The position numbers were made by a program, and so were the translations under genes. A stretch of DNA of 49,302 bases. Origin: Candidatus Nomurabacteria bacterium RIFCSPHIGHO2_01_FULL_40_20. GTDB taxonomy: Bacteria; Patescibacteriota; Minisyncoccia; Phycocordibacterales; UBA9973. Shown here piece by piece: positions 1-49,302 of the stretch; within the stretch, counting starts at the first letter, position 1; the number at the start of each line of letters is the position of its first letter. Under the pieces are notes generated by a model. That model had not been told where the DNA came from. It was given only the letters and a program-made list of their open reading frames with translations, and searched no databases. Where the stretch lies: contig MFTO01000001.1 of assembly GCA_001786835.1 (NCBI GenBank), positions 1 through 49,302 of the forward strand, given 5' to 3'.

Positions 1-731
1 TCATTATTTTTCATAATTATAATATCCTCAAAATTATTCTCCTGCATGAGGTGAAGTATCCCTTGGCGAGAAAGCTCTAGCATTGCGAGGAATCCCACTA
101 TTATCACCACTTTTTCTTCTTTGGTTTGCGCGCTACCTGCAAATTCACGGAAGTTCATCTTGAGCGTGTTTTGAATTCGCTCGGTAAGTCGATCTATCAT
201 CTCTTCAATACTGATGACTTTTTTTACTTCCACCTCCGGCAAGGATATTTTCTTCGGCATCCTGCCCAAAACGCCCTCGGTGAAAGTCATCATAGATTCT
301 TTAGTAATCTGCTCATCCGGCAAAAATACTAAAACATCGTGTTTGCGTTCTTCGCCGGCGAAAATCATTTTCTTGCCAAAGTTCTCTTTTACATTTTGCG
401 AAAGTCGCATATACATCTCGTAGAGTCGGAGGCGATTTTCTAAACTTTTTATGTCGCCTTCTTCTTCGTCAGTGAGCATTAGGTTTGGCAAGAGAGATTT
501 GGATTTAATTAGAATGAGGGTGGAAGCAACTGTGATGAAGCTTGCGATATGCGCGGGCTCGAGGTCGCCAAGAGTGTTGATGTGCTTCAAATAATCCTCG
601 GTAACAGAGGCGAGCGAAATTTCATTGATAAAAAGCTTCCGTTCCTCTATCAAACTAAGCAACAAATTAAACGGCCCCTCAAATGAAGGGGTTTTGACCG
701 TATAAGCATTCGTCGCTGTATCCGTTTCCAC
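1..731 (-). CDS. scpA: Segregation/condensation protein A (ScpA), 3' end runs off the window
   Basis: Manual translation from GTG at 731: ...VKTPSFEGPFNLLLSLIEERKLFINEISLASVTEDYL... and C-terminal VGFLAMLELSRQGILHLMQENNFEDIII, typical of ScpA; no stop before the window edge, so absent from the ORF track. Confidence 0.9.
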   Translation of the reverse strand, partial: METDTATNAYTVKTPSFEGPFNLLLSLIEERKLFINEISLASVTEDYLKHINTLGDLEPAHIASFITVASTLILIKSKSLLPNLMLTDEEEGDIKSLENRLRLYEMYMRLSQNVKENFGKKMIFAGEERKHDVLVFLPDEQITKESMMTFTEGVLGRMPKKISLPEVEVKKVISIEEMIDRLTERIQNTLKMNFREFAGSAQTKEEKVVIIVGFLAMLELSRQGILHLMQENNFEDIIIMKNN

Positions 732-775
732 CCTTAGATATTAGCATTTTTTGTTAAAAAAGCTATACTGGACTG

Positions 776-3700
776 ATGCAAAAGAGGAAAAGGCAAAGCG
801 TTCGGCTGTCTAAAAATATTGTGCCGATAAAATATGATATCAAGCTTCATCCGGACTTGGAGAATTTTACTTTTAGAGGTGAGGAAGTCATAACCGTTGA
901 CCTAAAAAAAGAAACTAAAGAAATTACTCTCCACTCTAAAGAGATAGATATAGAAACTGCGAGAATCGGCGAAGAGTTTACTAAAAAGATTTCTTATAAT
1001 CAAAAATCTGAAACAGCTACTTTCGTATTCGCAAAAAAAATCAAAAAAGGAATGCATACGCTTACCATAACATTTCAAGGCATTCTAAACGACAAAATGC
1101 GCGGTTTTTATAAGAGTTCCTATATCTACGAGGGCAAGGTGCACCATATCGCGACCACGCAGTTTGAGGCCACAGACGCGCGCCGAGCTTTCCCTTGCTT
1201 TGACGAGCCGGCGCAGAAAGCGGTTTTCCATGTGTCGCTCGTCGTGCCGAAAGGCAAAACTGCAATCTCAAATACTCTGCCGATTTCAAAAATTGAACAT
1301 GAAGCTGGTTTTGAGGTTATAAAGTTTTCTCCCACTCCCAAAATGTCCACCTACCTTCTGGCTTTTATCGTCGGAGATTTTGAATACATTGAGAAAAAAT
1401 CAAAACGTGGTGTGCTGGTGCGAGTGTATACAACAGCCGGCAAAAAACATCAAGCAAAGTTTTCCTTGGACACGACGGTGAAAATGTTGGATTTCTATGA
1501 AAAATATTTTAATATTCCGTATCCGCTCAATACGCTCGACATGATTGCGATTCCGGATTTCTCTTCGCTCGCTATGGAAAACTGGGGCGCAATTACTTTC
1601 CGCGAAGTAGGGCTTTTGGTGGACGAAAAACACACTTCCACTGGGAGCAAGGAATTAATTGCCGAAGTCATCGCGCATGAACTCGCCCATCAATGGTTTG
1701 GGAACTTGGTTACTATGGAGTGGTGGACACACCTCTGGCTCAACGAAGGCTTCGCTTCCTATATTCCCTACCTTGCGATAGAAAAAGTTTTCCCAAAATG
1801 GAATACTACCTTCTGGCTTTTATCGTCGGAGATTTTGAATACATTGAGAAAAAATCAAAACGTGGTGTGCTGGTGCGAGTGTATACAACAGCCGGCAAAA
1901 AACATCAAGCAAAGTTTTCCTTGGACACGACGGTGAAAATGTTGGATTTCTATGAAAAATATTTTAATATTCCGTATCCGCTCAATACGCTCGACATGAT
2001 TGCGATTCCGGATTTCTCTTCGCTCGCTATGGAAAACTGGGGCGCAATTACTTTCCGCGAAGTAGGGCTTTTGGTGGACGAAAAACACACTTCCACTGGG
2101 AGCAAGGAATTAATTGCCGAAGTCATCGCGCATGAACTCGCCCATCAATGGTTTGGGAACTTGGTTACTATGGAGTGGTGGACACACCTCTGGCTCAACG
2201 AAGGCTTCGCTTCCTATATTCCCTACCTTGCGATAGAAAAAGTTTTCCCAAAATGGAATATTTGGGAGAGATTTGTCACCAATTCCCACGGCACCGGCTC
2301 GGCGCTTCGCTTGGACTCTCTTGTCAACACCCACCCCATAGAAGTAGAAGTGTACCATCCGGACGAAATCGGAGAGATTTTTGATGAAGTTTCTTATGCT
2401 AAAGGCGCGTCCGTTATCCGTATGCTCGCCGAATACATTGGCGAGAAAAATTTCCGAGATGGCTTGCGTTATTATTTAAAAAAGCACAGTTATAAAAACA
2501 CCGAGACTGTGCACCTCTGGCAAGCTTTTGAAAAAGTCTCTGGCCTACCTGTGCAAAAAATGATGCAAAACTGGACAGGCAAAAGTGGTTATCCGCTCAT
2601 CCGCGCTTCACTCACCTCACCACTTGGTACTCCGAGTACCAAGTTGATACTTTCGCAAGAGCGATTTTTCCTGAGTCCTGTTTCTAAAGCCAAAAGTAAA
2701 GACAAAACGATTTGGCAAATACCAATAACTCTACAATTCAAAAATTCGTCTAAAAATTTAGTGCAGAAACACTTTTTGAGCCGACTTTCGCAAGCTGTCG
2801 AGCTGAGAATGAGCGATTTTTCACCAGAAAAATACGCGACGGCGAAAAAAGTTGTTTCAAACGATTTTTGTATTAAAATTAACGCAGATGAGGCCGGATT
2901 TTACAGAGTGGCATACAGCAAAGAACTTTTGGATAAGCTCCACTCCCCTGTCGCTAAAAAAATCCTCTCTCCCATAGATCGGCTCGGAATTGTGCGGGAT
3001 TTGTTTGCTCTTGCGGAAGCTGGAGAAATTGAGACTACAGAAGTTTTGCAATTTCTCTCTGCTTACAAAAATGAAGATAGCTTTATAGTTTGGACGGAAA
3101 TCGCCGGAGGAATTTCTCGCTTAGAACAATTACTCGCAAAAACATCTGCGAAAGATGATTTGAAGAAATTTATCATCAAACTTTTCTTGCCAGTTTTTAA
3201 AAGATTGGGTTGGAACAAAAAGAAAAACGAAGAACACAGCGATACCCTTCTGCGCACTATTGCCATCTCTAAATTAGGCAGAGCCGGACACTCTAGCGTT
3301 ATCAAAGAAGCTCGCAAAAGATTTGCTTCCTTGAAACGAGGAGCGCATATGAACCCTGATTTACGGAGCGTAATTTATAGGGTTGTCGCTATTAGGGGAG
3401 GTAAAAAAGAATTTGATTATTTTATTAAAAAATACAAAGAAGAAACTTTACACGAAGAAAAGAATCGCATCGGAGGCACGCTCGGAGATTTCCAAAGTGA
3501 TAAAATTCTCTGCGAGACGGCAAACTTTGCGCTCTCCCCGCATGTTCGCACGCAAGATACCCCAAGTATCCTAGCGGGTCTTGCGCTCAATCCTCTTGGG
3601 CGAATGATTTGGCTCAAATGCATAAAATACAACTGGGATACTTTCCTTTCCCGCTATGGAGATGGCGGACATACCCTTTCTCATCTAATTCAACCGATAG

Positions 3701-3876
3701 CTGTCTCCCCCGAGAAAAAACATCTAGAATACTTCAAAACCTTCTTCGCCTCTCGCCCTGCCCCTGGCGCCCTACGCACCATAGAGCAAGTCCTAGAACG
3801 CATGGAGAACAATGTCCTCTGGCTATCGCGGAACGGGAAAAAGATTAGTAAATACTTATATGGTAGAAAAATTTAA
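776..3876 (+). CDS. pepN: M1 family (puromycin-sensitive/ERAP1-like) aminopeptidase, split into two ORFs by a 455-bp internal tandem duplication
   Basis: TQFEATDARRAFPCFDEP, AMENWG, HELAHQW..18..E motifs; removing one copy of the duplication gives a single 881-aa ORF. Confidence 0.9.
1351..2260. repeat. Exact 455-bp tandem duplication (1351-1805 = 1806-2260)
   Basis: Both copies run from ctaccttctggc to cccaaaatggaata; the ORF track shows identical shadow ORFs at an offset of 455. Confidence 0.97.
2622..2644. repeat. In-frame palindrome in pepN (11-bp arms)
   Basis: acttggtactc-c-gagtaccaagt, encodes LGTPSTK. Confidence 0.8.
2735..2874. mobile_element. About 140-bp MITE/RPE-like hairpin element read in-frame within pepN
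   Basis: Terminal inverted repeats aattcaaaaattcgt / acgatttttgtatt, nested gaaacactttttg / cgaaaaaagttgtttc and cgatttttc / gaaaaatacg. Confidence 0.55.
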
Positions 3877-3896
3877 AATTTGTTATAATACATAGC

Positions 3897-4802
3897 ATGA
3901 TGCGAGAATTAAGAGCAGGAAAAGGAGATTCTTTCATATATGAGGAAGATGTAACGCCAGCACTCGATAGATATCTCGAAGAAATTGGTAAGATACCTCT
4001 ACTTACTTCAGATGAAGAAGTTGATTTGGCAAAAAAAATAAAACAAGGAGACCAAAAAGCTCTAGAAAAATTAGTAAAAGCTAATCTACGTTTTGTAGTA
4101 AATGTGGCCAAACAATTTAGAGGTAGGGGGTTATCTTTTCAAGATTTAATAAATGAAGGTAATGGAGGGCTAATAAAGGCCGCTGAACGTTTTGATGAAA
4201 CGAAGGGTTTTAAATTTATTTCCTACGCAGTTTCTACAATTCGCACAAAAATAAATGAAGCTGTAATGGAATTTGGACGACTTACAAGAAAGCCCACTAA
4301 TGTTAATAAGGGCTTTACAAAACTTAACGAAACAAAACTCCAAAAGGAACAGGAATTAGGACAAGAATTATCTGTATATGAATTAGCTCATCTACTAAAG
4401 GAAAATCCAGATAAATCTTATATAAAAAATTTAGACCAAACATTAGACATTAGTACTAAACATACATCAATTGATGCACCTATAGTGTTTGACGACAAAG
4501 ATTCTCCAGCTATGGTAGACAACTTGGCGGACACATCTTCAAAAAATCCAGACTACGAATTAGAACACAACGAATCTTTAAAAAAAGAAATCAATACTAT
4601 ATTAAAAACATTTCCTGAAAAACAAAAGCAAATAATAGAACTATTTTTCTTTGATCCTGAACTTGGTTCCTTAAAAAACAAAGAAGAGAAATTTAAAGCA
4701 ATAGCTACTAGAATTGGTAGCGAAGTTAAGTGGACAAAAAGAGGGTATCGTATGGCAATAGAAAAATTGAAGAACTATTCACGTTTAAGAGAATATTTTT
4801 AG
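3897..4802 (+). CDS. Sigma-70 family RNA polymerase sigma factor (short RpoD/RpoS-like), divergent in regions 2.3-2.4 and 4.2
   Basis: LDRYLEEIGKIPLL, LVKANLRFVVNVAKQF, DLINEGNGGLIKAAERFDETKGFKFISYA. Confidence 0.9.
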   Translation: MMRELRAGKGDSFIYEEDVTPALDRYLEEIGKIPLLTSDEEVDLAKKIKQGDQKALEKLVKANLRFVVNVAKQFRGRGLSFQDLINEGNGGLIKAAERFDETKGFKFISYAVSTIRTKINEAVMEFGRLTRKPTNVNKGFTKLNETKLQKEQELGQELSVYELAHLLKENPDKSYIKNLDQTLDISTKHTSIDAPIVFDDKDSPAMVDNLADTSSKNPDYELEHNESLKKEINTILKTFPEKQKQIIELFFFDPELGSLKNKEEKFKAIATRIGSEVKWTKRGYRMAIEKLKNYSRLREYF

Positions 4803-4809
4803 ACGATTC

Positions 4810-5085
4810 CTAAATTCTTTTATTCGCGATTTCGTATACGACACTGCGGTGAGCGATTACAAATATTTTAACCCTTTTCCCTTCTATGCAAAAAACTACT
4901 CTATAATCCCCTACTCTCAATTTGAAATAACCTTTGAGTGATCTGCGAAGTGGTTTTCCATATAGGCTTGGCTCCGTAGTTAATTTTATTTCTATGTCTT
5001 GTTTTATACGTTTTTTATAGAAACTAGATATTTTTGGAATATCTTTCTTTACAACTTCGTCTGCGTATAATATTTCATAATTCAT
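4810..5085 (-). CDS. RelE/ParE family type II toxin
   Basis: 91 aa, YGKPLRRSLKGYFKLRVGDYRVVF...IAHRSVVY. Confidence 0.9.
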   Translation of the reverse strand: MNYEILYADEVVKKDIPKISSFYKKRIKQDIEIKLTTEPSLYGKPLRRSLKGYFKLRVGDYRVVFCIEGKRVKIFVIAHRSVVYEIANKRI

Positions 5086-5097
5086 ACAGTCACCGTT

Positions 5098-5319
5098 TTA
5101 CGCCCAAGCTTTTTTATGGCTATAAAAACGTGCTTTCTTATGATCACGCTTTTTTGCAATTTCACCGAGAACTATGTCTTCTTCTTGTTCCAGAGCTAAG
5201 GCTAAAAGATATACAGCTTTTGTAGCCATTGGAACACTGTCGCGCTTAGAAATACGAGATAGTAAAATATCTAAATCAGGCGACAATGAAATATTTAATC
5301 TTTTCTTTGTTGTAGGCAT
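5098..5319 (-). CDS. Ribbon-helix-helix antitoxin
   Basis: 73 aa, KKRLNISLS beta strand, acidic C-terminal half, directly upstream of the toxin. Confidence 0.8.
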   Translation of the reverse strand: MPTTKKRLNISLSPDLDILLSRISKRDSVPMATKAVYLLALALEQEEDIVLGEIAKKRDHKKARFYSHKKAWA

Positions 5320-5324
5320 ATCCT

Positions 5325-5355
5325 AAGTGTATCAAAAGTGTATCACCTGTGTCAA
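5325..5355 (-). promoter_or_regulatory. TA promoter TTGACA-N18-TACACT with aagtgtatca direct repeats (probable autoregulatory operator)
   Basis: Repeats at 5325-5334 and 5336-5345; -10 lies 6 nt before the ATG. Confidence 0.65.
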
Positions 5356-5392
5356 ATCCTAATCAATAAAGTTATCCACACCCGAGCTAAGG

Positions 5393-5428
5393 ACTTTAGT
5401 TGACTAAAGAACTTTAGTATGCTAAAGT
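5393..5428 (+). promoter_or_regulatory. yerC promoter (TTGACT-N17-TAAAGT) overlapped by two tandem ACTTTA-N6-TAAAG operator palindromes
   Basis: actttagttgactaaaga (5393-5410) and actttagtatgctaaagt (5411-5428). Confidence 0.75.
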
Positions 5429-5467
5429 CGTTAGGTAAGAGAGATAATACAAGAATAATACAAGAAT

Positions 5468-5836
5468 ATGAATATATACGATTTAAATAAACAAGTGAAA
5501 ATTGACTGGAAAGAGAAGAAAAACAAGCAGTTGGTGCGTTCCCTGCTTGCCCTTAAGACTCCCCTAGAAGCAGAGCGGTTTCTGCGCGACCTGATGACCG
5601 AACCGGAAATCAAAGAATTTGCTAACCGCCTAGAAGCGGCTAAATTGCTCTCCAAGAATGTCTACTACGACACCATCATCGAAGACACTGGCCTCTCTTC
5701 TGCTACCATTGCTCGCATCAAAAAGTGGCTCCTAGGGCCTCTTGGGGGCTACCGTTTAATACTTACTCGCTTATCGAACCATCACAATCCTACCAAACTT
5801 GGGAAAGGATTGTCTTTCAGTGGTGCGCCGAAGTAA
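5468..5836 (+). CDS. yerC: TrpR-like YerC/YecD (HisR-like) repressor
   Basis: FLRDLMTEPEIKEFANRLEAAKLL...TGLSSATIARIKKWL...GGY. Confidence 0.88.
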   Translation: MNIYDLNKQVKIDWKEKKNKQLVRSLLALKTPLEAERFLRDLMTEPEIKEFANRLEAAKLLSKNVYYDTIIEDTGLSSATIARIKKWLLGPLGGYRLILTRLSNHHNPTKLGKGLSFSGAPK

Positions 5837-5905
5837 TAAACAAAGGCGACTAGCATAATTGGAAACCAACCCCTTCTCAAGTTTGAGAGGGGTTTCTTTA
5901 TTGTT
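5780..5905 (+). promoter_or_regulatory. Putative His-sensing transcription attenuator overlapping the yerC 3' end
   Basis: His-His codons 5780-5785; caatcct/aggattg hairpin; 5794-5812 complementary to 5867-5885; terminator 5862-5896 followed by a U-rich tract. Confidence 0.7.
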
Positions 5906-5980
5906 TCCTGAACAATTAAGCGGTTGCTATATAACCGAATTAACAAAAATAGCGAATTGTACATTTAAAATTTAATACAG

Positions 5981-6460
5981 ATGGAAAATAATGTAAGATT
6001 AGGCTTCACGAAAAGGTATGCTGTGAGGTTAAAGAACACTAGTCCTGAAACTATTGAAAAAATTATAGTCAGGATGAACCAAATTGAAAAAGAGTCACTT
6101 GATGATTCCTTTGAAGTACATGAAGTTATTAAAAAAATATCTGAATTGTATTTCAAAAATGAATCAGGTAATTTTTTTAGTCTAGAGGAAGATGAGGGTA
6201 AGATAGTTTTTGCGTATCCATACTATCCTAATTACTACACATCTTTCATTACAGAAAATGAAATAAGATTGATAATTGACCAAATTATCAATAGACTTGA
6301 AGAAGTTGTGGAACTCAGAAAATTCAAGAGAAGGATGTCTTGGTTTTATCTTTGGTTTAACCTTTACTCTTATCCTATAGTTGTAGAAATTGATTTACTT
6401 TTTAACCCTTCGAAAGAATTGGGAAATCAGTATGAGGTTAAACTTCGCAATGATAAGTAA
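5981..6460 (+). CDS. Hypothetical protein (AT-rich)
   Basis: 159-aa ORF, no motif recognised. Confidence 0.6.
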   Translation: MENNVRLGFTKRYAVRLKNTSPETIEKIIVRMNQIEKESLDDSFEVHEVIKKISELYFKNESGNFFSLEEDEGKIVFAYPYYPNYYTSFITENEIRLIIDQIINRLEEVVELRKFKRRMSWFYLWFNLYSYPIVVEIDLLFNPSKELGNQYEVKLRNDK

Positions 6461-6536
6461 AAACTTGAAAATAAAAAGGTTCATTGCTTGAGTACCTGTA
6501 AATCGAGAGCAAAAAACAATAAAAACTAAATTAAAC

Positions 6537-7661
6537 ATGAAAAAAGATCAGTTTATTTTATCAGTTGACAAACTCCTTAACTCAGGAAGAAAAGATCCTG
6601 TTTCAGGAATATCACAACCACCTTTTGCTACTAAAAAAAGACAAGGAGTTGAATATCTTGAATATATTCTAGAAAACGGAATTAACGGAAAAAAATACGG
6701 ACCCGTATATGAAGATTCTGGAGATGAAATCATAAAATACTTATCAGCAATTCTCCAGCCAAAAAGGAGATTCGACGTTTTTGTACCGACTCTGTGTCTA
6801 AAGGACTTTGTTGACAAAGTTCTTCGAGGGCATTATCCAAAAAATATATACAAAGGAGTCAGTTACAATCCGCACCTGCTTGAGTATGGGGAAAAACTTG
6901 ATAACTTAGATTTTTTTAGTTATCTGTGTGAAGTAAGAGAATTTGTGACAGGTGAATCTGTTATTTTTGATGCAAGTTGTTATCATGCTTTGAATTTAAT
7001 AGATGTCGATTGGATATCTCCCAATGTTGCACCGGCTATTTGTCAAGAATTAGTCAGAACCTTTTTTTTAAACAATGAATTAAGGGAAAATTCTCTACTT
7101 CGTAAAGAGTATCTCTTGAGAATGAATAGTTTCTCTGGCTATCAAATGAAAATAATTTCAATGGCAGATGTTTTGACTGATCCAAAGAAAATAGGAGATT
7201 TTGAAAGTAGACTCACTTCAGGGCTTGCTCATTGCGAAACTTCAGTGGAAAACTCTCGCTTAAAAATTAGAAATTTTGTGAAATACAGAAGAATCGACAC
7301 AGAATTTTCCAAACTTTACACTCCATTAGTTCTTGCTGAAAATTTATATGCAAGAGAAATACTAAAGTGCAATGTTAAATTAGGTCCAATATCTGAGGTC
7401 AGTTTTGACAGTTTTATTTCAAAAATTCAGAGAGAAAAGTCTGGTTCTATGCAGTTTATTTGGTATACACGGCCGTTTGAAAAAGGAAGTTCTCCGGAAA
7501 CAACAATCTATAGTAAAGACAAAATGGATGTTGTAAAAAAGAAACTTTCTACTAATAAAGGTTATACGGATTGGTTGGATGATATAACTTCAACATTTTT
7601 CGTAAAAACAACGCCGTTGATGGAAAGGATTGAATGCATTATCAATGTATTAGAAAATTAG
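6537..7661 (+). CDS. Hypothetical protein, possibly a HUP-fold enzyme (isocyanide-synthase/CDPS-like)
   Basis: 374 aa; VFVPTLCLK...EYGEKLD...VIFDAS and YTPLVLAENLY...KLGPISEVSFD; weak resemblance only. Confidence 0.55.
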   Translation: MKKDQFILSVDKLLNSGRKDPVSGISQPPFATKKRQGVEYLEYILENGINGKKYGPVYEDSGDEIIKYLSAILQPKRRFDVFVPTLCLKDFVDKVLRGHYPKNIYKGVSYNPHLLEYGEKLDNLDFFSYLCEVREFVTGESVIFDASCYHALNLIDVDWISPNVAPAICQELVRTFFLNNELRENSLLRKEYLLRMNSFSGYQMKIISMADVLTDPKKIGDFESRLTSGLAHCETSVENSRLKIRNFVKYRRIDTEFSKLYTPLVLAENLYAREILKCNVKLGPISEVSFDSFISKIQREKSGSMQFIWYTRPFEKGSSPETTIYSKDKMDVVKKKLSTNKGYTDWLDDITSTFFVKTTPLMERIECIINVLEN

Positions 7662-7665
7662 GCTG

Positions 7666-7703
7666 ATAGCGACTTTAATTAACTAAAGTCGCTATTTTTT
7701 TTT
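7666..7703 (+). terminator. Intrinsic terminator
   Basis: atagcgacttta-attaac-taaagtcgctat followed by a T tract. Confidence 0.85.
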
Positions 7704-7728
7704 ATTCCTAAAGAAATTTAAACTTTAG

Positions 7729-7753
7729 GCGCGTTGATTTTGGCGGCGAGGAT
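7729..7753. repeat. 25-bp direct repeat of the phhB 3' end (other copy 8536-8560)
   Basis: gcgcgttgattttggc[g/a]gcgaggat, 1 mismatch. Confidence 0.85.
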
Positions 7754-8205
7754 TATTTAATATCAACCATATAAGCTTTTAAAAATGTTTCAATAGCGTC
7801 CACTGTGGACTCATTTAATTTAGCATTACTTTCAGCTACCCACTTTGCGAAATTGTATAATTCCTTTGTATCTACCTCTAACCACTTACCATTTTTGTGT
7901 AAAAAATAGAACATTGTTGTCATTGCAATGCGTTTATTTCCATTCTTAAAAGGATGATTTTTAATCATAAGGTAGAAAAGAATTGATGTTTTTTTAAGAA
8001 GCCCCGGATAAAGATCTTTGCCACCAAAAGTTTGAAACGGCGCCTCAATAGAGCGCTCAAGCGCGTTTGTATAACAAGTGCTAAAGTCTGGAATTGGTTC
8101 GGACCAAGTCATCGTCTCTTGAGCAAGACTGTGAGCTACATATTGGACATCTTTGACACTAATGCGCATTTTATTCTTTACCCAAGAGTTTGAGAGTTTC
8201 TCCAT
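7753..8205 (-). CDS. Fic/Doc family death-on-curing protein (true start possibly at MRISVKD)
   Basis: HPFKNGNKRIA Fic/Doc motif; APFQTFGGKDLYP. Confidence 0.9.
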   Translation of the reverse strand: MEKLSNSWVKNKMRISVKDVQYVAHSLAQETMTWSEPIPDFSTCYTNALERSIEAPFQTFGGKDLYPGLLKKTSILFYLMIKNHPFKNGNKRIAMTTMFYFLHKNGKWLEVDTKELYNFAKWVAESNAKLNESTVDAIETFLKAYMVDIK

Positions 8206-8449
8206 ACTCCTTTATTACTTTTTCGACTACTTGCTCAATGTCTTTCTTTTTTTCTTCGGTAAGAATACCTGTGTCATGAAAGAATTTATTACGGATAAAT
8301 TCCATAGGGATAGCGTATGCACGCCCTATCTTTTCTGCCGGCACCTGCCCTTTTTTTATTTTATTAAAAACAGCAATTCTGCTAATGCCAAGCATTTTTG
8401 CCAACTCGGCAACAGACACATATTTTTCTTTTTTATCCTTATTTTTCAT
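8171..8449 (-). CDS. Excisionase-like HTH protein, probable antitoxin of Doc
   Basis: YVSVAELAKMLGISRIAVFNKIKKGQVPAEKIGRAYAI; C-terminal IKEYGETLKLL; ttgttaacc/ggttaacaa inverted repeat upstream (8491-8520). Confidence 0.8.
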   Translation of the reverse strand: MKNKDKKEKYVSVAELAKMLGISRIAVFNKIKKGQVPAEKIGRAYAIPMEFIRNKFFHDTGILTEEKKKDIEQVVEKVIKEYGETLKLLGKE

Positions 8450-8527
8450 AGGTTTTTCTTTGTTAATCTCTGTATGCTGTATATTAACAATTGTTAACCT
8501 ATTTGTAAAGTGGTTAACAATATAACT

Positions 8528-8860
8528 TTATTTATGCGCGTTGATTTTGGCAGCGAGGATGAAGTCGTTCTCGGAGAGTCCACCGATGGCGTGGGTGGAG
8601 AGCTCTAGTTTTACTTTATTGTAGTTTATGTGGATATCTGGATGGTGTCCTTCCATTTCCGCAATATCAGCCACGAGGTTTACAAAATTTATAGCACCGA
8701 TAAAGTCCGCGAATTTGAATTCTTTGGAAATTTGCTTCGCATCCTCGCTCATAGTCCACCCCTCCACATCCGGCAGATAATTTCTCGCTTCTTCCGGAGT
8801 AAAGGGGTCTATATCCCCTCCCTCGCATGGTATGCATTTTTTCTTTAATAAGTCGTTCAT
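8528..8860 (-). CDS. phhB: Pterin-4-alpha-carbinolamine dehydratase
   Basis: EGHHPDI...STHAIGGLSENDFILAAKI. Confidence 0.95.
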   Translation of the reverse strand: MNDLLKKKCIPCEGGDIDPFTPEEARNYLPDVEGWTMSEDAKQISKEFKFADFIGAINFVNLVADIAEMEGHHPDIHINYNKVKLELSTHAIGGLSENDFILAAKINAHK

Positions 8861-8872
8861 AGGGCAATTATA

Positions 8873-9598
8873 CTATTTTAACCAACGATTTACCACTTCT
8901 TCTAAATGGTCTAAATTTTCAAGTATAAATAATTTTCTATGAAATTCATGAGGACTTATATCTAAATTTCTGATTACTTTTTCATCATAAGGGACTTTAA
9001 GAACTTTTTCAGAGAAAGCATTTTGTAATTCCCCACTCGAAGACATGAGCCCAGTACCAAAAGCTTTTATTTCTCCATCTTCTTTTATCAGTCCAAACTC
9101 ATAGCCATACCAGCCAAGTTTAGCAATATGGTCTTTATTTTCCTTATTTTTTGCTTTCACTATTGCTCGTCCAAATTTTTCCAGAATTCTTGCATATTGC
9201 GGAATAGCCAAGAATGGAACATGCCCGAAAACATCATGAAAAATATCCGGCAAAGGTGTGTAGTCTAAATCTTTCTTCTTGCGGATAAAGTTTGTAATTC
9301 TGTGTTTTTTATCCGCTAAGGCTCCGACCCACTCTACATTGTTTTCATAAGTTATATCGGTCATTTCTATTTCCCAACTTGTGAGCTTCTTTAATTTTTT
9401 ATTAATTTCCAGAAAGTTAGGAATATACTCTGTGCTCATCCCGAGCGCATCCCAACCTTGTTTGTGTAATTTTGTGGCTTTACCTCTTAAATTTTTCATT
9501 TGTTTTTCGCAAAGCAATTTCCAAACCTCATTCTCTTCTTTGGAGAACTTTTTGAATGGAATTACCCCACCTCCTTGTATAATTTTTTGGTTTTTCAT
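8873..9598 (-). CDS. phhA: Phenylalanine 4-hydroxylase
   Basis: DYTPLPDIFHDVFGHVP and WYGYEFGL (His-His-Glu iron ligands), GLMSSSGE; adjacent to phhB. Confidence 0.9.
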   Translation of the reverse strand: MKNQKIIQGGGVIPFKKFSKEENEVWKLLCEKQMKNLRGKATKLHKQGWDALGMSTEYIPNFLEINKKLKKLTSWEIEMTDITYENNVEWVGALADKKHRITNFIRKKKDLDYTPLPDIFHDVFGHVPFLAIPQYARILEKFGRAIVKAKNKENKDHIAKLGWYGYEFGLIKEDGEIKAFGTGLMSSSGELQNAFSEKVLKVPYDEKVIRNLDISPHEFHRKLFILENLDHLEEVVNRWLK

Positions 9599-9624
9599 AA
9601 TTAAATAGATTAAAAATAGATAAT

Positions 9625-9646
9625 AAAAAAACGCCCAGCGGGCGGT
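9625..9646 (-). terminator. Attenuator terminator upstream of phhA
   Basis: cgccc-gct-gggcg followed by U7 on the minus strand. Confidence 0.7.
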
Positions 9647-9675
9647 CTTTTATGTTTAGAAATACAAACAAAAAA

Positions 9676-9738
9676 TTACCGCTCCGCTGGGCAGAGATAA
9701 TAATTCTTTGAATTTACGATTCTAAATTTATTCACCAT
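9676..9738 (-). CDS. Putative Tyr-Tyr leader peptide MVNKFRIVNSKNYYLCPAER
   Basis: 20-codon ORF (ATG 9738 or GTG 9735) between a TTGACA-N17-TAGATT promoter and the phhA terminator; its 3' end is complementary to the terminator. Confidence 0.7.
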   Translation of the reverse strand: MVNKFRIVNSKNYYLCPAER

Positions 9739-9741
9739 ATA

Positions 9742-9770
9742 AATCTATACAATATATCTTCTTCTGTCAA
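9742..9770 (-). promoter_or_regulatory. Sigma70 promoter of the phhAB leader
   Basis: TTGACA (9770-9765), 17 nt, TAGATT (9747-9742). Confidence 0.65.
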
Positions 9771-10409
9771 TTACCTACTGACTAATACTTTTATTCCTAT
9801 GGCGACCAATACAGCGCCCATTGCTCGGTCAATTATATGCCTCCATTTAAAAATCTTTTTCTGGAACACTTTATGAGAAAATAAAAAGGAAACTATGGTA
9901 AACCAGACGAAGGTCATAAACATCATCTCCACACCATAAATTACTTTCACGAATTGAGGTGTTGCAGGGCCGACGACTTGAGTAAACAAAGCCACGAAAA
10001 ACAAAGTTGCTTTAGGATTTAAGACATTCACCAAGAATCCATTTTTTATCGCATCAAAAGGAGAGAACGAATCCGCATTTTCTTTAATTGTTATTTTTTC
10101 TAATTCTCCATCTGTTGAAGGTTGGGATTTCAGCATTTTATATCCGAGGTAAAGAAGATAAATCGCGCCAAGAACTTTTATGATATTAAATAAAACTATT
10201 GATTTGGAAATTACTAAACCCACACCTGCCAAAGAATAAAAAACATGCACGCTTATTCCAAGCGCCACACCGAGCGCTGTATAAATGCCAATTTTGCGCG
10301 AATAAGACAGACTGTTTCGGCTCACCACGATAAAATCAGGTCCCGGACTCATCACTGCTAAAAGATGAGCTATTACGACGACGGCAAATTGTGCTAAAAA
10401 TGGGGTCAT
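9771..10409 (-). CDS. LysE/RhtB family amino acid exporter
   Basis: SPGPDF, GAIYLLYLG, NVLNPKATLFF. Confidence 0.93.
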   Translation of the reverse strand: MTPFLAQFAVVVIAHLLAVMSPGPDFIVVSRNSLSYSRKIGIYTALGVALGISVHVFYSLAGVGLVISKSIVLFNIIKVLGAIYLLYLGYKMLKSQPSTDGELEKITIKENADSFSPFDAIKNGFLVNVLNPKATLFFVALFTQVVGPATPQFVKVIYGVEMMFMTFVWFTIVSFLFSHKVFQKKIFKWRHIIDRAMGAVLVAIGIKVLVSR

Positions 10410-11005
10410 AATCTCATCTTAGCATATTTTTTGCGGATATATTTCATAAACAAAAATACCAAGCCAAGCAAGATAGCCATCAGTATTATATTGCGGGCGA
10501 CGCCGATGCCGTTTAGAATGGAATCAATTCGGCTTCGGAAATACCAACCGAGCGCAAGATAAAGTGGAATGTAAATCAAAAGCGCGCCAGCGTCGAGTAG
10601 TAGGAATTTTTTAAACGGGATTTTGAGATAGCCAGCGAGGAATGGCCCGAGAAATCGAAGTTGTATTAAAAACCGGGAGCAGAAAATAACTTTGTTGATA
10701 TTTTTTTGTACCCACTCCATTCTGGACTCCACTTGTGAAGCAAAAATTCTTTTATATGCGCCTGTAATAAATCTATTCCCTCCTCGCGCTAAGAGATAAA
10801 TAGTGATATCAGACGCGATAACTCCGGTAAAAATGACCGGAAAGAGAATTAAACCGTTCAAATGCGGTCCTCCAGCGAGATACCCGAGAATAATAAAAAC
10901 ACCTTCCTCTGGAATAGGCACCAGCACATTGGCGGCAAAGGATAACAGCCATACTCCAAAATAAGAAAGCGCGCCTATTTGATTTATAATTTCTTGCGCC
11001 TCCAT
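10406..11005 (-). CDS. DedA family membrane protein
   Basis: VPIPEE...GYL, SRFLIQLR..GPFLAG. Confidence 0.88.
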   Translation of the reverse strand: MEAQEIINQIGALSYFGVWLLSFAANVLVPIPEEGVFIILGYLAGGPHLNGLILFPVIFTGVIASDITIYLLARGGNRFITGAYKRIFASQVESRMEWVQKNINKVIFCSRFLIQLRFLGPFLAGYLKIPFKKFLLLDAGALLIYIPLYLALGWYFRSRIDSILNGIGVARNIILMAILLGLVFLFMKYIRKKYAKMRL

Positions 11006-11008
11006 TGT

Positions 11009-11908
11009 TTAGATATTTTCTCGCAGTTTGGCTATTTTGTAAATCGCAAAAACCAAGAGAATCGCTGCGACCCACTGCGTCGGCGCGAGCACGGTTTTAT
11101 ACAAAATCATATCTATCAAAATCGCAATAAACGGAAAAGTTAGTTCTAAGATAGTTGTGATGTGAACTGGAGTTCGCGCAAGCCCTTTGTAATAAATGAG
11201 GAGCGCTACCATGCCGGTGGATACTGCAATCAATGCAAAGAGGCCAAATTGAGGCGCTGTCGGCGCGGAAAGTGTCGCGCCTTTGCCCATAATTAAAAGA
11301 AGCGGTAGGGCTAAAAACAAAGTAAACAAAAATCGATAAAATGTGCTGACTTTCGCTTCAACTTTTGTCAAAAGCATTTTTGAAAAAGTAGTGCTAGAAC
11401 CCCACGCGAAAGCGGCGCCAAGCGCAAAGAGGGCGGCAATGATAGTGCCTTCGCCTGTCTCCCAATTCACCGCGCCATTTTTAAACGTCACAAAATAAGC
11501 AGAAACAAGCGCGAGCACAGCCCAGACTATGTATCGCCGGTCAAGTTTTTCTTTCAAGAAAATAGAAGCAGTCGTGATAGCAAAAATTGGTTGGAGTTTT
11601 TGAAGCAAAAATACAACAGAGAAAGAAATAAAATGCACTTTGAGTAGCGCGGTGGTGAAAAAAAGTGTGCCCAAAAGCCCGCTTAGAGCGGATATGAGAA
11701 TTATCAGAAACCATTCGTGTTTGGTAAGGTCTGTTTTGAATATACTTTTATAAACAAAAGGCAAGAGAATTATAAAACCAAAAAGATGTTCAAAGAATAT
11801 TATCGTGATGGGTGGGAGCGAATACAGATGTCGGCGGATTACTCCGTCTAGCGCCCAGAGTAGCGCGGCGGTAATAATAAACAGTGGTCCAGTATAATTT
11901 TTTAACAT
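11009..11908 (-). CDS. DMT/EamA family transporter
   Basis: About 10 TM segments, LQPIFA...FLKEK, duplicated EamA halves. Confidence 0.88.
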   Translation of the reverse strand: MLKNYTGPLFIITAALLWALDGVIRRHLYSLPPITIIFFEHLFGFIILLPFVYKSIFKTDLTKHEWFLIILISALSGLLGTLFFTTALLKVHFISFSVVFLLQKLQPIFAITTASIFLKEKLDRRYIVWAVLALVSAYFVTFKNGAVNWETGEGTIIAALFALGAAFAWGSSTTFSKMLLTKVEAKVSTFYRFLFTLFLALPLLLIMGKGATLSAPTAPQFGLFALIAVSTGMVALLIYYKGLARTPVHITTILELTFPFIAILIDMILYKTVLAPTQWVAAILLVFAIYKIAKLRENI

Positions 11909-12231
11909 GAATCTAAATCTTTTTTTATTTGGGTAATTAATTCTTCCTCGGTGTTGAATTTTCTATATTCTCTTAAAAATTTATTTATATGAAGGACAAC
12001 TTTCTTTCCGTATGCGTTATCACGATATCCTATAAGATGAGCCTCAATTTTAGCATGAGGACCTATTACAATTCCAGCTCGATAAGTTTTTCCTTCCATC
12101 TCTGCTTTTCCGGTATAAATTCCTTCAGGGGGAAATTCACTTTCTTCTACTTCCAAATTCACTGTAGGAAACCCAATTTTTCGGCCATAACCGTCTCCTT
12201 TTATTACTTTTCCTGAAATAATGTAAGGCAT
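11902..12231 (-). CDS. Stand-alone riboflavin kinase (RibF C-terminal domain)
   Basis: GDGYGRKIGFPTVNL, IEAHL, LREYRKF...QIKKD. Confidence 0.92.
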   Translation of the reverse strand: MPYIISGKVIKGDGYGRKIGFPTVNLEVEESEFPPEGIYTGKAEMEGKTYRAGIVIGPHAKIEAHLIGYRDNAYGKKVVLHINKFLREYRKFNTEEELITQIKKDLDSC

Positions 12232-12233
12232 TC

Positions 12234-13583
12234 CTAATATCCATCACTTCCCAACCTTTCATCAATTCTATTCATATCGCGCGGAAACATGGAGGCTTCG
12301 CGGATATTTTTGAGTCCCAAAAGTTGCATAGTCATCCGTTCCGCGCCAAAGGCAAAGCCACCTTCGGGCGGTACTCCGTATTTGAAAGCCTCCAAAAACA
12401 TTTTTATTTTTTCCGGATCCATTTTCCATTCTTCCACATGCTTCATCAACTGATCATAATCACTAATTCTTCGGCCTCCCGAGAGCCATTCCACTCCACG
12501 GCAGAGCAAGTCCATGCCTTCATTGTATTCGGGCTCCTCGGGATTCGGATACACATAAAAGGGCTTTTTGCGCGTAGGGTACCCATAGATAAATACAAAG
12601 TCCGAGCCGGTTTCTTCTTTGATTATTTCACAAATCTGACGTTCATCTTCCGGATTGGTATCTTTCTCACCCCTGACATCGCGTTTAAATTTTTCAAAAA
12701 TTCTCTGTTGAACTTCACGCAAAGACAGAGTCGGAGTTTTTTCTATCATCACAGGTATGGTAGCGCCTAAAATTTTCAAATGCTCTTTATTTTTTTCTTC
12801 AACTTGTTTTAAAATAAACCGCACTGTTTCTTCTGCCATATCGCGCACGTCTTCCCATGAATCTATAAAACTCATTTCGGCATCAAGCGAAACAATCTCA
12901 GTCAGATGCCGAGTAGTGGAAGAAGGTTCCGCGCGAAAAATTTTATTTACAGAAAAACAGCGTTCAAAAGCAGACATGACAATTTGTTTATAAAGTTGAG
13001 GCGATTGAGTCAGATATGCTTTTTTGTCAAAATAACTCACTTGAAAAACTTCGGCCCCACCTTCGGCTGTCGCGGGAGTAATAGCTGGAGCTTGGAATTC
13101 AAAAAACATATTTTTTTTCATAAACTCTCTGAATGAATCAATAATAGTCTCTTGCACTTTGAAGACTGCTTGGATTTTCGGATGGCGCAAAACCAACGCT
13201 CTGTTATCCAGCTCTGTAGTGAGCTCTAGATTATAACCCTCAAGCGACATATCAAAAGGCAGTTCATGAGCGGGACTTAAAACCTCTATGCTCACAACTT
13301 CCAGCTCAATGTCGCCATTTTGCACATCCGGATTTATATTTTTCTCCGGTCGTTTGTTCACAATGCCTGAAACTTTTAAAACCCACTCCGGTCTGATTTC
13401 TTTTGCTTTTTCTATTGCTTCTGTGTGACTCGGCAAAACTACACACTGTACAATACCCGTCATATCTCGAAAATCGAAAAAGACCATCTTGCCCTGGTCA
13501 CGCCTAATATTTACCCAGCCCGCCAGAACAACTTCTTTGCCGATGTGTTCTTTTAAGTTTTTAATAAAAACTCTATTTCGCAT
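12234..13583 (-). CDS. aspS: Aspartyl-tRNA synthetase, short archaeal/non-discriminating type
   Basis: OB fold, AEGGAEVF, QSPQLYKQ, FRAEPSSTTRHLTE, GVPPEGGFAFGAER, FPRD. Confidence 0.93.
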   Translation of the reverse strand: MRNRVFIKNLKEHIGKEVVLAGWVNIRRDQGKMVFFDFRDMTGIVQCVVLPSHTEAIEKAKEIRPEWVLKVSGIVNKRPEKNINPDVQNGDIELEVVSIEVLSPAHELPFDMSLEGYNLELTTELDNRALVLRHPKIQAVFKVQETIIDSFREFMKKNMFFEFQAPAITPATAEGGAEVFQVSYFDKKAYLTQSPQLYKQIVMSAFERCFSVNKIFRAEPSSTTRHLTEIVSLDAEMSFIDSWEDVRDMAEETVRFILKQVEEKNKEHLKILGATIPVMIEKTPTLSLREVQQRIFEKFKRDVRGEKDTNPEDERQICEIIKEETGSDFVFIYGYPTRKKPFYVYPNPEEPEYNEGMDLLCRGVEWLSGGRRISDYDQLMKHVEEWKMDPEKIKMFLEAFKYGVPPEGGFAFGAERMTMQLLGLKNIREASMFPRDMNRIDERLGSDGY

Positions 13584-13647
13584 CCCATTAGAAATTTTAA
13601 TTTATAACTCTTATTTCCATTGCCCGCCGATTGAATTTCTAACGGGA
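13583..13647. repeat. 65-bp element with 14-bp terminal inverted repeats in the aspS 5' region
   Basis: tcccattagaaatt ... aatttctaacggga (1 mismatch). Confidence 0.75.
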
Positions 13648-13674
13648 CAAGTAAAACCAGTATAGCACGGAAAT

Positions 13675-14694
13675 TTAATCTCCGTTCTTGGATAAATCAG
13701 TAACGGATTTGCCGTTATGAAGATTGTCCACCACTTTTGCTATCAATTTTGCCGTAGGCATGATTACTAAATTCTTGATAAGCTTTTGTTTCCCAGAAAA
13801 ATCACACGTATCGGAAAACCAAACTTCTTTAAAATCTACAGAATTCAGATTCTCTACTGCTTTACCGGTGAGAACTCCGTGCACGGCAGTAAAGTAAACA
13901 TCTTTGACTCCCCTTTCTTTCAAGACTTTAAAAGTTTTCACCGCAGTTCCGCATGTATCCGCTAAATCGTCCGGGATAATCGAGTGGTAGCCGGCTGGGT
14001 CGCCGATGACTTCCATCACTTCACTATGATTTACGGATTTTGGGTCGCGAAATTTATTAATCATCACAATGTTGCTCGGAATTCCGAGCGCTTGAGCGAG
14101 TTTTCGGCAAGAAGGCGCTGCCCCTAAGTCCGGCGCAACAATTTTAAATTCTTCCAGATTAAAGTTCTTAGATTTGATTTGATTAATCAAAAGGTTGCTG
14201 GTATCAACGTTTACTATCGGTATGGTAAGCGGATGCGCGTTGTAACTACTCGGATTATGCAATCTCAAAACAACAATTCTGTCCGCTCCGGCCATTTGCA
14301 GTCGCATCGGAACTTTTTGCACCAGTATCGGCTCGCGGTAATTGGAAGGTTTGTCTTGTCTGGCATACGGCAGGCACGGCATAACCACAGTGATGCGATT
14401 CGGCTCGCCTTGTTTCAAGGCGTAAACCATGGATTCACACTCATCCAAATCATAGCTAAGGGCTTCTTTGCTCCCAAACCTCGGCTGAAGTATCAGATAC
14501 ACATCGCAATCGCGAATTGATTCCGTATGGTGCGCTATAAAACTTCCGTCGCTAAATTCTTTATAAACAGAACCGTCCAACTCTGTATTTAAAAGTTGCG
14601 CAACTTCTTTGGCCAAGAAAAGGTTTGTCCCGCTCGGGCTACCAAAAAGCTTAAAGGGATAAGGGTTTAAACTTTGTTCACTTGAATGCACCAT
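13675..14694 (-). CDS. prs: Ribose-phosphate pyrophosphokinase
   Basis: FSDG, PYARQDK, VAPDLGA, DDLADTCGT, HGVL. Confidence 0.93.
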   Translation of the reverse strand: MVHSSEQSLNPYPFKLFGSPSGTNLFLAKEVAQLLNTELDGSVYKEFSDGSFIAHHTESIRDCDVYLILQPRFGSKEALSYDLDECESMVYALKQGEPNRITVVMPCLPYARQDKPSNYREPILVQKVPMRLQMAGADRIVVLRLHNPSSYNAHPLTIPIVNVDTSNLLINQIKSKNFNLEEFKIVAPDLGAAPSCRKLAQALGIPSNIVMINKFRDPKSVNHSEVMEVIGDPAGYHSIIPDDLADTCGTAVKTFKVLKERGVKDVYFTAVHGVLTGKAVENLNSVDFKEVWFSDTCDFSGKQKLIKNLVIMPTAKLIAKVVDNLHNGKSVTDLSKNGD

Positions 14695-14729
14695 AAATGT
14701 GAGAGTATTCTAGCATAAAAAATAATAAA

Positions 14730-15290
14730 TCAAGACTTAGACACATTGCATATATATTTATAGTAGCCGTTCTTTATTTCTCGTTCCCATTCTGGACTAC
14801 CTATTATTTTATTTTTACCTAATTCAAGGTCTCTCAATTTTTTGAACCATTTGTTAATACTCGTATTCCCACCCATAGTAAGTGGGTGTTCTGTTCTACT
14901 GGAAGGATAGAATCTATTTTGAGTAATATGCCCAAATAAATCTCTAACTTGAGATCTAAAATAAAAAATGTGTGTATTAGTTTTTCCTTCTTCTACCAAA
15001 GCATGTCCTATATACTCTATTCGAACAGTTCCTAATCCTTCTACTTTATGAACAATATAACCCAATATTGTCTCCATGTTATTTGACAGACCTACTGGAG
15101 ATGATGGTAAAGAGAAGCTAATTTTAAAAACTGGGTCCTCCGGTATTGAAAAAGTACCTTCATTACTTAGATCTCTTTTTAGATTTTCAGATTCTTCGAT
15201 TCGCATTTGCCTTGATTTATTCCCTTGTTCCTCTTTGTGTTTCCTGAATATTGTCTGGTTTTCTGGTTTTAAAAAATCTTCTTCTTTCAT
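14730..15290 (-). CDS. Hypothetical protein (AT-rich); start MKEEDF overlaps the trpS stop (ATGA)
   Basis: ORF track 14730..15410 trimmed to the ATGA-coupled start. Confidence 0.6.
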   Translation of the reverse strand: MKEEDFLKPENQTIFRKHKEEQGNKSRQMRIEESENLKRDLSNEGTFSIPEDPVFKISFSLPSSPVGLSNNMETILGYIVHKVEGLGTVRIEYIGHALVEEGKTNTHIFYFRSQVRDLFGHITQNRFYPSSRTEHPLTMGGNTSINKWFKKLRDLELGKNKIIGSPEWEREIKNGYYKYICNVSKS

Positions 15291-16237
15291 ATATTTATAT
15301 TTACTCCTATTTTTTCTTTTATTTCGGCCATTTTGGCGGAGGCTACTTTTTTTGCTTTTTCGCTTCCTTCTTTTAAGATTTTGAGCGCTTCCGGTAGTCT
15401 TTTTTCCCACTCCTTCCTTTTTTCTCGCATTGGCGCGATGAATTTCTCTAGGTCTTCTATTAACATTTCTTTTAACTCTTTATACTTGCCGGTTTTTTCT
15501 TCGTAAAGAGGCAAAAGTTCGGAGGCAGGTCGCAAGAGGTTGTGAATAGCATAAACATTTTTTGGAATTCCCTCGCTGGAATCGGTGACAATACTCATCA
15601 CGCATTTTTTAATTTCATCATACTCGGCAAAAAGCGGAATAGTGTTATTATAACTTTTAGACATTTTTTGTCCGTCAGTGCCGGGCACCACTGCGACATC
15701 TTTCATAATCATCGCTTCAGGAAGTTTAAAGGTTTTACCGAAAATACGATTGAATTTTTCCGCGGTATCACGCGCAATTTCTAAATGTTGTTTTTGGTCC
15801 GCTCCCACCGGCACAATATCCGGACTGTAGAGTAAAATGTCTGCCGCCATCAACATCGGATAATTAAAAGTTCCGACATCGATTTCTTTATTTTTTGCTT
15901 CCGCATCCTTGAAAGCATGAGCGCGCATGAGGTATGGCATGGTCGTAATTGTTTCAAAAATCCAAGCAAGTTCTGTGTGCTCGGCTATGTCCGACTGTTT
16001 GAAAATTATCGCTTTCTTTGGGTCAAGTCCGATAGCTAAGAAATCAAGCAAAACCGCCATAATATTTTCCTTCATTTCTTTTGGATTCTGCACAGATTTC
16101 ATAGCATGATAATCCACAATAAGCGCATAGACTTCGTATTCACTTTCTAAATCCACCAATTGCTTCATCATGCCGAAATAGTTGCCAATATGGGGTCGGC
16201 CCGAAGGCTGAATTCCTGACAACAATACTTTTTTCAT
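15287..16237 (-). CDS. trpS: Tryptophanyl-tRNA synthetase
   Basis: SGIQPSGRPHIGNY, YPMLMAADIL, VPVGADQKQH, KMSKS; start trimmed to MKKVLLSG. Confidence 0.97.
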   Translation of the reverse strand: MKKVLLSGIQPSGRPHIGNYFGMMKQLVDLESEYEVYALIVDYHAMKSVQNPKEMKENIMAVLLDFLAIGLDPKKAIIFKQSDIAEHTELAWIFETITTMPYLMRAHAFKDAEAKNKEIDVGTFNYPMLMAADILLYSPDIVPVGADQKQHLEIARDTAEKFNRIFGKTFKLPEAMIMKDVAVVPGTDGQKMSKSYNNTIPLFAEYDEIKKCVMSIVTDSSEGIPKNVYAIHNLLRPASELLPLYEEKTGKYKELKEMLIEDLEKFIAPMREKRKEWEKRLPEALKILKEGSEKAKKVASAKMAEIKEKIGVNINI

Positions 16238-16354
16238 ACCATCTATACTAACATACTTCGGCCTACTCAGCATAAATATATTTGTCCACATTTTAATAAC
16301 ATAGAACTCCCCTATTTACCTTTCTCTTTTTTTCTCTTGTGCTAGGATGAAAGT

Positions 16355-17746
16355 ATGGCTAAAAATCCTAAAAACAATCTGCGCTTGCCTCCACAAAGCC
16401 TGCCTTCTGAGCAAGCTGTGCTCGGCTCTATTATGCTTCGCAAGGACGCGATTCATGAAGTGGAAGACATTTTACGTCCTGATTCTTTTTATGCCGAAAA
16501 ACACAAAATTATTTTTCAAGCCATGCTTGACCTGTCACTTGCAAACGAGCCGATAGATATGCTTTCCCTTTCCACCAAGCTTGCTGAAAAAAAAGCACTG
16601 GAGAGAATCGGTGGCAATCAATACCTCGCAGAAATAGTGAACACTGTGCCTTCTTCTACAAATGTAAAACACTACGCGGAAATTGTGCAGAAAAAATATA
16701 TATTGCGAAGCTTGATTGAGGCCGGAGACTATGTTTCCTCTGTCGCTTTTGACGAAAACGATGACCATATAGATGATATCTTGGATATGGTTGAAAAAAA
16801 AGTTTTCGGTGTGGTTTCTTCGCCTAAAAATCAAAAATTTATAAACCTCAAAGACGCTCTGCCGGAAGCGTGGGAACGATTGGAGAGATTGCACGAACAC
16901 AAAGGCGCGCTTCGCGGACTTGCGACCGGTTTTAGAGATTTGGATACTATGCTCTCCGGACTTCAAAAATCCGACCTCATCATCCTCGCGGCTAGGCCTT
17001 CTATGGGTAAGACCACTCTGGCGCTAGACATCGCGCGACTCTCGGGAGTCGTTCATGAAAAATCTGTGTTAATCTTTTCTCTGGAAATGTCTTCCCAGCA
17101 ACTCGTAGACCGAATGCTCTCGGCGCAATCACGGGTGAATGCTTGGAACTTGCGCACCGGCCACCTTTCTTCCGACCGAGAATTTTCGCTTTTACGTGAT
17201 TCACTAGATAAACTTTCTAAAGCAAAAATATTTATTGACGACCAACCCGGAAATTCAATTGTCCGAATGAAAGCGCTCTCTCGTCGACTCAAAGCCGAGA
17301 AAGGGCTTGACCTTATCGTTGTGGACTACCTGCAACTCATGACCACGAGTAAAAATTATGATTCCATGGTAAACCAAGTGACTGAAATTTCCCGCTCGCT
17401 CAAGTCACTCGCCAAAGAGCTTGACGTCCCTGTGCTTGCGCTCTCTCAACTGTCTCGCGCGGTGGAGAGTCGTGGAGGCAAACCTCGCCTATCGGACTTG
17501 CGTGATTCGGGTTCTATTGAGCAGGATGCCGACGTGGTGATGTTTATCCACCGAGAAGATAAAGGTAAAGACGAATCAGAGAGAACCAACATCGCCGAAA
17601 TTTTAATTGAAAAACACCGCAACGGTCCGACTGGAAAAATTGAACTCTACTTTGATGAAAAAACCACGACTTTCCAGACACTGGAAAAAAGCAGTCTCTC
17701 TGAATTCTCCGCGCCAAAAATAGGTGGTGAGTTGGATGAATTCTAA
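16355..17746 (+). CDS. dnaB: Replicative DNA helicase
   Basis: AARPSMGKT, SLEMS, VDYLQL, LSQLSR, DLRDSGSIEQDAD, KHRNGPTG. Confidence 0.98.
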   Translation: MAKNPKNNLRLPPQSLPSEQAVLGSIMLRKDAIHEVEDILRPDSFYAEKHKIIFQAMLDLSLANEPIDMLSLSTKLAEKKALERIGGNQYLAEIVNTVPSSTNVKHYAEIVQKKYILRSLIEAGDYVSSVAFDENDDHIDDILDMVEKKVFGVVSSPKNQKFINLKDALPEAWERLERLHEHKGALRGLATGFRDLDTMLSGLQKSDLIILAARPSMGKTTLALDIARLSGVVHEKSVLIFSLEMSSQQLVDRMLSAQSRVNAWNLRTGHLSSDREFSLLRDSLDKLSKAKIFIDDQPGNSIVRMKALSRRLKAEKGLDLIVVDYLQLMTTSKNYDSMVNQVTEISRSLKSLAKELDVPVLALSQLSRAVESRGGKPRLSDLRDSGSIEQDADVVMFIHREDKGKDESERTNIAEILIEKHRNGPTGKIELYFDEKTTTFQTLEKSSLSEFSAPKIGGELDEF

Positions 17747-17748
17747 AT

Positions 17749-17785
17749 AAAAAAACGCAGTAGATATTACTATCTTACCGCGTTT
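17749..17785. terminator. Terminator between convergent dnaB and an ORFan
   Basis: aaaaaacgcagtagata-ttac-tatcttaccgcgttt. Confidence 0.7.
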
Positions 17786-17807
17786 ATAAAACTTTAATGC
17801 TCTACTA

Positions 17808-18974
17808 TTACTTAGTGGCAAGCATTTTTTGTATTTCTCTCAAACCTCTGGCTCTTTTTTTCATTCCAAGCTTACTGGCAAGATTAGCCGCCTTACCATA
17901 AAGCTTTTGTCTCTCCAGAATTAGAATCCTCTTTTTTTGCATTGAATGGTCACCAGTTAGTTTAACGTACTGTGAAATAACTGACTCTGCACCTGAAAAA
18001 GAGGAGTCACTTTTCTCAATGCGATAATCAATTGCTTTAGCAAACCACTTTTTGACTAAACTTGGTTTTTCTGCTACCCAACACAGATGACCCATTTCTA
18101 CACAGTCATCTACGCGTTTTTTATTGCTCGACACATATTCCTCTGCTCTTAGTAGAACCTTTGGAATACTTGCCTTTGCCCCTACCAATTTTAGTGCCTT
18201 TACCAACTCCTCATAGAAACGAGGTGGTTCTAACTCCAGCCTGACGACCTCTTGATTTAAGATTTTTATAATCTCTGACTTAAAACCCAAGTACAAAGCG
18301 ACCTCAGCAAAATTATAAACCCAGTGGATATCGTCTTTCGGAAACCCTCTTGTCCAAATAATTTTAGCGATTTCTTCCTTTTTCTTTGGCAAGTAATTTT
18401 TGGCAATTCTCCATGCATCAGCGAGGTGGTAACTTTTTATGTTCGGCCCAGTAGTTAAATGTGTTATCGCACTCTCATAGGCACCTGTGTTCACTAGCTG
18501 AAAAGCAATCATGGTATCAGGTGTAACTCCTATCAAACCAAGGTTGTCAAACTTTTTCCTGTGCAGTTCAAGAACATTTTGGCACACATTTAAAGCTTTA
18601 TATGATTTGTACGCAGATTCAGCTTCTTCTTTTGAGCTTGAACGAGGAAGTTCACTAAGGAAGTATTCGACTAGCTTGTCCTGCTTCCACTCGTTAAGTC
18701 TATTTGGTATAGACCCGGCGGATATCATATATTTTAGACCCTCGTCGATATACATCTTACCGTACTTGTACACATTTCGGAGCGTATTATTCTCTATCGC
18801 AAAATCTACTTCGCTTACAAGAATTTTAGTTTCCAAGTAACCTTCGAACTCCAGGAGAAGATCAACTACTGCTTTATAGCCAGGTACATAGATGGAATAA
18901 AGGAATTCCACCTTGTTTTTCTTGAAAGAGAGGTTGTTTAAAAGCAACCTTAACTCCTTAACAGTTTTTTTCAT
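17808..18974 (-). CDS. Hypothetical alpha-helical (TPR-like) protein
   Basis: 388-aa ORF rich in A/Y/L/K helices. Confidence 0.65.
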   Translation of the reverse strand: MKKTVKELRLLLNNLSFKKNKVEFLYSIYVPGYKAVVDLLLEFEGYLETKILVSEVDFAIENNTLRNVYKYGKMYIDEGLKYMISAGSIPNRLNEWKQDKLVEYFLSELPRSSSKEEAESAYKSYKALNVCQNVLELHRKKFDNLGLIGVTPDTMIAFQLVNTGAYESAITHLTTGPNIKSYHLADAWRIAKNYLPKKKEEIAKIIWTRGFPKDDIHWVYNFAEVALYLGFKSEIIKILNQEVVRLELEPPRFYEELVKALKLVGAKASIPKVLLRAEEYVSSNKKRVDDCVEMGHLCWVAEKPSLVKKWFAKAIDYRIEKSDSSFSGAESVISQYVKLTGDHSMQKKRILILERQKLYGKAANLASKLGMKKRARGLREIQKMLATK

Positions 18975-19094
18975 ATTGTTATGTTGTTTTATTTAAAGAA
19001 ATTTTATTCCAATACTATTACAACATACTTTTTAAGAAATTGCAATGAGAGTACTGGGAGTTATGGATATAAAAAGTTCTGATATAATTACCTG

Positions 19095-19706
19095 ATGGAT
19101 AACATAGACAAGCTAACTGAAATTTTCAAAGAATTCCCGGGTATCGGCGCACGGCAGGCAAAGCGTTTTGTGTATCACTTGATGATGCGCAATGGCGCTT
19201 ATTCAGAAAACCTAGCACAGCTTATAACTGAATTAAAAAAAGAAGTAACACAGTGCAAAGAATGTTTCCGATTTTATTTGAATTCCAAACAAAAAGATTT
19301 CGTTTGTGATTTATGCGCTGACCAAAATTCCGACTCAACCCTCCTTATGGTAGTAGAAAAAGATACTGATTTGGAATCTGTCCGCAAAAGCAGACTTTAT
19401 AATGGCAGATACTTTATTCTTGGTGGACTTGTCCCCATCGTTGAGAAAACAACCAAAAGCAAAGTGCGCGTAAATGAACTTTTGGAGAAGATAAAAAAGT
19501 CCTCTGCGCTCAAAGAAATAATTCTCGCCTTTTCCCTCTCGCCCCAAGGCGACCATACTGACCACTATATCCGCGGAGAAATAAATCCGCTCGCCGAGAA
19601 AATGGGAATCAAAATCTCCTCCCTCGGCCGTGGCCTCTCCACTGGCACCGAACTAGAATATTCCGACAACGACACCCTCAAAAATGCTCTAAAAAATCGG
19701 CAATAA
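19095..19706 (+). CDS. recR: Recombination mediator RecR
   Basis: FPGIGARQAKR, C4 zinc finger, Toprim, GTELEYSD. Confidence 0.95.
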   Translation: MDNIDKLTEIFKEFPGIGARQAKRFVYHLMMRNGAYSENLAQLITELKKEVTQCKECFRFYLNSKQKDFVCDLCADQNSDSTLLMVVEKDTDLESVRKSRLYNGRYFILGGLVPIVEKTTKSKVRVNELLEKIKKSSALKEIILAFSLSPQGDHTDHYIRGEINPLAEKMGIKISSLGRGLSTGTELEYSDNDTLKNALKNRQ

Positions 19707-19708
19707 AA

Positions 19709-20497
19709 ATGACAAAGGAAGACAAGAAAAATTTAATAAAAGCGACTCATGCTGGAGGTAAAATTTTAAAGAAATATTTCGGAAAAACTTTAAACCTTGT
19801 TGAGAAATCAATGATTGCAGATTTTAAAACCGAAGCTGATACTGAATCAGAAAAAACCATACTCCGAATACTTAAAAAAGAATTCAAAAACTACAACATC
19901 CATTCGGAAGAAAATGGAAAAATAAATAAGAGTTCTAAATACACAATCGTGATAGATCCCTTAGACGGCACTAATAATTTCGTCTTAGGAATTCCTAATT
20001 TTTCTATTACCATCGCAGTACTCTTTGAGGGTGAAGCTATTGCTGGAGTAATTCATCAACCTATCCTTAAGCAAACTTACTTTGCGGAAAAAGGCAAGGG
20101 CGCTTTTTTGAATAATAAAAAAATAAAGGTAAACAATAATAAAGACCCAAAAGCTTTAACCATCGCCTATAGCTGTGGCTATAAAACTTCGCATACACGC
20201 ATTGCAAATATCATCCGCTCTTTGGTTGTTTCTAAATTCTACAAACGGGTAACCTTCAATTGGTCTCCAGCTTATGACCATTGCCTCTTGGCGTCTGGAA
20301 AAATAGAAGCACTGATAACTGACGCTGGCACAGAAATATACGATTTTGGCGCCGGAAAATTAATCGCAAAAGAAGCCGGCGCCAAGATTTACACCCTAGA
20401 CGGCAAAAAAGATACTGATTTCTTAAACGATGCATTCATTATAGGTAATAGTGAAAAGGTAATAAAAAATGTCCTCAAAAGAATTCCAAATAGATAA
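19709..20497 (+). CDS. suhB: Inositol monophosphatase family protein
   Basis: SEE, IDPLDGTNNF, YDFGAG. Confidence 0.9.
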   Translation: MTKEDKKNLIKATHAGGKILKKYFGKTLNLVEKSMIADFKTEADTESEKTILRILKKEFKNYNIHSEENGKINKSSKYTIVIDPLDGTNNFVLGIPNFSITIAVLFEGEAIAGVIHQPILKQTYFAEKGKGAFLNNKKIKVNNNKDPKALTIAYSCGYKTSHTRIANIIRSLVVSKFYKRVTFNWSPAYDHCLLASGKIEALITDAGTEIYDFGAGKLIAKEAGAKIYTLDGKKDTDFLNDAFIIGNSEKVIKNVLKRIPNR

Positions 20498-20571
20498 CAA
20501 CAGAGAATTTGGTTTCAAGCTCAAAAATTATATTGGATCTAATTATAGTAAGTAAGCGATGAATTTAGAAT

Positions 20572-20874
20572 TTACTGTTCTTTTTTCCAGCGAATTTGAA
20601 AACGCTGTTGGTAAATTTTTATTACTTCATTAAAAATAGCTGACATATTATTTACTAATACTGTTTTTCTTATTTCATCTTTTTTTAGAATATCATACTG
20701 CGCAAGATAATCATCCTGTAAATCAAAATAACGCCTAGTTAAAAACTCTTTTATCCCTCCAGATGTTTCTACTAAATTTATATTATTTCCTAAATATTCA
20801 ATTAAATACCTCAAAAAATCCTGATCGATTTCTGGTTCCTTGGTTTTTTCTATATTCGAATTAAACTCACTCAT
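20572..20874 (-). CDS. Hypothetical protein
   Basis: 100-aa AT-rich ORF coupled to the rplU stop. Confidence 0.55.
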   Translation of the reverse strand: MSEFNSNIEKTKEPEIDQDFLRYLIEYLGNNINLVETSGGIKEFLTRRYFDLQDDYLAQYDILKKDEIRKTVLVNNMSAIFNEVIKIYQQRFQIRWKKEQ

Positions 20875-21209
20875 TATTTTATGCTAGTTATTTTTACCTT
20901 GAAAAATGGCTGGCGGTGAGTGTTACGGCGGAGATATCGAGACTTTTGTTTGTATTTCATGACGAGAACTTTGCGAGCGCGTCCGATTTCTATTATTTCA
21001 GCATTTACTTTTGCTCCAGTAATGTAAGGAGTACCGATGGTGGTGTCTTTGCCGTCGTCCACCAAGAGCACTTTATCAAAAGAGATTTTGTCGCCTTTGG
21101 CATATTCTTTGCCAAGAGTTTTTATTTTTTCAATAGAAACAATCATCCCTTCGGAGACTTTGTATTGCTTTCCGCCTGTTTGTATGACTGCAAATTCATC
21201 CTTTTTCAT
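20874..21209 (-). CDS. rplU: 50S ribosomal protein L21
   Basis: FAVIQTGGKQYKVSEG, IGTPYITGAKV, HRQPF; start trimmed to MKKDEF. Confidence 0.96.
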   Translation of the reverse strand: MKKDEFAVIQTGGKQYKVSEGMIVSIEKIKTLGKEYAKGDKISFDKVLLVDDGKDTTIGTPYITGAKVNAEIIEIGRARKVLVMKYKQKSRYLRRNTHRQPFFKVKITSIK

Positions 21210-21266
21210 ATTATTTGATACTAGCTCAAATTTGAGAAAATTGCAAACCTTTGCTATGATAAAAGG

Positions 21267-22292
21267 ATGCAAACCAAAATCATAGAGCGTTATTTTTTCT
21301 TTGGGCTACTCCTCGCTACTTTTATTTTTACCTTTTTTATTTTCCAGCCTTTTTGGATAGTGCTCGTTTTGAGTATTTGTTTTTCTATAGTCCTATACCC
21401 TTTTTATGAATGGTTTAGGGAAAGGAGATTGCCGAGCTGGCTCTCTAGTCTGCTCACTGTGCTTTTGTTCACATTGGTGCTCTTGGGACCTATTGCGGGC
21501 ATTGGGATATTGGTGTTTGACCAAAGTCAAGATGTTTACCGTTCGGTGGTAGAAGGACAAGGCGTCGGCACATTTATAGATTCTATTGATAACGGAGTTA
21601 ATAAATTATTGCCTCAAGGTATAACTTTTGATGTCAAAGAAAAAATCTCAGACTTTGTGCTTGTGGTTTCAAATAACATCACGAAAATATTTAGTACCAC
21701 TCTTTCCGCTTTTTTCTCTTTGACACTCATGCTTTTAGCTATTTTTTATTTTTTGAAAGACGGCGCCAAGTGGCGACAGAAATTGGTAGAGCTCTCTCCG
21801 CTTAGAGATAAAGACGACAAAAAAATAATCGTGCGTTTAGAGAAAGCGGTCAATGGGGTAATCAAGGGTTATCTCTTGATTGCGGTAATCCAAGGACTAC
21901 TCATGGGTGTTGGTTTTTCTATTTTTGGAATTCCCAACGGCGCGCTCTGGGGAGTGGTCGCGGCTATTGCGTCCTTAGTCCCGATGATAGGCACGGCTTT
22001 CGTCTCTGTGCCGGCAATTATTTTTCTTTTCGCCACCGGACACGATGTCTCGGCTTTTGGATTTATAATTTGGTCTGTAGTCGTGGTGGGCACGGTTGAT
22101 AATTTATTAAATCCGTTTATCGTGGGCAGTAAAATAAACATTCCTCCCCTTTTTATTCTCTTTGCGGTCCTCGGAGGTATTTCTATTATGGGACCCGTCG
22201 GAGTCTTGGTGGGGCCACTCGCGGTGAGCTTGCTTTATACTTTGATTTCAATTTACAAAAGTGAATTTAAACAGGACACTGTTTTACAATAA
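21267..22292 (+). CDS. AI-2E family transporter
   Basis: FYFLKDG, VPMIG, VDNLLNP, GPVGVLVGP. Confidence 0.92.
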   Translation: MQTKIIERYFFFGLLLATFIFTFFIFQPFWIVLVLSICFSIVLYPFYEWFRERRLPSWLSSLLTVLLFTLVLLGPIAGIGILVFDQSQDVYRSVVEGQGVGTFIDSIDNGVNKLLPQGITFDVKEKISDFVLVVSNNITKIFSTTLSAFFSLTLMLLAIFYFLKDGAKWRQKLVELSPLRDKDDKKIIVRLEKAVNGVIKGYLLIAVIQGLLMGVGFSIFGIPNGALWGVVAAIASLVPMIGTAFVSVPAIIFLFATGHDVSAFGFIIWSVVVVGTVDNLLNPFIVGSKINIPPLFILFAVLGGISIMGPVGVLVGPLAVSLLYTLISIYKSEFKQDTVLQ

Positions 22293-22304
22293 ATTACTTT
22301 TTTT

Positions 22305-23717
22305 ATGTCAATCCAGTTTTACAACACTCTCACGCGCCAAAAAGAAGAATTTGTGCCTATCAACGCTAGCGAAGTCAAGTTTTACAGTTGCGGGCCAACG
22401 GTTTACAACTACCCACATATTGGAAACTACCGAGCTTACACTTTTGCCGATATTTTAAAACGGGTGCTTTTATACAATGACTACAAAGTGAAGCACATCA
22501 TGAACATCACGGACATTGACGACAAAACTATTCGCGACTCACAAAAAGAAGGAAAAAGTTTGAAGGAATTCACCGAGTTTTATACGGAAGGTTTTTTGGA
22601 AGATGTAAAAAAACTAAACATTCTGCCTCCAGAAAAATTCACCAAGGCCACAGACTACGTGGATGAAATGGTGAAAATTGTGGAGACACTTCTCAAAAAA
22701 GGCATTGCTTATAAAAGTGAAGACGGGTCTATTTATTATGATATTAAAAAATTTCCAAATTACGGCAAACTCTCTCGCCTCGTTTTAGAAGAACAAAAAG
22801 AAAACGCGAGCGGTAGAATCAAGACCGACGAATACGACAAAGAAAACGCGCAAGATTTCGCTCTTTGGAAAGCGTGGGATGAAAATGATGGCGAGGTTTT
22901 CTGGACCCCGCCCTTCGCGAAGGGCGGGGGGGCAACCTCTTTAGGCAAAGGACGACCCGGCTGGCACATAGAATGCTCCGCTATGAGTATGGCAAATCTG
23001 GGTGAGCAAATAGATGTGCATACTGGTGGAGTGGACAATATATTCCCTCACCATGAAAACGAAATCGCCCAGAGTGAAGGCGCCACCGGCAAGCAATTTG
23101 TAAAGTACTGGGTGCACAACGAATGGGTCTTGGTAGATGGCAAAAAAATGGCAAAGTCTGCGCACAATTTTTATACTCTCAAAGATTTGACCGATAAAGG
23201 CATTGATCCGCTCGTTTACCGTTTTTGGCTACTGATGGCAAACTACGGCACGCGGGTAAACTTCGTCTGGGACGCGCTCAAAGCTTCCGAAGTTGCGCTC
23301 AAACGTTTACAGCGACTTTATTTGGAGCTAGGACCCTCCGACGCTAAAGCTTTGGAGGGCAAGGAAGAAGTAGGGAGAATAGATGAGAATTATAAAAAGA
23401 AATTCAAAGAGCATGTCAGTAATGATCTAGATACTCCTCGCGGACTCTCCACGCTGTGGGATTTAATAAAAGATGAAAATATCCCCGACGCCGACAAGAA
23501 GGCAACCATCCTAGACTTTGATAAAGTGCTAGGTCTCGGCTTTGCGGATTTAAAAGAAGACATAATTCCAGAAGAAATTACTAAGCTCGTAAACGAACGC
23601 GCCCTCGCTCGCCAAAATAAAGACTTTAAACTTTCTGACGACCTCCGTACGCAAATAAATTCTCTTGGCTTTGATGTGAAAGACACCGACCTAGGCCAAA
23701 AGGTTTCAAAAATCTAG
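22305..23717 (+). CDS. cysS: Cysteinyl-tRNA synthetase
   Basis: CGPTVYNYPHIGN, DFALWK, GRPGWHIECSAM, FPHHENE, KMAKS. Confidence 0.98.
   Translation: MSIQFYNTLTRQKEEFVPINASEVKFYSCGPTVYNYPHIGNYRAYTFADILKRVLLYNDYKVKHIMNITDIDDKTIRDSQKEGKSLKEFTEFYTEGFLEDVKKLNILPPEKFTKATDYVDEMVKIVETLLKKGIAYKSEDGSIYYDIKKFPNYGKLSRLVLEEQKENASGRIKTDEYDKENAQDFALWKAWDENDGEVFWTPPFAKGGGATSLGKGRPGWHIECSAMSMANLGEQIDVHTGGVDNIFPHHENEIAQSEGATGKQFVKYWVHNEWVLVDGKKMAKSAHNFYTLKDLTDKGIDPLVYRFWLLMANYGTRVNFVWDALKASEVALKRLQRLYLELGPSDAKALEGKEEVGRIDENYKKKFKEHVSNDLDTPRGLSTLWDLIKDENIPDADKKATILDFDKVLGLGFADLKEDIIPEEITKLVNERALARQNKDFKLSDDLRTQINSLGFDVKDTDLGQKVSKI
22906..22929. repeat. Perfect 24-bp palindrome in-frame in cysS
   Basis: ccccgcccttcg|cgaagggcgggg, encodes PPFAKGG. 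Confidence 0.85.
23334..23363. repeat. Hairpin element in-frame in cysS
   Basis: ccctcc-gacgctaaagcttt-ggaggg-caag, encodes PSDAKALEGK. Confidence 0.7.
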
Positions 23718-23796
23718 CCTTCCCTTTTTCTGGGTTTTGTGGTAAAAATCATATAGATAGAATCTAATTTTTTAATTTGTTCTAAAACTTAATAGC

Positions 23797-24093
23797 ATGG
23801 AAGTATTAAAAGCATTAATCGGTGTAATCATTTGCGTAATGGTTATCGCTTTTCTTTGGACACTTATTTTAAAACCTGCATTGGAGTACATAATGTATAG
23901 ACCTGGCACAGGAATAAGAATAAGGGAGACGTACAAAGAAATGGATAAAAAAGAAGATTTCCTTCTTCATTATAATATCCGAAAGAAATATAACATCAAG
24001 AATTTCTCGAGGATAGTTATGCACAGAGAGATACAAGATGAGAAAACTGAACCACCATATAGAAACTTTCAAATGGTGGTAGAATATTGGTAA
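23797..24093 (+). CDS. Hypothetical membrane-anchored protein
   Basis: N-terminal TM helix; has its own terminator. Confidence 0.6.
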   Translation: MEVLKALIGVIICVMVIAFLWTLILKPALEYIMYRPGTGIRIRETYKEMDKKEDFLLHYNIRKKYNIKNFSRIVMHREIQDEKTEPPYRNFQMVVEYW

Positions 24094-24116
24094 TTTTTTT
24101 GTAAAGCCCCCAAACC

Positions 24117-24157
24117 AAAATAGTCAAACCTGGCAATAGTAAAGTTTGACTATTTTT
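24117..24157. terminator. Bidirectional terminator
   Basis: aaaatagtcaaac ... gtttgactatttt. Confidence 0.7.
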
Positions 24158-24170
24158 ATTTCAATAATAA

Positions 24171-24206
24171 TTTTTCATTCTAACATTCTATAGAACATTG
24201 GAATGA
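24171..24206. repeat. 36-bp imperfect palindrome, identical copy at 32399-32434
   Basis: tttttcattctaacattctatagaacattggaatga. Confidence 0.9.
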
Positions 24207-24208
24207 CT

Positions 24209-25324
24209 TTAAAGTAGTTTTACAATATCGTGATACGTCACCACGAGCATGAGGATGATAAGGAGCGCAAAGCCGATGGTGTTGGTGATGTTAAAGATTT
24301 TTGGATTTATTCGCGAGCCTTTTATTTTTTCAATAAGGAGAAAGAGCAGTCGTCCACCGTCGAGCGCCGGAAATGGAATCAGGTTTATGATGGCGAGGTT
24401 GATAGAGATAAGCGCCGCGAAAGATAGGAGGTATACAAAACCAAACTGCGCTGCATCCCCCACGATGCCAACGATGCCAACAGGTCCAGTAACTGAATCA
24501 AAACTCCCCTCGCCTTTAATTCCGTCCGCAATCAGCGTATAGAGCCCTACTGCAGTGCCTTTAGTCACAGAGAGGTTCAGCTTCATTCCTTGCCAAAGTG
24601 AGCTAAATAAAGGCAATTTGAGCGTTCCTACTGTGTCTAGAGCCACTCCTATCAAAGGACTCCCAGTTTCAGAGTCTGTTTTCGGAACAATCTCTACGGT
24701 ATTTAATTTATTTTCTCTACCTCGCAGATAGCCAACCTCTACCCCATCCTCACCAGAATTTTCAGAAATAAATTCTTTGAATTTCTCTGGAGTTATATTC
24801 GGTGCTTCTAAAAAATTATCCTCCCTGTTTGCTAAATAAACCACTTTGTCTCCCGACTCCAGCCCTGCAATTTCTGCCGGAGAATCTTTGAGCACGGAGA
24901 CTATCAACAAATTTGTATCTTTGAGTTCATATCCCGCCGGCGCGTTTTGAAGCGACATCGGAAGCCCAGACATAAAACCAACAGAAAATAAAACCCAAGC
25001 CAACACAAAGTTCATAAACACTCCCGCGAAAAGAACAATCGCTTGTTGCCATCGAGGCTTGTTTACAAAACTTCTGTTTGCATCGGGTCCGGTAGTATTT
25101 TCTGCATCCGGATTTTCTCCGAAAATTTTTACAAATCCTCCAATCGGAAGCCAATTTAGGGTATACTCCGTGTCCCCTTTTTTAAAAAGTGTCGCCGCTT
25201 TCGGCGGAAAACCAAAACCAAATTCGTCCACCCGAATATCAAATTTCCGCGCCGTAAAAAAATGCCCCCACTCGTGGACCAAGACTAACACTAGTAAAAT
25301 TACTAAAAATATAATTACGGACAT
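24209..25324 (-). CDS. rseP: RIP metalloprotease RseP (M50 with PDZ)
   Basis: HEWGH, PIGGFV, NLIPFPALDGG. Confidence 0.95.
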   Translation of the reverse strand: MSVIIFLVILLVLVLVHEWGHFFTARKFDIRVDEFGFGFPPKAATLFKKGDTEYTLNWLPIGGFVKIFGENPDAENTTGPDANRSFVNKPRWQQAIVLFAGVFMNFVLAWVLFSVGFMSGLPMSLQNAPAGYELKDTNLLIVSVLKDSPAEIAGLESGDKVVYLANREDNFLEAPNITPEKFKEFISENSGEDGVEVGYLRGRENKLNTVEIVPKTDSETGSPLIGVALDTVGTLKLPLFSSLWQGMKLNLSVTKGTAVGLYTLIADGIKGEGSFDSVTGPVGIVGIVGDAAQFGFVYLLSFAALISINLAIINLIPFPALDGGRLLFLLIEKIKGSRINPKIFNITNTIGFALLIILMLVVTYHDIVKLL

Positions 25325-25326
25325 TA

Positions 25327-27099
25327 TTAACTCACTTCTTGTTTATAACAGTCTTCACAATACACTATTTTTTCCAGATTGTCATACGTGGTCTTAAAAG
25401 AATTTCCGCAAGGAGAATTGCCATGATAAGGATGCTCTATAGTATTTTTATATTTTTCATTTTTAGATTGCAATCCAGCGCAATCGCAATACCTCTCTCT
25501 GAGCTTGAGAGCATTCCTGTAGTCTAATCTTTTATGATGACGACAATTAGGGCAGTATCTAGGGAGTGGAATATTATTTTGTTTATAAAATATAAGTTCG
25601 TTTGGCATAATCCGGAAAGCAGTCTGACAATTATGCTCACCCTCGCCTTCGTTCATACAACCTATTACTTGCTCAGCAATATTCTCCGGTATTCCAGTAA
25701 CATCATCCGGCACGGTATGAGTATCCATTGTTGTTTTATATTCTCGCTCTTTAAGCTCTTTCCATGCATACCCAGCGCTTTCTGCTTCTTTCTTGTTTAA
25801 CGGAAAATGTTCCTGCGCCATGGATTCGTTGTAAGCAAAAGGAGAAACTTCGGGTGGGAAAAACTCACCATAGCCATATTTGCGACCGCTCTTATCAATA
25901 TATTGCATACTTTGTATATGTTCTTTAATTTTTTGAATCAATTCTTGGTATTCTTCTTTAGTGTATTGCTTGTTTAAAATACAATATTCTTTTTTCCGCA
26001 AACCAATACACCCAAAAAGATTAGAGGAAGAATCGCAATTGGAGCAATATTCTATGGAATTGCAACCATTGGAACACAGATCACTGAATTTTACATCATA
26101 ATTTTGTTTTGGAATTGCATGACACTCGTATAAAAGTTCATTTTGTATCGGAGACACAGTCACATCCATAGAATTTTTCAAGCCCATGGTAAAAAATAGA
26201 TTTTTTGAATCTTCACAATCATTGATAAAAAAGGCGTTTTCGCATTTATTGGAATTTAAAGCATAGTCCCCTGTCACATTTTCATTTTTCTTGCCATGCA
26301 TATAACGATGAGGAAACTTTTCCCACATACGGTTTACTTTTTCTTCAAAATGTGAAAAGTTCTGTCTGGAAGTAATTTTAAATTCTTTTAGCTTTGACTC
26401 GTATTTTTCCTTAGTATAAGGCTCGTTCCAAATGTAGTACTGCCTATCTTTTAACCCTACACAACCAAAACAATCCGAGCAATTATTACAATCGCGCAAA
26501 AACCAAGAATCCCGACAGGTAGTGGAGTCCACGGAAAATTTACAATTGTAACAAGAATCGCAATTGAAAGATTCATAACACCTATCACATTTGGTAATAT
26601 GGTCGCAGTCCAGACAATTTGTGCTCTCTGTTAGGTAACTCGAATACATGCAGTCTTCGTTGCCTCCAAGCGCCGTAAAACACATATAGCAATTCTTAGA
26701 ATCCACAATATAGTTTGAAGTATCAGAATTTACACTATTCACCTGCCAAAGAGCAATGCGTGGAGCTACTTTACCAAGTTCCATAAATTGTTCAAAGAAT
26801 GATTTTGAGAAATCATAATCTCTGCCATATTCCGTGCCATCCCATCCATCACCATACCAATACTCTCTAGAATAAACTGGGAAGGACACATTTTCATCAT
26901 AAAAACTGACTACTTTTTTACCGGTACCTGTGCAAAGACGTAAGCTAAGCACTCGCTCATTTCTACGCATAAGTCTCCGACGAAAACGCTCCTCGGGAGA
27001 AAAAGTCGGAAGTGGAACTCCTATTTTCTCGCAAAAAGAAGCTTCATCGTCTGTGATGATAAATTCTTTTTTTGTTGCCTGACAAATTCGTTTCTGCAT
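25327..27099 (-). CDS. Cys-rich repeat protein of unknown function (paralogue 1)
   Basis: CxxCxx repeats, ILNKQYTKEEY, GEFFP...FAYNE, terminal zinc-ribbon CxxC pairs. Confidence 0.85.
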   Translation of the reverse strand: MQKRICQATKKEFIITDDEASFCEKIGVPLPTFSPEERFRRRLMRRNERVLSLRLCTGTGKKVVSFYDENVSFPVYSREYWYGDGWDGTEYGRDYDFSKSFFEQFMELGKVAPRIALWQVNSVNSDTSNYIVDSKNCYMCFTALGGNEDCMYSSYLTESTNCLDCDHITKCDRCYESFNCDSCYNCKFSVDSTTCRDSWFLRDCNNCSDCFGCVGLKDRQYYIWNEPYTKEKYESKLKEFKITSRQNFSHFEEKVNRMWEKFPHRYMHGKKNENVTGDYALNSNKCENAFFINDCEDSKNLFFTMGLKNSMDVTVSPIQNELLYECHAIPKQNYDVKFSDLCSNGCNSIEYCSNCDSSSNLFGCIGLRKKEYCILNKQYTKEEYQELIQKIKEHIQSMQYIDKSGRKYGYGEFFPPEVSPFAYNESMAQEHFPLNKKEAESAGYAWKELKEREYKTTMDTHTVPDDVTGIPENIAEQVIGCMNEGEGEHNCQTAFRIMPNELIFYKQNNIPLPRYCPNCRHHKRLDYRNALKLRERYCDCAGLQSKNEKYKNTIEHPYHGNSPCGNSFKTTYDNLEKIVYCEDCYKQEVS

Positions 27100-27105
27100 A
27101 AACTT

Positions 27106-27657
27106 CTAATTCATAGACTCCTTTTCTTTCTTGCTAAAAATTGCTTCCAGATTTTTGTTGGTTTCGTCAATAATTTTTTGTAAGTCGTCTTTGGCGCGGA
27201 ATTTTTCGTCTTCGGTCATCTTGCCAGCTTTTTCTTGTTCTTGAATATCTTCCCAAATCTCTTCGCGTAGTCGACGCACTGAAATTCTAGCTTCTTCAAG
27301 TTTCTCTTTTAATACTTTTACCAAACTCTGCCTGTTCTCGGTCGTGAGTTGCGGAAAAATAACTCTGATTCCTGCCTCGTCCACCGCAAGCGAAAGACCT
27401 AGGTTTGCGCCAGCAATTGCTTTCTCTATGCCCTTTATCTGACTCTTGTCCCAAGGCGAAATACGCAAAGTCTTCGGGTCCTCAATCGCGATAGAAGCCA
27501 CATTTTTAAGTGGAGTATACGCGCCATAAGACTCTACCGATATGCCGTCTAGCGCCATCGGCGACGCTCGGCCGATATTTAGTTGGTTGTATTCCTTACT
27601 CAAAAAATCTTCTATCTTTTTAACCTCTGCCTTAAAATTTGAAAAATTGTATTGCAT
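27106..27657 (-). CDS. frr: Ribosome recycling factor
   Basis: GRASP, ISPWDKS, PQLTTENR, EEARISVR. Confidence 0.97.
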   Translation of the reverse strand: MQYNFSNFKAEVKKIEDFLSKEYNQLNIGRASPMALDGISVESYGAYTPLKNVASIAIEDPKTLRISPWDKSQIKGIEKAIAGANLGLSLAVDEAGIRVIFPQLTTENRQSLVKVLKEKLEEARISVRRLREEIWEDIQEQEKAGKMTEDEKFRAKDDLQKIIDETNKNLEAIFSKKEKESMN

Positions 27658-27683
27658 CCCTGTATTGTAGCATATTTTTTAAA

Positions 27684-29369
27684 CTAATAAACTTCCTTGT
27701 TATAACATTGCTCACAGTAAATTATCTCTGGGCGCTCCGGCGCATAACTTGTTTCAAATTCGTTTTGACAGCCTTTATTCATACATTTTCTGTGCCAAAG
27801 TTTATTCGGATTTTGAAGTTTTATACGTTCACTAGTTCTGCAAAAGAAACACTTTCTTGGAATTGGAATTTGGTATTTTTGATAAAAAATTAATTCATTT
27901 TTCACAATTTTATAATTTCTCTCACATTTCTCACAAGCTAGTGTTTCGTTTAGAATACTGTCTCCTACGTCATTTATAGAATCTGGAATACTATCTCTGG
28001 GCATTGTTTCCTTGCCAGTAGTTTTTTGTAAGTTATCCCACCACTTAAAGCCAGCTTTTAATGCCTCATCTTTACTCAACGGAAAATACTCTTGTGCCAT
28101 AGTTTCGTTGTAGCCAAAGTTGGACATATCACTTGGAAAAAATTCCCCCCATTCTCCCGTGTTTTTCATGTGTTCAATAATTTTATCCTTTAATTTCAAA
28201 TATTCTTCTTTAGTGTATTGTTTATTTAAAATACAATACTCTCCATGTTTAATTCCAGAACAAGCAAATAGATGTTTAGATGAATGACAATTTTCTACAT
28301 AGGCAATTTCTTGATTTTTTAAAGAAAAAATTGAGAAAAGTGCTCGATAATCATGGTCAGGAGTTAAACCCTCATAGCACTCCTCACATTTTCCTGCTGG
28401 AGTCATATCGTAACTATCTTTTATATCCCCTCCTATCAACAAAAACCTTACATTTTCAGAATTTCTTGCTACAAAAGAATCTTTCACATTTTTACAATCC
28501 ATAATCAAATCTCCAGTAGAATTTATACTATTAACCACATAGGCATATCTTCTTATTTCTTTTAAAAGAAAATCTGCGAATTCTTTTTTTGCTCTTTCGT
28601 TACCGGAATAAGTTTCCAAATGATAACCTTCAACAATCTTTTCATATTCTTCCTTGGTGTATTGTTTATTTAAAATACAATACTTTTTCTGGCGTAAGTT
28701 TACGCACATAAAACAATCAGAACAACCTTTGGAGTCTACACAAAAAGAACAATCATTAAGCCCCGTGGAAGAATAGCAACTTCGGCAGTCATAACAACTC
28801 TCTAAAAATATAGAATCGTAAATAATTTGTGAATTGTAAAAGAGATTAAGAGAATCCATAACGTCCCTGGTTTCTGGCCCCGCAACAGAATAAGAATACA
28901 TCACATCTTCACTATACCAAGACATTGACACCATATAGCAATTTTTCGCAAATGTAACATTTTGCGTATACTCACAATTTACACTTCCAACACCGTCGTC
29001 ATTTATAAGTGATAATAATGGCACTTTATCTTGTAGTTCACGAAATTGTTCAAAAAACGGACGTGTGAAATCAAAATCTTTACCATAAGATTTTGGATCC
29101 CATTTGTCACCCCACCAGCATTTATTGCAATACACTGTAAGAGGTTTATCAGGATGATATAGAGAAATTATTTTCTTTTCGCACATATTACAAGTACGGT
29201 TATAAAAACTCAAATCATTCCGCCATGCTAGACGTCTTTGAAGACGACAATCTGGACAAAACGTCGGCGCCGGTACTCCTATTTTTTCATAAAACGAAAA
29301 ATCATCCGGTTCAATCACGAAATCTTTTTTGCAATTTTGGCATGTTTTGTTTTCTACTTTATACTCCAT
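27684..29369 (-). CDS. Cys-rich repeat protein (paralogue 2)
   Basis: Same architecture; YCILNKQYTKEEY occurs twice. Confidence 0.85.
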   Translation of the reverse strand: MEYKVENKTCQNCKKDFVIEPDDFSFYEKIGVPAPTFCPDCRLQRRLAWRNDLSFYNRTCNMCEKKIISLYHPDKPLTVYCNKCWWGDKWDPKSYGKDFDFTRPFFEQFRELQDKVPLLSLINDDGVGSVNCEYTQNVTFAKNCYMVSMSWYSEDVMYSYSVAGPETRDVMDSLNLFYNSQIIYDSIFLESCYDCRSCYSSTGLNDCSFCVDSKGCSDCFMCVNLRQKKYCILNKQYTKEEYEKIVEGYHLETYSGNERAKKEFADFLLKEIRRYAYVVNSINSTGDLIMDCKNVKDSFVARNSENVRFLLIGGDIKDSYDMTPAGKCEECYEGLTPDHDYRALFSIFSLKNQEIAYVENCHSSKHLFACSGIKHGEYCILNKQYTKEEYLKLKDKIIEHMKNTGEWGEFFPSDMSNFGYNETMAQEYFPLSKDEALKAGFKWWDNLQKTTGKETMPRDSIPDSINDVGDSILNETLACEKCERNYKIVKNELIFYQKYQIPIPRKCFFCRTSERIKLQNPNKLWHRKCMNKGCQNEFETSYAPERPEIIYCEQCYNKEVY

Positions 29370-29384
29370 ATTTTAACCATTCTC

Positions 29385-30623
29385 CTATTCGTACGAATTA
29401 GAGAATACAATTTCGCTTGTTGGTTGTCTTTTCCAAAAATGAAGAATGAAAAAGCCAGTCAGTACGAAAATAGTCAAAATACCCATAGCGAGGCGATAGG
29501 AAGATGGTTCACTACCTAGGAATAAAATGGTTCCACCCCAAGCCAGAGGCCCGACAAAAGTCGCGAACCGCTCCATTAGAGTGTAAAAAGAAAATCCGTA
29601 ACCCATATCATCTTTCGTAAGTAAAGTGCTCATATAAGCGCGAGTAACAGCCCACATCGAGCCAATTAAAAGTCCCACTGGAACAGTCAAAATAAAAAAC
29701 ATTTTAAAACTAGGCGCTAGAGCTATAGCTGGTAAAATAACCACCCAACCTAGAAGTATTATCTTTAACGTTTTAAGAGCACCTATGCGGTCAGCTATCC
29801 ACCCCCCTAAAATTCCACCTATAGCTCCAGTTAAAATTATACCCATCAGGAGGATTGATTTTGTCTTGTCCGGCACAGAAAATACACGCTCTATGTAGAT
29901 AGAATAATTATTACTCGCCGTAATCAGGGCGTCATTAAAAAAGAAAAAAGCGACGAGCATCGGAGCCGCAATAGAAATTCTGAAAAAATTAAACATCTTG
30001 CTTTTAAATATTTTGGTCTCCTCTTTCATCATCCGCAAGGAAATTCCAGACTCCATTTTTCTCTCTTCTTTAAATAAAATCATCATCGGTAAAGCCAAAA
30101 CAAAGAAAATCCCTATCGCTGGAATTAGGGGGTCCAGTCTAGAGGCAGATAGTGGAAGCGTTACCAGAAGACCACAGATTTGACCTAGAGCATTTGAGGA
30201 TTGGCCGATGCCAGAAGCGCGAGCGCGATGGCCTTCGTCAGCAATATCTGCAATCATTGGATTAAAAAATACAAACGAAAGTTGATAAAAATATTGGCCG
30301 AGCAAAAAGAAAAGAGCAACTAGAAAAATATTCGGAGTATCAGCATAAGCAAACAGTACTACTAGACTATAACTTATAAAAGTGCCAAAAGTCGCAATAT
30401 TTAAGAAAAATTTCCTTCCACCATGTTTGTCTGTATAAGCCGCGAGAGTAGGCGCGCTGAAAAGCAAGATAATAGTAGTGATAGCGAAAATAGCGTTATA
30501 CCAAAAATCCGACAGTCCTCCATCTATCACCAGCCATTGTCCGAAGTAAAGGAGAAAGTTTATTAAAACAAAGGAATTAGCGAAGTCATACAAACACCAC
30601 AGAAAAAGACGTTTCTTATTCAT
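29385..30623 (-). CDS. MFS transporter (UMF1/Atg22-like)
   Basis: WCLYDFANS, 12 TM segments, GWIADRIG. Confidence 0.88.
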   Translation of the reverse strand: MNKKRLFLWCLYDFANSFVLINFLLYFGQWLVIDGGLSDFWYNAIFAITTIILLFSAPTLAAYTDKHGGRKFFLNIATFGTFISYSLVVLFAYADTPNIFLVALFFLLGQYFYQLSFVFFNPMIADIADEGHRARASGIGQSSNALGQICGLLVTLPLSASRLDPLIPAIGIFFVLALPMMILFKEERKMESGISLRMMKEETKIFKSKMFNFFRISIAAPMLVAFFFFNDALITASNNYSIYIERVFSVPDKTKSILLMGIILTGAIGGILGGWIADRIGALKTLKIILLGWVVILPAIALAPSFKMFFILTVPVGLLIGSMWAVTRAYMSTLLTKDDMGYGFSFYTLMERFATFVGPLAWGGTILFLGSEPSSYRLAMGILTIFVLTGFFILHFWKRQPTSEIVFSNSYE

Positions 30624-30641
30624 AAAATGATTTTACCATAA

Positions 30642-32396
30642 TTAATAGACTTCTTTTTGATAACATTGTTTGCAGAAAATTTTCTCGGGACGGCTAGGCG
30701 CATACATTGTCTCAAATTCATTCATGCATTTACCATCATGTTCATGTCCTGCCAAATCACACATACAATCTCGCTTGTAGAAACGAAAAGGATTTTTCCA
30801 TTTCAACCTTTGATAATATCTACAATTTGGGCAAAGTCTCGGCAACGGTAAGTTCATTTGCCTGTAAAAGGCGAGTTCGTCTCTTAAAATTCTATAAGCT
30901 GAAAGGCATTGTGTTTTAGTGTCACCTTTATTGGGACATTTTATGACTTCATCACAAATAGCATCAGAAACATCATGTATGGAATCTAGTAAATCTTCTG
31001 TAGTTACAGTCGATGAATAAGATTTTAATTCTGGCTCCTTCCATTTATAACCCAGTAAAATGGCTTCCTCTTTTGTAATCGGGTGTTCTTCAAAAGCGAT
31101 AGTTTCATTATAGGCAAAAGGTGAAATTTCTTCAGGAAAGTATTCACCATATAGGTATTTTCTGCCTATTTTATTTATATATGGCATTTCGTTCATATGT
31201 ACTTTTATTCTATCGACAAGTTCAAAATACTCATCTTTCCCATATTGCTTGTTTAAAATACAATATTGTTTTTTATTTAAACCCGCACAACCAAAACAAT
31301 CGGAACACCCTTTACACTGGTCAGAATAAAATAAATTTTTGCTTCCACCTCCACAACTAAAAGAATAAAAAACTCTACTTCCACCTCTCCCGCCGATAGC
31401 AAATTCATAACACTCTTCCACTTTACCCGTAAAAACTAAATCTTGCGAATCTTTTGTTGTATTCACTCCAAAAAATACATACTTCATATTTTCTCCATCA
31501 ACAAGCCCATAGCAGTGATATATGTTTTTTGAATTTTCTATAAAATCTCCAACCACATTTACTGAATTTTTTATATACGCATGTTTATGTATGGCTTTTT
31601 TTGCAAGTTCCGTAAATTTATCTTTTGCTTCACACTGTCCTGAATACGTATCTAATTTTAATGTAGTAATGCTATTTTCATATTCCTCTTTTGTAAGTTG
31701 TTTATTTCTGAAAACATAACTTTTATTACGTAAACTTGAAGATATACAGCAGTTATTGCAATTTGAACAGTCATATAAAAAATGAGAACTAATGCATCGA
31801 TCGCTTTCAACTAAAAAAGTCGAGTTATAATTTTGACTTGAGCGTACAAGTTCATATCCCTTTTCATTGGCTTTGATTATGAGAGAATCGAGGCAATTCT
31901 TATTATGCTTAAAAAAACATCGCGAATATTTGATGTTTTCATTGGACGGACTAACAAAAGACAAATAAATATTTTTGCTTGTATAACAAAAATTAGCATA
32001 TTCACAACCCTCTCCATTTCTCTCATTCTGGTCGAGCGCTCGATGCGGAACAACACTCTTTAACTTTTTGAATTGTTCAAAAAAGGGTTCTGAAAAATCG
32101 TAATCTCTGCCATAATCGAATGCATCCCAATTATCGCTTAAATGACATTTTACACACCAAGTAGGAATAAGGGAATCAGAACTATACATAGAAATTATAG
32201 ATTTTTTACAGTTCTCACAGTTACGCTTATATAAAGACCGCTCGTTTACAAAAGTTAATTTTCTTATAAATCTGCAATGAGGACACCAAGTCGGCGCTGG
32301 CACGCCTATTTTTTCATAAAACGAAAAATCATCCGGCTCAATCACGAAATCTTTTTTGCAATTCTGGCACCCTACATTTTTTGATTTGTATTCCAT
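30642..32396 (-). CDS. Cys-rich repeat protein (paralogue 3)
   Basis: Same architecture; N-terminus nearly identical to paralogue 2. Confidence 0.85.
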   Translation of the reverse strand: MEYKSKNVGCQNCKKDFVIEPDDFSFYEKIGVPAPTWCPHCRFIRKLTFVNERSLYKRNCENCKKSIISMYSSDSLIPTWCVKCHLSDNWDAFDYGRDYDFSEPFFEQFKKLKSVVPHRALDQNERNGEGCEYANFCYTSKNIYLSFVSPSNENIKYSRCFFKHNKNCLDSLIIKANEKGYELVRSSQNYNSTFLVESDRCISSHFLYDCSNCNNCCISSSLRNKSYVFRNKQLTKEEYENSITTLKLDTYSGQCEAKDKFTELAKKAIHKHAYIKNSVNVVGDFIENSKNIYHCYGLVDGENMKYVFFGVNTTKDSQDLVFTGKVEECYEFAIGGRGGSRVFYSFSCGGGSKNLFYSDQCKGCSDCFGCAGLNKKQYCILNKQYGKDEYFELVDRIKVHMNEMPYINKIGRKYLYGEYFPEEISPFAYNETIAFEEHPITKEEAILLGYKWKEPELKSYSSTVTTEDLLDSIHDVSDAICDEVIKCPNKGDTKTQCLSAYRILRDELAFYRQMNLPLPRLCPNCRYYQRLKWKNPFRFYKRDCMCDLAGHEHDGKCMNEFETMYAPSRPEKIFCKQCYQKEVY

Positions 32397-32398
32397 AT

Positions 32399-32434
32399 TT
32401 TTTCATTCTAACATTCTATAGAACATTGGAATGA
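32399..32434. repeat. Second copy of the 36-bp palindrome
   Basis: Identical to 24171-24206. Confidence 0.9.
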
Positions 32435-32439
32435 TATTT

Positions 32440-33141
32440 TTAGAGCTTCTCTGGTATCAAAAGCGCTACGGATTCAATCAAAGTCTTTGGAGAGGAGCCC
32501 GATTGACGGAGAAACTGCCGAGCTTTCATTATCTGCTCAAACACTCGTACACTTTCTTTACCCCATAGGAATTTCCTATGTGGGGCATGGAGGGCAAGCT
32601 CAAGAGTATTTAGAAATTTTAAGGCTTTACTCCTGATAGAGTCGTCCATTATTTCATTTTCCGGCTCTACCAGTAATTCTTTTAAAAAATCAATTCTACC
32701 TCTCAGTGAGAGTTTTATAAATTTTTCCCCCAGAGCTATATCTCCTTTTTTATCGTCCGCAGAAATAACATAGAACCTAGAAACCAAAGTCGGCAGAAGC
32801 GCGTTTACATCCGGAACAACCAGAAAAAAGTGAGTATTCTCTATCGGCTCTTCAAAGAGCTTGAGCATTGTCCCTTGCGCGTCTAGAGAAAAATTATTAG
32901 CGCAGATTATAAAAAATTTCTTCTCTCCTATTCCCCGCTCGCTACTCATGTCTTTGAGAGAGAAAGCTTCGTCAATTTTAAAATTATCAATGGCTATGTG
33001 AACCAAATCTGGGCTCGAAGGAGAAATATCAAAAATTTTCAAAAATTCCAAAATGGATTTTGTGATTTCTTCCCTCGCTCCTTCCACTAAATAAGCATGA
33101 TGTAGATTTTCTTTATCAAAATGTTTATTGATTAGGTTCAT
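32440..33141 (-). CDS. holB: DNA polymerase III delta-prime-like subunit
   Basis: LHHAYLVEG, AQGTMLKLFEEP, LLPTLVSR. Confidence 0.8.
   Translation of the reverse strand: MNLINKHFDKENLHHAYLVEGAREEITKSILEFLKIFDISPSSPDLVHIAIDNFKIDEAFSLKDMSSERGIGEKKFFIICANNFSLDAQGTMLKLFEEPIENTHFFLVVPDVNALLPTLVSRFYVISADDKKGDIALGEKFIKLSLRGRIDFLKELLVEPENEIMDDSIRSKALKFLNTLELALHAPHRKFLWGKESVRVFEQIMKARQFLRQSGSSPKTLIESVALLIPEKL
32561..32586. repeat. Palindrome in-frame in holB
   Basis: ccccataggaa-t-ttcctatgtgggg, encodes PHRKFLWG. Confidence 0.7.
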
Positions 33142-33187
33142 AGGTTCTAGGTTCTAGAAGCTAGTCACTAGCAACTAGTCCCTAATC

Positions 33188-33188
<1 letters not shown>
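33141..33188. repeat. Degenerate 7-nt periodic repeat (TAGnnnC) filling the mreB-holB spacer
   Basis: taggttc taggttc tagaagc tagtcac tagcaac tagtccc taatct. Confidence 0.8.
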
Positions 33189-35767
<2,579 letters not shown>

Positions 35768-35782
35768 AGCAAAATAAAAAAT

Positions 35783-37114
35783 ATGGATAAAGAAAAAAAG
35801 AACGGGCGCGGATTTATAGACATCCTCGTAGGGCTTCAATGGGGCGACGAGGGCAAAGGTAAAAATATTGACGACCTTCTTTTATCTAAAACATATCAAG
35901 GTGTTGCTCGCTTTCAAGGCGGAGCTAATGCGGGACACACTTTAAACTCCGCCGGAGTGAGCTTCATCGGGCACATCATCCCTTCAGGGTGTTTGCATGA
36001 AGGCATAGAACTCTACATCGGAAGTGAAGTTGTGGTAGATGTGGTTTCCTTGGTAAAAGAAATAAAAGAACTCAAAGAAAAAGGTTTTGATATTCTGCCG
36101 AGACTCTACATTTCCAATCGCGCAAAATTGGTCTCCTATATGCACCCATTTTTGGACCTTGCGGACGAAGCTTATCGCCAGGGATTCGGAGGCAAAATCG
36201 GCACGACTGCCAGGGGCATCGGTCCGGCATACAGTGATTCGCGGGCCAGACGCGGGCTTCTAGTAGGAGATGTGTTGTATGAAGATTTCAGCGATAAATC
36301 AGAAAATCTTGCCTTATTTCATAAAAACTTATTAAAACTCTACGCACAGGAGTATGGCTTTGAAATTCCAATGGAAAAAATAAAAGAGTCTAGAGAAAAT
36401 TGGTTAAACGCAATTGAAGAATTACGAAAAATGAATATTTGCGAACTTTCTAAACTCATAAACGAACGACTACAAGAAGGTAAAAATATTTTAGCCGAAG
36501 GCGCGCAAGGCATAATGCTCGACATTGATTTTGGAGATTATCCAAATGTGACGAGCTCGAACACCTTGCCTGCAAATATGTGCCTCGGACTCGGAGTGCC
36601 CCACGGCTATATCAGAAATATTTACGGCGTGATGAAAGCTTATACCACCAAAGTCGGAGGCGGACATTTCCCGGCTAGAATTTCCGACGAAAAAACAGAG
36701 AAACTTTTCCAAGACGCCGGCAATGAATTTGGCGCCACCACGGGGAGACCGCGGATGTGCGGATGGCTGGATTTGTTTGCCCTTGAATACGCAATAAGAA
36801 TTTCGGGAGTTAATAAAATTTTCATAAATAAAGCCGATATCTGTCCGACAGAAAAAGTAAAAGTCGTCACCGCCTATAAAAAAGATGGGAAAATCACGGA
36901 GGAATTCCCTCTCCGGCTCAACGACATCACCGAAGTCACCACGCAAGATTTGCCCGGCTGGGGCCAAGCGAACTTCGGCGTCAATAAAAAAGAAAACGCC
37001 TCGCCCGAACTCCTAACCTATTTAAACTATGTAAAACAAAAACTCGCCCCCTTCGGCGCCGAAATCATCTCCGTCGGCACCGGCCCCTCCCGTGAGCATT
37101 CGTTTGAGTTTTAG
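35783..37114 (+). CDS. purA: Adenylosuccinate synthetase
   Basis: GLQWGDEGKGK, GGANAGHT, EGAQG, GATTGRPRMCGWLD. Confidence 0.97.
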   Translation: MDKEKKNGRGFIDILVGLQWGDEGKGKNIDDLLLSKTYQGVARFQGGANAGHTLNSAGVSFIGHIIPSGCLHEGIELYIGSEVVVDVVSLVKEIKELKEKGFDILPRLYISNRAKLVSYMHPFLDLADEAYRQGFGGKIGTTARGIGPAYSDSRARRGLLVGDVLYEDFSDKSENLALFHKNLLKLYAQEYGFEIPMEKIKESRENWLNAIEELRKMNICELSKLINERLQEGKNILAEGAQGIMLDIDFGDYPNVTSSNTLPANMCLGLGVPHGYIRNIYGVMKAYTTKVGGGHFPARISDEKTEKLFQDAGNEFGATTGRPRMCGWLDLFALEYAIRISGVNKIFINKADICPTEKVKVVTAYKKDGKITEEFPLRLNDITEVTTQDLPGWGQANFGVNKKENASPELLTYLNYVKQKLAPFGAEIISVGTGPSREHSFEF

Positions 37115-37128
37115 TAACAAAAAGAACA

Positions 37129-37710
37129 ATGGATAATAACACATCCTTTAATTCAACAATATATTCTTACGACAAAACAAAAGTTGGAAAAAGAATAGCA
37201 AGAAGCACAGATCGCTCTGTCTATAAATATGGAGAAAATGAGGTGATTAAATTCTCTTTCCTTGTCTTTTTTGTAAAAAAAATACGCAACAAGATGTTGA
37301 ATGATTATACAACTTGCAAAAAGTATTTAAAAGATTATTTAGTTATAACTACCGACGTAAGCAATCCTCTAAGAAGAGAACATATAGAGATTCAACCTTT
37401 CATACAAGGAGAAATTTTCTCATTAAAGCATACTAAAGATCCTAAACTGAGAATTCAATTAAAAGAAATTGTAGATATATCAGAAAAAATTATCAATGAT
37501 GGTTACAAAGAGGTAGATCTTGTAGGGCATGGCGGAATGTTTACTTTATGTTTAAGCAATATATTAGTAGACAAACAAGGAAAACTCAATATCGTTGATA
37601 TAACTTTCCTAGAAACTCGCTCTCTTGGTTTTGTGGGGTATTTTATAGCACCTTTTATTCCAATAATAAAAGCCCGCCAAAAGTATATAATTAATCGTTT
37701 TCTTAATTGA
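37129..37710 (+). CDS. Hypothetical protein, possible protein-kinase-like fold
   Basis: VIK, DLVG...SNILVD...LNIVD. Confidence 0.55.
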   Translation: MDNNTSFNSTIYSYDKTKVGKRIARSTDRSVYKYGENEVIKFSFLVFFVKKIRNKMLNDYTTCKKYLKDYLVITTDVSNPLRREHIEIQPFIQGEIFSLKHTKDPKLRIQLKEIVDISEKIINDGYKEVDLVGHGGMFTLCLSNILVDKQGKLNIVDITFLETRSLGFVGYFIAPFIPIIKARQKYIINRFLN

Positions 37711-37848
37711 GAAACTAAAAAAACTCCGTATTTAAGTATTCTCAGTAAAAGTGATTCAACCTTTTTATTTATTGTGCTTTGTGGTATAAAAATCTAGATA
37801 AAACAAGTTCTTAACGCTTAAAAAACTCCCACAGGAGGGGGCATTACT

Positions 37849-38226
37849 ATGAACACGATTGATCTTTCTCTCAGAACAGCTTCTGTATTAGTAGCTGTTC
37901 TGTTGATCTACCAACGATTCTTCAGTAAAGGAGGAAGCACTAGACACGTCGTTGGAGGAATAACTACAATGTTTCTCGGTATCCTCATCCTCATATTGGT
38001 AACAATCCGAGGCTTTGGAAAAGAAACTCCGATGACAATGGAATATGGAACACATATTGCAACAGGAACACTTTTTTTTGTTTTGTTATTCGTAACTGTC
38101 GCATTAGGCCTAAAAGCAAAACTAACGAAGAAGCATTCCCCTTTGCATCGCCCAATGGCAAATGCTACATTAGCATCTTTAGTCCTCACTCTCCTTGCAG
38201 CAGCTGTATCCATTACCTCCCATTAA
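37849..38226 (+). CDS. Hypothetical 4-TM membrane protein with intramembrane His residues
   Basis: SD-like aggagg, four hydrophobic segments, own terminator. Confidence 0.65.
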   Translation: MNTIDLSLRTASVLVAVLLIYQRFFSKGGSTRHVVGGITTMFLGILILILVTIRGFGKETPMTMEYGTHIATGTLFFVLLFVTVALGLKAKLTKKHSPLHRPMANATLASLVLTLLAAAVSITSH

Positions 38227-38229
38227 ACC

Positions 38230-38275
38230 AGCGGTTCTCTAGAAACTTAAAAACTTCTAGAGAACCGCTTTTTTT
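38230..38275 (+). terminator. Intrinsic terminator
   Basis: agcggttctctagaa / ttctagagaaccgct followed by a T tract. Confidence 0.88.
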
Positions 38276-38303
38276 ATTTACTGAAACACATTATAATTAG
38301 AAA

Positions 38304-38783
38304 ATGGAAGGTACTTTTTTACGACAGTCTGAGGAGAAAGATGAAAAGGCGGTTTATGATTTGCATGTTGCTGGACTCAAGCAATCTGAAAGTTATATTG
38401 CTGATCCGAGTTCAAGAGAAGAGCTTGATAAGGACTTAAAAAATATAAAAGAATCTTATATTGATAATGGTGGAGAATTTTTAGTACTCACAACTACTGA
38501 CAATGAAATTATCGGTATGGGTGGACTACGCAAAATTGACGACACAACGTCAGAAATAAAAAGAATGCGGGTTAATCTAGGTTTTCAAGGTAAAGGACTC
38601 GGTAGTCTAATTTTAGATAAACTCATAGAGAAAGCAAAAGAATTGGGTTATAAAAAATTAATCTTAGACACAGCACTCAAACAAAAAGTCGCTCAGCATT
38701 TGTATGAATCACGAGGATTTAAAGAATCAAACCGCGGAGAAGTCTTCGGCCAAGAAACCATATACTACGAACTAGAATTATAA
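38304..38783 (+). CDS. GNAT family acetyltransferase
   Basis: EIKRMRV...QGKGLG...AQHLYESRGF. Confidence 0.92.
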   Translation: MEGTFLRQSEEKDEKAVYDLHVAGLKQSESYIADPSSREELDKDLKNIKESYIDNGGEFLVLTTTDNEIIGMGGLRKIDDTTSEIKRMRVNLGFQGKGLGSLILDKLIEKAKELGYKKLILDTALKQKVAQHLYESRGFKESNRGEVFGQETIYYELEL

Positions 38784-38840
38784 ATAAAGAGACCTCCCAG
38801 TTTCATGGAAGGCCTTTTGTTCTCAGAACAACGCATTACG

Positions 38841-39152
38841 TTATCTGAAGATTTTCACGATTATTGCTTTCGCAACATGAGCATTGATCGGTCCGTCAGC
38901 CCCATCTGCAAAAACGAAGGTGGTGTCCTTTGTATACATATTTCCTTCTGCTACGTCCCAACCCTGCTCAGCTACATTCCACAGGAAGATAGTGTCCATC
39001 TCTTGCAGTTTTGCAAAGCTGTCATCTTCAACGACGACATCTGCACCCTGGTAAATGAGACGACACTTAGCAGATGGAGTATCGAGGAAGCAACCTGAGC
39101 AACTGGACAACGAAACACATGCGATCGAAAGAGAGAACAATAGCGTTTTCAT
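38841..39152 (-). CDS. Putative lipoprotein
   Basis: Signal peptide MKTLLFSLSIACVSLSSC; own TTGACA-N17-TATACT promoter; terminator at about 38788-38818. Confidence 0.65.
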   Translation of the reverse strand: MKTLLFSLSIACVSLSSCSGCFLDTPSAKCRLIYQGADVVVEDDSFAKLQEMDTIFLWNVAEQGWDVAEGNMYTKDTTFVFADGADGPINAHVAKAIIVKIFR

Positions 39153-39283
39153 GGCAAAAACTTTGATTTGATTATAAAAATCAGCAAAATTTACTTACTT
39201 TTATAACCAAACCAAAAGCCATTATCTGAGTAGAAGTATAGCATACAATTACCTATTTGTCAATAGTAAATTGACCAAAATGA

Positions 39284-40810
39284 CTACTCAAACTCCGTAG
39301 TTGCTGGGGGTTTGGGGGTCATGTCAAAAAATACACGAACAATGTCTTTGTGCTTGATGAGGGCGCTGGTAATTTCATCTGCAACTTCGGGTGGAAAGTG
39401 GTAACCTTTTGCAGTCATAAAGTCCACCGTCTGCACTGCACGCACAGCAAGAGAGTGGCCATATACTCGCTCGTCACCTTTAACTCCCACCGAGTTGATG
39501 CCGAGCATAGCGACGATGAGTTGAGAAATTTGTTTATCTAAATTGTGTCTCACCAAAATCTCTCTTACTTTGGCATCCGCTTCTCTCACTAGAGCCATTT
39601 TCTCTGCATCAACCGGAGTGCCGACGACACGCAGATACAACCCCGGCCCGGGGAAGGGCGCGCGGTTGTAAACACTCTCCGGCAAGCCGAGAGTTTTGCC
39701 CAGCTCTCGCACTTCGTATTTAAAAAGATGCCGGAGCGGGTGCAGGTCATCCACTTCAAAACCGAGCCCCACATTGTGGTGCGTTTTAATCATTGCCGAC
39801 TCCCCCACTTGTCCGCTCTCAATGATGTCGGTCGCTAGGGTCCCTTGCGCGATGAACTTTGCTTTGTGTTTTAAAATCTCCGCTTCAAAAACTTTTTTGT
39901 AAACTTCGCGGAATTTTTCTCGTTTTTCTTCGGCGTCAATAGTTTTGCCGATATTTTCTAAAAAATCCGCTTTGGCGTCAACGATGCTTATCTTTTTTAC
40001 TCCGGCAGACGTTACATTTTTCTTGAGCTCCTCCATTTCGCCCTCTCGCAGTCCACCAGTATCAATCGCAAGGCACACCAAACGCTCCCCGAGTGCCGGA
40101 GCGAGGATTCCTGCCAAAACCGTAGAATCCACTCCACCGGAAACTCCCAAGACCACTTTATTTTTCTCGCCAACTATCCTCTTCACTTCCTCTTCCATCT
40201 CAACAATCAAATCTTTAGGGTCCCAATCTTTTACACAATGAGCTAAATTTATAAAATTCTGCAGAATTTTTTTGCCTTCTTTGGTATCGGTCACTTCCGG
40301 ATGAAATTGCACACCCAAGACGCGATTATTTTTATCCGTCATCCCGGCTATACCCTCTGATATGGCGATAGATTCAAAACCCTCCGGAATTTTTGTCACT
40401 GTATCGCCGTGGCTCGCCCAAACTTCGGTCTCTTTTGCTACACCTATAAAAAGCGGATGCGAAGTTTTTAATTTCACTTTAGCTGGTCCATATTCGCGAT
40501 GCCCCAGTGGTCTGTCCACATTTCCACCCAAAGTATACGCCAAAAGTTGCATACCATAACAAATTCCTAAAACTACATACTTGGCGCCAGAGGTATCAAG
40601 AGAAGCCGGTAGTTTGGGAGCGTTTTCACTATAGACACTCCAATTACTTCCAGAGAGAATTACACTTTTCGGATTATTTTCTTTGAGCCAGATTTCGGCT
40701 TTCTCGGATGGTAAAATAATACTTCGCACTCCGAGCTCTCGCAGAGTCCGCCCGATAACGAGAGTGTATTGTGAGCCATAATCCACGATTAATATTTGAA
40801 TACCGTCCAT
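39284..40810 (-). CDS. guaA: GMP synthase (glutamine-hydrolysing)
   Basis: DYGSQY, GICYGMQ, QFHPEV, SGGVDS, IKTHHNV, FPGPGL, KPPATTEFE. Confidence 0.97.
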   Translation of the reverse strand: MDGIQILIVDYGSQYTLVIGRTLRELGVRSIILPSEKAEIWLKENNPKSVILSGSNWSVYSENAPKLPASLDTSGAKYVVLGICYGMQLLAYTLGGNVDRPLGHREYGPAKVKLKTSHPLFIGVAKETEVWASHGDTVTKIPEGFESIAISEGIAGMTDKNNRVLGVQFHPEVTDTKEGKKILQNFINLAHCVKDWDPKDLIVEMEEEVKRIVGEKNKVVLGVSGGVDSTVLAGILAPALGERLVCLAIDTGGLREGEMEELKKNVTSAGVKKISIVDAKADFLENIGKTIDAEEKREKFREVYKKVFEAEILKHKAKFIAQGTLATDIIESGQVGESAMIKTHHNVGLGFEVDDLHPLRHLFKYEVRELGKTLGLPESVYNRAPFPGPGLYLRVVGTPVDAEKMALVREADAKVREILVRHNLDKQISQLIVAMLGINSVGVKGDERVYGHSLAVRAVQTVDFMTAKGYHFPPEVADEITSALIKHKDIVRVFFDMTPKPPATTEFE

Positions 40811-40848
40811 AATGGAGTAAATATAACACATTGTGCTAGAATAAAAAA

Positions 40849-42783
40849 ATGACACCGAAAACCAAGGTTGTTACTATAATTCCTTTTAAAAAAGGGCCTT
40901 TCGGCAACAACTTGACTTATTTTTCAAATAAAGACATCAAGTCGGGAGACATCGTGGAGACTATGCTCCGCAGTAAAAAAATTCTCGGACTGGTGATTTC
41001 GGCGGAAGACGCCACTCTGCACAAGAGCGAAATCAAAAAGATGAATTTTGATTTGAAAAAAATCGTGGGGGTAAAAGAGTATTCACTTTTCGACAAAGAA
41101 TTTTTGGCTAGCTTGAGAGAAACCAGTAAATATTTTGCCATCCGCGAAAACGATGTGGCTTCCGCGCTTATCCCGTCTGTTTTGAAAGAAAATTATGACA
41201 AGATAGCGAAGTTTTCTGCTGATACGAAGAATAACAAGGAAAATTCAAAAGAAAAAACCCGAGCGGAAAAATTATTACTTCAAGAAAAGCCGGAAGATCG
41301 AATTTCTTTTTATAAAACCCTTATTCGAGGCTCTTTTGCGGAAAAAAAATCGGTGTTTATGGTATTGCCAACTCTAAAAGATATCGAGGAATTAGAAAAA
41401 GAGCTCGGTCGGGGCATAGAACAATTCACCATAAAACTCCATAGCGAAATCAGTCCTAAAAAAATTCTCTCGGGTATTGAAAAAATTTTGACCTTACCCC
41501 ATCCGGTGTTCATTTTGGGCACAGCGCCATTTTTATCCGTCCCTCGGGAAGACCTTGCTACCATTATTTTGGAGCGCGAAAATACCGGAGCTTACAGGAT
41601 GCTGGGGCACCCCTTCATTGACCTTAGGATATTTGCAGAAATTTTCGCTTCCAAAATAAACGCGAAATTTATCCTCGCCGATACACTACTTCGTTTGGAG
41701 TCTATCGCGCGAATAGAATTTGATTATTTTACGCCCATCTCCCCTTTATCTTACAGAATAAATTTTGAGGGAGAAATAGAGATTCTAGACATGGGAGAAA
41801 AATTCCAAGTGCTGAAAGGACTCGCCAAAGAAGAAATGACGGGAAGGTTAGTGAAAAAACAAAATATTTTTATTTTTACTCTCCGCAAGGGACTCGCCAC
41901 TCTGACTCTGTGTCGAGATTGTGGAGAAACACTTTTTTGCGAGAAATGTTCTGCGCCCCTGGTGCTTTATTTTTCCAAAGACGGCAAGAAAAGAATGTTC
42001 GTTTGTAATAAATGCAACACTGAAAAAAGCTCGGATACTGTTTGCCCCGATTGCGGAAGCTGGAACTTGATGCCACTCGGAATCGGAGTAGACACGGTAT
42101 ATGAGGAAATAAAAAAAGATTTTCCTAAAGCTAAAATTTTCAAACTAAGTAAGGAGTCCGTAAAAAATCAAAAAGGTGCAGAAAAAATCATCAAAGAATT
42201 TGAAGAATCTTCGGGCTCTATTTTAGTAGGCACCCAAATGGCGCTCCCATATCTCAAAGAAAAAGTGCCTCTCTCCATCATCGCTTCTTTTGATACGCTT
42301 TGGAGCATTCCGAATTTTAAGATGAGCGAGAAAATCATAGAGATCCTAATCGCTCTGGTTTCTAAAACTAAAGATAAAATAATTATTCAAACCAAAAACA
42401 CGAAAGACGATGCTCTCCTCGCGGTGAAGGGAGAAAATTTGAGCTCTTTTGTGCGCGAAGAATTAAGAATCAGAAAAAAATTGGGTTATCCGCCTTATAA
42501 AAGATTTATCAAAATTGCTTACACTGGTAATAATCTTGAAGTCTCTAGAGCTAGAGAGTTCTTGCAAAAAACATTTGCAGGGTATAGTCCGGAGATTTTT
42601 GGCGGTTTTATCACAAAAACAAAAAACAAATATTCCACAAACGCGCTTATAAAACTAGACCAAAAAGAGTGGTCTGTGCCCGCGCTTTCCTTGTCTTCCT
42701 CCGTAGACGAACGGCTCTCCTCTCTCCTTTCTTCCCTCCCGCCATCTTTCACGGTCTCTGTAGACCCGGAAAATCTGCTTTAA
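40849..42783 (+). CDS. priA: Primosomal protein N' (PriA) with degenerate helicase motifs
   Basis: N-terminal 3'-DNA-binding domain, CRDCG..CEKC..CNKC..CPDCGS zinc region, ILVGTQMA, GYPPY. Confidence 0.88.
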   Translation: MTPKTKVVTIIPFKKGPFGNNLTYFSNKDIKSGDIVETMLRSKKILGLVISAEDATLHKSEIKKMNFDLKKIVGVKEYSLFDKEFLASLRETSKYFAIRENDVASALIPSVLKENYDKIAKFSADTKNNKENSKEKTRAEKLLLQEKPEDRISFYKTLIRGSFAEKKSVFMVLPTLKDIEELEKELGRGIEQFTIKLHSEISPKKILSGIEKILTLPHPVFILGTAPFLSVPREDLATIILERENTGAYRMLGHPFIDLRIFAEIFASKINAKFILADTLLRLESIARIEFDYFTPISPLSYRINFEGEIEILDMGEKFQVLKGLAKEEMTGRLVKKQNIFIFTLRKGLATLTLCRDCGETLFCEKCSAPLVLYFSKDGKKRMFVCNKCNTEKSSDTVCPDCGSWNLMPLGIGVDTVYEEIKKDFPKAKIFKLSKESVKNQKGAEKIIKEFEESSGSILVGTQMALPYLKEKVPLSIIASFDTLWSIPNFKMSEKIIEILIALVSKTKDKIIIQTKNTKDDALLAVKGENLSSFVREELRIRKKLGYPPYKRFIKIAYTGNNLEVSRAREFLQKTFAGYSPEIFGGFITKTKNKYSTNALIKLDQKEWSVPALSLSSSVDERLSSLLSSLPPSFTVSVDPENLL

Positions 42784-42802
42784 ATTGTGTTAAAATATTT
42801 TT

Positions 42803-43213
42803 ATGACAGCGCTTACTTTACTTTTCACACTCGCCTCAATCGGTATCAGTGAGACGGTTTACCTTATCCGCACTAGGGAAAAGGCCGAACTTCCTGTCTG
42901 CCCGATTGGTGAGGGTTGCGCTGTGGTGCTCACCAGCCGGTGGAGTAAGATTTTAATTATTCCAAATGATGTAATGGGTTTTCTGGCTTACATAGCTATT
43001 GCCTTTATGTCTGCTCTGCTCTTAATAGAAGTAGAACCCACGGCGCTCTTTAGTCTAGCGCTTAAAATTTTAGTCGGTTTCGCGTCTTTAGCTTCAATAT
43101 TTTTCACTTATCTCCAAGCTCGTGTTATCCGCGCTTGGTGCTTTTGGTGCCTAATGTCAGCTTGCACGATTTGGCTTATGGGACTTATAATAATCTTTAG
43201 TAAAACAATTTAA
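42803..43213 (+). CDS. Vitamin K epoxide reductase (VKOR) family protein
   Basis: CPIGEGCAVVLTSRWS, WCFWC. Confidence 0.92.
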   Translation: MTALTLLFTLASIGISETVYLIRTREKAELPVCPIGEGCAVVLTSRWSKILIIPNDVMGFLAYIAIAFMSALLLIEVEPTALFSLALKILVGFASLASIFFTYLQARVIRAWCFWCLMSACTIWLMGLIIIFSKTI

Positions 43214-43232
43214 ACCAAAATAAACAAATAGC

Positions 43233-43625
43233 ATGAATAAAACAGCATACAATATTTTAAGAGTTGGCTTGGGAATCACTTTTCTCTGGATTGGGATAAT
43301 CATTCTCAAAGAACCGGAGGCTTGGGGAAGCTATATTCAAAATTGGGTGGTAGAGTTATTGCCACTGCCAATAAAAGACATCATGATAAGCACGGCTATT
43401 CTAGACATTATCATTGGCTTTTTATTACTTATAGATACTTGGGTGTGGATTGCCGCGATTGTCGGCGCGCTTCACTTGGTAGTGGTGCTCGTGGTAAGTG
43501 GAATTACCGAAATCACAGTGCGAGACCTAGGCATAATGGCTGGAATGTTTGCCCTGTTTGCGCAAACCCTACCTCAATCTATAATTCAAAAGTTCAAACG
43601 CAAACCTACGCCACTAGCACCGTAA
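43233..43625 (+). CDS. DoxX-like membrane protein
   Basis: LRVGLGITFLWIG...VRDLGI. Confidence 0.75.
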   Translation: MNKTAYNILRVGLGITFLWIGIIILKEPEAWGSYIQNWVVELLPLPIKDIMISTAILDIIIGFLLLIDTWVWIAAIVGALHLVVVLVVSGITEITVRDLGIMAGMFALFAQTLPQSIIQKFKRKPTPLAP

Positions 43626-44277
43626 ACTCTCCTTTTTGTTTTACCGGATTTTTAGTTAGATATTCCAGCATTTCTTTTGCCGAGCCGGTTTTTATTTCTT
43701 CGTAAATTTTGGTGAGCTCGCGCGCGAGGCAGACTTTTTTGTCGGGGCAAAATTTTTGCAAAGATTCCAGAGTTTTCAAAATCCGATGTGGGGATTCGTA
43801 AAACACGACTGTGCGTTTAGACTGCGCAATTTCTTTAAACAAAGTTTCTCGGCCCTTTTTGTGTGGTAGAAATCCTAAGAATGTAAATTCATGGGTCGGA
43901 AGTCCGGACGCCGAGAGCGCAGTAATCACCGCTGTCGCTCCCGGAATCGGAATGACTTCTACATCCCTAAGCTCTGTTTTTATTTTAGACACAAGCATCG
44001 CACCGGGGTCAGATATCCCCGGAGTGCCAGCGTCTGATACCAAAGCCAAATCTTTACCACTTCGCAAGAGCTCAAAAATTTTGTCAGTTTTCCCAAGCTT
44101 ACTCTGAGCGTGATAACTCATAGTGGGCTTTTGGATGCTGTATTTTTGTAAAATTTTACCTGTCTCCCTAGTATTCTCACAAAGCACCAAATCCACGCTC
44201 TTGAGCGTTTCTATAGCCCGAAGCGTTATATCCCCCATATTTCCAATAGGCGTGGCTACTACGTAAAATTTGCTCAT
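43606..44277 (-). CDS. rsmI: 16S rRNA C1402 2'-O-methyltransferase
   Basis: VATPIGNMGDITLRA, VSDAGTPGISDPG, YESPHR, RELTKIYEE. Confidence 0.97.
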   Translation of the reverse strand: MSKFYVVATPIGNMGDITLRAIETLKSVDLVLCENTRETGKILQKYSIQKPTMSYHAQSKLGKTDKIFELLRSGKDLALVSDAGTPGISDPGAMLVSKIKTELRDVEVIPIPGATAVITALSASGLPTHEFTFLGFLPHKKGRETLFKEIAQSKRTVVFYESPHRILKTLESLQKFCPDKKVCLARELTKIYEEIKTGSAKEMLEYLTKNPVKQKGEFTVLVA

Positions 44278-44344
44278 TTGGAAATATTAGCATATTTTTG
44301 ACAAGAAACTACAATTATGACAATATATAAAAAACATTGAAATC

Positions 44345-44755
44345 ATGAAATGTACAACACTCGTTCTTTTGCTGACAATAATATCGGCAGGTTGTGGCAT
44401 GGAGCTAGAAATGGTTCTGCCAGAAACTGTGAATATTTTCGATGGAAAGTACTTTTCAGTCGTTTACGTTCCGAAAGGGGCAACTCACTCCTTATTGTCA
44501 GGTGGTATCGCGACTGAAAGTGGGTGGATAATTCAAAAAAAAGAGACTGCTATGAATATCGACGGATACTATTACCTCGATATGGGGCCTGAAAAAGGAA
44601 AGCGCTTAATTCCTGAATTGCATGGAAAATCCCTTGGATGGGTATTTCTATCAGTGGACAAGGAGGCTCATTCTGGTGATATGGTTGCGGTCGACGATTA
44701 CCAAGGTGACTGGCAACATATTGTATATGAGGAGGTGGCCATCTTGCGAATCTAA
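44345..44755 (+). CDS. Putative lipoprotein
   Basis: MKCTTLVLLLTIISAGC lipobox; own terminator. Confidence 0.65.
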   Translation: MKCTTLVLLLTIISAGCGMELEMVLPETVNIFDGKYFSVVYVPKGATHSLLSGGIATESGWIIQKKETAMNIDGYYYLDMGPEKGKRLIPELHGKSLGWVFLSVDKEAHSGDMVAVDDYQGDWQHIVYEEVAILRI

Positions 44756-44777
44756 AGATATCGGTTTTTCGGATAGT

Positions 44778-44816
44778 GCCGGGGTTGGTCCATTGGACAA
44801 CCTCGGCTATTTTTTT
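44778..44816 (+). terminator. Intrinsic terminator
   Basis: gccggggttg-gtccattggac-aacctcggc followed by a T tract. Confidence 0.8.
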
Positions 44817-44878
44817 ACCTAAAAAGCCATAAAATAAGGGGTTTCTACACCGGGTTTTCCACAGTTTCAGTGTTGACA

Positions 44879-45125
44879 TTGACAAAAGGGCTTAAATATG
44901 ATAGGATACTTGTGAACTCAATAAATCTTTGACAAATGTTTTCATAAGAGAGTTTTTGGTGACCCCAGTCCCCTATTTTTAGGAGCTTGAGGTAACCAAA
45001 AATCTCAAAACGTGAAAACTACAAAAATTATTCCGAAAGAAGAAGAAATCTCAACAGGAGAAATCCTTCTGTGTATTTTTTTCTTATTTCTCGTACTTTG
45101 TCTGGTATCAAACATTATGCCAGAT
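44879..45125 (+). promoter_or_regulatory. Promoter TTGACA-N17-TAGGAT followed by a long structured 5' leader
   Basis: -35 at 44879-44884, -10 at 44902-44907; hairpins at 44938-45019, about 45040-45084 and 45101-45124. Confidence 0.55.
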
Positions 45126-45182
45126 CCGCATTCGCCGTTATTTCAAGAATGATTTCATCACCACCGAAAAATCTGAAACACA

Positions 45183-45659
45183 ATGAAACAGCTTTTTTTG
45201 CTCTTCCTTATTTGTTGTGCAATCTTTTTTCTGATTTCATGTCAGAAGGAAGAATATGCATCACCCATGTCCACCACAGAAACTAAACCTGCAGACACTC
45301 TCTGCTTCAATGTCAAGATTCTTTATCAAGACTCCAGTAGCATGGAGATAAAGATTCTAGCTGCCTACGATCCCAAAACTTTGTATTTCACAGAGTTTGA
45401 CTCCACAAAAATGATGTTGGACACGGTAGCTGTCTTCCACGCCAATTTAGTTGTGGGTTCCTACTACTGGGAAATTCAAGAGTGGGTAAACGGAATGATG
45501 GTGACAATAGAAGTACCCATTACCGTTACTTGGTGCACAGAGCCAGTAGCTTATGTCACCTTGTCGGTTCCTTGGGGAACCTGCGGAGTCATAGGTTATG
45601 TACGTGGGGAGAGGTGTAAAATACCTCTCGACGGTCCGGGATCAATAACCCCGGGATAA
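45183..45659 (+). CDS. Putative lipoprotein (Bacteroidetes-style signal)
   Basis: MKQLFLLFLICCAIFFLISCQKEE. Confidence 0.7.
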   Translation: MKQLFLLFLICCAIFFLISCQKEEYASPMSTTETKPADTLCFNVKILYQDSSSMEIKILAAYDPKTLYFTEFDSTKMMLDTVAVFHANLVVGSYYWEIQEWVNGMMVTIEVPITVTWCTEPVAYVTLSVPWGTCGVIGYVRGERCKIPLDGPGSITPG

Positions 45660-45691
45660 AAATAAATTTTTCCAGTGCAAGCCGAAAGGCA

Positions 45692-45731
45692 AGAGAGCCT
45701 TGTTCACATTTGTGACAAGGCCTCTTTTTTT
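45692..45731 (+). terminator. Intrinsic terminator
   Basis: agagccttgttcac-attt-gtgacaaggcctct followed by a T tract. Confidence 0.8.
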
Positions 45732-45739
45732 GCCCAATT

Positions 45740-46204
45740 TTAATTTTCGGGATGCTTTAGAGTATGCAAATGGGAAAGTATGCCTATCGCTATCGCGATG
45801 ATGAGAATATTTTTTATAATATATTGCCCTTCGAGAGTCGGCACCAAGAAACCATCCCATGTAAACTGCGGAAGTAAAAATAAAGGCATAATCGTAGTAA
45901 TCAAATGTAGGGCTAAGACAAAAATAGCAAGACGTTCCAAATGCGGAATGATAAATAAAATACCGATAACCATTTCAAGAAGTCCAAAAGCAACCAGAAA
46001 AGATTCTGGGCTTATCCCCGGCATCGTAGCTTTAAGGAGAGCCACAACTAAAGGGCTTGCAGGCGAGAGCGCAAAAACTTTTAATATTCCAAACCAAAAA
46101 TAAATGAGAAATATGGCAAAGCGCGAAAACGGCATCGCCCATTTTTTGGCAAAGTGAATCATTTTTTCATCCCAAGTTTTTAATTTTCCATGAATTTCGT
46201 TCAT
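45740..46204 (-). CDS. DoxX/YkgB-like membrane protein
   Basis: RFAIFLIYFWFGILK..SPA...PTLEGQYIIKN; start trimmed to MNEIHG. Confidence 0.8.
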   Translation of the reverse strand: MNEIHGKLKTWDEKMIHFAKKWAMPFSRFAIFLIYFWFGILKVFALSPASPLVVALLKATMPGISPESFLVAFGLLEMVIGILFIIPHLERLAIFVLALHLITTIMPLFLLPQFTWDGFLVPTLEGQYIIKNILIIAIAIGILSHLHTLKHPEN

Positions 46205-46220
46205 ACAAATATTATAACAC

Positions 46221-46667
46221 TTACTTCCTATACTTTTTCTTACGCCACTTGTCAGCAATCTTTACTCTTGTAAGCGAGCGTTCGAGTTCGGCCTCAAAGT
46301 GTTCAAAATCAACTGTGCCTTTGTCTTCCATCATCTTGCGAAGCTCTTCGCTTTTCGCTTTAGCTTTGGCAATTGCTTCATCTGTGATATCCCCTACATG
46401 TTCGGCAAAATCCGCCAAAACTGCGACTTCGGTATTGCCGTCCGCCCCAATTTTCACTTCCACAAACCCTCCCGCCACAGCAAAAGGAATCGGCTCGCCA
46501 CCCGACATAGCTACAATGTCCCCTGACTTAAGCCCAACGATTATCGGAATATGTTCCGGCAAGACCGTAATCTCGCCTTCCAAGGTAGGCATAGTTACTT
46601 GGTCCACCATCTCCTCTAGCACCAAGCGCTCTGGGGTGACTATTTTTAAATTAATTTTCTTAATCAT
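46221..46667 (-). CDS. atpC: ATP synthase F1 epsilon subunit
   Basis: KIVTPER, GEITVLPEHIP, AGGFVEV. Confidence 0.95.
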   Translation of the reverse strand: MIKKINLKIVTPERLVLEEMVDQVTMPTLEGEITVLPEHIPIIVGLKSGDIVAMSGGEPIPFAVAGGFVEVKIGADGNTEVAVLADFAEHVGDITDEAIAKAKAKSEELRKMMEDKGTVDFEHFEAELERSLTRVKIADKWRKKKYRK

Positions 46668-46752
46668 TAGATTTAAGATTAGAGATTTTAGATTTGAGTA
46701 ATTAGATTCATTTGCATCTCACTACCAACTTTAATCTAAAATCTGCCAACTA
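46668..46752. repeat. 7-nt periodic AGATT/AATCT inverted repeat array between atpD and atpC
   Basis: AGATT at 46669, 46676, 46683, 46690, 46704; AATCT at 46733, 46740. Confidence 0.75.
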
Positions 46753-48174
<1,422 letters not shown>

Positions 48175-48537
48175 TTATTTCTTTGGTTTTAGTAATAATG
48201 ATTTTTCAAGACCGTATAACATTTTTGCACATTCTTCATATTCGTTATAAAACTCCTCAAATTCTTTCTTTTTTAAATATCCTTTCTTGGTCGCAATATC
48301 CAAATGATGCAATGTTTCTCTTAATTCCCCTTGTGATCGACTTATACATTCTGTAAAAATAGTCGTGTGTTTATTACCAAAACCTTCTGCTAAATTCGCT
48401 GGTATAGAATTAGAAGATCTTCTTAGCTGAGAACCAAGTTCGTATAATTCATATTTAGGAAATGTTAATGTTAAATCGTTCATTTTTAGTGCTAATATTG
48501 AAAGTCTTTTATAAACTTGTAAATCATTGAATTTCAT
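48175..48537 (-). CDS. Four-helix-bundle protein (23S rRNA IVP-like family)
   Basis: FNDLQVY...FPKYELYELGSQLRRSSNSIPANLAEG. Confidence 0.92.
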   Translation of the reverse strand: MKFNDLQVYKRLSILALKMNDLTLTFPKYELYELGSQLRRSSNSIPANLAEGFGNKHTTIFTECISRSQGELRETLHHLDIATKKGYLKKKEFEEFYNEYEECAKMLYGLEKSLLLKPKK

Positions 48538-48581
48538 CTCTAATCTTATATTTTTTAATTTAATCTGTAATCTTTAATCTG

Positions 48582-49302
48582 CTAACTAATGCTGACCATT
48601 CCTGCGCTTATTTCACTTATCTCCTGTGTAATGCCTGCTTGACGGGCTTTGTTAAATACTAAAGTTAGGTCATCTATCATTTCGCCGGAAGCCTCGGATG
48701 CATTTTTCATCGCTACCATTCTCGCGGATTGCTCGGAAGCATTAGACTCCAACATCATCTGATATATCTGCATCCTAGTCAATTTCTCCGCCAAGCTCCC
48801 AATCAGCGCATTCACATCCCCTTCTAACAAATAGTTCCCCCCCTGCTCTCTCTGCGGAAGACCGTCTTCCGCAGAATTTTCGGCTAGATTCTCAATAAAT
48901 TCTTTCAGTTCAGCTTTGGAAACCGGCAAGATTTGTTTCAAATGTGGCTTTTGGAAAAGCGCAGAGACATAGTCGGTGTAAGCCACTATTACTTTATCAT
49001 AGGTGCCCTTGGTGTATTCATCAATAAGCATTTTAGAAATTGGCAAAATGTCGCGGAGAGTTATGTGGTCTGGAAGTTCTACGAAGCTTGCGATAACATT
49101 TTTGCCAATTCTGCGCATCGCCCCGTCCCCCTTCTTACCAATAGTAATAACGTCAAAGACTGTCTTTGACATGTCGGATTTTAGGAGAGTAAGGGCTTTT
49201 TTGATAACTTGCGCATTGTAAGCTCCGCAGAGTCCACGATTAGATGTTATAAGTACAAGCAGTACTTGCCCTGAGCTCGTCGAAGGATTTTTTTGAACAA
49301 AA
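48582..49302 (-). CDS. atpG: ATP synthase F1 gamma subunit (5' end outside the window)
   Basis: ITSNRGLCGAYN, ASEQSARMVAMKNAS, NKARQAGITQEISEI. Confidence 0.97.
   Translation of the reverse strand, partial: FVQKNPSTSSGQVLLVLITSNRGLCGAYNAQVIKKALTLLKSDMSKTVFDVITIGKKGDGAMRRIGKNVIASFVELPDHITLRDILPISKMLIDEYTKGTYDKVIVAYTDYVSALFQKPHLKQILPVSKAELKEFIENLAENSAEDGLPQREQGGNYLLEGDVNALIGSLAEKLTRMQIYQMMLESNASEQSARMVAMKNASEASGEMIDDLTLVFNKARQAGITQEISEISAGMVSIS
48851..48875. repeat. Palindrome in-frame in atpG (12-bp arms)
   Basis: tctgcggaagac-c-gtcttccgcaga, encodes SAEDGLPQR. Confidence 0.85.
49152..49178. repeat. Palindrome in-frame in atpG
   Basis: gtcaaagac-t-gtctttgac overlapping gacatgtc, encodes SDMSKTVFD. 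Confidence 0.75.
49265..49286 (-). repeat. CTTCG..CTCAG-type element in-frame in atpG
   Basis: ccttcgacgagctcagggcaag encodes PSTSSGQ; related to 47807-47830 and 16256-16276. Confidence 0.7.

Follow-up and report, generated by a model that had tools for sequence, protein, structure and literature searches.

The palindromes that lie inside genes in the window analysed here (a stretch of 49,302 nucleotides, contig MFTO01000001.1, from a Candidatus Nomurabacteria genome) are probably REP-type elements, that is, short DNA hairpins that spread through the genome and that here enter mostly coding sequence. The occurrence of palindromes within genes is real and mostly explained. At least two families of the window, with the motifs ACTTGG (pepN 2622) and GCGGAAG (atpG 48851), match hairpins that flank RAYT genes in related genomes and can be classed as REP-type. 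Families were surveyed in 61 genomes of the genus, and the orthologue sets comprised 8 sequences for pepN, 13 each for cysS, holB, atpD and atpG, and 30 for miaA. The features of the window are the following (the strand is given where one applies):

2622..2644, no strand: pepN palindrome, 23 nt, perfect 11-1-11, ACTTGGTACTC-C-GAGTACCAAGT
2735..2874, plus strand: pepN hairpin/TIR element, ~130 nt, in-frame; best-conserved core 2753-2854
13583..13647, no strand: intergenic inverted repeat, two 14-nt arms separated by 37 nt and 93% complementary
22906..22929, no strand: cysS palindrome, 24 nt, perfect 12-0-12, CCCCGCCCTTCG|CGAAGGGCGGGG
23334..23359, no strand: cysS degenerate palindrome, 12-2-12, 10/12 pairs, CCCTCCGACGCT-AA-AGCTTTGGAGGG
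24171..24210, no strand: intergenic imperfect palindrome, copy 1, TCATTCTAACATTCTATAGAACATTGGAATGA
32399..32438, no strand: intergenic imperfect palindrome, copy 2, same family as 24171
32561..32585, no strand: holB palindrome, near-perfect, 8-1-8 perfect, CCCCATAGGAATTTCCTATGTGGGG
47807..47830, minus strand: atpD segment DGSVILTTG, ~5 aa longer than in most of 13 orthologues
48851..48875, no strand: atpG palindrome, 25 nt, perfect 12-1-12, TCTGCGGAAGAC-C-GTCTTCCGCAGA
49152..49170, no strand: atpG palindrome, 19 nt, perfect 9-1-9, GTCAAAGAC-T-GTCTTTGAC
49265..49286, minus strand: atpG segment PSTSSGQ, 4 aa longer than in 9/13 orthologues

The initial annotation had counted nine in-gene elements. 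Five of these are perfect or near-perfect palindromes (2622, 22906, 32561, 48851 and 49152), the element at 23334 is a degenerate 12-2-12 palindrome and that at 2735-2874 is the ~130-nt hairpin/TIR element, but the remaining two contain no palindrome, the best hairpins being 4-2-4 at atpD 47807-47830 and 3-0-3 at atpG 49265-49286. Among the intergenic elements that had been listed as related, 13583-13647 stands as an inverted repeat, and 24171 and 32399 are copies of an imperfect palindrome that forms a separate family with five copies in the genome; 16256-16276 is no palindrome, its best hairpin being 3-2-3. At 2622, 22906, 48851 and 49152, the arms are perfect, 9 to 12 nt long, and enclose centres of 0-1 nt. 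Such symmetry is far more frequent in real coding DNA than in synonymous-codon shuffles of the CDSs, which served as the chance control. Within the CDSs of the window, three palindromes with arms of at least 11 nt and loops of at most 1 nt were seen against 0.03 expected, a number reached in none of 200 shuffles; across the CDSs of the genome (arms of at least 10 nt, loops of at most 6 nt), there were 35 against 4.75 expected, reached in none of 40.

The study genome (G000) is a metagenome bin in 21 contigs, fragmented and 78% complete, and pepN carries a suspicious 455-nt tandem duplication. Both would suit the idea that the palindromes are artefacts of assembly or sequencing. Nevertheless, the probability of this is negligible: open reading frames are kept, the same families are found in up to 26 of the 61 genomes, and two of the elements are unchanged in contigs assembled independently from other runs (22906-22929 in X4; 32561-32585 in X3, X4 and X9). 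Presence/absence variants of the palindromes were not seen among these contigs, which were the only material compared.

The proposal that several families of tiny palindromic elements exist is borne out by family searches. The pepN palindrome at 2622, which translates to part of SPLGTPSTK and at which the protein of the study genome is 6 aa longer than all eight orthologues, appears to be a REP-type element of the family ACTTGG-N11-CCAAGT. This family has seven copies in the study genome, each of exactly 23 nt, whose centres differ and yet are self-complementary, and it is present in 26 of the 61 genomes, with no match in a reversed-pattern control. Six of the seven copies lie within CDSs, and 28 of 33 copies (26 loci) fall in open frames of 80 aa or longer, all three frames being read. 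Likewise, the atpG palindrome at 48851 appears to be a REP-type element of the family GCGGAAG-N5-CTTCCGC (4 copies in the study genome; 16/61 genomes; 0 in the control). Both families recur in many unrelated genes and in all three frames, and the genes that host palindromes include holB, dnaE, gyrB, ligA, uvrC and SMC. The perfect palindromes of the window can form short hairpins like those of REPs, which measure about 20-40 nt, and the ACTTGG and GCGGAAG families are dispersed and multi-copy, as is expected of REPs, but an extragenic location does not hold for ACTTGG. Copies per family per genome number 1-19, far below classical REPs. On inspection by eye, neither GTAG nor CGTC forms a foot in the window families. 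The ACTTGG copies are often bordered by C[C/A]...[G/T]G, with C at position -2 in 60 of 110 flanks, so that one end reads GTGG or GTTG.

In relatives of the study genome, these hairpins accompany RAYT genes in a REPtron layout. A perfect hairpin lies at an end of the gene in most of the 48 RAYT loci (38). Both ends have one in 17, the two belong to a single family in about one-third (16), and an internal, translated copy is present in many (21). The density of perfect hairpins is 3.74 per kb near RAYT gene ends and 0.37 per kb elsewhere. For instance, G057 has a 212-aa ORF between two ACTTGG copies, with a third copy within the ORF, and in G002 (L044) the sub-family to which the pepN 2622 palindrome belongs is found both within a RAYT gene and next to it. 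RAYTs flanked by GCGGAAG copies occur in G001 (C83) and G053 (C1), and each RAYT paralogue has its own hairpin of 19-27 nt; other families of the genus have GTGG...CCAC or GTAG...CTAC feet (L047, L058). The G057 ORF matches Pfam Y1_Tnp (PF01797) at 33.9 bits (cut-off 23), and its AF2 model (pLDDT 86.7) has as top Foldseek match 4ER8_A (E 3.6e-5), which is the E. coli RAYT (TnpA_REP) bound to a REP hairpin, followed by the TnpA of IS608 and ISDra2. By fold and family the flanked genes are Y1/HUH transposase genes, closest in their model to E. coli RAYT (4ER8). No variation is seen among 19 RAYT-like sequences at H81 and H83 (NHFHF) or at Y105 and Y108 (GYTxYFN), and the catalytic tyrosine would be either Y105 or Y108. 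The NCBIfam RAYT model NF047646 was the sole family match for all four proteins, but their scores of 23-30 bits stay below its cut-off of 80, and PDB sequence searches returned nothing relevant. At least one RAYT-like gene is present in 48 of the 61 genomes, with up to 12 per genome. Of the 95 ACTTGG copies outside the study genome, 69 are in the 12 genomes that have a close RAYT, a tally for which the threshold (E <= 1e-60) was picked after inspection of the data and in which related genomes are non-independent.

A transposase had been noted as absent from the window, and none was found in the rest of the assembled genome either. In this 78%-complete assembly, no RAYT was detected by Pfam family search or by protein search (0 candidates), and a 20-sequence profile, run with --max against all six translated frames, reached no better E than 0.48. 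The expectation that a RAYT/IS200-type HUH transposase would be flanked by such hairpins holds for the pepN and atpG families in other genomes of the genus, but not in the study genome. Only 12 of its 113 hairpins match a hairpin in 49 sampled RAYT loci, and 2 of the 12 are apparently spurious. In the mechanism proposed, a RAYT-like enzyme would bind the hairpin in single-stranded DNA and cut and rejoin it, so that copies are moved or exchanged in trans. Because the genome is ~91% coding, most landings would hit genes, and the only survivors would be copies that are in frame, stop-free and in tolerant loops. The copies of the study genome may be handled by a RAYT encoded in the 22% that is unassembled or may be relics.

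Most in-gene palindromes lie at sites where orthologues are shorter or length-variable. That they add peptides to core proteins is correct where they coincide with extra loop segments, as in the alignments of pepN, cysS and holB, but some swap sequence at unchanged length, as in miaA (see below). In cysS, the 22906 palindrome sits in a 27-nt insertion (9 aa, TPPFAKGGG) missing from 12 of 13 orthologues, in a segment predicted as coil with low pLDDT, and the degenerate palindrome at 23334 sits in a 30-nt insertion (10 aa, PSDAKALEGK) missing from all 13, with pLDDT <50 over residues 346-354. The cysS family, CCCCG-N4-TCGCGA-N4-CGGGG, is found in 16 of the 61 genomes and not in the control. Its 15 loci contain just one RAYT fragment, 1.3 kb off, and in three of them a small GIY-YIG nuclease gene adjoins the copy. 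The holB palindrome, which translates to APHRKFLWG, is a single substitution away from a perfect 23-mer that lies on contig C3; here, the protein of the study genome is 3 aa longer than in all 13 orthologues, in a variable loop. Its family is present in 8 of the 61 genomes (up to 3 mismatches; 0 in the control), and no RAYT was found near its copies in any of the eight loci.

The 12-2-12 design of the cysS 23334 element would also be compatible with operators of small dimeric DNA-binding proteins, stray copies of which would now lie in genes, and a gene with a PaaX_M domain (C11 3602-4174) indeed ends in a palindrome that reads GAGCTCTAGAG... This origin is highly improbable, since a dimer site needs no self-complementary variable centre, yet the centres co-vary. 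In addition, what the pepN and atpG families flank are genes for Y1 transposases and not for regulators, and the window copies adjoin no regulator gene.

The two atpG palindromes lie in variable loops, where a net gain of length is not clear. One arm of 49152-49170 consists of conserved F/V-D codons, and this reuse fits a local origin better than insertion. G015 has nested palindromes from the same CCTTTGAC word in atpG, together with a 10-aa insertion. These cases bring in local template switching, that is, fold-back copying in replication or repair, by which one arm is copied on the spot from neighbouring sequence and nothing moves. Nested or overlapping palindromes at C13 49596-49633, L013, L021 and L024 are in keeping with it. 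As a general explanation, template switching is nevertheless unlikely: identical 23-mers are found in unrelated genes and genomes, constant feet are joined to a fixed length of 23 nt, hairpins are closely tied to RAYT gene ends, and the two cysS insertions are clean and do not copy the neighbouring sequence. The suggestion that elements are self-generating was demonstrated for none of them, and self-generation stays a plausible option for a single one, atpG 49152.

The miaA loop also bears on the REP-type explanation. In this slot, palindromes are found in 15 of 30 species, against 0.29 expected, and they belong to at least four families in two registers, the other half of the species having none. 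The length of the slot is identical in 25 of 30 orthologues, with or without a palindrome, and in the study genome (27600-27625) the palindrome replaces sequence at constant length, a point against the REP-type explanation; both observations are also in line with template switching. In G014, the hairpin in the slot is the one that flanks its own RAYT. Between G046 and G044 the site differs by three compensating transition pairs, and at the atpG 48851 site a related palindrome in G013 differs from that of the study genome by a compensating A:T to T:A change. Such changes, as well as the recurrence at one loop, could mean that selection retains the hairpins because they function as RNA or DNA structures in genes (for instance, by pausing transcription, translation or replication) and are not passengers. 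This is quite improbable, considering that unrelated families in two registers occupy one miaA slot, that half of the species are hairpin-free and that the host genes are unrelated to each other; symmetry would be kept equally by hairpin-enzyme exchange or re-insertion. Within the REP-type explanation, a possible but doubtful extension is that REP hairpins fill fixed-length slots in essential genes, where a resident repertoire of RAYTs repeatedly overwrites or exchanges them, with miaA as the model case. If so, protein sequence would be partly dictated by the hairpin family currently maintained, and the palindromes would owe their lasting symmetry to enzyme-driven exchange or structural selection and not to chance. 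It would also provide a natural system for testing REP dissemination, the mode of which is described as still unresolved in the available part of PMC8266576.

The ~130-nt element of pepN (2735-2874) is outside the REP explanation and forms a second class, which is MITE- or RPE-like. It contains no single palindrome and is a structured element (fold z = -2.6), missing in four of eight orthologues and of different lengths in the other four. Copies with 77-89% identity are found in G044, G005 (four copies), G036 and G013; there are eight long copies in five genomes, one of them in-frame in a second, unrelated gene and others intergenic. The consensus ends AATTACAAAACTC...GAGTTTTGTAATT are 13-nt inverted, although the ends of the copy in the study genome are degraded, and an Rfam search with the element gave no match. 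Thus, it has terminal inverted repeats and several copies and is devoid of its own coding capacity, as in MITEs or RPE-1. As with Rickettsia RPE-1, mentioned in PMC3733652 (as far as its available text goes), and bacterial MITEs, it folds, has TIRs and is in-frame in two unrelated genes. The likeness is one of features. No target duplication was noticed in the aligned flanks, and the element has only eight long copies in five genomes.

If the REP-type reading holds, the REP/RAYT system of a gene-dense Patescibacteria genus with 0.5-0.9-Mb genomes resides largely within coding sequence and shapes loops of aminoacyl-tRNA synthetases, ATP synthase, and replication and repair proteins. For annotation, palindromes would account for lineage-specific insertions and some contig breaks. 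The many RAYT paralogues with their own hairpins, together with loops such as that of miaA, would offer paired natural experiments on REP recognition, copying and replacement.

The kind of element is not new. Judging from the accessible parts of both papers, REPs have already been published within genes (PMC3733652) and also within RAYT genes themselves (PMC6006769). What is little described is the Patescibacteria setting, for which a literature search found no paper on either. The comparison with Rickettsia palindromic elements made by the initial annotation is apt: in its accessible part, PMC3733652 (Di Nocera et al. 2013) describes intragenic GTAG- and CGTC-tagged REPs and equates the intragenic RPE-4 and RPE-6 of R. 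conorii with REPs. As there, copies are in-frame in known proteins, many of them of replication and repair, and different REPs are found at about one site of a gene among related species. By contrast, a GTAG or CGTC tag is absent from the window families, they reside in a genus of Patescibacteria, and intragenic copies, a minority in the portion of that work considered, are the rule for ACTTGG. From what is available of PMC6006769 (Quentin et al. 2018), subclass 2.4 TnpA_REP have in-frame REPs inside the gene and 'double foot' REPs; REP copies within an intact RAYT frame and the GTGG...CCAC and GTAG...CTAC feet of some families are shared with the present genus, although the main hosts named there are Cyanobacteria and Bacteroidetes and the likeness to Patescibacteria is by features only. 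With the REPtrons of E. coli (TnpA_REP, 4ER8) and the REPINs of Pseudomonas, as portrayed in the sections at hand of PMC2817692 and PMC3333891, the elements share short hairpin families, a Y1/HUH gene bordered by a hairpin of its own and one hairpin per paralogue. Here, however, copies are mostly intragenic and translated, number 1-19 and not hundreds, and are perfect palindromes with 0-5-nt centres, and the proteins fall below the NCBIfam RAYT cut-off. Finally, in contrast to the single RAYT per genome that is usual according to the available text of PMC5581495, this genus has up to 12 RAYT-like genes in genomes of 0.5-0.9 Mb.

The genome under study, here G000, is assembled in 21 contigs that total 550,711 bp and is 78% complete; the window is its contig C1. 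NCBIfam assigns to the host genes of the proposed elements the same names as the initial annotation:

776-3876, pepN, read as two overlapping frames
22305-23717, cysS (NCBIfam)
32440-33141, holB (NCBIfam)
46753-48129, atpD (NCBIfam)
48582-49301, atpG (NCBIfam), truncated at the contig end

In pepN, a 300-nt direct repeat (1336-1635 and 1791-2090, 98% identical) has a spacing of 455 nt, which is not divisible by three, and the gene is therefore read in two overlapping frames, 776-1936 and 1693-3876. This repeat is either a true tandem duplication disrupting pepN or an assembly error. Between atpG and atpD, the minus strand (48175-48537) encodes a 120-aa four-helix-bundle protein that matches TIGR02436 at 96 bits, a family of the 23S rRNA intervening-sequence protein type.

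Nine palindromic elements had initially been claimed to add peptide loops, in frame, to these proteins. Each claimed interval was scanned for the best hairpin with perfect arms, with the following result (arm-centre-arm lengths in nt):

2622-2644, pepN, perfect palindrome, 11-1-11
22906-22929, cysS, perfect palindrome, 12-0-12
48851-48875, atpG, perfect palindrome, 12-1-12
49152-49170, atpG, perfect palindrome, 9-1-9
32561-32585, holB, palindrome, 8-1-8 perfect, with a perfect 23-mer counterpart, one substitution apart, on contig C3
23334-23359, cysS, degenerate palindrome, 12-2-12, 10 of 12 pairs
2735-2874, pepN, structured element with no single palindrome

The search rejected 47807-47830 (atpD), 49265-49286 (atpG) and the intergenic 16256-16276 as palindromes. 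Across the genome, perfect hairpins with arms of at least 9 nt and loops of at most 6 nt number 113; in 65 of them the arms reach at least 10 nt, and these lie within ORF calls (33), between genes (24) or at gene edges (8). As a control, synonymous codons were shuffled, preserving every protein and the codon usage of each gene. In the coding sequences of the window, three palindromes with arms of at least 11 nt and loops of at most 1 nt were observed versus 0.03 expected, a count that none of 200 shuffles reached; across the coding sequences of the genome, with arms of at least 10 nt and loops of at most 6 nt, 35 were observed versus 4.75 expected (0 of 40 shuffles as high). Thus, palindrome frequency does not match that of codon-shuffled controls; a match would have counted against the proposed elements. 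The palindromes at 22906-22929 and 32561-32585 are present unchanged on contigs from other public runs. Among the contigs of four runs, in whose listed pieces 23334-23359 is not covered, no variant without an element was found; since contigs lose rare variants, this says nothing about polymorphism.

Alignment of the host proteins with same-genus orthologues places several palindromes at indels. The pepN product is 6 aa longer than all eight orthologues exactly at the 2622 palindrome, which encodes LGTPSTK, and its residues 349-394, encoded by 2735-2874, are absent in four of the eight and of different lengths in the other four. In cysS, the 24-nt palindrome lies within a clean 27-nt insertion, encoding TPPFAKGGG, that is missing in 12 of 13 orthologues, and the 12-2-12 element within a clean 30-nt insertion missing in all 13. 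The thirteenth orthologue at the first site, from the relative G001 (locus L060), has 8 inserted residues of another sequence (DPSTWLGT) precisely where G000 has its 9-aa palindrome insertion; this loop has been struck twice. AF2 modelling of cysS from G000 (mean pLDDT 83.2) shows both of its insertions as coil, and two of the three segments below pLDDT 50 (205-209 and 346-354) coincide with them. In addition, holB has 3 aa more than 13 of 13 orthologues, within a loop of variable length. For the two atpG palindromes (48851 and 49152), which are located in variable loops, no net gain is clear. Additional residues are also found without a palindrome at 49265-49286 of atpG (4 aa more than 9 of 13 orthologues) and in atpD, which exceeds most of its 13 orthologues by about 5 aa.

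Sorted together, the palindromes of G000 reveal common feet. The pattern of pepN 2622, ACTTGG...CCAAGT, has seven copies in G000, six of them in coding sequences; its spacer is constant at 11 nt, in a search that permitted 3-25, and its centres vary yet self-pair. Of 61 genus genomes, 26 contain it, at up to 19 copies each, and a reversed-pattern control found none. Of 33 copies in 26 loci examined, 28 are inside open frames of 80 aa or more. The copies are translated in three frames, as LG..SK, L...PS and TW..QV, and thus the conserved unit is the nucleic acid, not the peptide. The atpG 48851 pattern, GCGGAAG-N5-CTTCCGC, is present four times in G000 and in 16 of the 61 genomes overall; the cysS 22906 pattern, CCCCG-N4-TCGCGA-N4-CGGGG, is likewise found in 16 of the 61, and the holB type, with at most three mismatches, in 8 (control 0 for each). 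For cysS 23334, a scan of G000 for 12-2-12 relatives gave no convincing family; one weak relative, at C15 8702, has no adjoining regulator gene. Further in-frame palindromes of G000 are in fmt, gyrB, ligA, mnmA, gdh, a class I aminoacyl-tRNA synthetase gene, SMC, dnaE, uvrC and an FAD oxidase gene. A GCGGAAG-family hairpin also lies near the N-terminus of atpG in G015 (L083; G015:C4:95368-95386; peptide AEVRLPQ), at a site that differs from those in G000 and G013. An imperfect palindrome, TCATTCTAACATTCTATAGAACATTGGAATGA, has five G000 copies, all intergenic (24171-24210, 32399-32438, C5 35246, C15 23162 and C15 23446), and contigs from other runs terminate near the first two. Another family has (G)AGCTCTAGAG as its base, includes TAG and is found at or just past gene ends, not within genes:

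C8 14747-14772, (G)AGCTCTAGAG-family copy
C11 4166-4203, (G)AGCTCTAGAG-family copy
C13 38010-38035, (G)AGCTCTAGAG-family copy
C13 59930-59953, (G)AGCTCTAGAG-family copy
C15 8859-8882, (G)AGCTCTAGAG-family copy

One copy terminates a PaaX_M-domain gene (C11 3602-4174). Palindrome families containing a stop codon may be restricted to gene ends.

A candidate enzyme is found in relatives. In G057, a 212-aa ORF is flanked by two copies of ACTTGGACATCSGATGTCCAAGT and holds a third. Its product scores higher than the Pfam Y1_Tnp cut-off, and its sole NCBIfam match, under the cut-off, is 'REP-associated tyrosine transposase' (RAYT; REPs are short hairpin repeats). The NHFHF and GYTxYFN motifs are invariant, and the nearest fold to its model (pLDDT 86.7) is 4ER8, the E. 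coli RAYT in complex with a REP hairpin; searches of the PDB by sequence, whether with a single RAYT-like protein or with a profile of 19 sequences, returned nothing relevant, and the relevant match came from the fold search alone. Of the 61 genus genomes, 48 have homologues, up to 12 in any one and roughly 190 in total. Among 48 RAYT loci with sufficient flank, a perfect hairpin lies at a gene end in 38, at both ends in 17 (of the same family in 16) and within the gene in 21; gene ends have 3.74 hairpins per kb, versus 0.37 per kb elsewhere in these loci. Each RAYT paralogue has its own hairpin. The pepN ACTTGG sub-family occurs within and beside a RAYT of G002 (L044), the G000 copy on C8 matches RAYT flank hairpins in G061 (L045), and the GCGGAAG family of atpG flanks RAYTs on G001:C83 and G053:C1. 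Of 95 non-G000 ACTTGG copies, 69 are in the 12 genomes that have a close RAYT, a tally based on a threshold set post hoc and on related, non-independent genomes. A hairpin-flanked HUH transposase, which the initial annotation had proposed to search for, thus exists in relatives for the pepN and atpG families; none was found in the G000 assembly. An explanation by Type IIS restriction sites (GAAGAC and GGTCTC occur within some palindromes) was abandoned after the RAYT link emerged.

Other palindromes are not explained by RAYT. None of eight holB-family loci has a RAYT, and one RAYT flank hairpin, in G014, has a 17-nt core one base off the holB element. Fifteen cysS-family loci gave one RAYT fragment, at a distance of 1.3 kb. 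In three relatives, a small gene for a GIY-YIG nuclease begins directly next to a cysS-family palindrome, CCCCGTCGTTCGCGAACGACGGGG:

L186 1501-1801, CCCCGTCGTTCGCGAACGACGGGG and GIY-YIG gene
L194 1231-1536, CCCCGTCGTTCGCGAACGACGGGG and GIY-YIG gene
L195 1419-1899, CCCCGTCGTTCGCGAACGACGGGG on both sides of the GIY-YIG gene

In G000, CCCCGTCGTTCGCGAACGACGGGG is absent within 400 nt of its two GIY-YIG genes (C13 58902-59159 and C9 557-820). The atpG 49152 palindrome has the conserved F/V-D codons as one of its arms, and nested palindromes occupy the same word in the G015 atpG. In miaA, the palindrome at C18 27600-27625 substitutes for sequence with length unchanged. Local fold-back copying may therefore contribute to the palindrome pool.

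The miaA slot, a loop of eight codons bounded by GKVP and Y(K/E)FIKI, was followed across orthologues:

C18 27330-28259, miaA of G000; orthologue loci L197-L226

The slot is identical in length in 25 of 30 orthologues, and 15 of the 30 have a perfect hairpin there with arms of at least 7 nt, versus 0.29 expected (at most 2 in 200 shuffles). The ACTTGG copy lies at the same position in G046 and G044, whose hairpins are three compensating transition pairs apart, and the hairpin in the G014 slot equals the one adjoining that genome's own RAYT (L143). The palindromes represent at least four families; as these occupy two registers offset by 3 nt, a covariation count over a single structure was dropped. 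These observations point to a tolerant loop that is repeatedly occupied or in which hairpins are exchanged. The G000 miaA also has a 9-aa insertion (NPPSALSGG) holding a degenerate palindrome.

The pepN element of about 130 nt has copies that are 77-89% identical in G044, G005 (four), G036 and G013. One is in frame within a 398-aa open frame, which we take to be MnmA-like, and the others fall in short frames or outside any frame; G072, flagged as unpublished, was left out of all claims. Inverted ends bound the consensus, which has a central hairpin in which ATTTTT/AAAAAT is flipped among copies; Rfam gave no credible match over 2600-2950.

Literature searches on RAYT in the candidate phyla radiation, and on palindromic elements, IS200 or transposases in Patescibacteria, found, among the papers listed, none describing such in-gene REPs there. 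In other bacteria, PMC3733652 describes intragenic REPs in several species, with many of the genes serving replication or repair, and equates RPE-4 and RPE-6 of R. conorii with REPs. PMC6006769 describes 'double foot' REPs, as well as subclass 2.4 tnpA_REP genes with REP insertions inside them that keep the frame.

Follow-up and report, generated by a model that had tools for sequence, protein, structure and literature searches.

A hisR repressor gene of a Patescibacteria genome whose 3' end probably doubles as the leader of a histidine attenuator

Can a full-length repressor gene serve at the same time as the translated leader of a ribosome-mediated attenuator? This question is raised by hisR, which is located at positions 5468..5836 (plus strand) of the analysed stretch of 49,302 nucleotides (the window). 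The source organism is an ultra-small groundwater bacterium of a Paceibacteria-like lineage with a genome of about 0.6-0.9 Mb. Two His codons, a conserved RNA switch and a terminator come together at the end of this gene, and for this reason hisR is probably both repressor and leader peptide. Judged from the sequence, we consider it likely that the HisR repressor acts on its own promoter via two tandem operators and that the 3' end of its gene forms a ribosome-mediated histidine attenuator.

The 122 aa product of hisR matched Pfam Trp_repressor (PF01371) with residues 20-102 (E 1.1e-14; 54.7 bits, cut-off 27) and NCBIfam TIGR02531 yecD_yerC with 60.7 bits (cut-off 42.2). The solved YerC/HisR relatives PDB 3kor, 3g1c and 3frw were found with E 6e-10 to 6e-9, the alignments covering residues 17-105 only. 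By these matches, which bear out the YerC-like TrpR-family gene described in an earlier note on this DNA, the product of 5468-5836 belongs to the YerC/YecD (HisR) branch of the TrpR family. The only two His residues of the protein (105-106) lie in the tail past the TrpR fold and are encoded in tandem by CAT CAC at 5780..5785 (plus strand), exactly as the earlier note had it; these are the proposed regulatory codons. In the AlphaFold model residues 107-122 have a pLDDT <50, and the tail of the protein is predicted to be unstructured.

A promoter-like TTGACT-17-TAAAGT sequence at 5400-5428 overlaps two tandem palindromes, whose position over the -35 and -10 elements of hisR had been pointed out before and could be reproduced. 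Palindrome 1 (ACTTTAGTTGACTAAAGA, 5393..5410) shows one mismatch to ACTTTA-N6-TAAAGT and includes the -35-like TTGACT; palindrome 2 (5411..5428) is an exact match that provides the -10-like TAAAGT with its right half. Both fit the HisR operator consensus cacTTTAnnnnnnTAAAgtg, of the type cacTTTA-N6-TAAAgtg, as given in the main text of Ashniev et al. 2022 (PMC9413887), in line with the assignment of YerC homologues as histidine regulators (HisR) in Firmicutes, to which the earlier note referred. In the same text, in vitro proof for histidine as co-repressor is given only for the protein of Ruminococcus gnavus (PMC9413887); in the lineage studied here histidine presumably has the same role.

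For the comparison with related genomes the best 80 of about 420 genome matches were parsed as loci. The exact operator pattern was present in 76 of these 80 orthologue loci, and 49 of the 80 contain a tandem operator pair with 18-bp spacing upstream of hisR. Counts with degenerate patterns stayed at chance level. Allowing up to two mismatches, the window contains 10 matches compared with 5.97 expected (9 of 100 shuffles reach 10), and allowing up to one mismatch the genome contains 7 matches per strand versus 9 for the pattern read backwards. The case for the operators rests therefore on the exact sites, of which there are five in 550 kb of genome, and on the conservation in the orthologues.

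Downstream of the His codons the sequence can form three mutually exclusive helices, which involve the post-His codons, the spacer and an intrinsic terminator. Hairpin 1:2 (5784..5813, plus strand), a proposed anti-antiterminator or pause hairpin, consists of segment 1 (5785-5791) and the 3' part of segment 2 (5806-5812) and has an energy of -11.5 kcal/mol on its own. The complete segment 2 (5794..5826, plus strand) lies within the last hisR codons and would be the 5' arm of the antiterminator; its 3' arm, segment 3 (5853..5885, plus strand), comprises with its 3' part the 5' arm of the terminator. An inverted-repeat search delimited arms of 38 nt at 5789-5826 and 5853-5890 with 71% complementarity, and the 2:3 duplex has an energy of -33.5 kcal/mol. 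The intrinsic terminator 3:4 (5868..5903, plus strand) has a stem at about 5868-5893 and a U-rich tract; scored from 5871-5892, followed by TTTCTTTATT, it reaches -15.3 kcal/mol. Helices 1:2 and 3:4 were thus found where the earlier note had placed them, and our count for 5794-5812 against 5867-5885 agreed with its 16 Watson-Crick pairs plus one G-U pair out of 19. The minimum free energy (MFE) fold of 5770-5910 consists of hairpin 5784-5813 and the terminator (z-score -3.10; 1 of 200 shuffles was as stable). No Rfam family was detected at this region of the window with E values up to 10, His_leader (RF00514), T-box and PyrR being below threshold; the best overlapping match was PyrR with 18.6 bits compared with a gathering score of 54. 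In 20 orthologue loci no Rfam match reached the gathering score either.

The earlier note had suggested looking for covarying alternative helices in the orthologues, and compensatory changes were present in all three helices, above shuffled and slid controls. In an alignment of 58 sequences, helix 2:3 is paired in 90.0% of the cells, and 14 of its 21 pairs have changed on both sides. The number of double-change cells was 71, compared with 12.9 +/- 4.1 in shuffled controls (none of 500 reached 71) and 8-17 when the arms were slid. Pairs 51/103 and 52/102, which lie outside both hairpins, contribute 13 and 7 of these cells. Helix 3:4 is paired in 94.2% of the cells and shows changes in both partners at 9 of its 13 pairs, and the terminator was found in 67 of the 76 loci with complete downstream sequence (from the best 80 of about 420). 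Helix 1:2 is the weakest of the three: 74.8% of its cells are paired, its 21 double-change cells compare with 9.7 +/- 2.2 in the control, and most of this support is supplied by pair 21/42. The median energies are -10.3 (1:2), -20.0 (3:4) and -21.8 kcal/mol (2:3), with -9.0 for a shuffled segment 3, so that 1:2 is also thermodynamically much weaker than 2:3. De novo prediction with RNAalifold returned only a 7-pair core of the terminator, which we attribute to the competing structures.

Selection on the RNA is also visible at the level of the codons. Across 42 conserved columns of the protein body the commonest codon has a share of 0.53 of the sequences, compared with 0.90 in the tail stretch K-L-x-K-G-L-S-L (six qualifying columns), where Leu CTT (43 of 43), Leu TTG (68 of 72) and Gly GGG (35 of 36) are nearly invariant. 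By this measure the codons 3' of the His run are under RNA-level selection, with their synonymous sites frozen. The simplest alternative to an attenuator would be an ordinary hisR gene followed by an ordinary terminator, in which the His tail serves the protein, for example by binding a metal or an effector or as a signal for degradation, and its complementarity to the terminator plays no part in regulation. Such a reading would agree with the conservation of the tail peptide at the amino-acid level and with the synonymous variation of the His codons themselves (CAT 51 and CAC 11 for one, CAC 33 and CAT 24 for the other), which is expected if the residue is selected in the protein. The many downstream genes unrelated to histidine and the recovery of the terminator alone by RNAalifold point in the same direction. 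Protein-level selection does not explain, however, the near-frozen synonymous sites after the His run, and helix 2:3 covaries even at pairs outside both hairpins, in a tail that is predicted to be unstructured. Furthermore, in the related genome G062 the module occurs on its own, in a 26-codon ORF with H-R-H that lies downstream of HisR operators and has no repressor domain, and four homologues without the tail (L057, L077, L081, L083) also lack this terminator. We consequently regard an ordinary gene with an ordinary terminator as very improbable.

The attenuator reading depends in addition on the His codons. Among 120 homologous proteins 114 contain HH and the remaining six HxH; within the best 80 of about 420 loci HH is present in 68 and HH or HxH in 72, and hence the C-terminal His run, whose conservation the earlier note had proposed to check, is conserved. 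In 72 of these 80 loci the run precedes segment 1 at a constant distance, and in about 80% of the loci the His codons precede the Leu in the K-G-L motif by 9-10 codons. Of the 80, 79 contain no His within the 89 residues at the end of the protein body. Loss of the His codons or of the alternative helices in the orthologues, which the earlier note would have taken as refutation, was thus not observed.

From these elements the following mechanism can be proposed. With histidine replete, the leading ribosome would translate both His codons and the 16 codons that follow and arrive at the stop; segment 2 would then be occupied by this ribosome or paired with segment 1, terminator 3:4 would form, and transcription would stop about 60 nt past the stop codon. 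If charged His-tRNA is scarce, the ribosome would stall on the His codons and cover segment 1, the free segment 2 would pair with the emerging segment 3 and block the terminator, and the RNA polymerase would continue into the downstream genes. Stalling, coupling of transcription and translation and His-dependent read-through at hisR would all be parts of this scheme; to our knowledge, no study has addressed such coupling in this lineage.

Folding models with a ribosome mask gave a mixed picture. In the window, the antiterminator becomes the MFE structure if the RNA is masked to 5792 or 5795, but masking through 5798 allows the terminator to form, and the outcome hinges therefore on the exact footprint of the ribosome. 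The stop codon of the window locus lies 22 nt beyond segment 2, farther than in most orthologues. In the absence of a ribosome the MFE structure before transcription of segment 4 is already 2:3, so that hairpin 1:2 would act only kinetically. In equilibrium modelling of 68 loci the terminator had a mean probability of 0.46 on RNA free of ribosomes; the value was 0.44 if a ribosome was stalled at His and 0.71 if it had reached the stop codon. In detail, 26 loci shifted by more than 0.3 as predicted, 5 in the opposite direction and 37 not at all.

The models distinguish the ribosome that has reached the stop codon from the other two states more clearly than they distinguish a stalled ribosome from free RNA, and this would also suit a real RNA switch that does not sense histidine. 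Such a switch could report the translation status of hisR or its coupling, or respond to a protein or ligand, with the His codons kept for another reason. Any stall near segment 1 would trigger it, the downstream genes are diverse, in five loci the helices are retained and only one His precedes segment 1, and in G094 the helices occur together with neither a His codon nor a match to hisR. We nevertheless judge this explanation quite unlikely: the fixed position of the His run (72 of 80 loci) and the absence of His from the rest of the protein (79 of 80, both for the best 80 of about 420) speak against it, the protein family and the operator mark the gene as a histidine repressor, and some of the downstream genes are linked to histidine.

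This link was analysed in the 53 loci with a co-directional ORF downstream. The hits were PRA-CH (4), HisG (3), tRNA-synt_His (2), Prs (2) and Lyase_aromatic (1), which correspond to hisG, hisI(E), hisS, prs and a histidine-lyase-like gene in 12 of the 53 loci; locus L019 even shows the order hisR, hisS, hisG, hisIE. The other 41 genes are not evidently related to histidine, and nine of them belong to SLOG cluster 4. The His-related downstream genes anticipated by the earlier note, hisS included, were thus found in the orthologues but not downstream of hisR in the genome studied here. Its hisS gene is located elsewhere and lacks an operator, and hisG, hisI and a histidine-lyase gene were not found by tblastn in the assembly, which is 77.7% complete. 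In the window hisR is followed by two ORFs on the plus strand, 5981..6460 (159 aa, GC 0.30), a candidate target of read-through, and 6537..7661 (374 aa, GC 0.33). Searches against Pfam and NCBIfam assigned neither of them to a family, and the ESM Atlas returned nothing usable. The distal end of this hisR-led unit is marked by a terminator-like hairpin (7665..7705, plus strand), the stem of which contains a third exact operator palindrome at 7672-7689. Comparable sites were observed in loci L022, L024 and L038. Toxin-antitoxin-like genes flank the locus.

Three other candidates for the region behind the terminator were rejected. The small post-terminator ORFs do not represent HisE, as they are diverse and several of them are Cys-rich. 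A post-terminator mini-ORF as a second His leader was dismissed because L030 is the only locus in which it contains HH and the His residues are not conserved. A downstream rRNA operon or tRNA, considered on account of a boxA-like sequence (TTGTTCTTTGAA), was discarded since no rRNA family was found at gathering score in 20 loci and no tRNA in 58 loci.

The situation downstream of hisR raises the possibility that the module is functional in relatives and a leftover in this genome, where a low-GC insertion would have replaced the his targets and the terminator would merely end the transcription of hisR. The GC contents of both ORFs differ from that of hisR (0.458), neither ORF has relatives in other hisR loci, and the lack of a family for them, the failure to find a his biosynthesis gene in the assembly and the flanking toxin-antitoxin-like genes are in line with such a replacement. 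On the other hand, all elements are intact in the window, i.e. the HH codons, 17 of the 19 pairs of 2:3, the terminator and both operators, and with 84.9 bits the window locus is among the best matches to the model. Close relatives with 78-80% identity retain the tail, and no promoter-like site was found between the terminator and the start codon of ORF 5981. A leftover is unlikely in our view. For the attenuator itself, a further step appears moderately probable, namely that one gene senses histidine twice, as the free amino acid by the HisR domain and as charged tRNA-His by its last codons, and that, together with its operators and terminator, it is a portable control cassette which this lineage has put ahead of his genes as well as many others.

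If this is true, hisR would present the first case of ribosome-mediated attenuation to be recognised in Patescibacteria and would provide indirect evidence for a tight coupling of transcription and translation in ultra-small cells. The HH codons and the three helices are easily mutated and offer a test case for such coupling in these uncultured bacteria. Attenuation and repression, separate devices in textbooks, appear to be fused in a single ORF, which would illustrate the extent of regulatory compaction in a genome of this size. For annotation it is a warning that the conservation of a C-terminal peptide motif can reflect an RNA structure and not a feature of the protein. The HisR regulon would in addition be extended to a phylum outside the HisR literature examined, since no Patescibacteria were found in the main text of PMC9413887, the supplementary lists of which could include such genomes.

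With the HisR regulons of Firmicutes and other phyla described in that main text, the locus shares the protein family, the palindromic operator consensus, autoregulation and, in some lineages, the position of hisR as first gene ahead of his genes. The HisR proteins there have less than 100 aa in contrast to 122 aa here, and attenuators are reported only for lineages without HisR (PMC9413887). The trp system of E. coli has the same two layers, with the free amino acid sensed via a TrpR-family repressor and the charged tRNA via stalling at trpL, but repressor gene and leader are separate and unlinked, whereas here one ORF heads the regulated unit. The hisL and trpL attenuators of enterobacteria have in common with hisR the tandem cognate codons that are translated directly before segment 1, helices 1:2, 2:3 and 3:4 that exclude one another and an intrinsic terminator as default; the order of the energies and the spacing between codons and terminator (about 115 nt) are similar. 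Their leader is a dedicated peptide of 14-30 codons instead of a 122 aa repressor, and that of hisL carries seven His codons compared with two to four here. The stop codon of hisR is located after segment 2, Rfam His_leader has no match, and the host belongs to an ultra-small, Paceibacteria-like lineage. In the part of the literature on ribosome-mediated attenuation, leader peptides and Patescibacteria/Candidate Phyla Radiation that we covered, no description of a full-length repressor as attenuator leader was found, in keeping with the earlier note, which knew of none. A stall close to the C-terminus of a normal-length ORF is known from SecM, MifM and VemP, where it remodels the downstream mRNA and controls the next gene. 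The stall proposed for hisR would resemble these cases in its position in a full-length ORF, but arrest by the nascent chain acts there on translation, whereas at hisR a shortage of charged tRNA would act on the termination of transcription.

The open reading frame 5468..5836 (+), hisR, encodes a product of 122 amino acids. The earlier note had assigned this protein to the YerC-like TrpR family, and three lines of evidence agree with it: the Pfam family Trp_repressor matched residues 20-102 (E 1.1e-14), the NCBIfam model TIGR02531 (YerC/YecD family TrpR-related protein) scored 60.7 bits with a cut-off of 42.2, and the solved relatives 3kor, 3g1c and 3frw were aligned to residues 17-105. Structure 3g1c is the protein of Eubacterium eligens that is named HisR in the text of Ashniev et al. 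2022 (PMC9413887). As had also been noticed before, the protein contains two histidines in tandem, residues 105 and 106 (CAT CAC, 5780-5785), which start at the point where the homology to the solved structures stops. An AlphaFold model based on 58 homologues was confident for about residues 10-105, and the pLDDT was below 50 for residues 107-122. The source genome is a 550-kb assembly of 21 contigs (77.7% complete); the orthologous loci are from records with Nomurabacteria, Paceibacterota or Parcubacteria in the title.

The promoter region contains two palindromes of the pattern ACTTTA-N6-TAAAGT, at 5393-5410 with one mismatch and at 5411-5428 without mismatch. Both overlap a promoter-like TTGACT-17-TAAAGT site, so the proposed tandem palindromes over the -35/-10 region of hisR are present. 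The motif cacTTTAnnnnnnTAAAgtg is given in the text of PMC9413887 as the common HisR motif in Firmicutes, Actinobacteria and Synergistetes, and the palindromes at 5393-5428 are predicted HisR operators. The exact pattern was found in 76 of 80 orthologous loci; in 75 of the 80 parsed loci at least one site was no more than 260 nt upstream of the conserved domain, and a pair at 18-bp spacing occurred in 49. Counts within the source genome were by themselves not persuasive. The 550-kb genome contains five exact sites, up to one mismatch yielded 7 hits per strand versus 9 for a backwards control, and up to two mismatches yielded 10 hits in the window versus 5.97 expected. Between promoter and gene, an 11-nt sequence (ATAATACAAGA) is repeated exactly and in tandem at 5444-5465, in the 5' untranslated region just ahead of the start codon.

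A third exact palindrome (7672-7689) is located inside the stem of a terminator-like hairpin (7665-7705) followed by a T run, between the convergent ORF 6537-7661 and a Fic/DOC gene. This hairpin may serve as a terminator, as a distal HisR site or in both roles. In L022, L024 and L038 the hisR-led units likewise end in an operator-like palindrome that has an extended stem and a T run. The remaining exact sites of the genome (C2:23764, C6:7681 and C7:8838; loci L003-L005) are followed by genes for a NUDIX hydrolase, a DUF1905 protein and an ORF without family, with no his gene among them.

The tail behind the TrpR fold is conserved. Among the 120 homologous proteins listed out of 338 with E <= 0.001, 114 contain HH or HHH and the other 6 HxH, with a total of 2-4 histidines per protein; behind the run comes a motif resembling N-x-S-K-L-(G/R)-K-G-L-S-L. 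At the DNA level we compared 81 loci, the window and the best 80 of 420 genome hits, 80 of which were parsed by script. HH was found in the tail of 68/80 loci and HH or HxH in 72/80, which bears out the expectation that the His codons are kept in orthologues, and in 79/80 no His occurs in the final 89 residues of the body. A segment 2 of the K-G-L type is present in 72/80 loci, and a regular expression detected the terminator in 67 of the 76 loci with complete downstream sequence. Among the tail-containing loci not matched by this expression, L006 and L022 have what can be recognised by eye as a variant of it, the terminator of L080 is of a different kind, and L021 seems degenerate. Five loci have a single His, which precedes segment 1 (L020, L032, L042, L054 and L029, the latter outside the 80 parsed); they carry an insert that looks as if part of the S-K-L-G motif had been duplicated, e.g. 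N-Q-S-K-L-G-T-G.

Codon usage shows that the tail is conserved as RNA. In 42 conserved columns of the body the commonest codon has a share of 0.53, 5-6 codons occur in the Leu columns, and Gly is encoded mostly by GGC or GGT. The six qualifying columns of the stretch K-L-x-K-G-L-S-L reach a share of 0.90 (Leu CTT 43/43, Leu TTG 68/72, Gly GGG 35/36, Ser TCT 46/47). The post-His stretch is thus constrained in its nucleotides. The His codons vary (CAT 51 and CAC 11 at one position, CAC 33 and CAT 24 at the next), and these positions are thus kept as His codons.

All three alternative structures that had been claimed are present in the window. The minimum free energy (MFE) fold of 5770-5910 consists of a hairpin at 5784-5813 (1:2) and the terminator (z = -3.10), an inverted repeat of 38 nt with 71% complementarity joins 5789-5826 with 5853-5890 (2:3), and a terminator scan identified a stem at 5871-5892 followed by TTTCTTTATT (3:4). 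The helix energies are -11.5 kcal/mol for 1:2, -15.3 kcal/mol for 3:4 and -33.5 kcal/mol for the 2:3 duplex with long arms. When the RNA was masked up to 5792 or 5795, approximating ribosome coverage with a His codon in the A site, the MFE structure was the antiterminator and the terminator was lost; masking through 5798 restored the terminator. Before segment 4 is made the MFE structure is already 2:3 even without a ribosome, and any role of 1:2 in the window would therefore have to be kinetic.

Covariation was analyzed in an alignment (A3) of 58 of the 81 loci. It omits 16 unparsed loci (L014, L021, L031, L046, L057, L058, L060, L065, L068, L073, L074, L076, L077, L080, L082 and L084), L024 (contains N), L041 and L072 (contig end), L022 (terminator expression failed), and L079, L081 and L083 (without K-G-L motif); on visual inspection, most of these loci share the same architecture. 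The 2:3 helix was scored as 21 pairs, columns 30-52 with 102-124. Paired cells amounted to 90.0%, compared with 84.3% after shuffling and 32-63% after sliding by 1-3 columns. Changes on both sides were observed in 14/21 pairs (shuffled 7.2 +/- 1.3, slid 4-7), with 71 double-change cells (shuffled 12.9 +/- 4.1, 0/500 reaching 71; slid 8-17). One such compensatory change distinguishes the window (TTTCA/TGGAA) from most loci (TTTGA/TCGAA). The 2:3 pairing might also arise if the tail hairpin were a diverged copy of the terminator. Five of the pairs (48-52 with 102-106) belong to neither hairpin, with 13 double-change cells at pair 51/103 and 7 at pair 52/102, and such a copy cannot explain these five pairs.

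The 3:4 terminator is 94.2% paired with 9/13 pairs changed on both sides, so the proposed antiterminator and terminator both covary in orthologues. The support for 1:2 is weaker: 74.8% of cells are paired, and of 21 double-change cells (versus 9.7 +/- 2.2) pair 21/42 supplies 15, joining two synonymous third positions (AAC...GGG versus AAT...GGA). RNAalifold alone returned only a 7-pair terminator core. Median energies in the 58 sequences are -10.3 (1:2), -20.0 (3:4) and -21.8 kcal/mol (2:3; -9.0 with shuffled segment 3), and in 45/58 the 2:3 duplex exceeds 3:4 in strength. Equilibrium modelling of ribosome masks in 68 loci gave a mixed outcome, with mean terminator probabilities of 0.46 without ribosome, 0.44 with a stalled ribosome and 0.71 with the ribosome at the stop codon. 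From stalled to stop, 26 loci shifted by >0.3 as predicted, 5 shifted in the opposite direction and 37 were unmoved.

Searches with a covariance model (R1) suggest that the element is mainly confined to one family. In 151 genomes of the window's own family R1 matched 23 places in 22 genomes (E <= 1e-8), 21 of them adjoining a hisR match; at class level 4/151 genomes from 3 of 74 sampled families matched (E <= 1e-6). The HisR protein matched 28 of 151 genomes drawn likewise (E <= 1e-24). Four of the seven hisR genomes without a strong RNA match were inspected: in G095, G018 and G025 the tail includes a His run and the terminator is divergent; hisR of G102 has no tail. The tail-less hisR genes of L057, L077, L081 and L083 are without this terminator, and in L057 and L081 an operator-like palindrome directly precedes the next gene. 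The second copy in genome G062 (L100, minus strand) comprises an exact operator (2206-2189) adjoining a degenerate second one, a 26-codon ORF (2164-2084) with H-R-H before a V-G-K-G-L stretch, and a matching terminator (~2063-2025), followed by a gene without assigned family. Judged by this layout, L100 is a putative ordinary free leader peptide made from the same parts as the hisR module. Genome G094 (L099, minus strand, ~2120-2006) shows the two hairpins without His codons and has no hisR match.

Downstream genes were assigned with Pfam in 53 loci with a co-directional ORF of >=100 aa starting within 700 nt. His-linked genes, as the earlier note had anticipated, follow in 12/53 loci in at least five different arrangements: PRA-CH (hisI) in 4, HisG in 3, histidyl-tRNA synthetase in 2, ribose-phosphate pyrophosphokinase (Prs) in 2 and an aromatic amino acid lyase (histidine-lyase-like) in 1. 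By a rough estimate, such genes make up about 1% or less of a genome of this size. Most downstream genes are not evidently His-related; SLOG cluster 4 accounts for 9/53 loci, and the rest are diverse or without assigned family. The gene order is hisR, hisS, hisG, hisIE in L019, hisR, hisI, prs, ribD-like in L009 and hisR, hisG, prs, EamA in L010. No tRNA was detected in 58 of the loci, and a search of 20 at gathering score gave no match to rRNA or any other Rfam family. In the window, neither ORF 5981-6460 nor ORF 6537-7661 matches a recognisable family or has relatives in other hisR loci, and their GC contents are 0.30 and 0.33 versus 0.458 for hisR. Searching the 77.7% complete assembly by tblastn with orthologue proteins revealed no hisG, hisI, histidine-lyase or SLOG genes; the only matches were hisS on another contig, with no operator or attenuator upstream, and a Prs-like gene.

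Several further features of these loci were observed. In L009, L010, L019, L027 and L053, hisG, hisI(E) and prs are combined with ribD-like, riboflavin-kinase and EamA genes after hisR, and no hisA, hisF, hisH, hisB, hisC or hisD is visible within the available 3 kb, a sign that the his pathway may be partial or repurposed. A second conserved leader without Rfam match occupies the 60-100 nt that follow the terminator in L009, L010, L015, L016, L018, L020, L027, L029, L030, L032, L042, L043, L049, L053, L058 and L068. It consists of a hairpin GCGTT-N-AACGC, a second hairpin whose stem covaries and whose loop contains CCA, and a boxA-like TTGTTCTTTGAAAGGA immediately ahead of the start codons; the genes that follow differ widely. 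In the window, toxin-antitoxin-like pairs flank hisR at 4810-5319 and 7753-8449, one formed on the minus strand by a ParE-family ORF and its small upstream partner, the other by a Fic/DOC ORF and an HTH partner. The low GC content of the two ORFs without family between them suggests that this region is a variable island.

Taken together, the data fit a model in which hisR itself would be the leader ORF of a his/trp-type attenuator. This reading is based on the fixed place of the His codons just 5' of segment 1, the RNA-level constraint on segments 1-2 with a covarying antiterminator and terminator, helix energies in the usual order, His-linked targets in relatives and the predicted HisR-type autoregulated promoter. 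The ribosome would stall at two or three His codons, the leading ribosome would be near enough to the polymerase, and read-through would depend on His; histidine would also be the co-repressor of HisR.

A literature search found no description of a regulator gene as attenuator leader, nor of attenuation in Patescibacteria. We therefore rate the putative arrangement, a repressor gene doubling as attenuator leader, as new, attenuation itself being a known kind of control (hisL, trpL). In the text of PMC9413887 HisR proteins are shorter than 100 aa, whereas the product of the window hisR has 122 aa. Patescibacteria are not among the phyla named there as holding HisR, and the word "parcubacteria" does not occur in that text, supplementary genome lists aside. 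The same text reports His attenuators only where HisR is absent. Among known systems, the nearest are the hisL and trpL attenuators of enterobacteria, the HisR regulons described in PMC9413887, and the control of the E. coli trp operon by both TrpR and trpL.

Follow-up and report, generated by a model that had tools for sequence, protein, structure and literature searches.

A candidate tyrosine-sensing leader peptide attenuator upstream of phenylalanine hydroxylase in ultra-small bacteria

Directly upstream of phhA, the window (the whole 49,302-nucleotide stretch of DNA analyzed here, from Candidatus Nomurabacteria bacterium RIFCSPHIGHO2_01_FULL_40_20, contig MFTO01000001.1) carries a short leader that we interpret, with a probability of roughly 80%, as a ribosome-mediated transcription attenuator sensing charged tRNA-Tyr and controlling phhA-phhB. 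The interpretation is built from sequence comparison and RNA folding, and within it the translation of a leader uORF, the stalling of the ribosome and the readthrough by RNA polymerase are all things that would happen rather than things observed. The logic is that of a classical attenuator; what is new is the Tyr signal and the targets, which are phhAB and, in one case, tyrS.

Organization of the leader

All elements of the leader lie on the minus strand, where the initial annotation had placed them, and they are listed here together with the two genes that they precede.

9765..9770, minus strand: -35 hexamer TTGACA (promoter scan; a TTGACA-like hexamer is found by eye at the same place in relatives)
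9742..9747, minus strand: -10 hexamer TAGATT, separated from the -35 hexamer by a 17-nt spacer (promoter scan)
9676..9735, minus strand: leader uORF, 19 codons plus stop counted from GTG 9735, or 20 codons from ATG 9738
9697..9702, minus strand: TAT TAT, a pair of Tyr codons proposed to act as the sensor, with 4 nt between its end and E1
9678..9692, minus strand: E1, the last codons of the uORF, 15 nt complementary to the whole terminator (folds, covariation)
9647..9677, minus strand: spacer, whose U-run (following E1) and A-run (preceding T) pair with each other and lengthen the long hairpin
9632..9646, minus strand: T, the terminator stem sequence, with a local 5-bp hairpin at 9644-9632
9625..9631, minus strand: U7 tract of the intrinsic terminator (scan)
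8873..9598, minus strand: phhA, aromatic amino acid hydroxylase, 241 aa (PF00351 Biopterin_H, E 2e-33)
8528..8860, minus strand: phhB, pterin-4a-carbinolamine dehydratase, 110 aa, 12 nt after phhA (PF01329 Pterin_4a, E 3e-32)

The promoter TTGACA-N17-TAGATT, already proposed in the initial annotation, matches at 10 of 12 positions and is the best promoter-like site in a 3.5-kb scan (8000-11500). It is preceded by a LysE-family gene that ends at 9771 on the same strand. The ATG at 9738 and the GTG at 9735 share one frame, which ends at the stop codon TAA (9678-9676). An intrinsic terminator, a GC hairpin plus a U tract, is present between the uORF and phhA, 80 nt past the LysE stop codon; the gap from the U7 tract to the phhA ATG (9598) is 26 nt, and the promoter scan found no promoter-like site within it. 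The missing Shine-Dalgarno sequence before the uORF and phhA carries no weight, because a Shine-Dalgarno-like 4-mer precedes only 38 of the 304 long ORFs of the window's genome (G000).

The complementarity of the uORF tail to the whole terminator, with 14 pairs, one bulge and a following U7, is borne out: E1 (9692-9678) pairs with T (9646-9633) through 14 pairs with one bulged A at 9683. RNAfold adds inner pairs between the U-run and the A-run of the spacer to the E1:T helix, so that a single long hairpin reaches up to the U tract; T by itself can form a 5-bp hairpin followed by the U tract. The 172-nt leader is far more stable than expected, with a minimum free energy of -47 kcal/mol compared with -28.0 +/- 3.8 for shuffled sequences (z = -5.0; 0 of 200 shuffles as stable).

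Conservation upstream of phhA

We inspected the 320 nt upstream of each phhA homologue, which gave 18 loci that have upstream DNA and encode a PhhA of at least 53% identity. A Tyr-containing uORF followed by a terminator lies directly before phhA in 16 of the 18 loci, corresponding to 14 of 16 distinct loci. Left out were L050 (without upstream DNA), L076 (a frameshifted contig with two inverted copies) and, from the distinct count, the duplicates L043 (of L004) and L049 (of L042); L079, the score of which equals that of L005, is not among the inspected loci either. Two designs are found. Type 1, the design of the window, is present in 12 of the 18 loci (L003-L010, L040, L043, L044, L048), and type 2, which is structurally different and keeps the Tyr pair, in four (L042, L046, L047, L049); the leader is absent from the remaining two (L041, L045). 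Besides the window there are 11 distinct type-1 loci and three distinct type-2 loci, all from related ultra-small Patescibacteria.

The order of elements in type 1 is -35, -10, start codon, about 12 codons, the Tyr codons, one more codon and E1, followed by the U-run, a variable loop, the A-run, T, five to eight U residues and phhA, with the U tract 32-50 nt upstream of phhA in the relatives. The U-run and the A-run of the spacer are kept in 12 of 12 type-1 leaders, and the E1 hairpin with its U-run may make the polymerase pause and so keep it coupled to the ribosome. The leader belongs to phhA, because the genes upstream of it vary from locus to locus.

Comparison of the relatives bears on the start of the uORF, which the initial annotation had set at ATG 9738 in a frame running to 9676. 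Its frame, its Tyr pair and its stop codon stand, and its start probably does not. The ATG at 9738 begins only 3 nt past the -10 hexamer and the in-frame GTG at 9735 begins 6 nt past it. Judged by eye, the ATG or GTG of the type-1 loci is found 6 nt after the -10 hexamer in 10 of 12 and 8 nt after it in the other two, and GTG is the start in 7 of 14 type-1 leaders. GTG 9735 is therefore the more likely start of the uORF, since its 6-nt spacing from the -10 hexamer matches that of the relatives. Of 18 leaders compared, again by eye, 16 have the start codon 6-8 nt past the -10 hexamer, the exceptions being L084 (14 nt) and L005 (unclear -35). Because this spacing is so fixed, transcription probably starts at or next to the start codon of the uORF, and its translation would then be leaderless.

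Pairing of E1 with the terminator

When the 12 distinct type-1 leaders are aligned with plain MAFFT, 92.8% of the 167 cells belonging to the 14 E1:T pairs are paired; sliding the partners by 1-3 columns lowers this share to 33.5-56.9%. The three central pairs, which join the center of E1 to the loop of T, all change on both sides and leave none of 36 cells unpaired. The variants of these central pairs are AGC/GCU, AAC/GUU, AGU/ACU and wobbles, together with GAU/AUC, a type that rests on L005, from a genome flagged as unpublished. The loop of the terminator is free to vary and yet E1 tracks it, which shows that this long-range helix matters. With L080 and L084 added, alignment of 14 leaders to a covariance model (R1) gave 94.4% of 196 cells paired and double changes in 6 of 14 pairs, values reached by none of 500 shuffles; the structure was used to fit the R1 alignment, and the type-1 leaders are relatives of one another, so these covariation counts do not tally independent events. 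The comparison of the aligned sequences supports selection on the E1:T pairing. The same helix switch that the initial annotation had proposed to look for in related genomes is thus found in the 11 other type-1 loci, with E1:T covariation, and in a copy upstream of tyrS described below.

Folding and proposed mechanism

We folded 15 leaders (12 type 1 and 3 type 2) up to the last base before the U tract and masked the footprint of a ribosome with an assumed edge 12 nt from the first base of the A-site codon. In the ribosome-free state each of the 15 leaders forms a hairpin that ends no more than 1 nt from the 3' end, namely the long E1:T hairpin in type 1 and the 1:2 plus 3:4 hairpins in type 2. 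Placing the ribosome at the stop codon gives the local T hairpin, flush with the 3' end, in all 15. When the last Tyr codon occupies the A site, 10 of 12 type-1 leaders leave 6-7 nt unpaired just ahead of the U tract, and the terminator still forms in L009 and L044 (type 1) and in L047 (type 2). When the codon before it occupies the A site, all 12 type-1 leaders leave 3-4 nt unpaired. The folds of the window have energies of -37.3 kcal/mol (free), -21.5 and -29.5 kcal/mol (stalled) and -7.3 kcal/mol (local T). The type-2 leaders give a textbook attenuator fold, pairing 1:2 and 3:4 in the free RNA, 2:3 under the stall and 3:4 once the ribosome has reached the stop codon; the stall leaves 12 nt unpaired in L042 and 8 in L046, and a small alternative hairpin is predicted in L047. 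In these predictions the antiterminator pairing excludes the terminator, and whether it forms depends on the position of the ribosome.

In the model that these folds suggest, E1 is regions 1 and 2 and T is regions 3 and 4 of an attenuator in which 1 plus 2 is complementary to all of 3 plus 4. The 5' four bases of E1 would act as region 1, and its center and 3' half as the antiterminator, region 2. With no ribosome on E1, E1 would pair with the entire T and the long hairpin abutting U7 would cause termination. When Tyr is sufficient, the ribosome would reach the stop codon and cover E1, and the local T hairpin would terminate transcription. When Tyr is limiting, the ribosome, stalled at a Tyr codon in its A site, would mask the first 2-5 nt of E1; the remainder of E1 would pair with the 5' arm and loop of T and leave the last 3-6 nt before the U tract unpaired. 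The base of the terminator would then be open, RNA polymerase would read through into phhAB, and PhhA would make Tyr from imported Phe. The original proposal that stalling frees the antiterminator holds insofar as a Tyr-stall switch is seen in the folds; the freeing is not a simple one, because the untranslated E1:T hairpin is itself a terminator.

It is conceivable that the same helices form an RNA switch read by a protein, a small ligand or uncharged tRNA, with the reading frame as a by-product. E1 and T are very conserved, the peptide motif that follows the Tyr pair is dictated by the sequence of E1, and the translation of the uORF is deduced from sequence, all of which would suit such a switch. 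We nevertheless give it little credence. Rfam 15, T-box included, yielded nothing at threshold for the leader region, and searches of seven related loci gave no match except a tRNA; the two Phe_leader (RF01859) scores, 20.2 and 16.2 bits, are below the gathering score of that family, 55. The three types of leader have unrelated helices, and the Tyr codons and the attenuator layout are all that they have in common. The distances from the -10 hexamer to the start codon and from the Tyr codons to E1 are fixed, and TAT and TAC alternate at third positions of the Tyr codons among the leaders. These features favor attenuation by a translating ribosome.

Tyr codons of the uORF

The uORF and its Tyr codons are conserved, the opposite of what the initial annotation had named as grounds for its own refutation. 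With 14 leaders, the tyrS copy among them, lined up by their last Tyr codon, all 14 have TAT at this position; the preceding codon is Tyr (TAT or TAC) in 11 of 14 and TGT, TGC or CAT (two Cys, one His) in the remainder, and a third preceding Tyr is found in four. For comparison, Tyr accounts for 3.5% of codons in the 304 long ORFs of the window's genome. The distance from the start to the last Tyr is 12 codons in 10 of the 14 leaders; one leader has 11, two have 13, and the tyrS copy has 22. Stops interrupt frame +1 in all 14 leaders and frame +2 in 13 of them; that frame 0 is open in every leader follows from the construction of the ORF calls and is therefore circular.

There are only two Tyr codons in the leader of the window, and the first Tyr is replaced by Cys or His in 3 of 14 leaders, so that a leader sensing the general speed of translation or another amino acid might be envisaged, or a TATTAT that serves as an internal -10 box (TTTAGA-N18-TATTAT at 9726-9697 is promoter-like, with 9 of 12 matches). 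The chance of this seems slimmer still than that of a ligand-read switch. None of the 14 leaders lacks the last Tyr codon, the run of Tyr codons is longer upstream of tyrS (four) and in Hymenobacter (five), and both phhA and tyrS serve Tyr supply. The internal -10 box was rejected: the Tyr run of Hymenobacter is set in a GC-rich context with no -10 box, and no -35-like hexamer is kept by eye at the right distance in the relatives. Sensing of Tyr through its own codons remains the better account of the uORF.

Copies upstream of tyrS, in Hymenobacter and at distant loci

Model R1 has one match in the window's genome, matches in 10 of 150 other genomes of the genus and none in 150 other genomes of the order. 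Five of the 10 matches in the genus precede inspected phhA homologues, and a sixth (G547) has the same score as L005. Three others (G444, G487, G452) are weak matches with decayed terminators and with neither phhA nor tyrS behind them, and we read them as relics. The last, in G013, scores 59 bits and precedes a tyrS of 474 aa (TIGR00234, 294.9 bits against a cut-off of 113.8) in a genome without a PhhA match. Its leader has four consecutive Tyr codons and compensatory changes on both the E1 and the T arms, and its fold switch works with the last Tyr codon in the A site. Because the first ten or so codons of the G013 tyrS resemble the phhA start of L007 and L048, the phhA leader cassette seems, from these sequences, to have been grafted onto tyrS together with the first phhA codons. 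G013 is the only one of 28 tyrS loci of the genus with such a leader; no Tyr leader with a terminator precedes tyrS in the 27 other genomes, two of which have a YY-containing ORF without a terminator.

The view that the hairpin is a plain terminator of the LysE-family gene, with phhAB transcribed from its own promoter and the uORF incidental, can point to a long hairpin plus U7 that would be competent alone and that is close behind the LysE stop codon, but it is the least probable of the three alternatives and very unlikely, since the element travels with phhA (and once with tyrS) as the upstream genes vary, a conserved promoter separates the upstream gene from the uORF, the scan found no promoter-like site in the 26 nt that lead from the U tract to phhA, and the Tyr codons, the frame and the length of the uORF are kept.

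Tyr-rich leaders are also found outside the Patescibacteria. A phhA homologue is present in 57 of 61 Hymenobacter genomes, and in Hymenobacter translucens (Bacteroidota, L034) it is preceded by a 25-codon uORF with five Tyr codons and by a strong terminator. All 14 loci of the Hymenobacter orthologue group of 75-100% identity carry a uORF with five Tyr in eight codons (12 by script, L089 and L095 by eye). The minimum-energy folds of the Hymenobacter leaders contain no antiterminator, and the terminator is kept in every state. A metagenome contig of 45% GC (L064) has TTGACA-N16-TATAAT, an ATG 8 nt later and three Tyr codons, with a segment that pairs across the terminator and the same fold switch as the design of the window. 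L034 and L064 come from a list of 48 more distant phhA loci, mostly from Chloroflexota MAGs, of which 47 were scanned (L002 is without a start). A uORF with two Tyr within three codons was found only in L034, L035 and L064, and only L034 and L064 also have a terminator, leaving 45 without such a leader; this rate is by itself what chance could give, and the weight rests on the follow-up of L034 and L064.

Comparison with known systems

Attenuation by leader peptides is textbook knowledge for Trp, Phe, His, Leu, Thr and Ile/Val, and the four-region model of the attenuator is well established. We found no Tyr-specific leader peptide and no phhA attenuator in full-text searches of the literature. 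The leader described here resembles E. coli trpL-trpEDCBA and pheL-pheA, as these are presented in passages of PMC11802643, in having a short uORF with codons for the product amino acid, the 1:2, 2:3 and 3:4 pairings and an intrinsic terminator before the first gene, with termination both when untranslated and when fully translated. It differs from them in its signal, which is Tyr, and in its target, a hydroxylase that makes Tyr from Phe; in having only two regulatory codons and a probably leaderless uORF; and in E1 matching the whole of T, loop included, which gives one long terminator hairpin and not two. The tyrS copy in G013 would be the Tyr counterpart of E. coli pheM, where a leader with cognate codons attenuates an aminoacyl-tRNA synthetase gene, pheST (passages of the same source, PMC11802643). 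In contrast to pheM, the tyrS copy is confined to 1 of 28 tyrS loci of the genus and looks like a graft of a phhA leader.

Transcripts that start at the start codon of an attenuating uORF are a point of likeness with Corynebacterium glutamicum trpL and aroR, with Deinococcus deserti and with the polycysteine uORFs of mycobacteria; parts of three reports describe leaderless regulatory leader peptides in Corynebacterium, Deinococcus and mycobacteria (PMC3890552, PMC4007540, 10.1101/834739). The nearest case of regulatory Tyr codons is the Phe-Tyr-Phe of C. glutamicum AroR, in which Tyr availability was without effect according to the relevant portion of PMC11802643. The leader of the window differs from AroR in its Tyr-only run, and also in phylum and in target gene. 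The same two genes, phhA and phhB, are regulated by PhhR/TyrR in Pseudomonas and Shewanella, where control follows aromatic amino acid status in the sections of PMC1173090 and PMC3223726 that deal with it. PhhR and TyrR are substrate-responsive protein activators of a catabolic operon, whereas what we propose here is a device of RNA and ribosome that responds to lack of the product and follows a biosynthetic logic.

We lean toward the view that the Tyr leaders are an undescribed, recurrent class of attenuator marking phenylalanine hydroxylase as the supplier of Tyr where TyrA is missing, and that in these bacteria the class takes the form of a minimal, portable cassette (a promoter, a leaderless uORF and one segment set against a whole palindromic terminator) that has moved with the first phhA codons onto tyrS. 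At less than 150 nt, the cassette would be a compact model that combines probable leaderless translation with a two-element switch, and the tyrS copy would be a natural retargeting of it. If the interpretation is correct, symbiont-sized genomes of about 0.6-0.9 Mb have kept classical amino acid sensing by ribosome stalling, and ultra-small bacteria with few regulators would rely here on sensing by RNA and ribosome.

The regulated genes and Tyr supply

The assignment of the downstream genes as phhAB agrees with their Pfam matches to Biopterin_H and Pterin_4a. The top NCBIfam match of PhhA is phenylalanine 4-monooxygenase (NF008877) at 209.8 bits, below the cut-off of 247, and its score against TIGR01267 is 180.2 bits, below the cut-off of 264.75. 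Because these scores fall below the equivalog cut-offs of NCBIfam, Phe is the putative substrate of PhhA. Among solved structures, those nearest to PhhA belong to bacterial phenylalanine hydroxylases (E 7e-32). H121, H126 and E167, which we take to be the metal-binding iron triad, do not vary across 23 homologues. PhhA is rare among the relatives: it was not found in 40 sampled relatives, and in a sample of 400 genomes of the phylum it was present in one, at 32% identity; about two dozen homologues at 51-64% identity were found in a large protein collection.

The assembly of the window (G000) comprises 0.55 Mb in 21 contigs and is 78% complete. The leader-bearing ultra-small bacteria are uncultured. 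Prephenate dehydrogenase (PF02153, above cut-off) and chorismate synthase (PF01264) were each detected in none of five phhA-bearing genomes (G000 and four others) and in 14 of 14 controls; in G000, at 78% completeness, tyrA, chorismate synthase and TyrRS are to be read as not found, and not as absent. A class-Ib synthetase domain is encoded in all five. Since PF02153 and PF01264 were not found in the five genomes, the data fit PhhA as the only visible route to Tyr, from imported Phe, and the initial suggestion that PhhA acts as a Tyr-biosynthetic enzyme gains support from the same result. A switch that opens when tRNA-Tyr is poorly charged would fit the role of phhA in Tyr supply, and that of tyrS. 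The identity of the leader codons would be an independent clue to the purpose of an enzyme, and the Tyr leader argues that this divergent hydroxylase makes Tyr rather than degrades Phe. A bacterial phenylalanine hydroxylase can serve Tyr synthesis in Dyella, Echinicola and Legionella, as stated in part of PMC7311316. Hymenobacter translucens, which has the Tyr-rich leader, gave no match to PF02153, and a Ferruginibacter without such a leader does have a PF02153 match.

Leader copies beyond phhA

The phhA leader has a copy in front of a tyrosyl-tRNA synthetase gene in genome G013, where tyrS (positions 1617-3041 of locus L084) is the sole copy of that gene. This tyrS opens with ~10 codons similar to those at the 5' end of phhA in L007 and L048, two loci with the type-1 leader, and the encoded protein possesses an additional stretch of ~70 residues (query 101-168) that is absent from its relatives. 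These features suggest that recombination carried the attenuator from phhA onto tyrS in G013.

Three other copies of the leader are weak, scoring 38-55 bits with the R1 covariance model of the type-1 leader, and have decayed complementarity between the E1 segment and the terminator T (L085 in genome G444, L086 in G487 and L087 in G452). None of them precedes phhA; the next gene is either a TIGR00725-like one or another short ORF containing Tyr, and these copies are probably relics of gene loss. On the metagenome contig L076, leader and phhA are present in two inverted copies full of frameshifts, a duplication that is probably an artefact of assembly or read errors. The R1 matches on this contig are:

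923-1011, plus strand, R1 match
4357-4447, minus strand, R1 match

A second hydroxylase paralogue in Hymenobacter

Many Hymenobacter genomes encode, in tandem with the phhA homologue that follows the Tyr-rich uORF, a second hydroxylase paralogue belonging to a 51-54% identity group. A conserved uORF of ~28-30 codons lies ~60-210 nt upstream of this second paralogue (loci L106-L117); it differs from the Tyr leader in having no run of Tyr codons, and it overlaps a stretch whose sequence is the complement of a strong terminator.

Genomic neighborhood and translation initiation

Two stretches of the window near phhA and phhB hold these genes:

7753-8449, minus strand, helix-turn-helix gene (92 aa) and Fic/DOC gene (150 aa)
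15287-16291, minus strand, gene for a TrpRS-sized class-Ib tRNA synthetase

The helix-turn-helix and Fic/DOC genes overlap each other directly 3' of phhB and look like a toxin-antitoxin-type pair. At L077, a phhA homologue locus in genome G556, the gene 3' of phhA (2373-2792) looks like a QueD-like 6-pyruvoyl-tetrahydropterin synthase and not like the dehydratase, judged by its N-terminal sequence only.

The class-Ib synthetase gene is ~6 kb away from phhA, and going by contig numbers such a gene seems also to be near phhA in the genomes of the type-1 leader loci L003 and L004. No match of TyrRS size was found in G000, the assembly containing the window, which is 78% complete. Across the whole G000 genome, a Shine-Dalgarno-like 4-mer at -20 to -4 precedes only 38 of the 304 long ORFs. 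Translation initiation in this organism seems to be largely independent of Shine-Dalgarno pairing.
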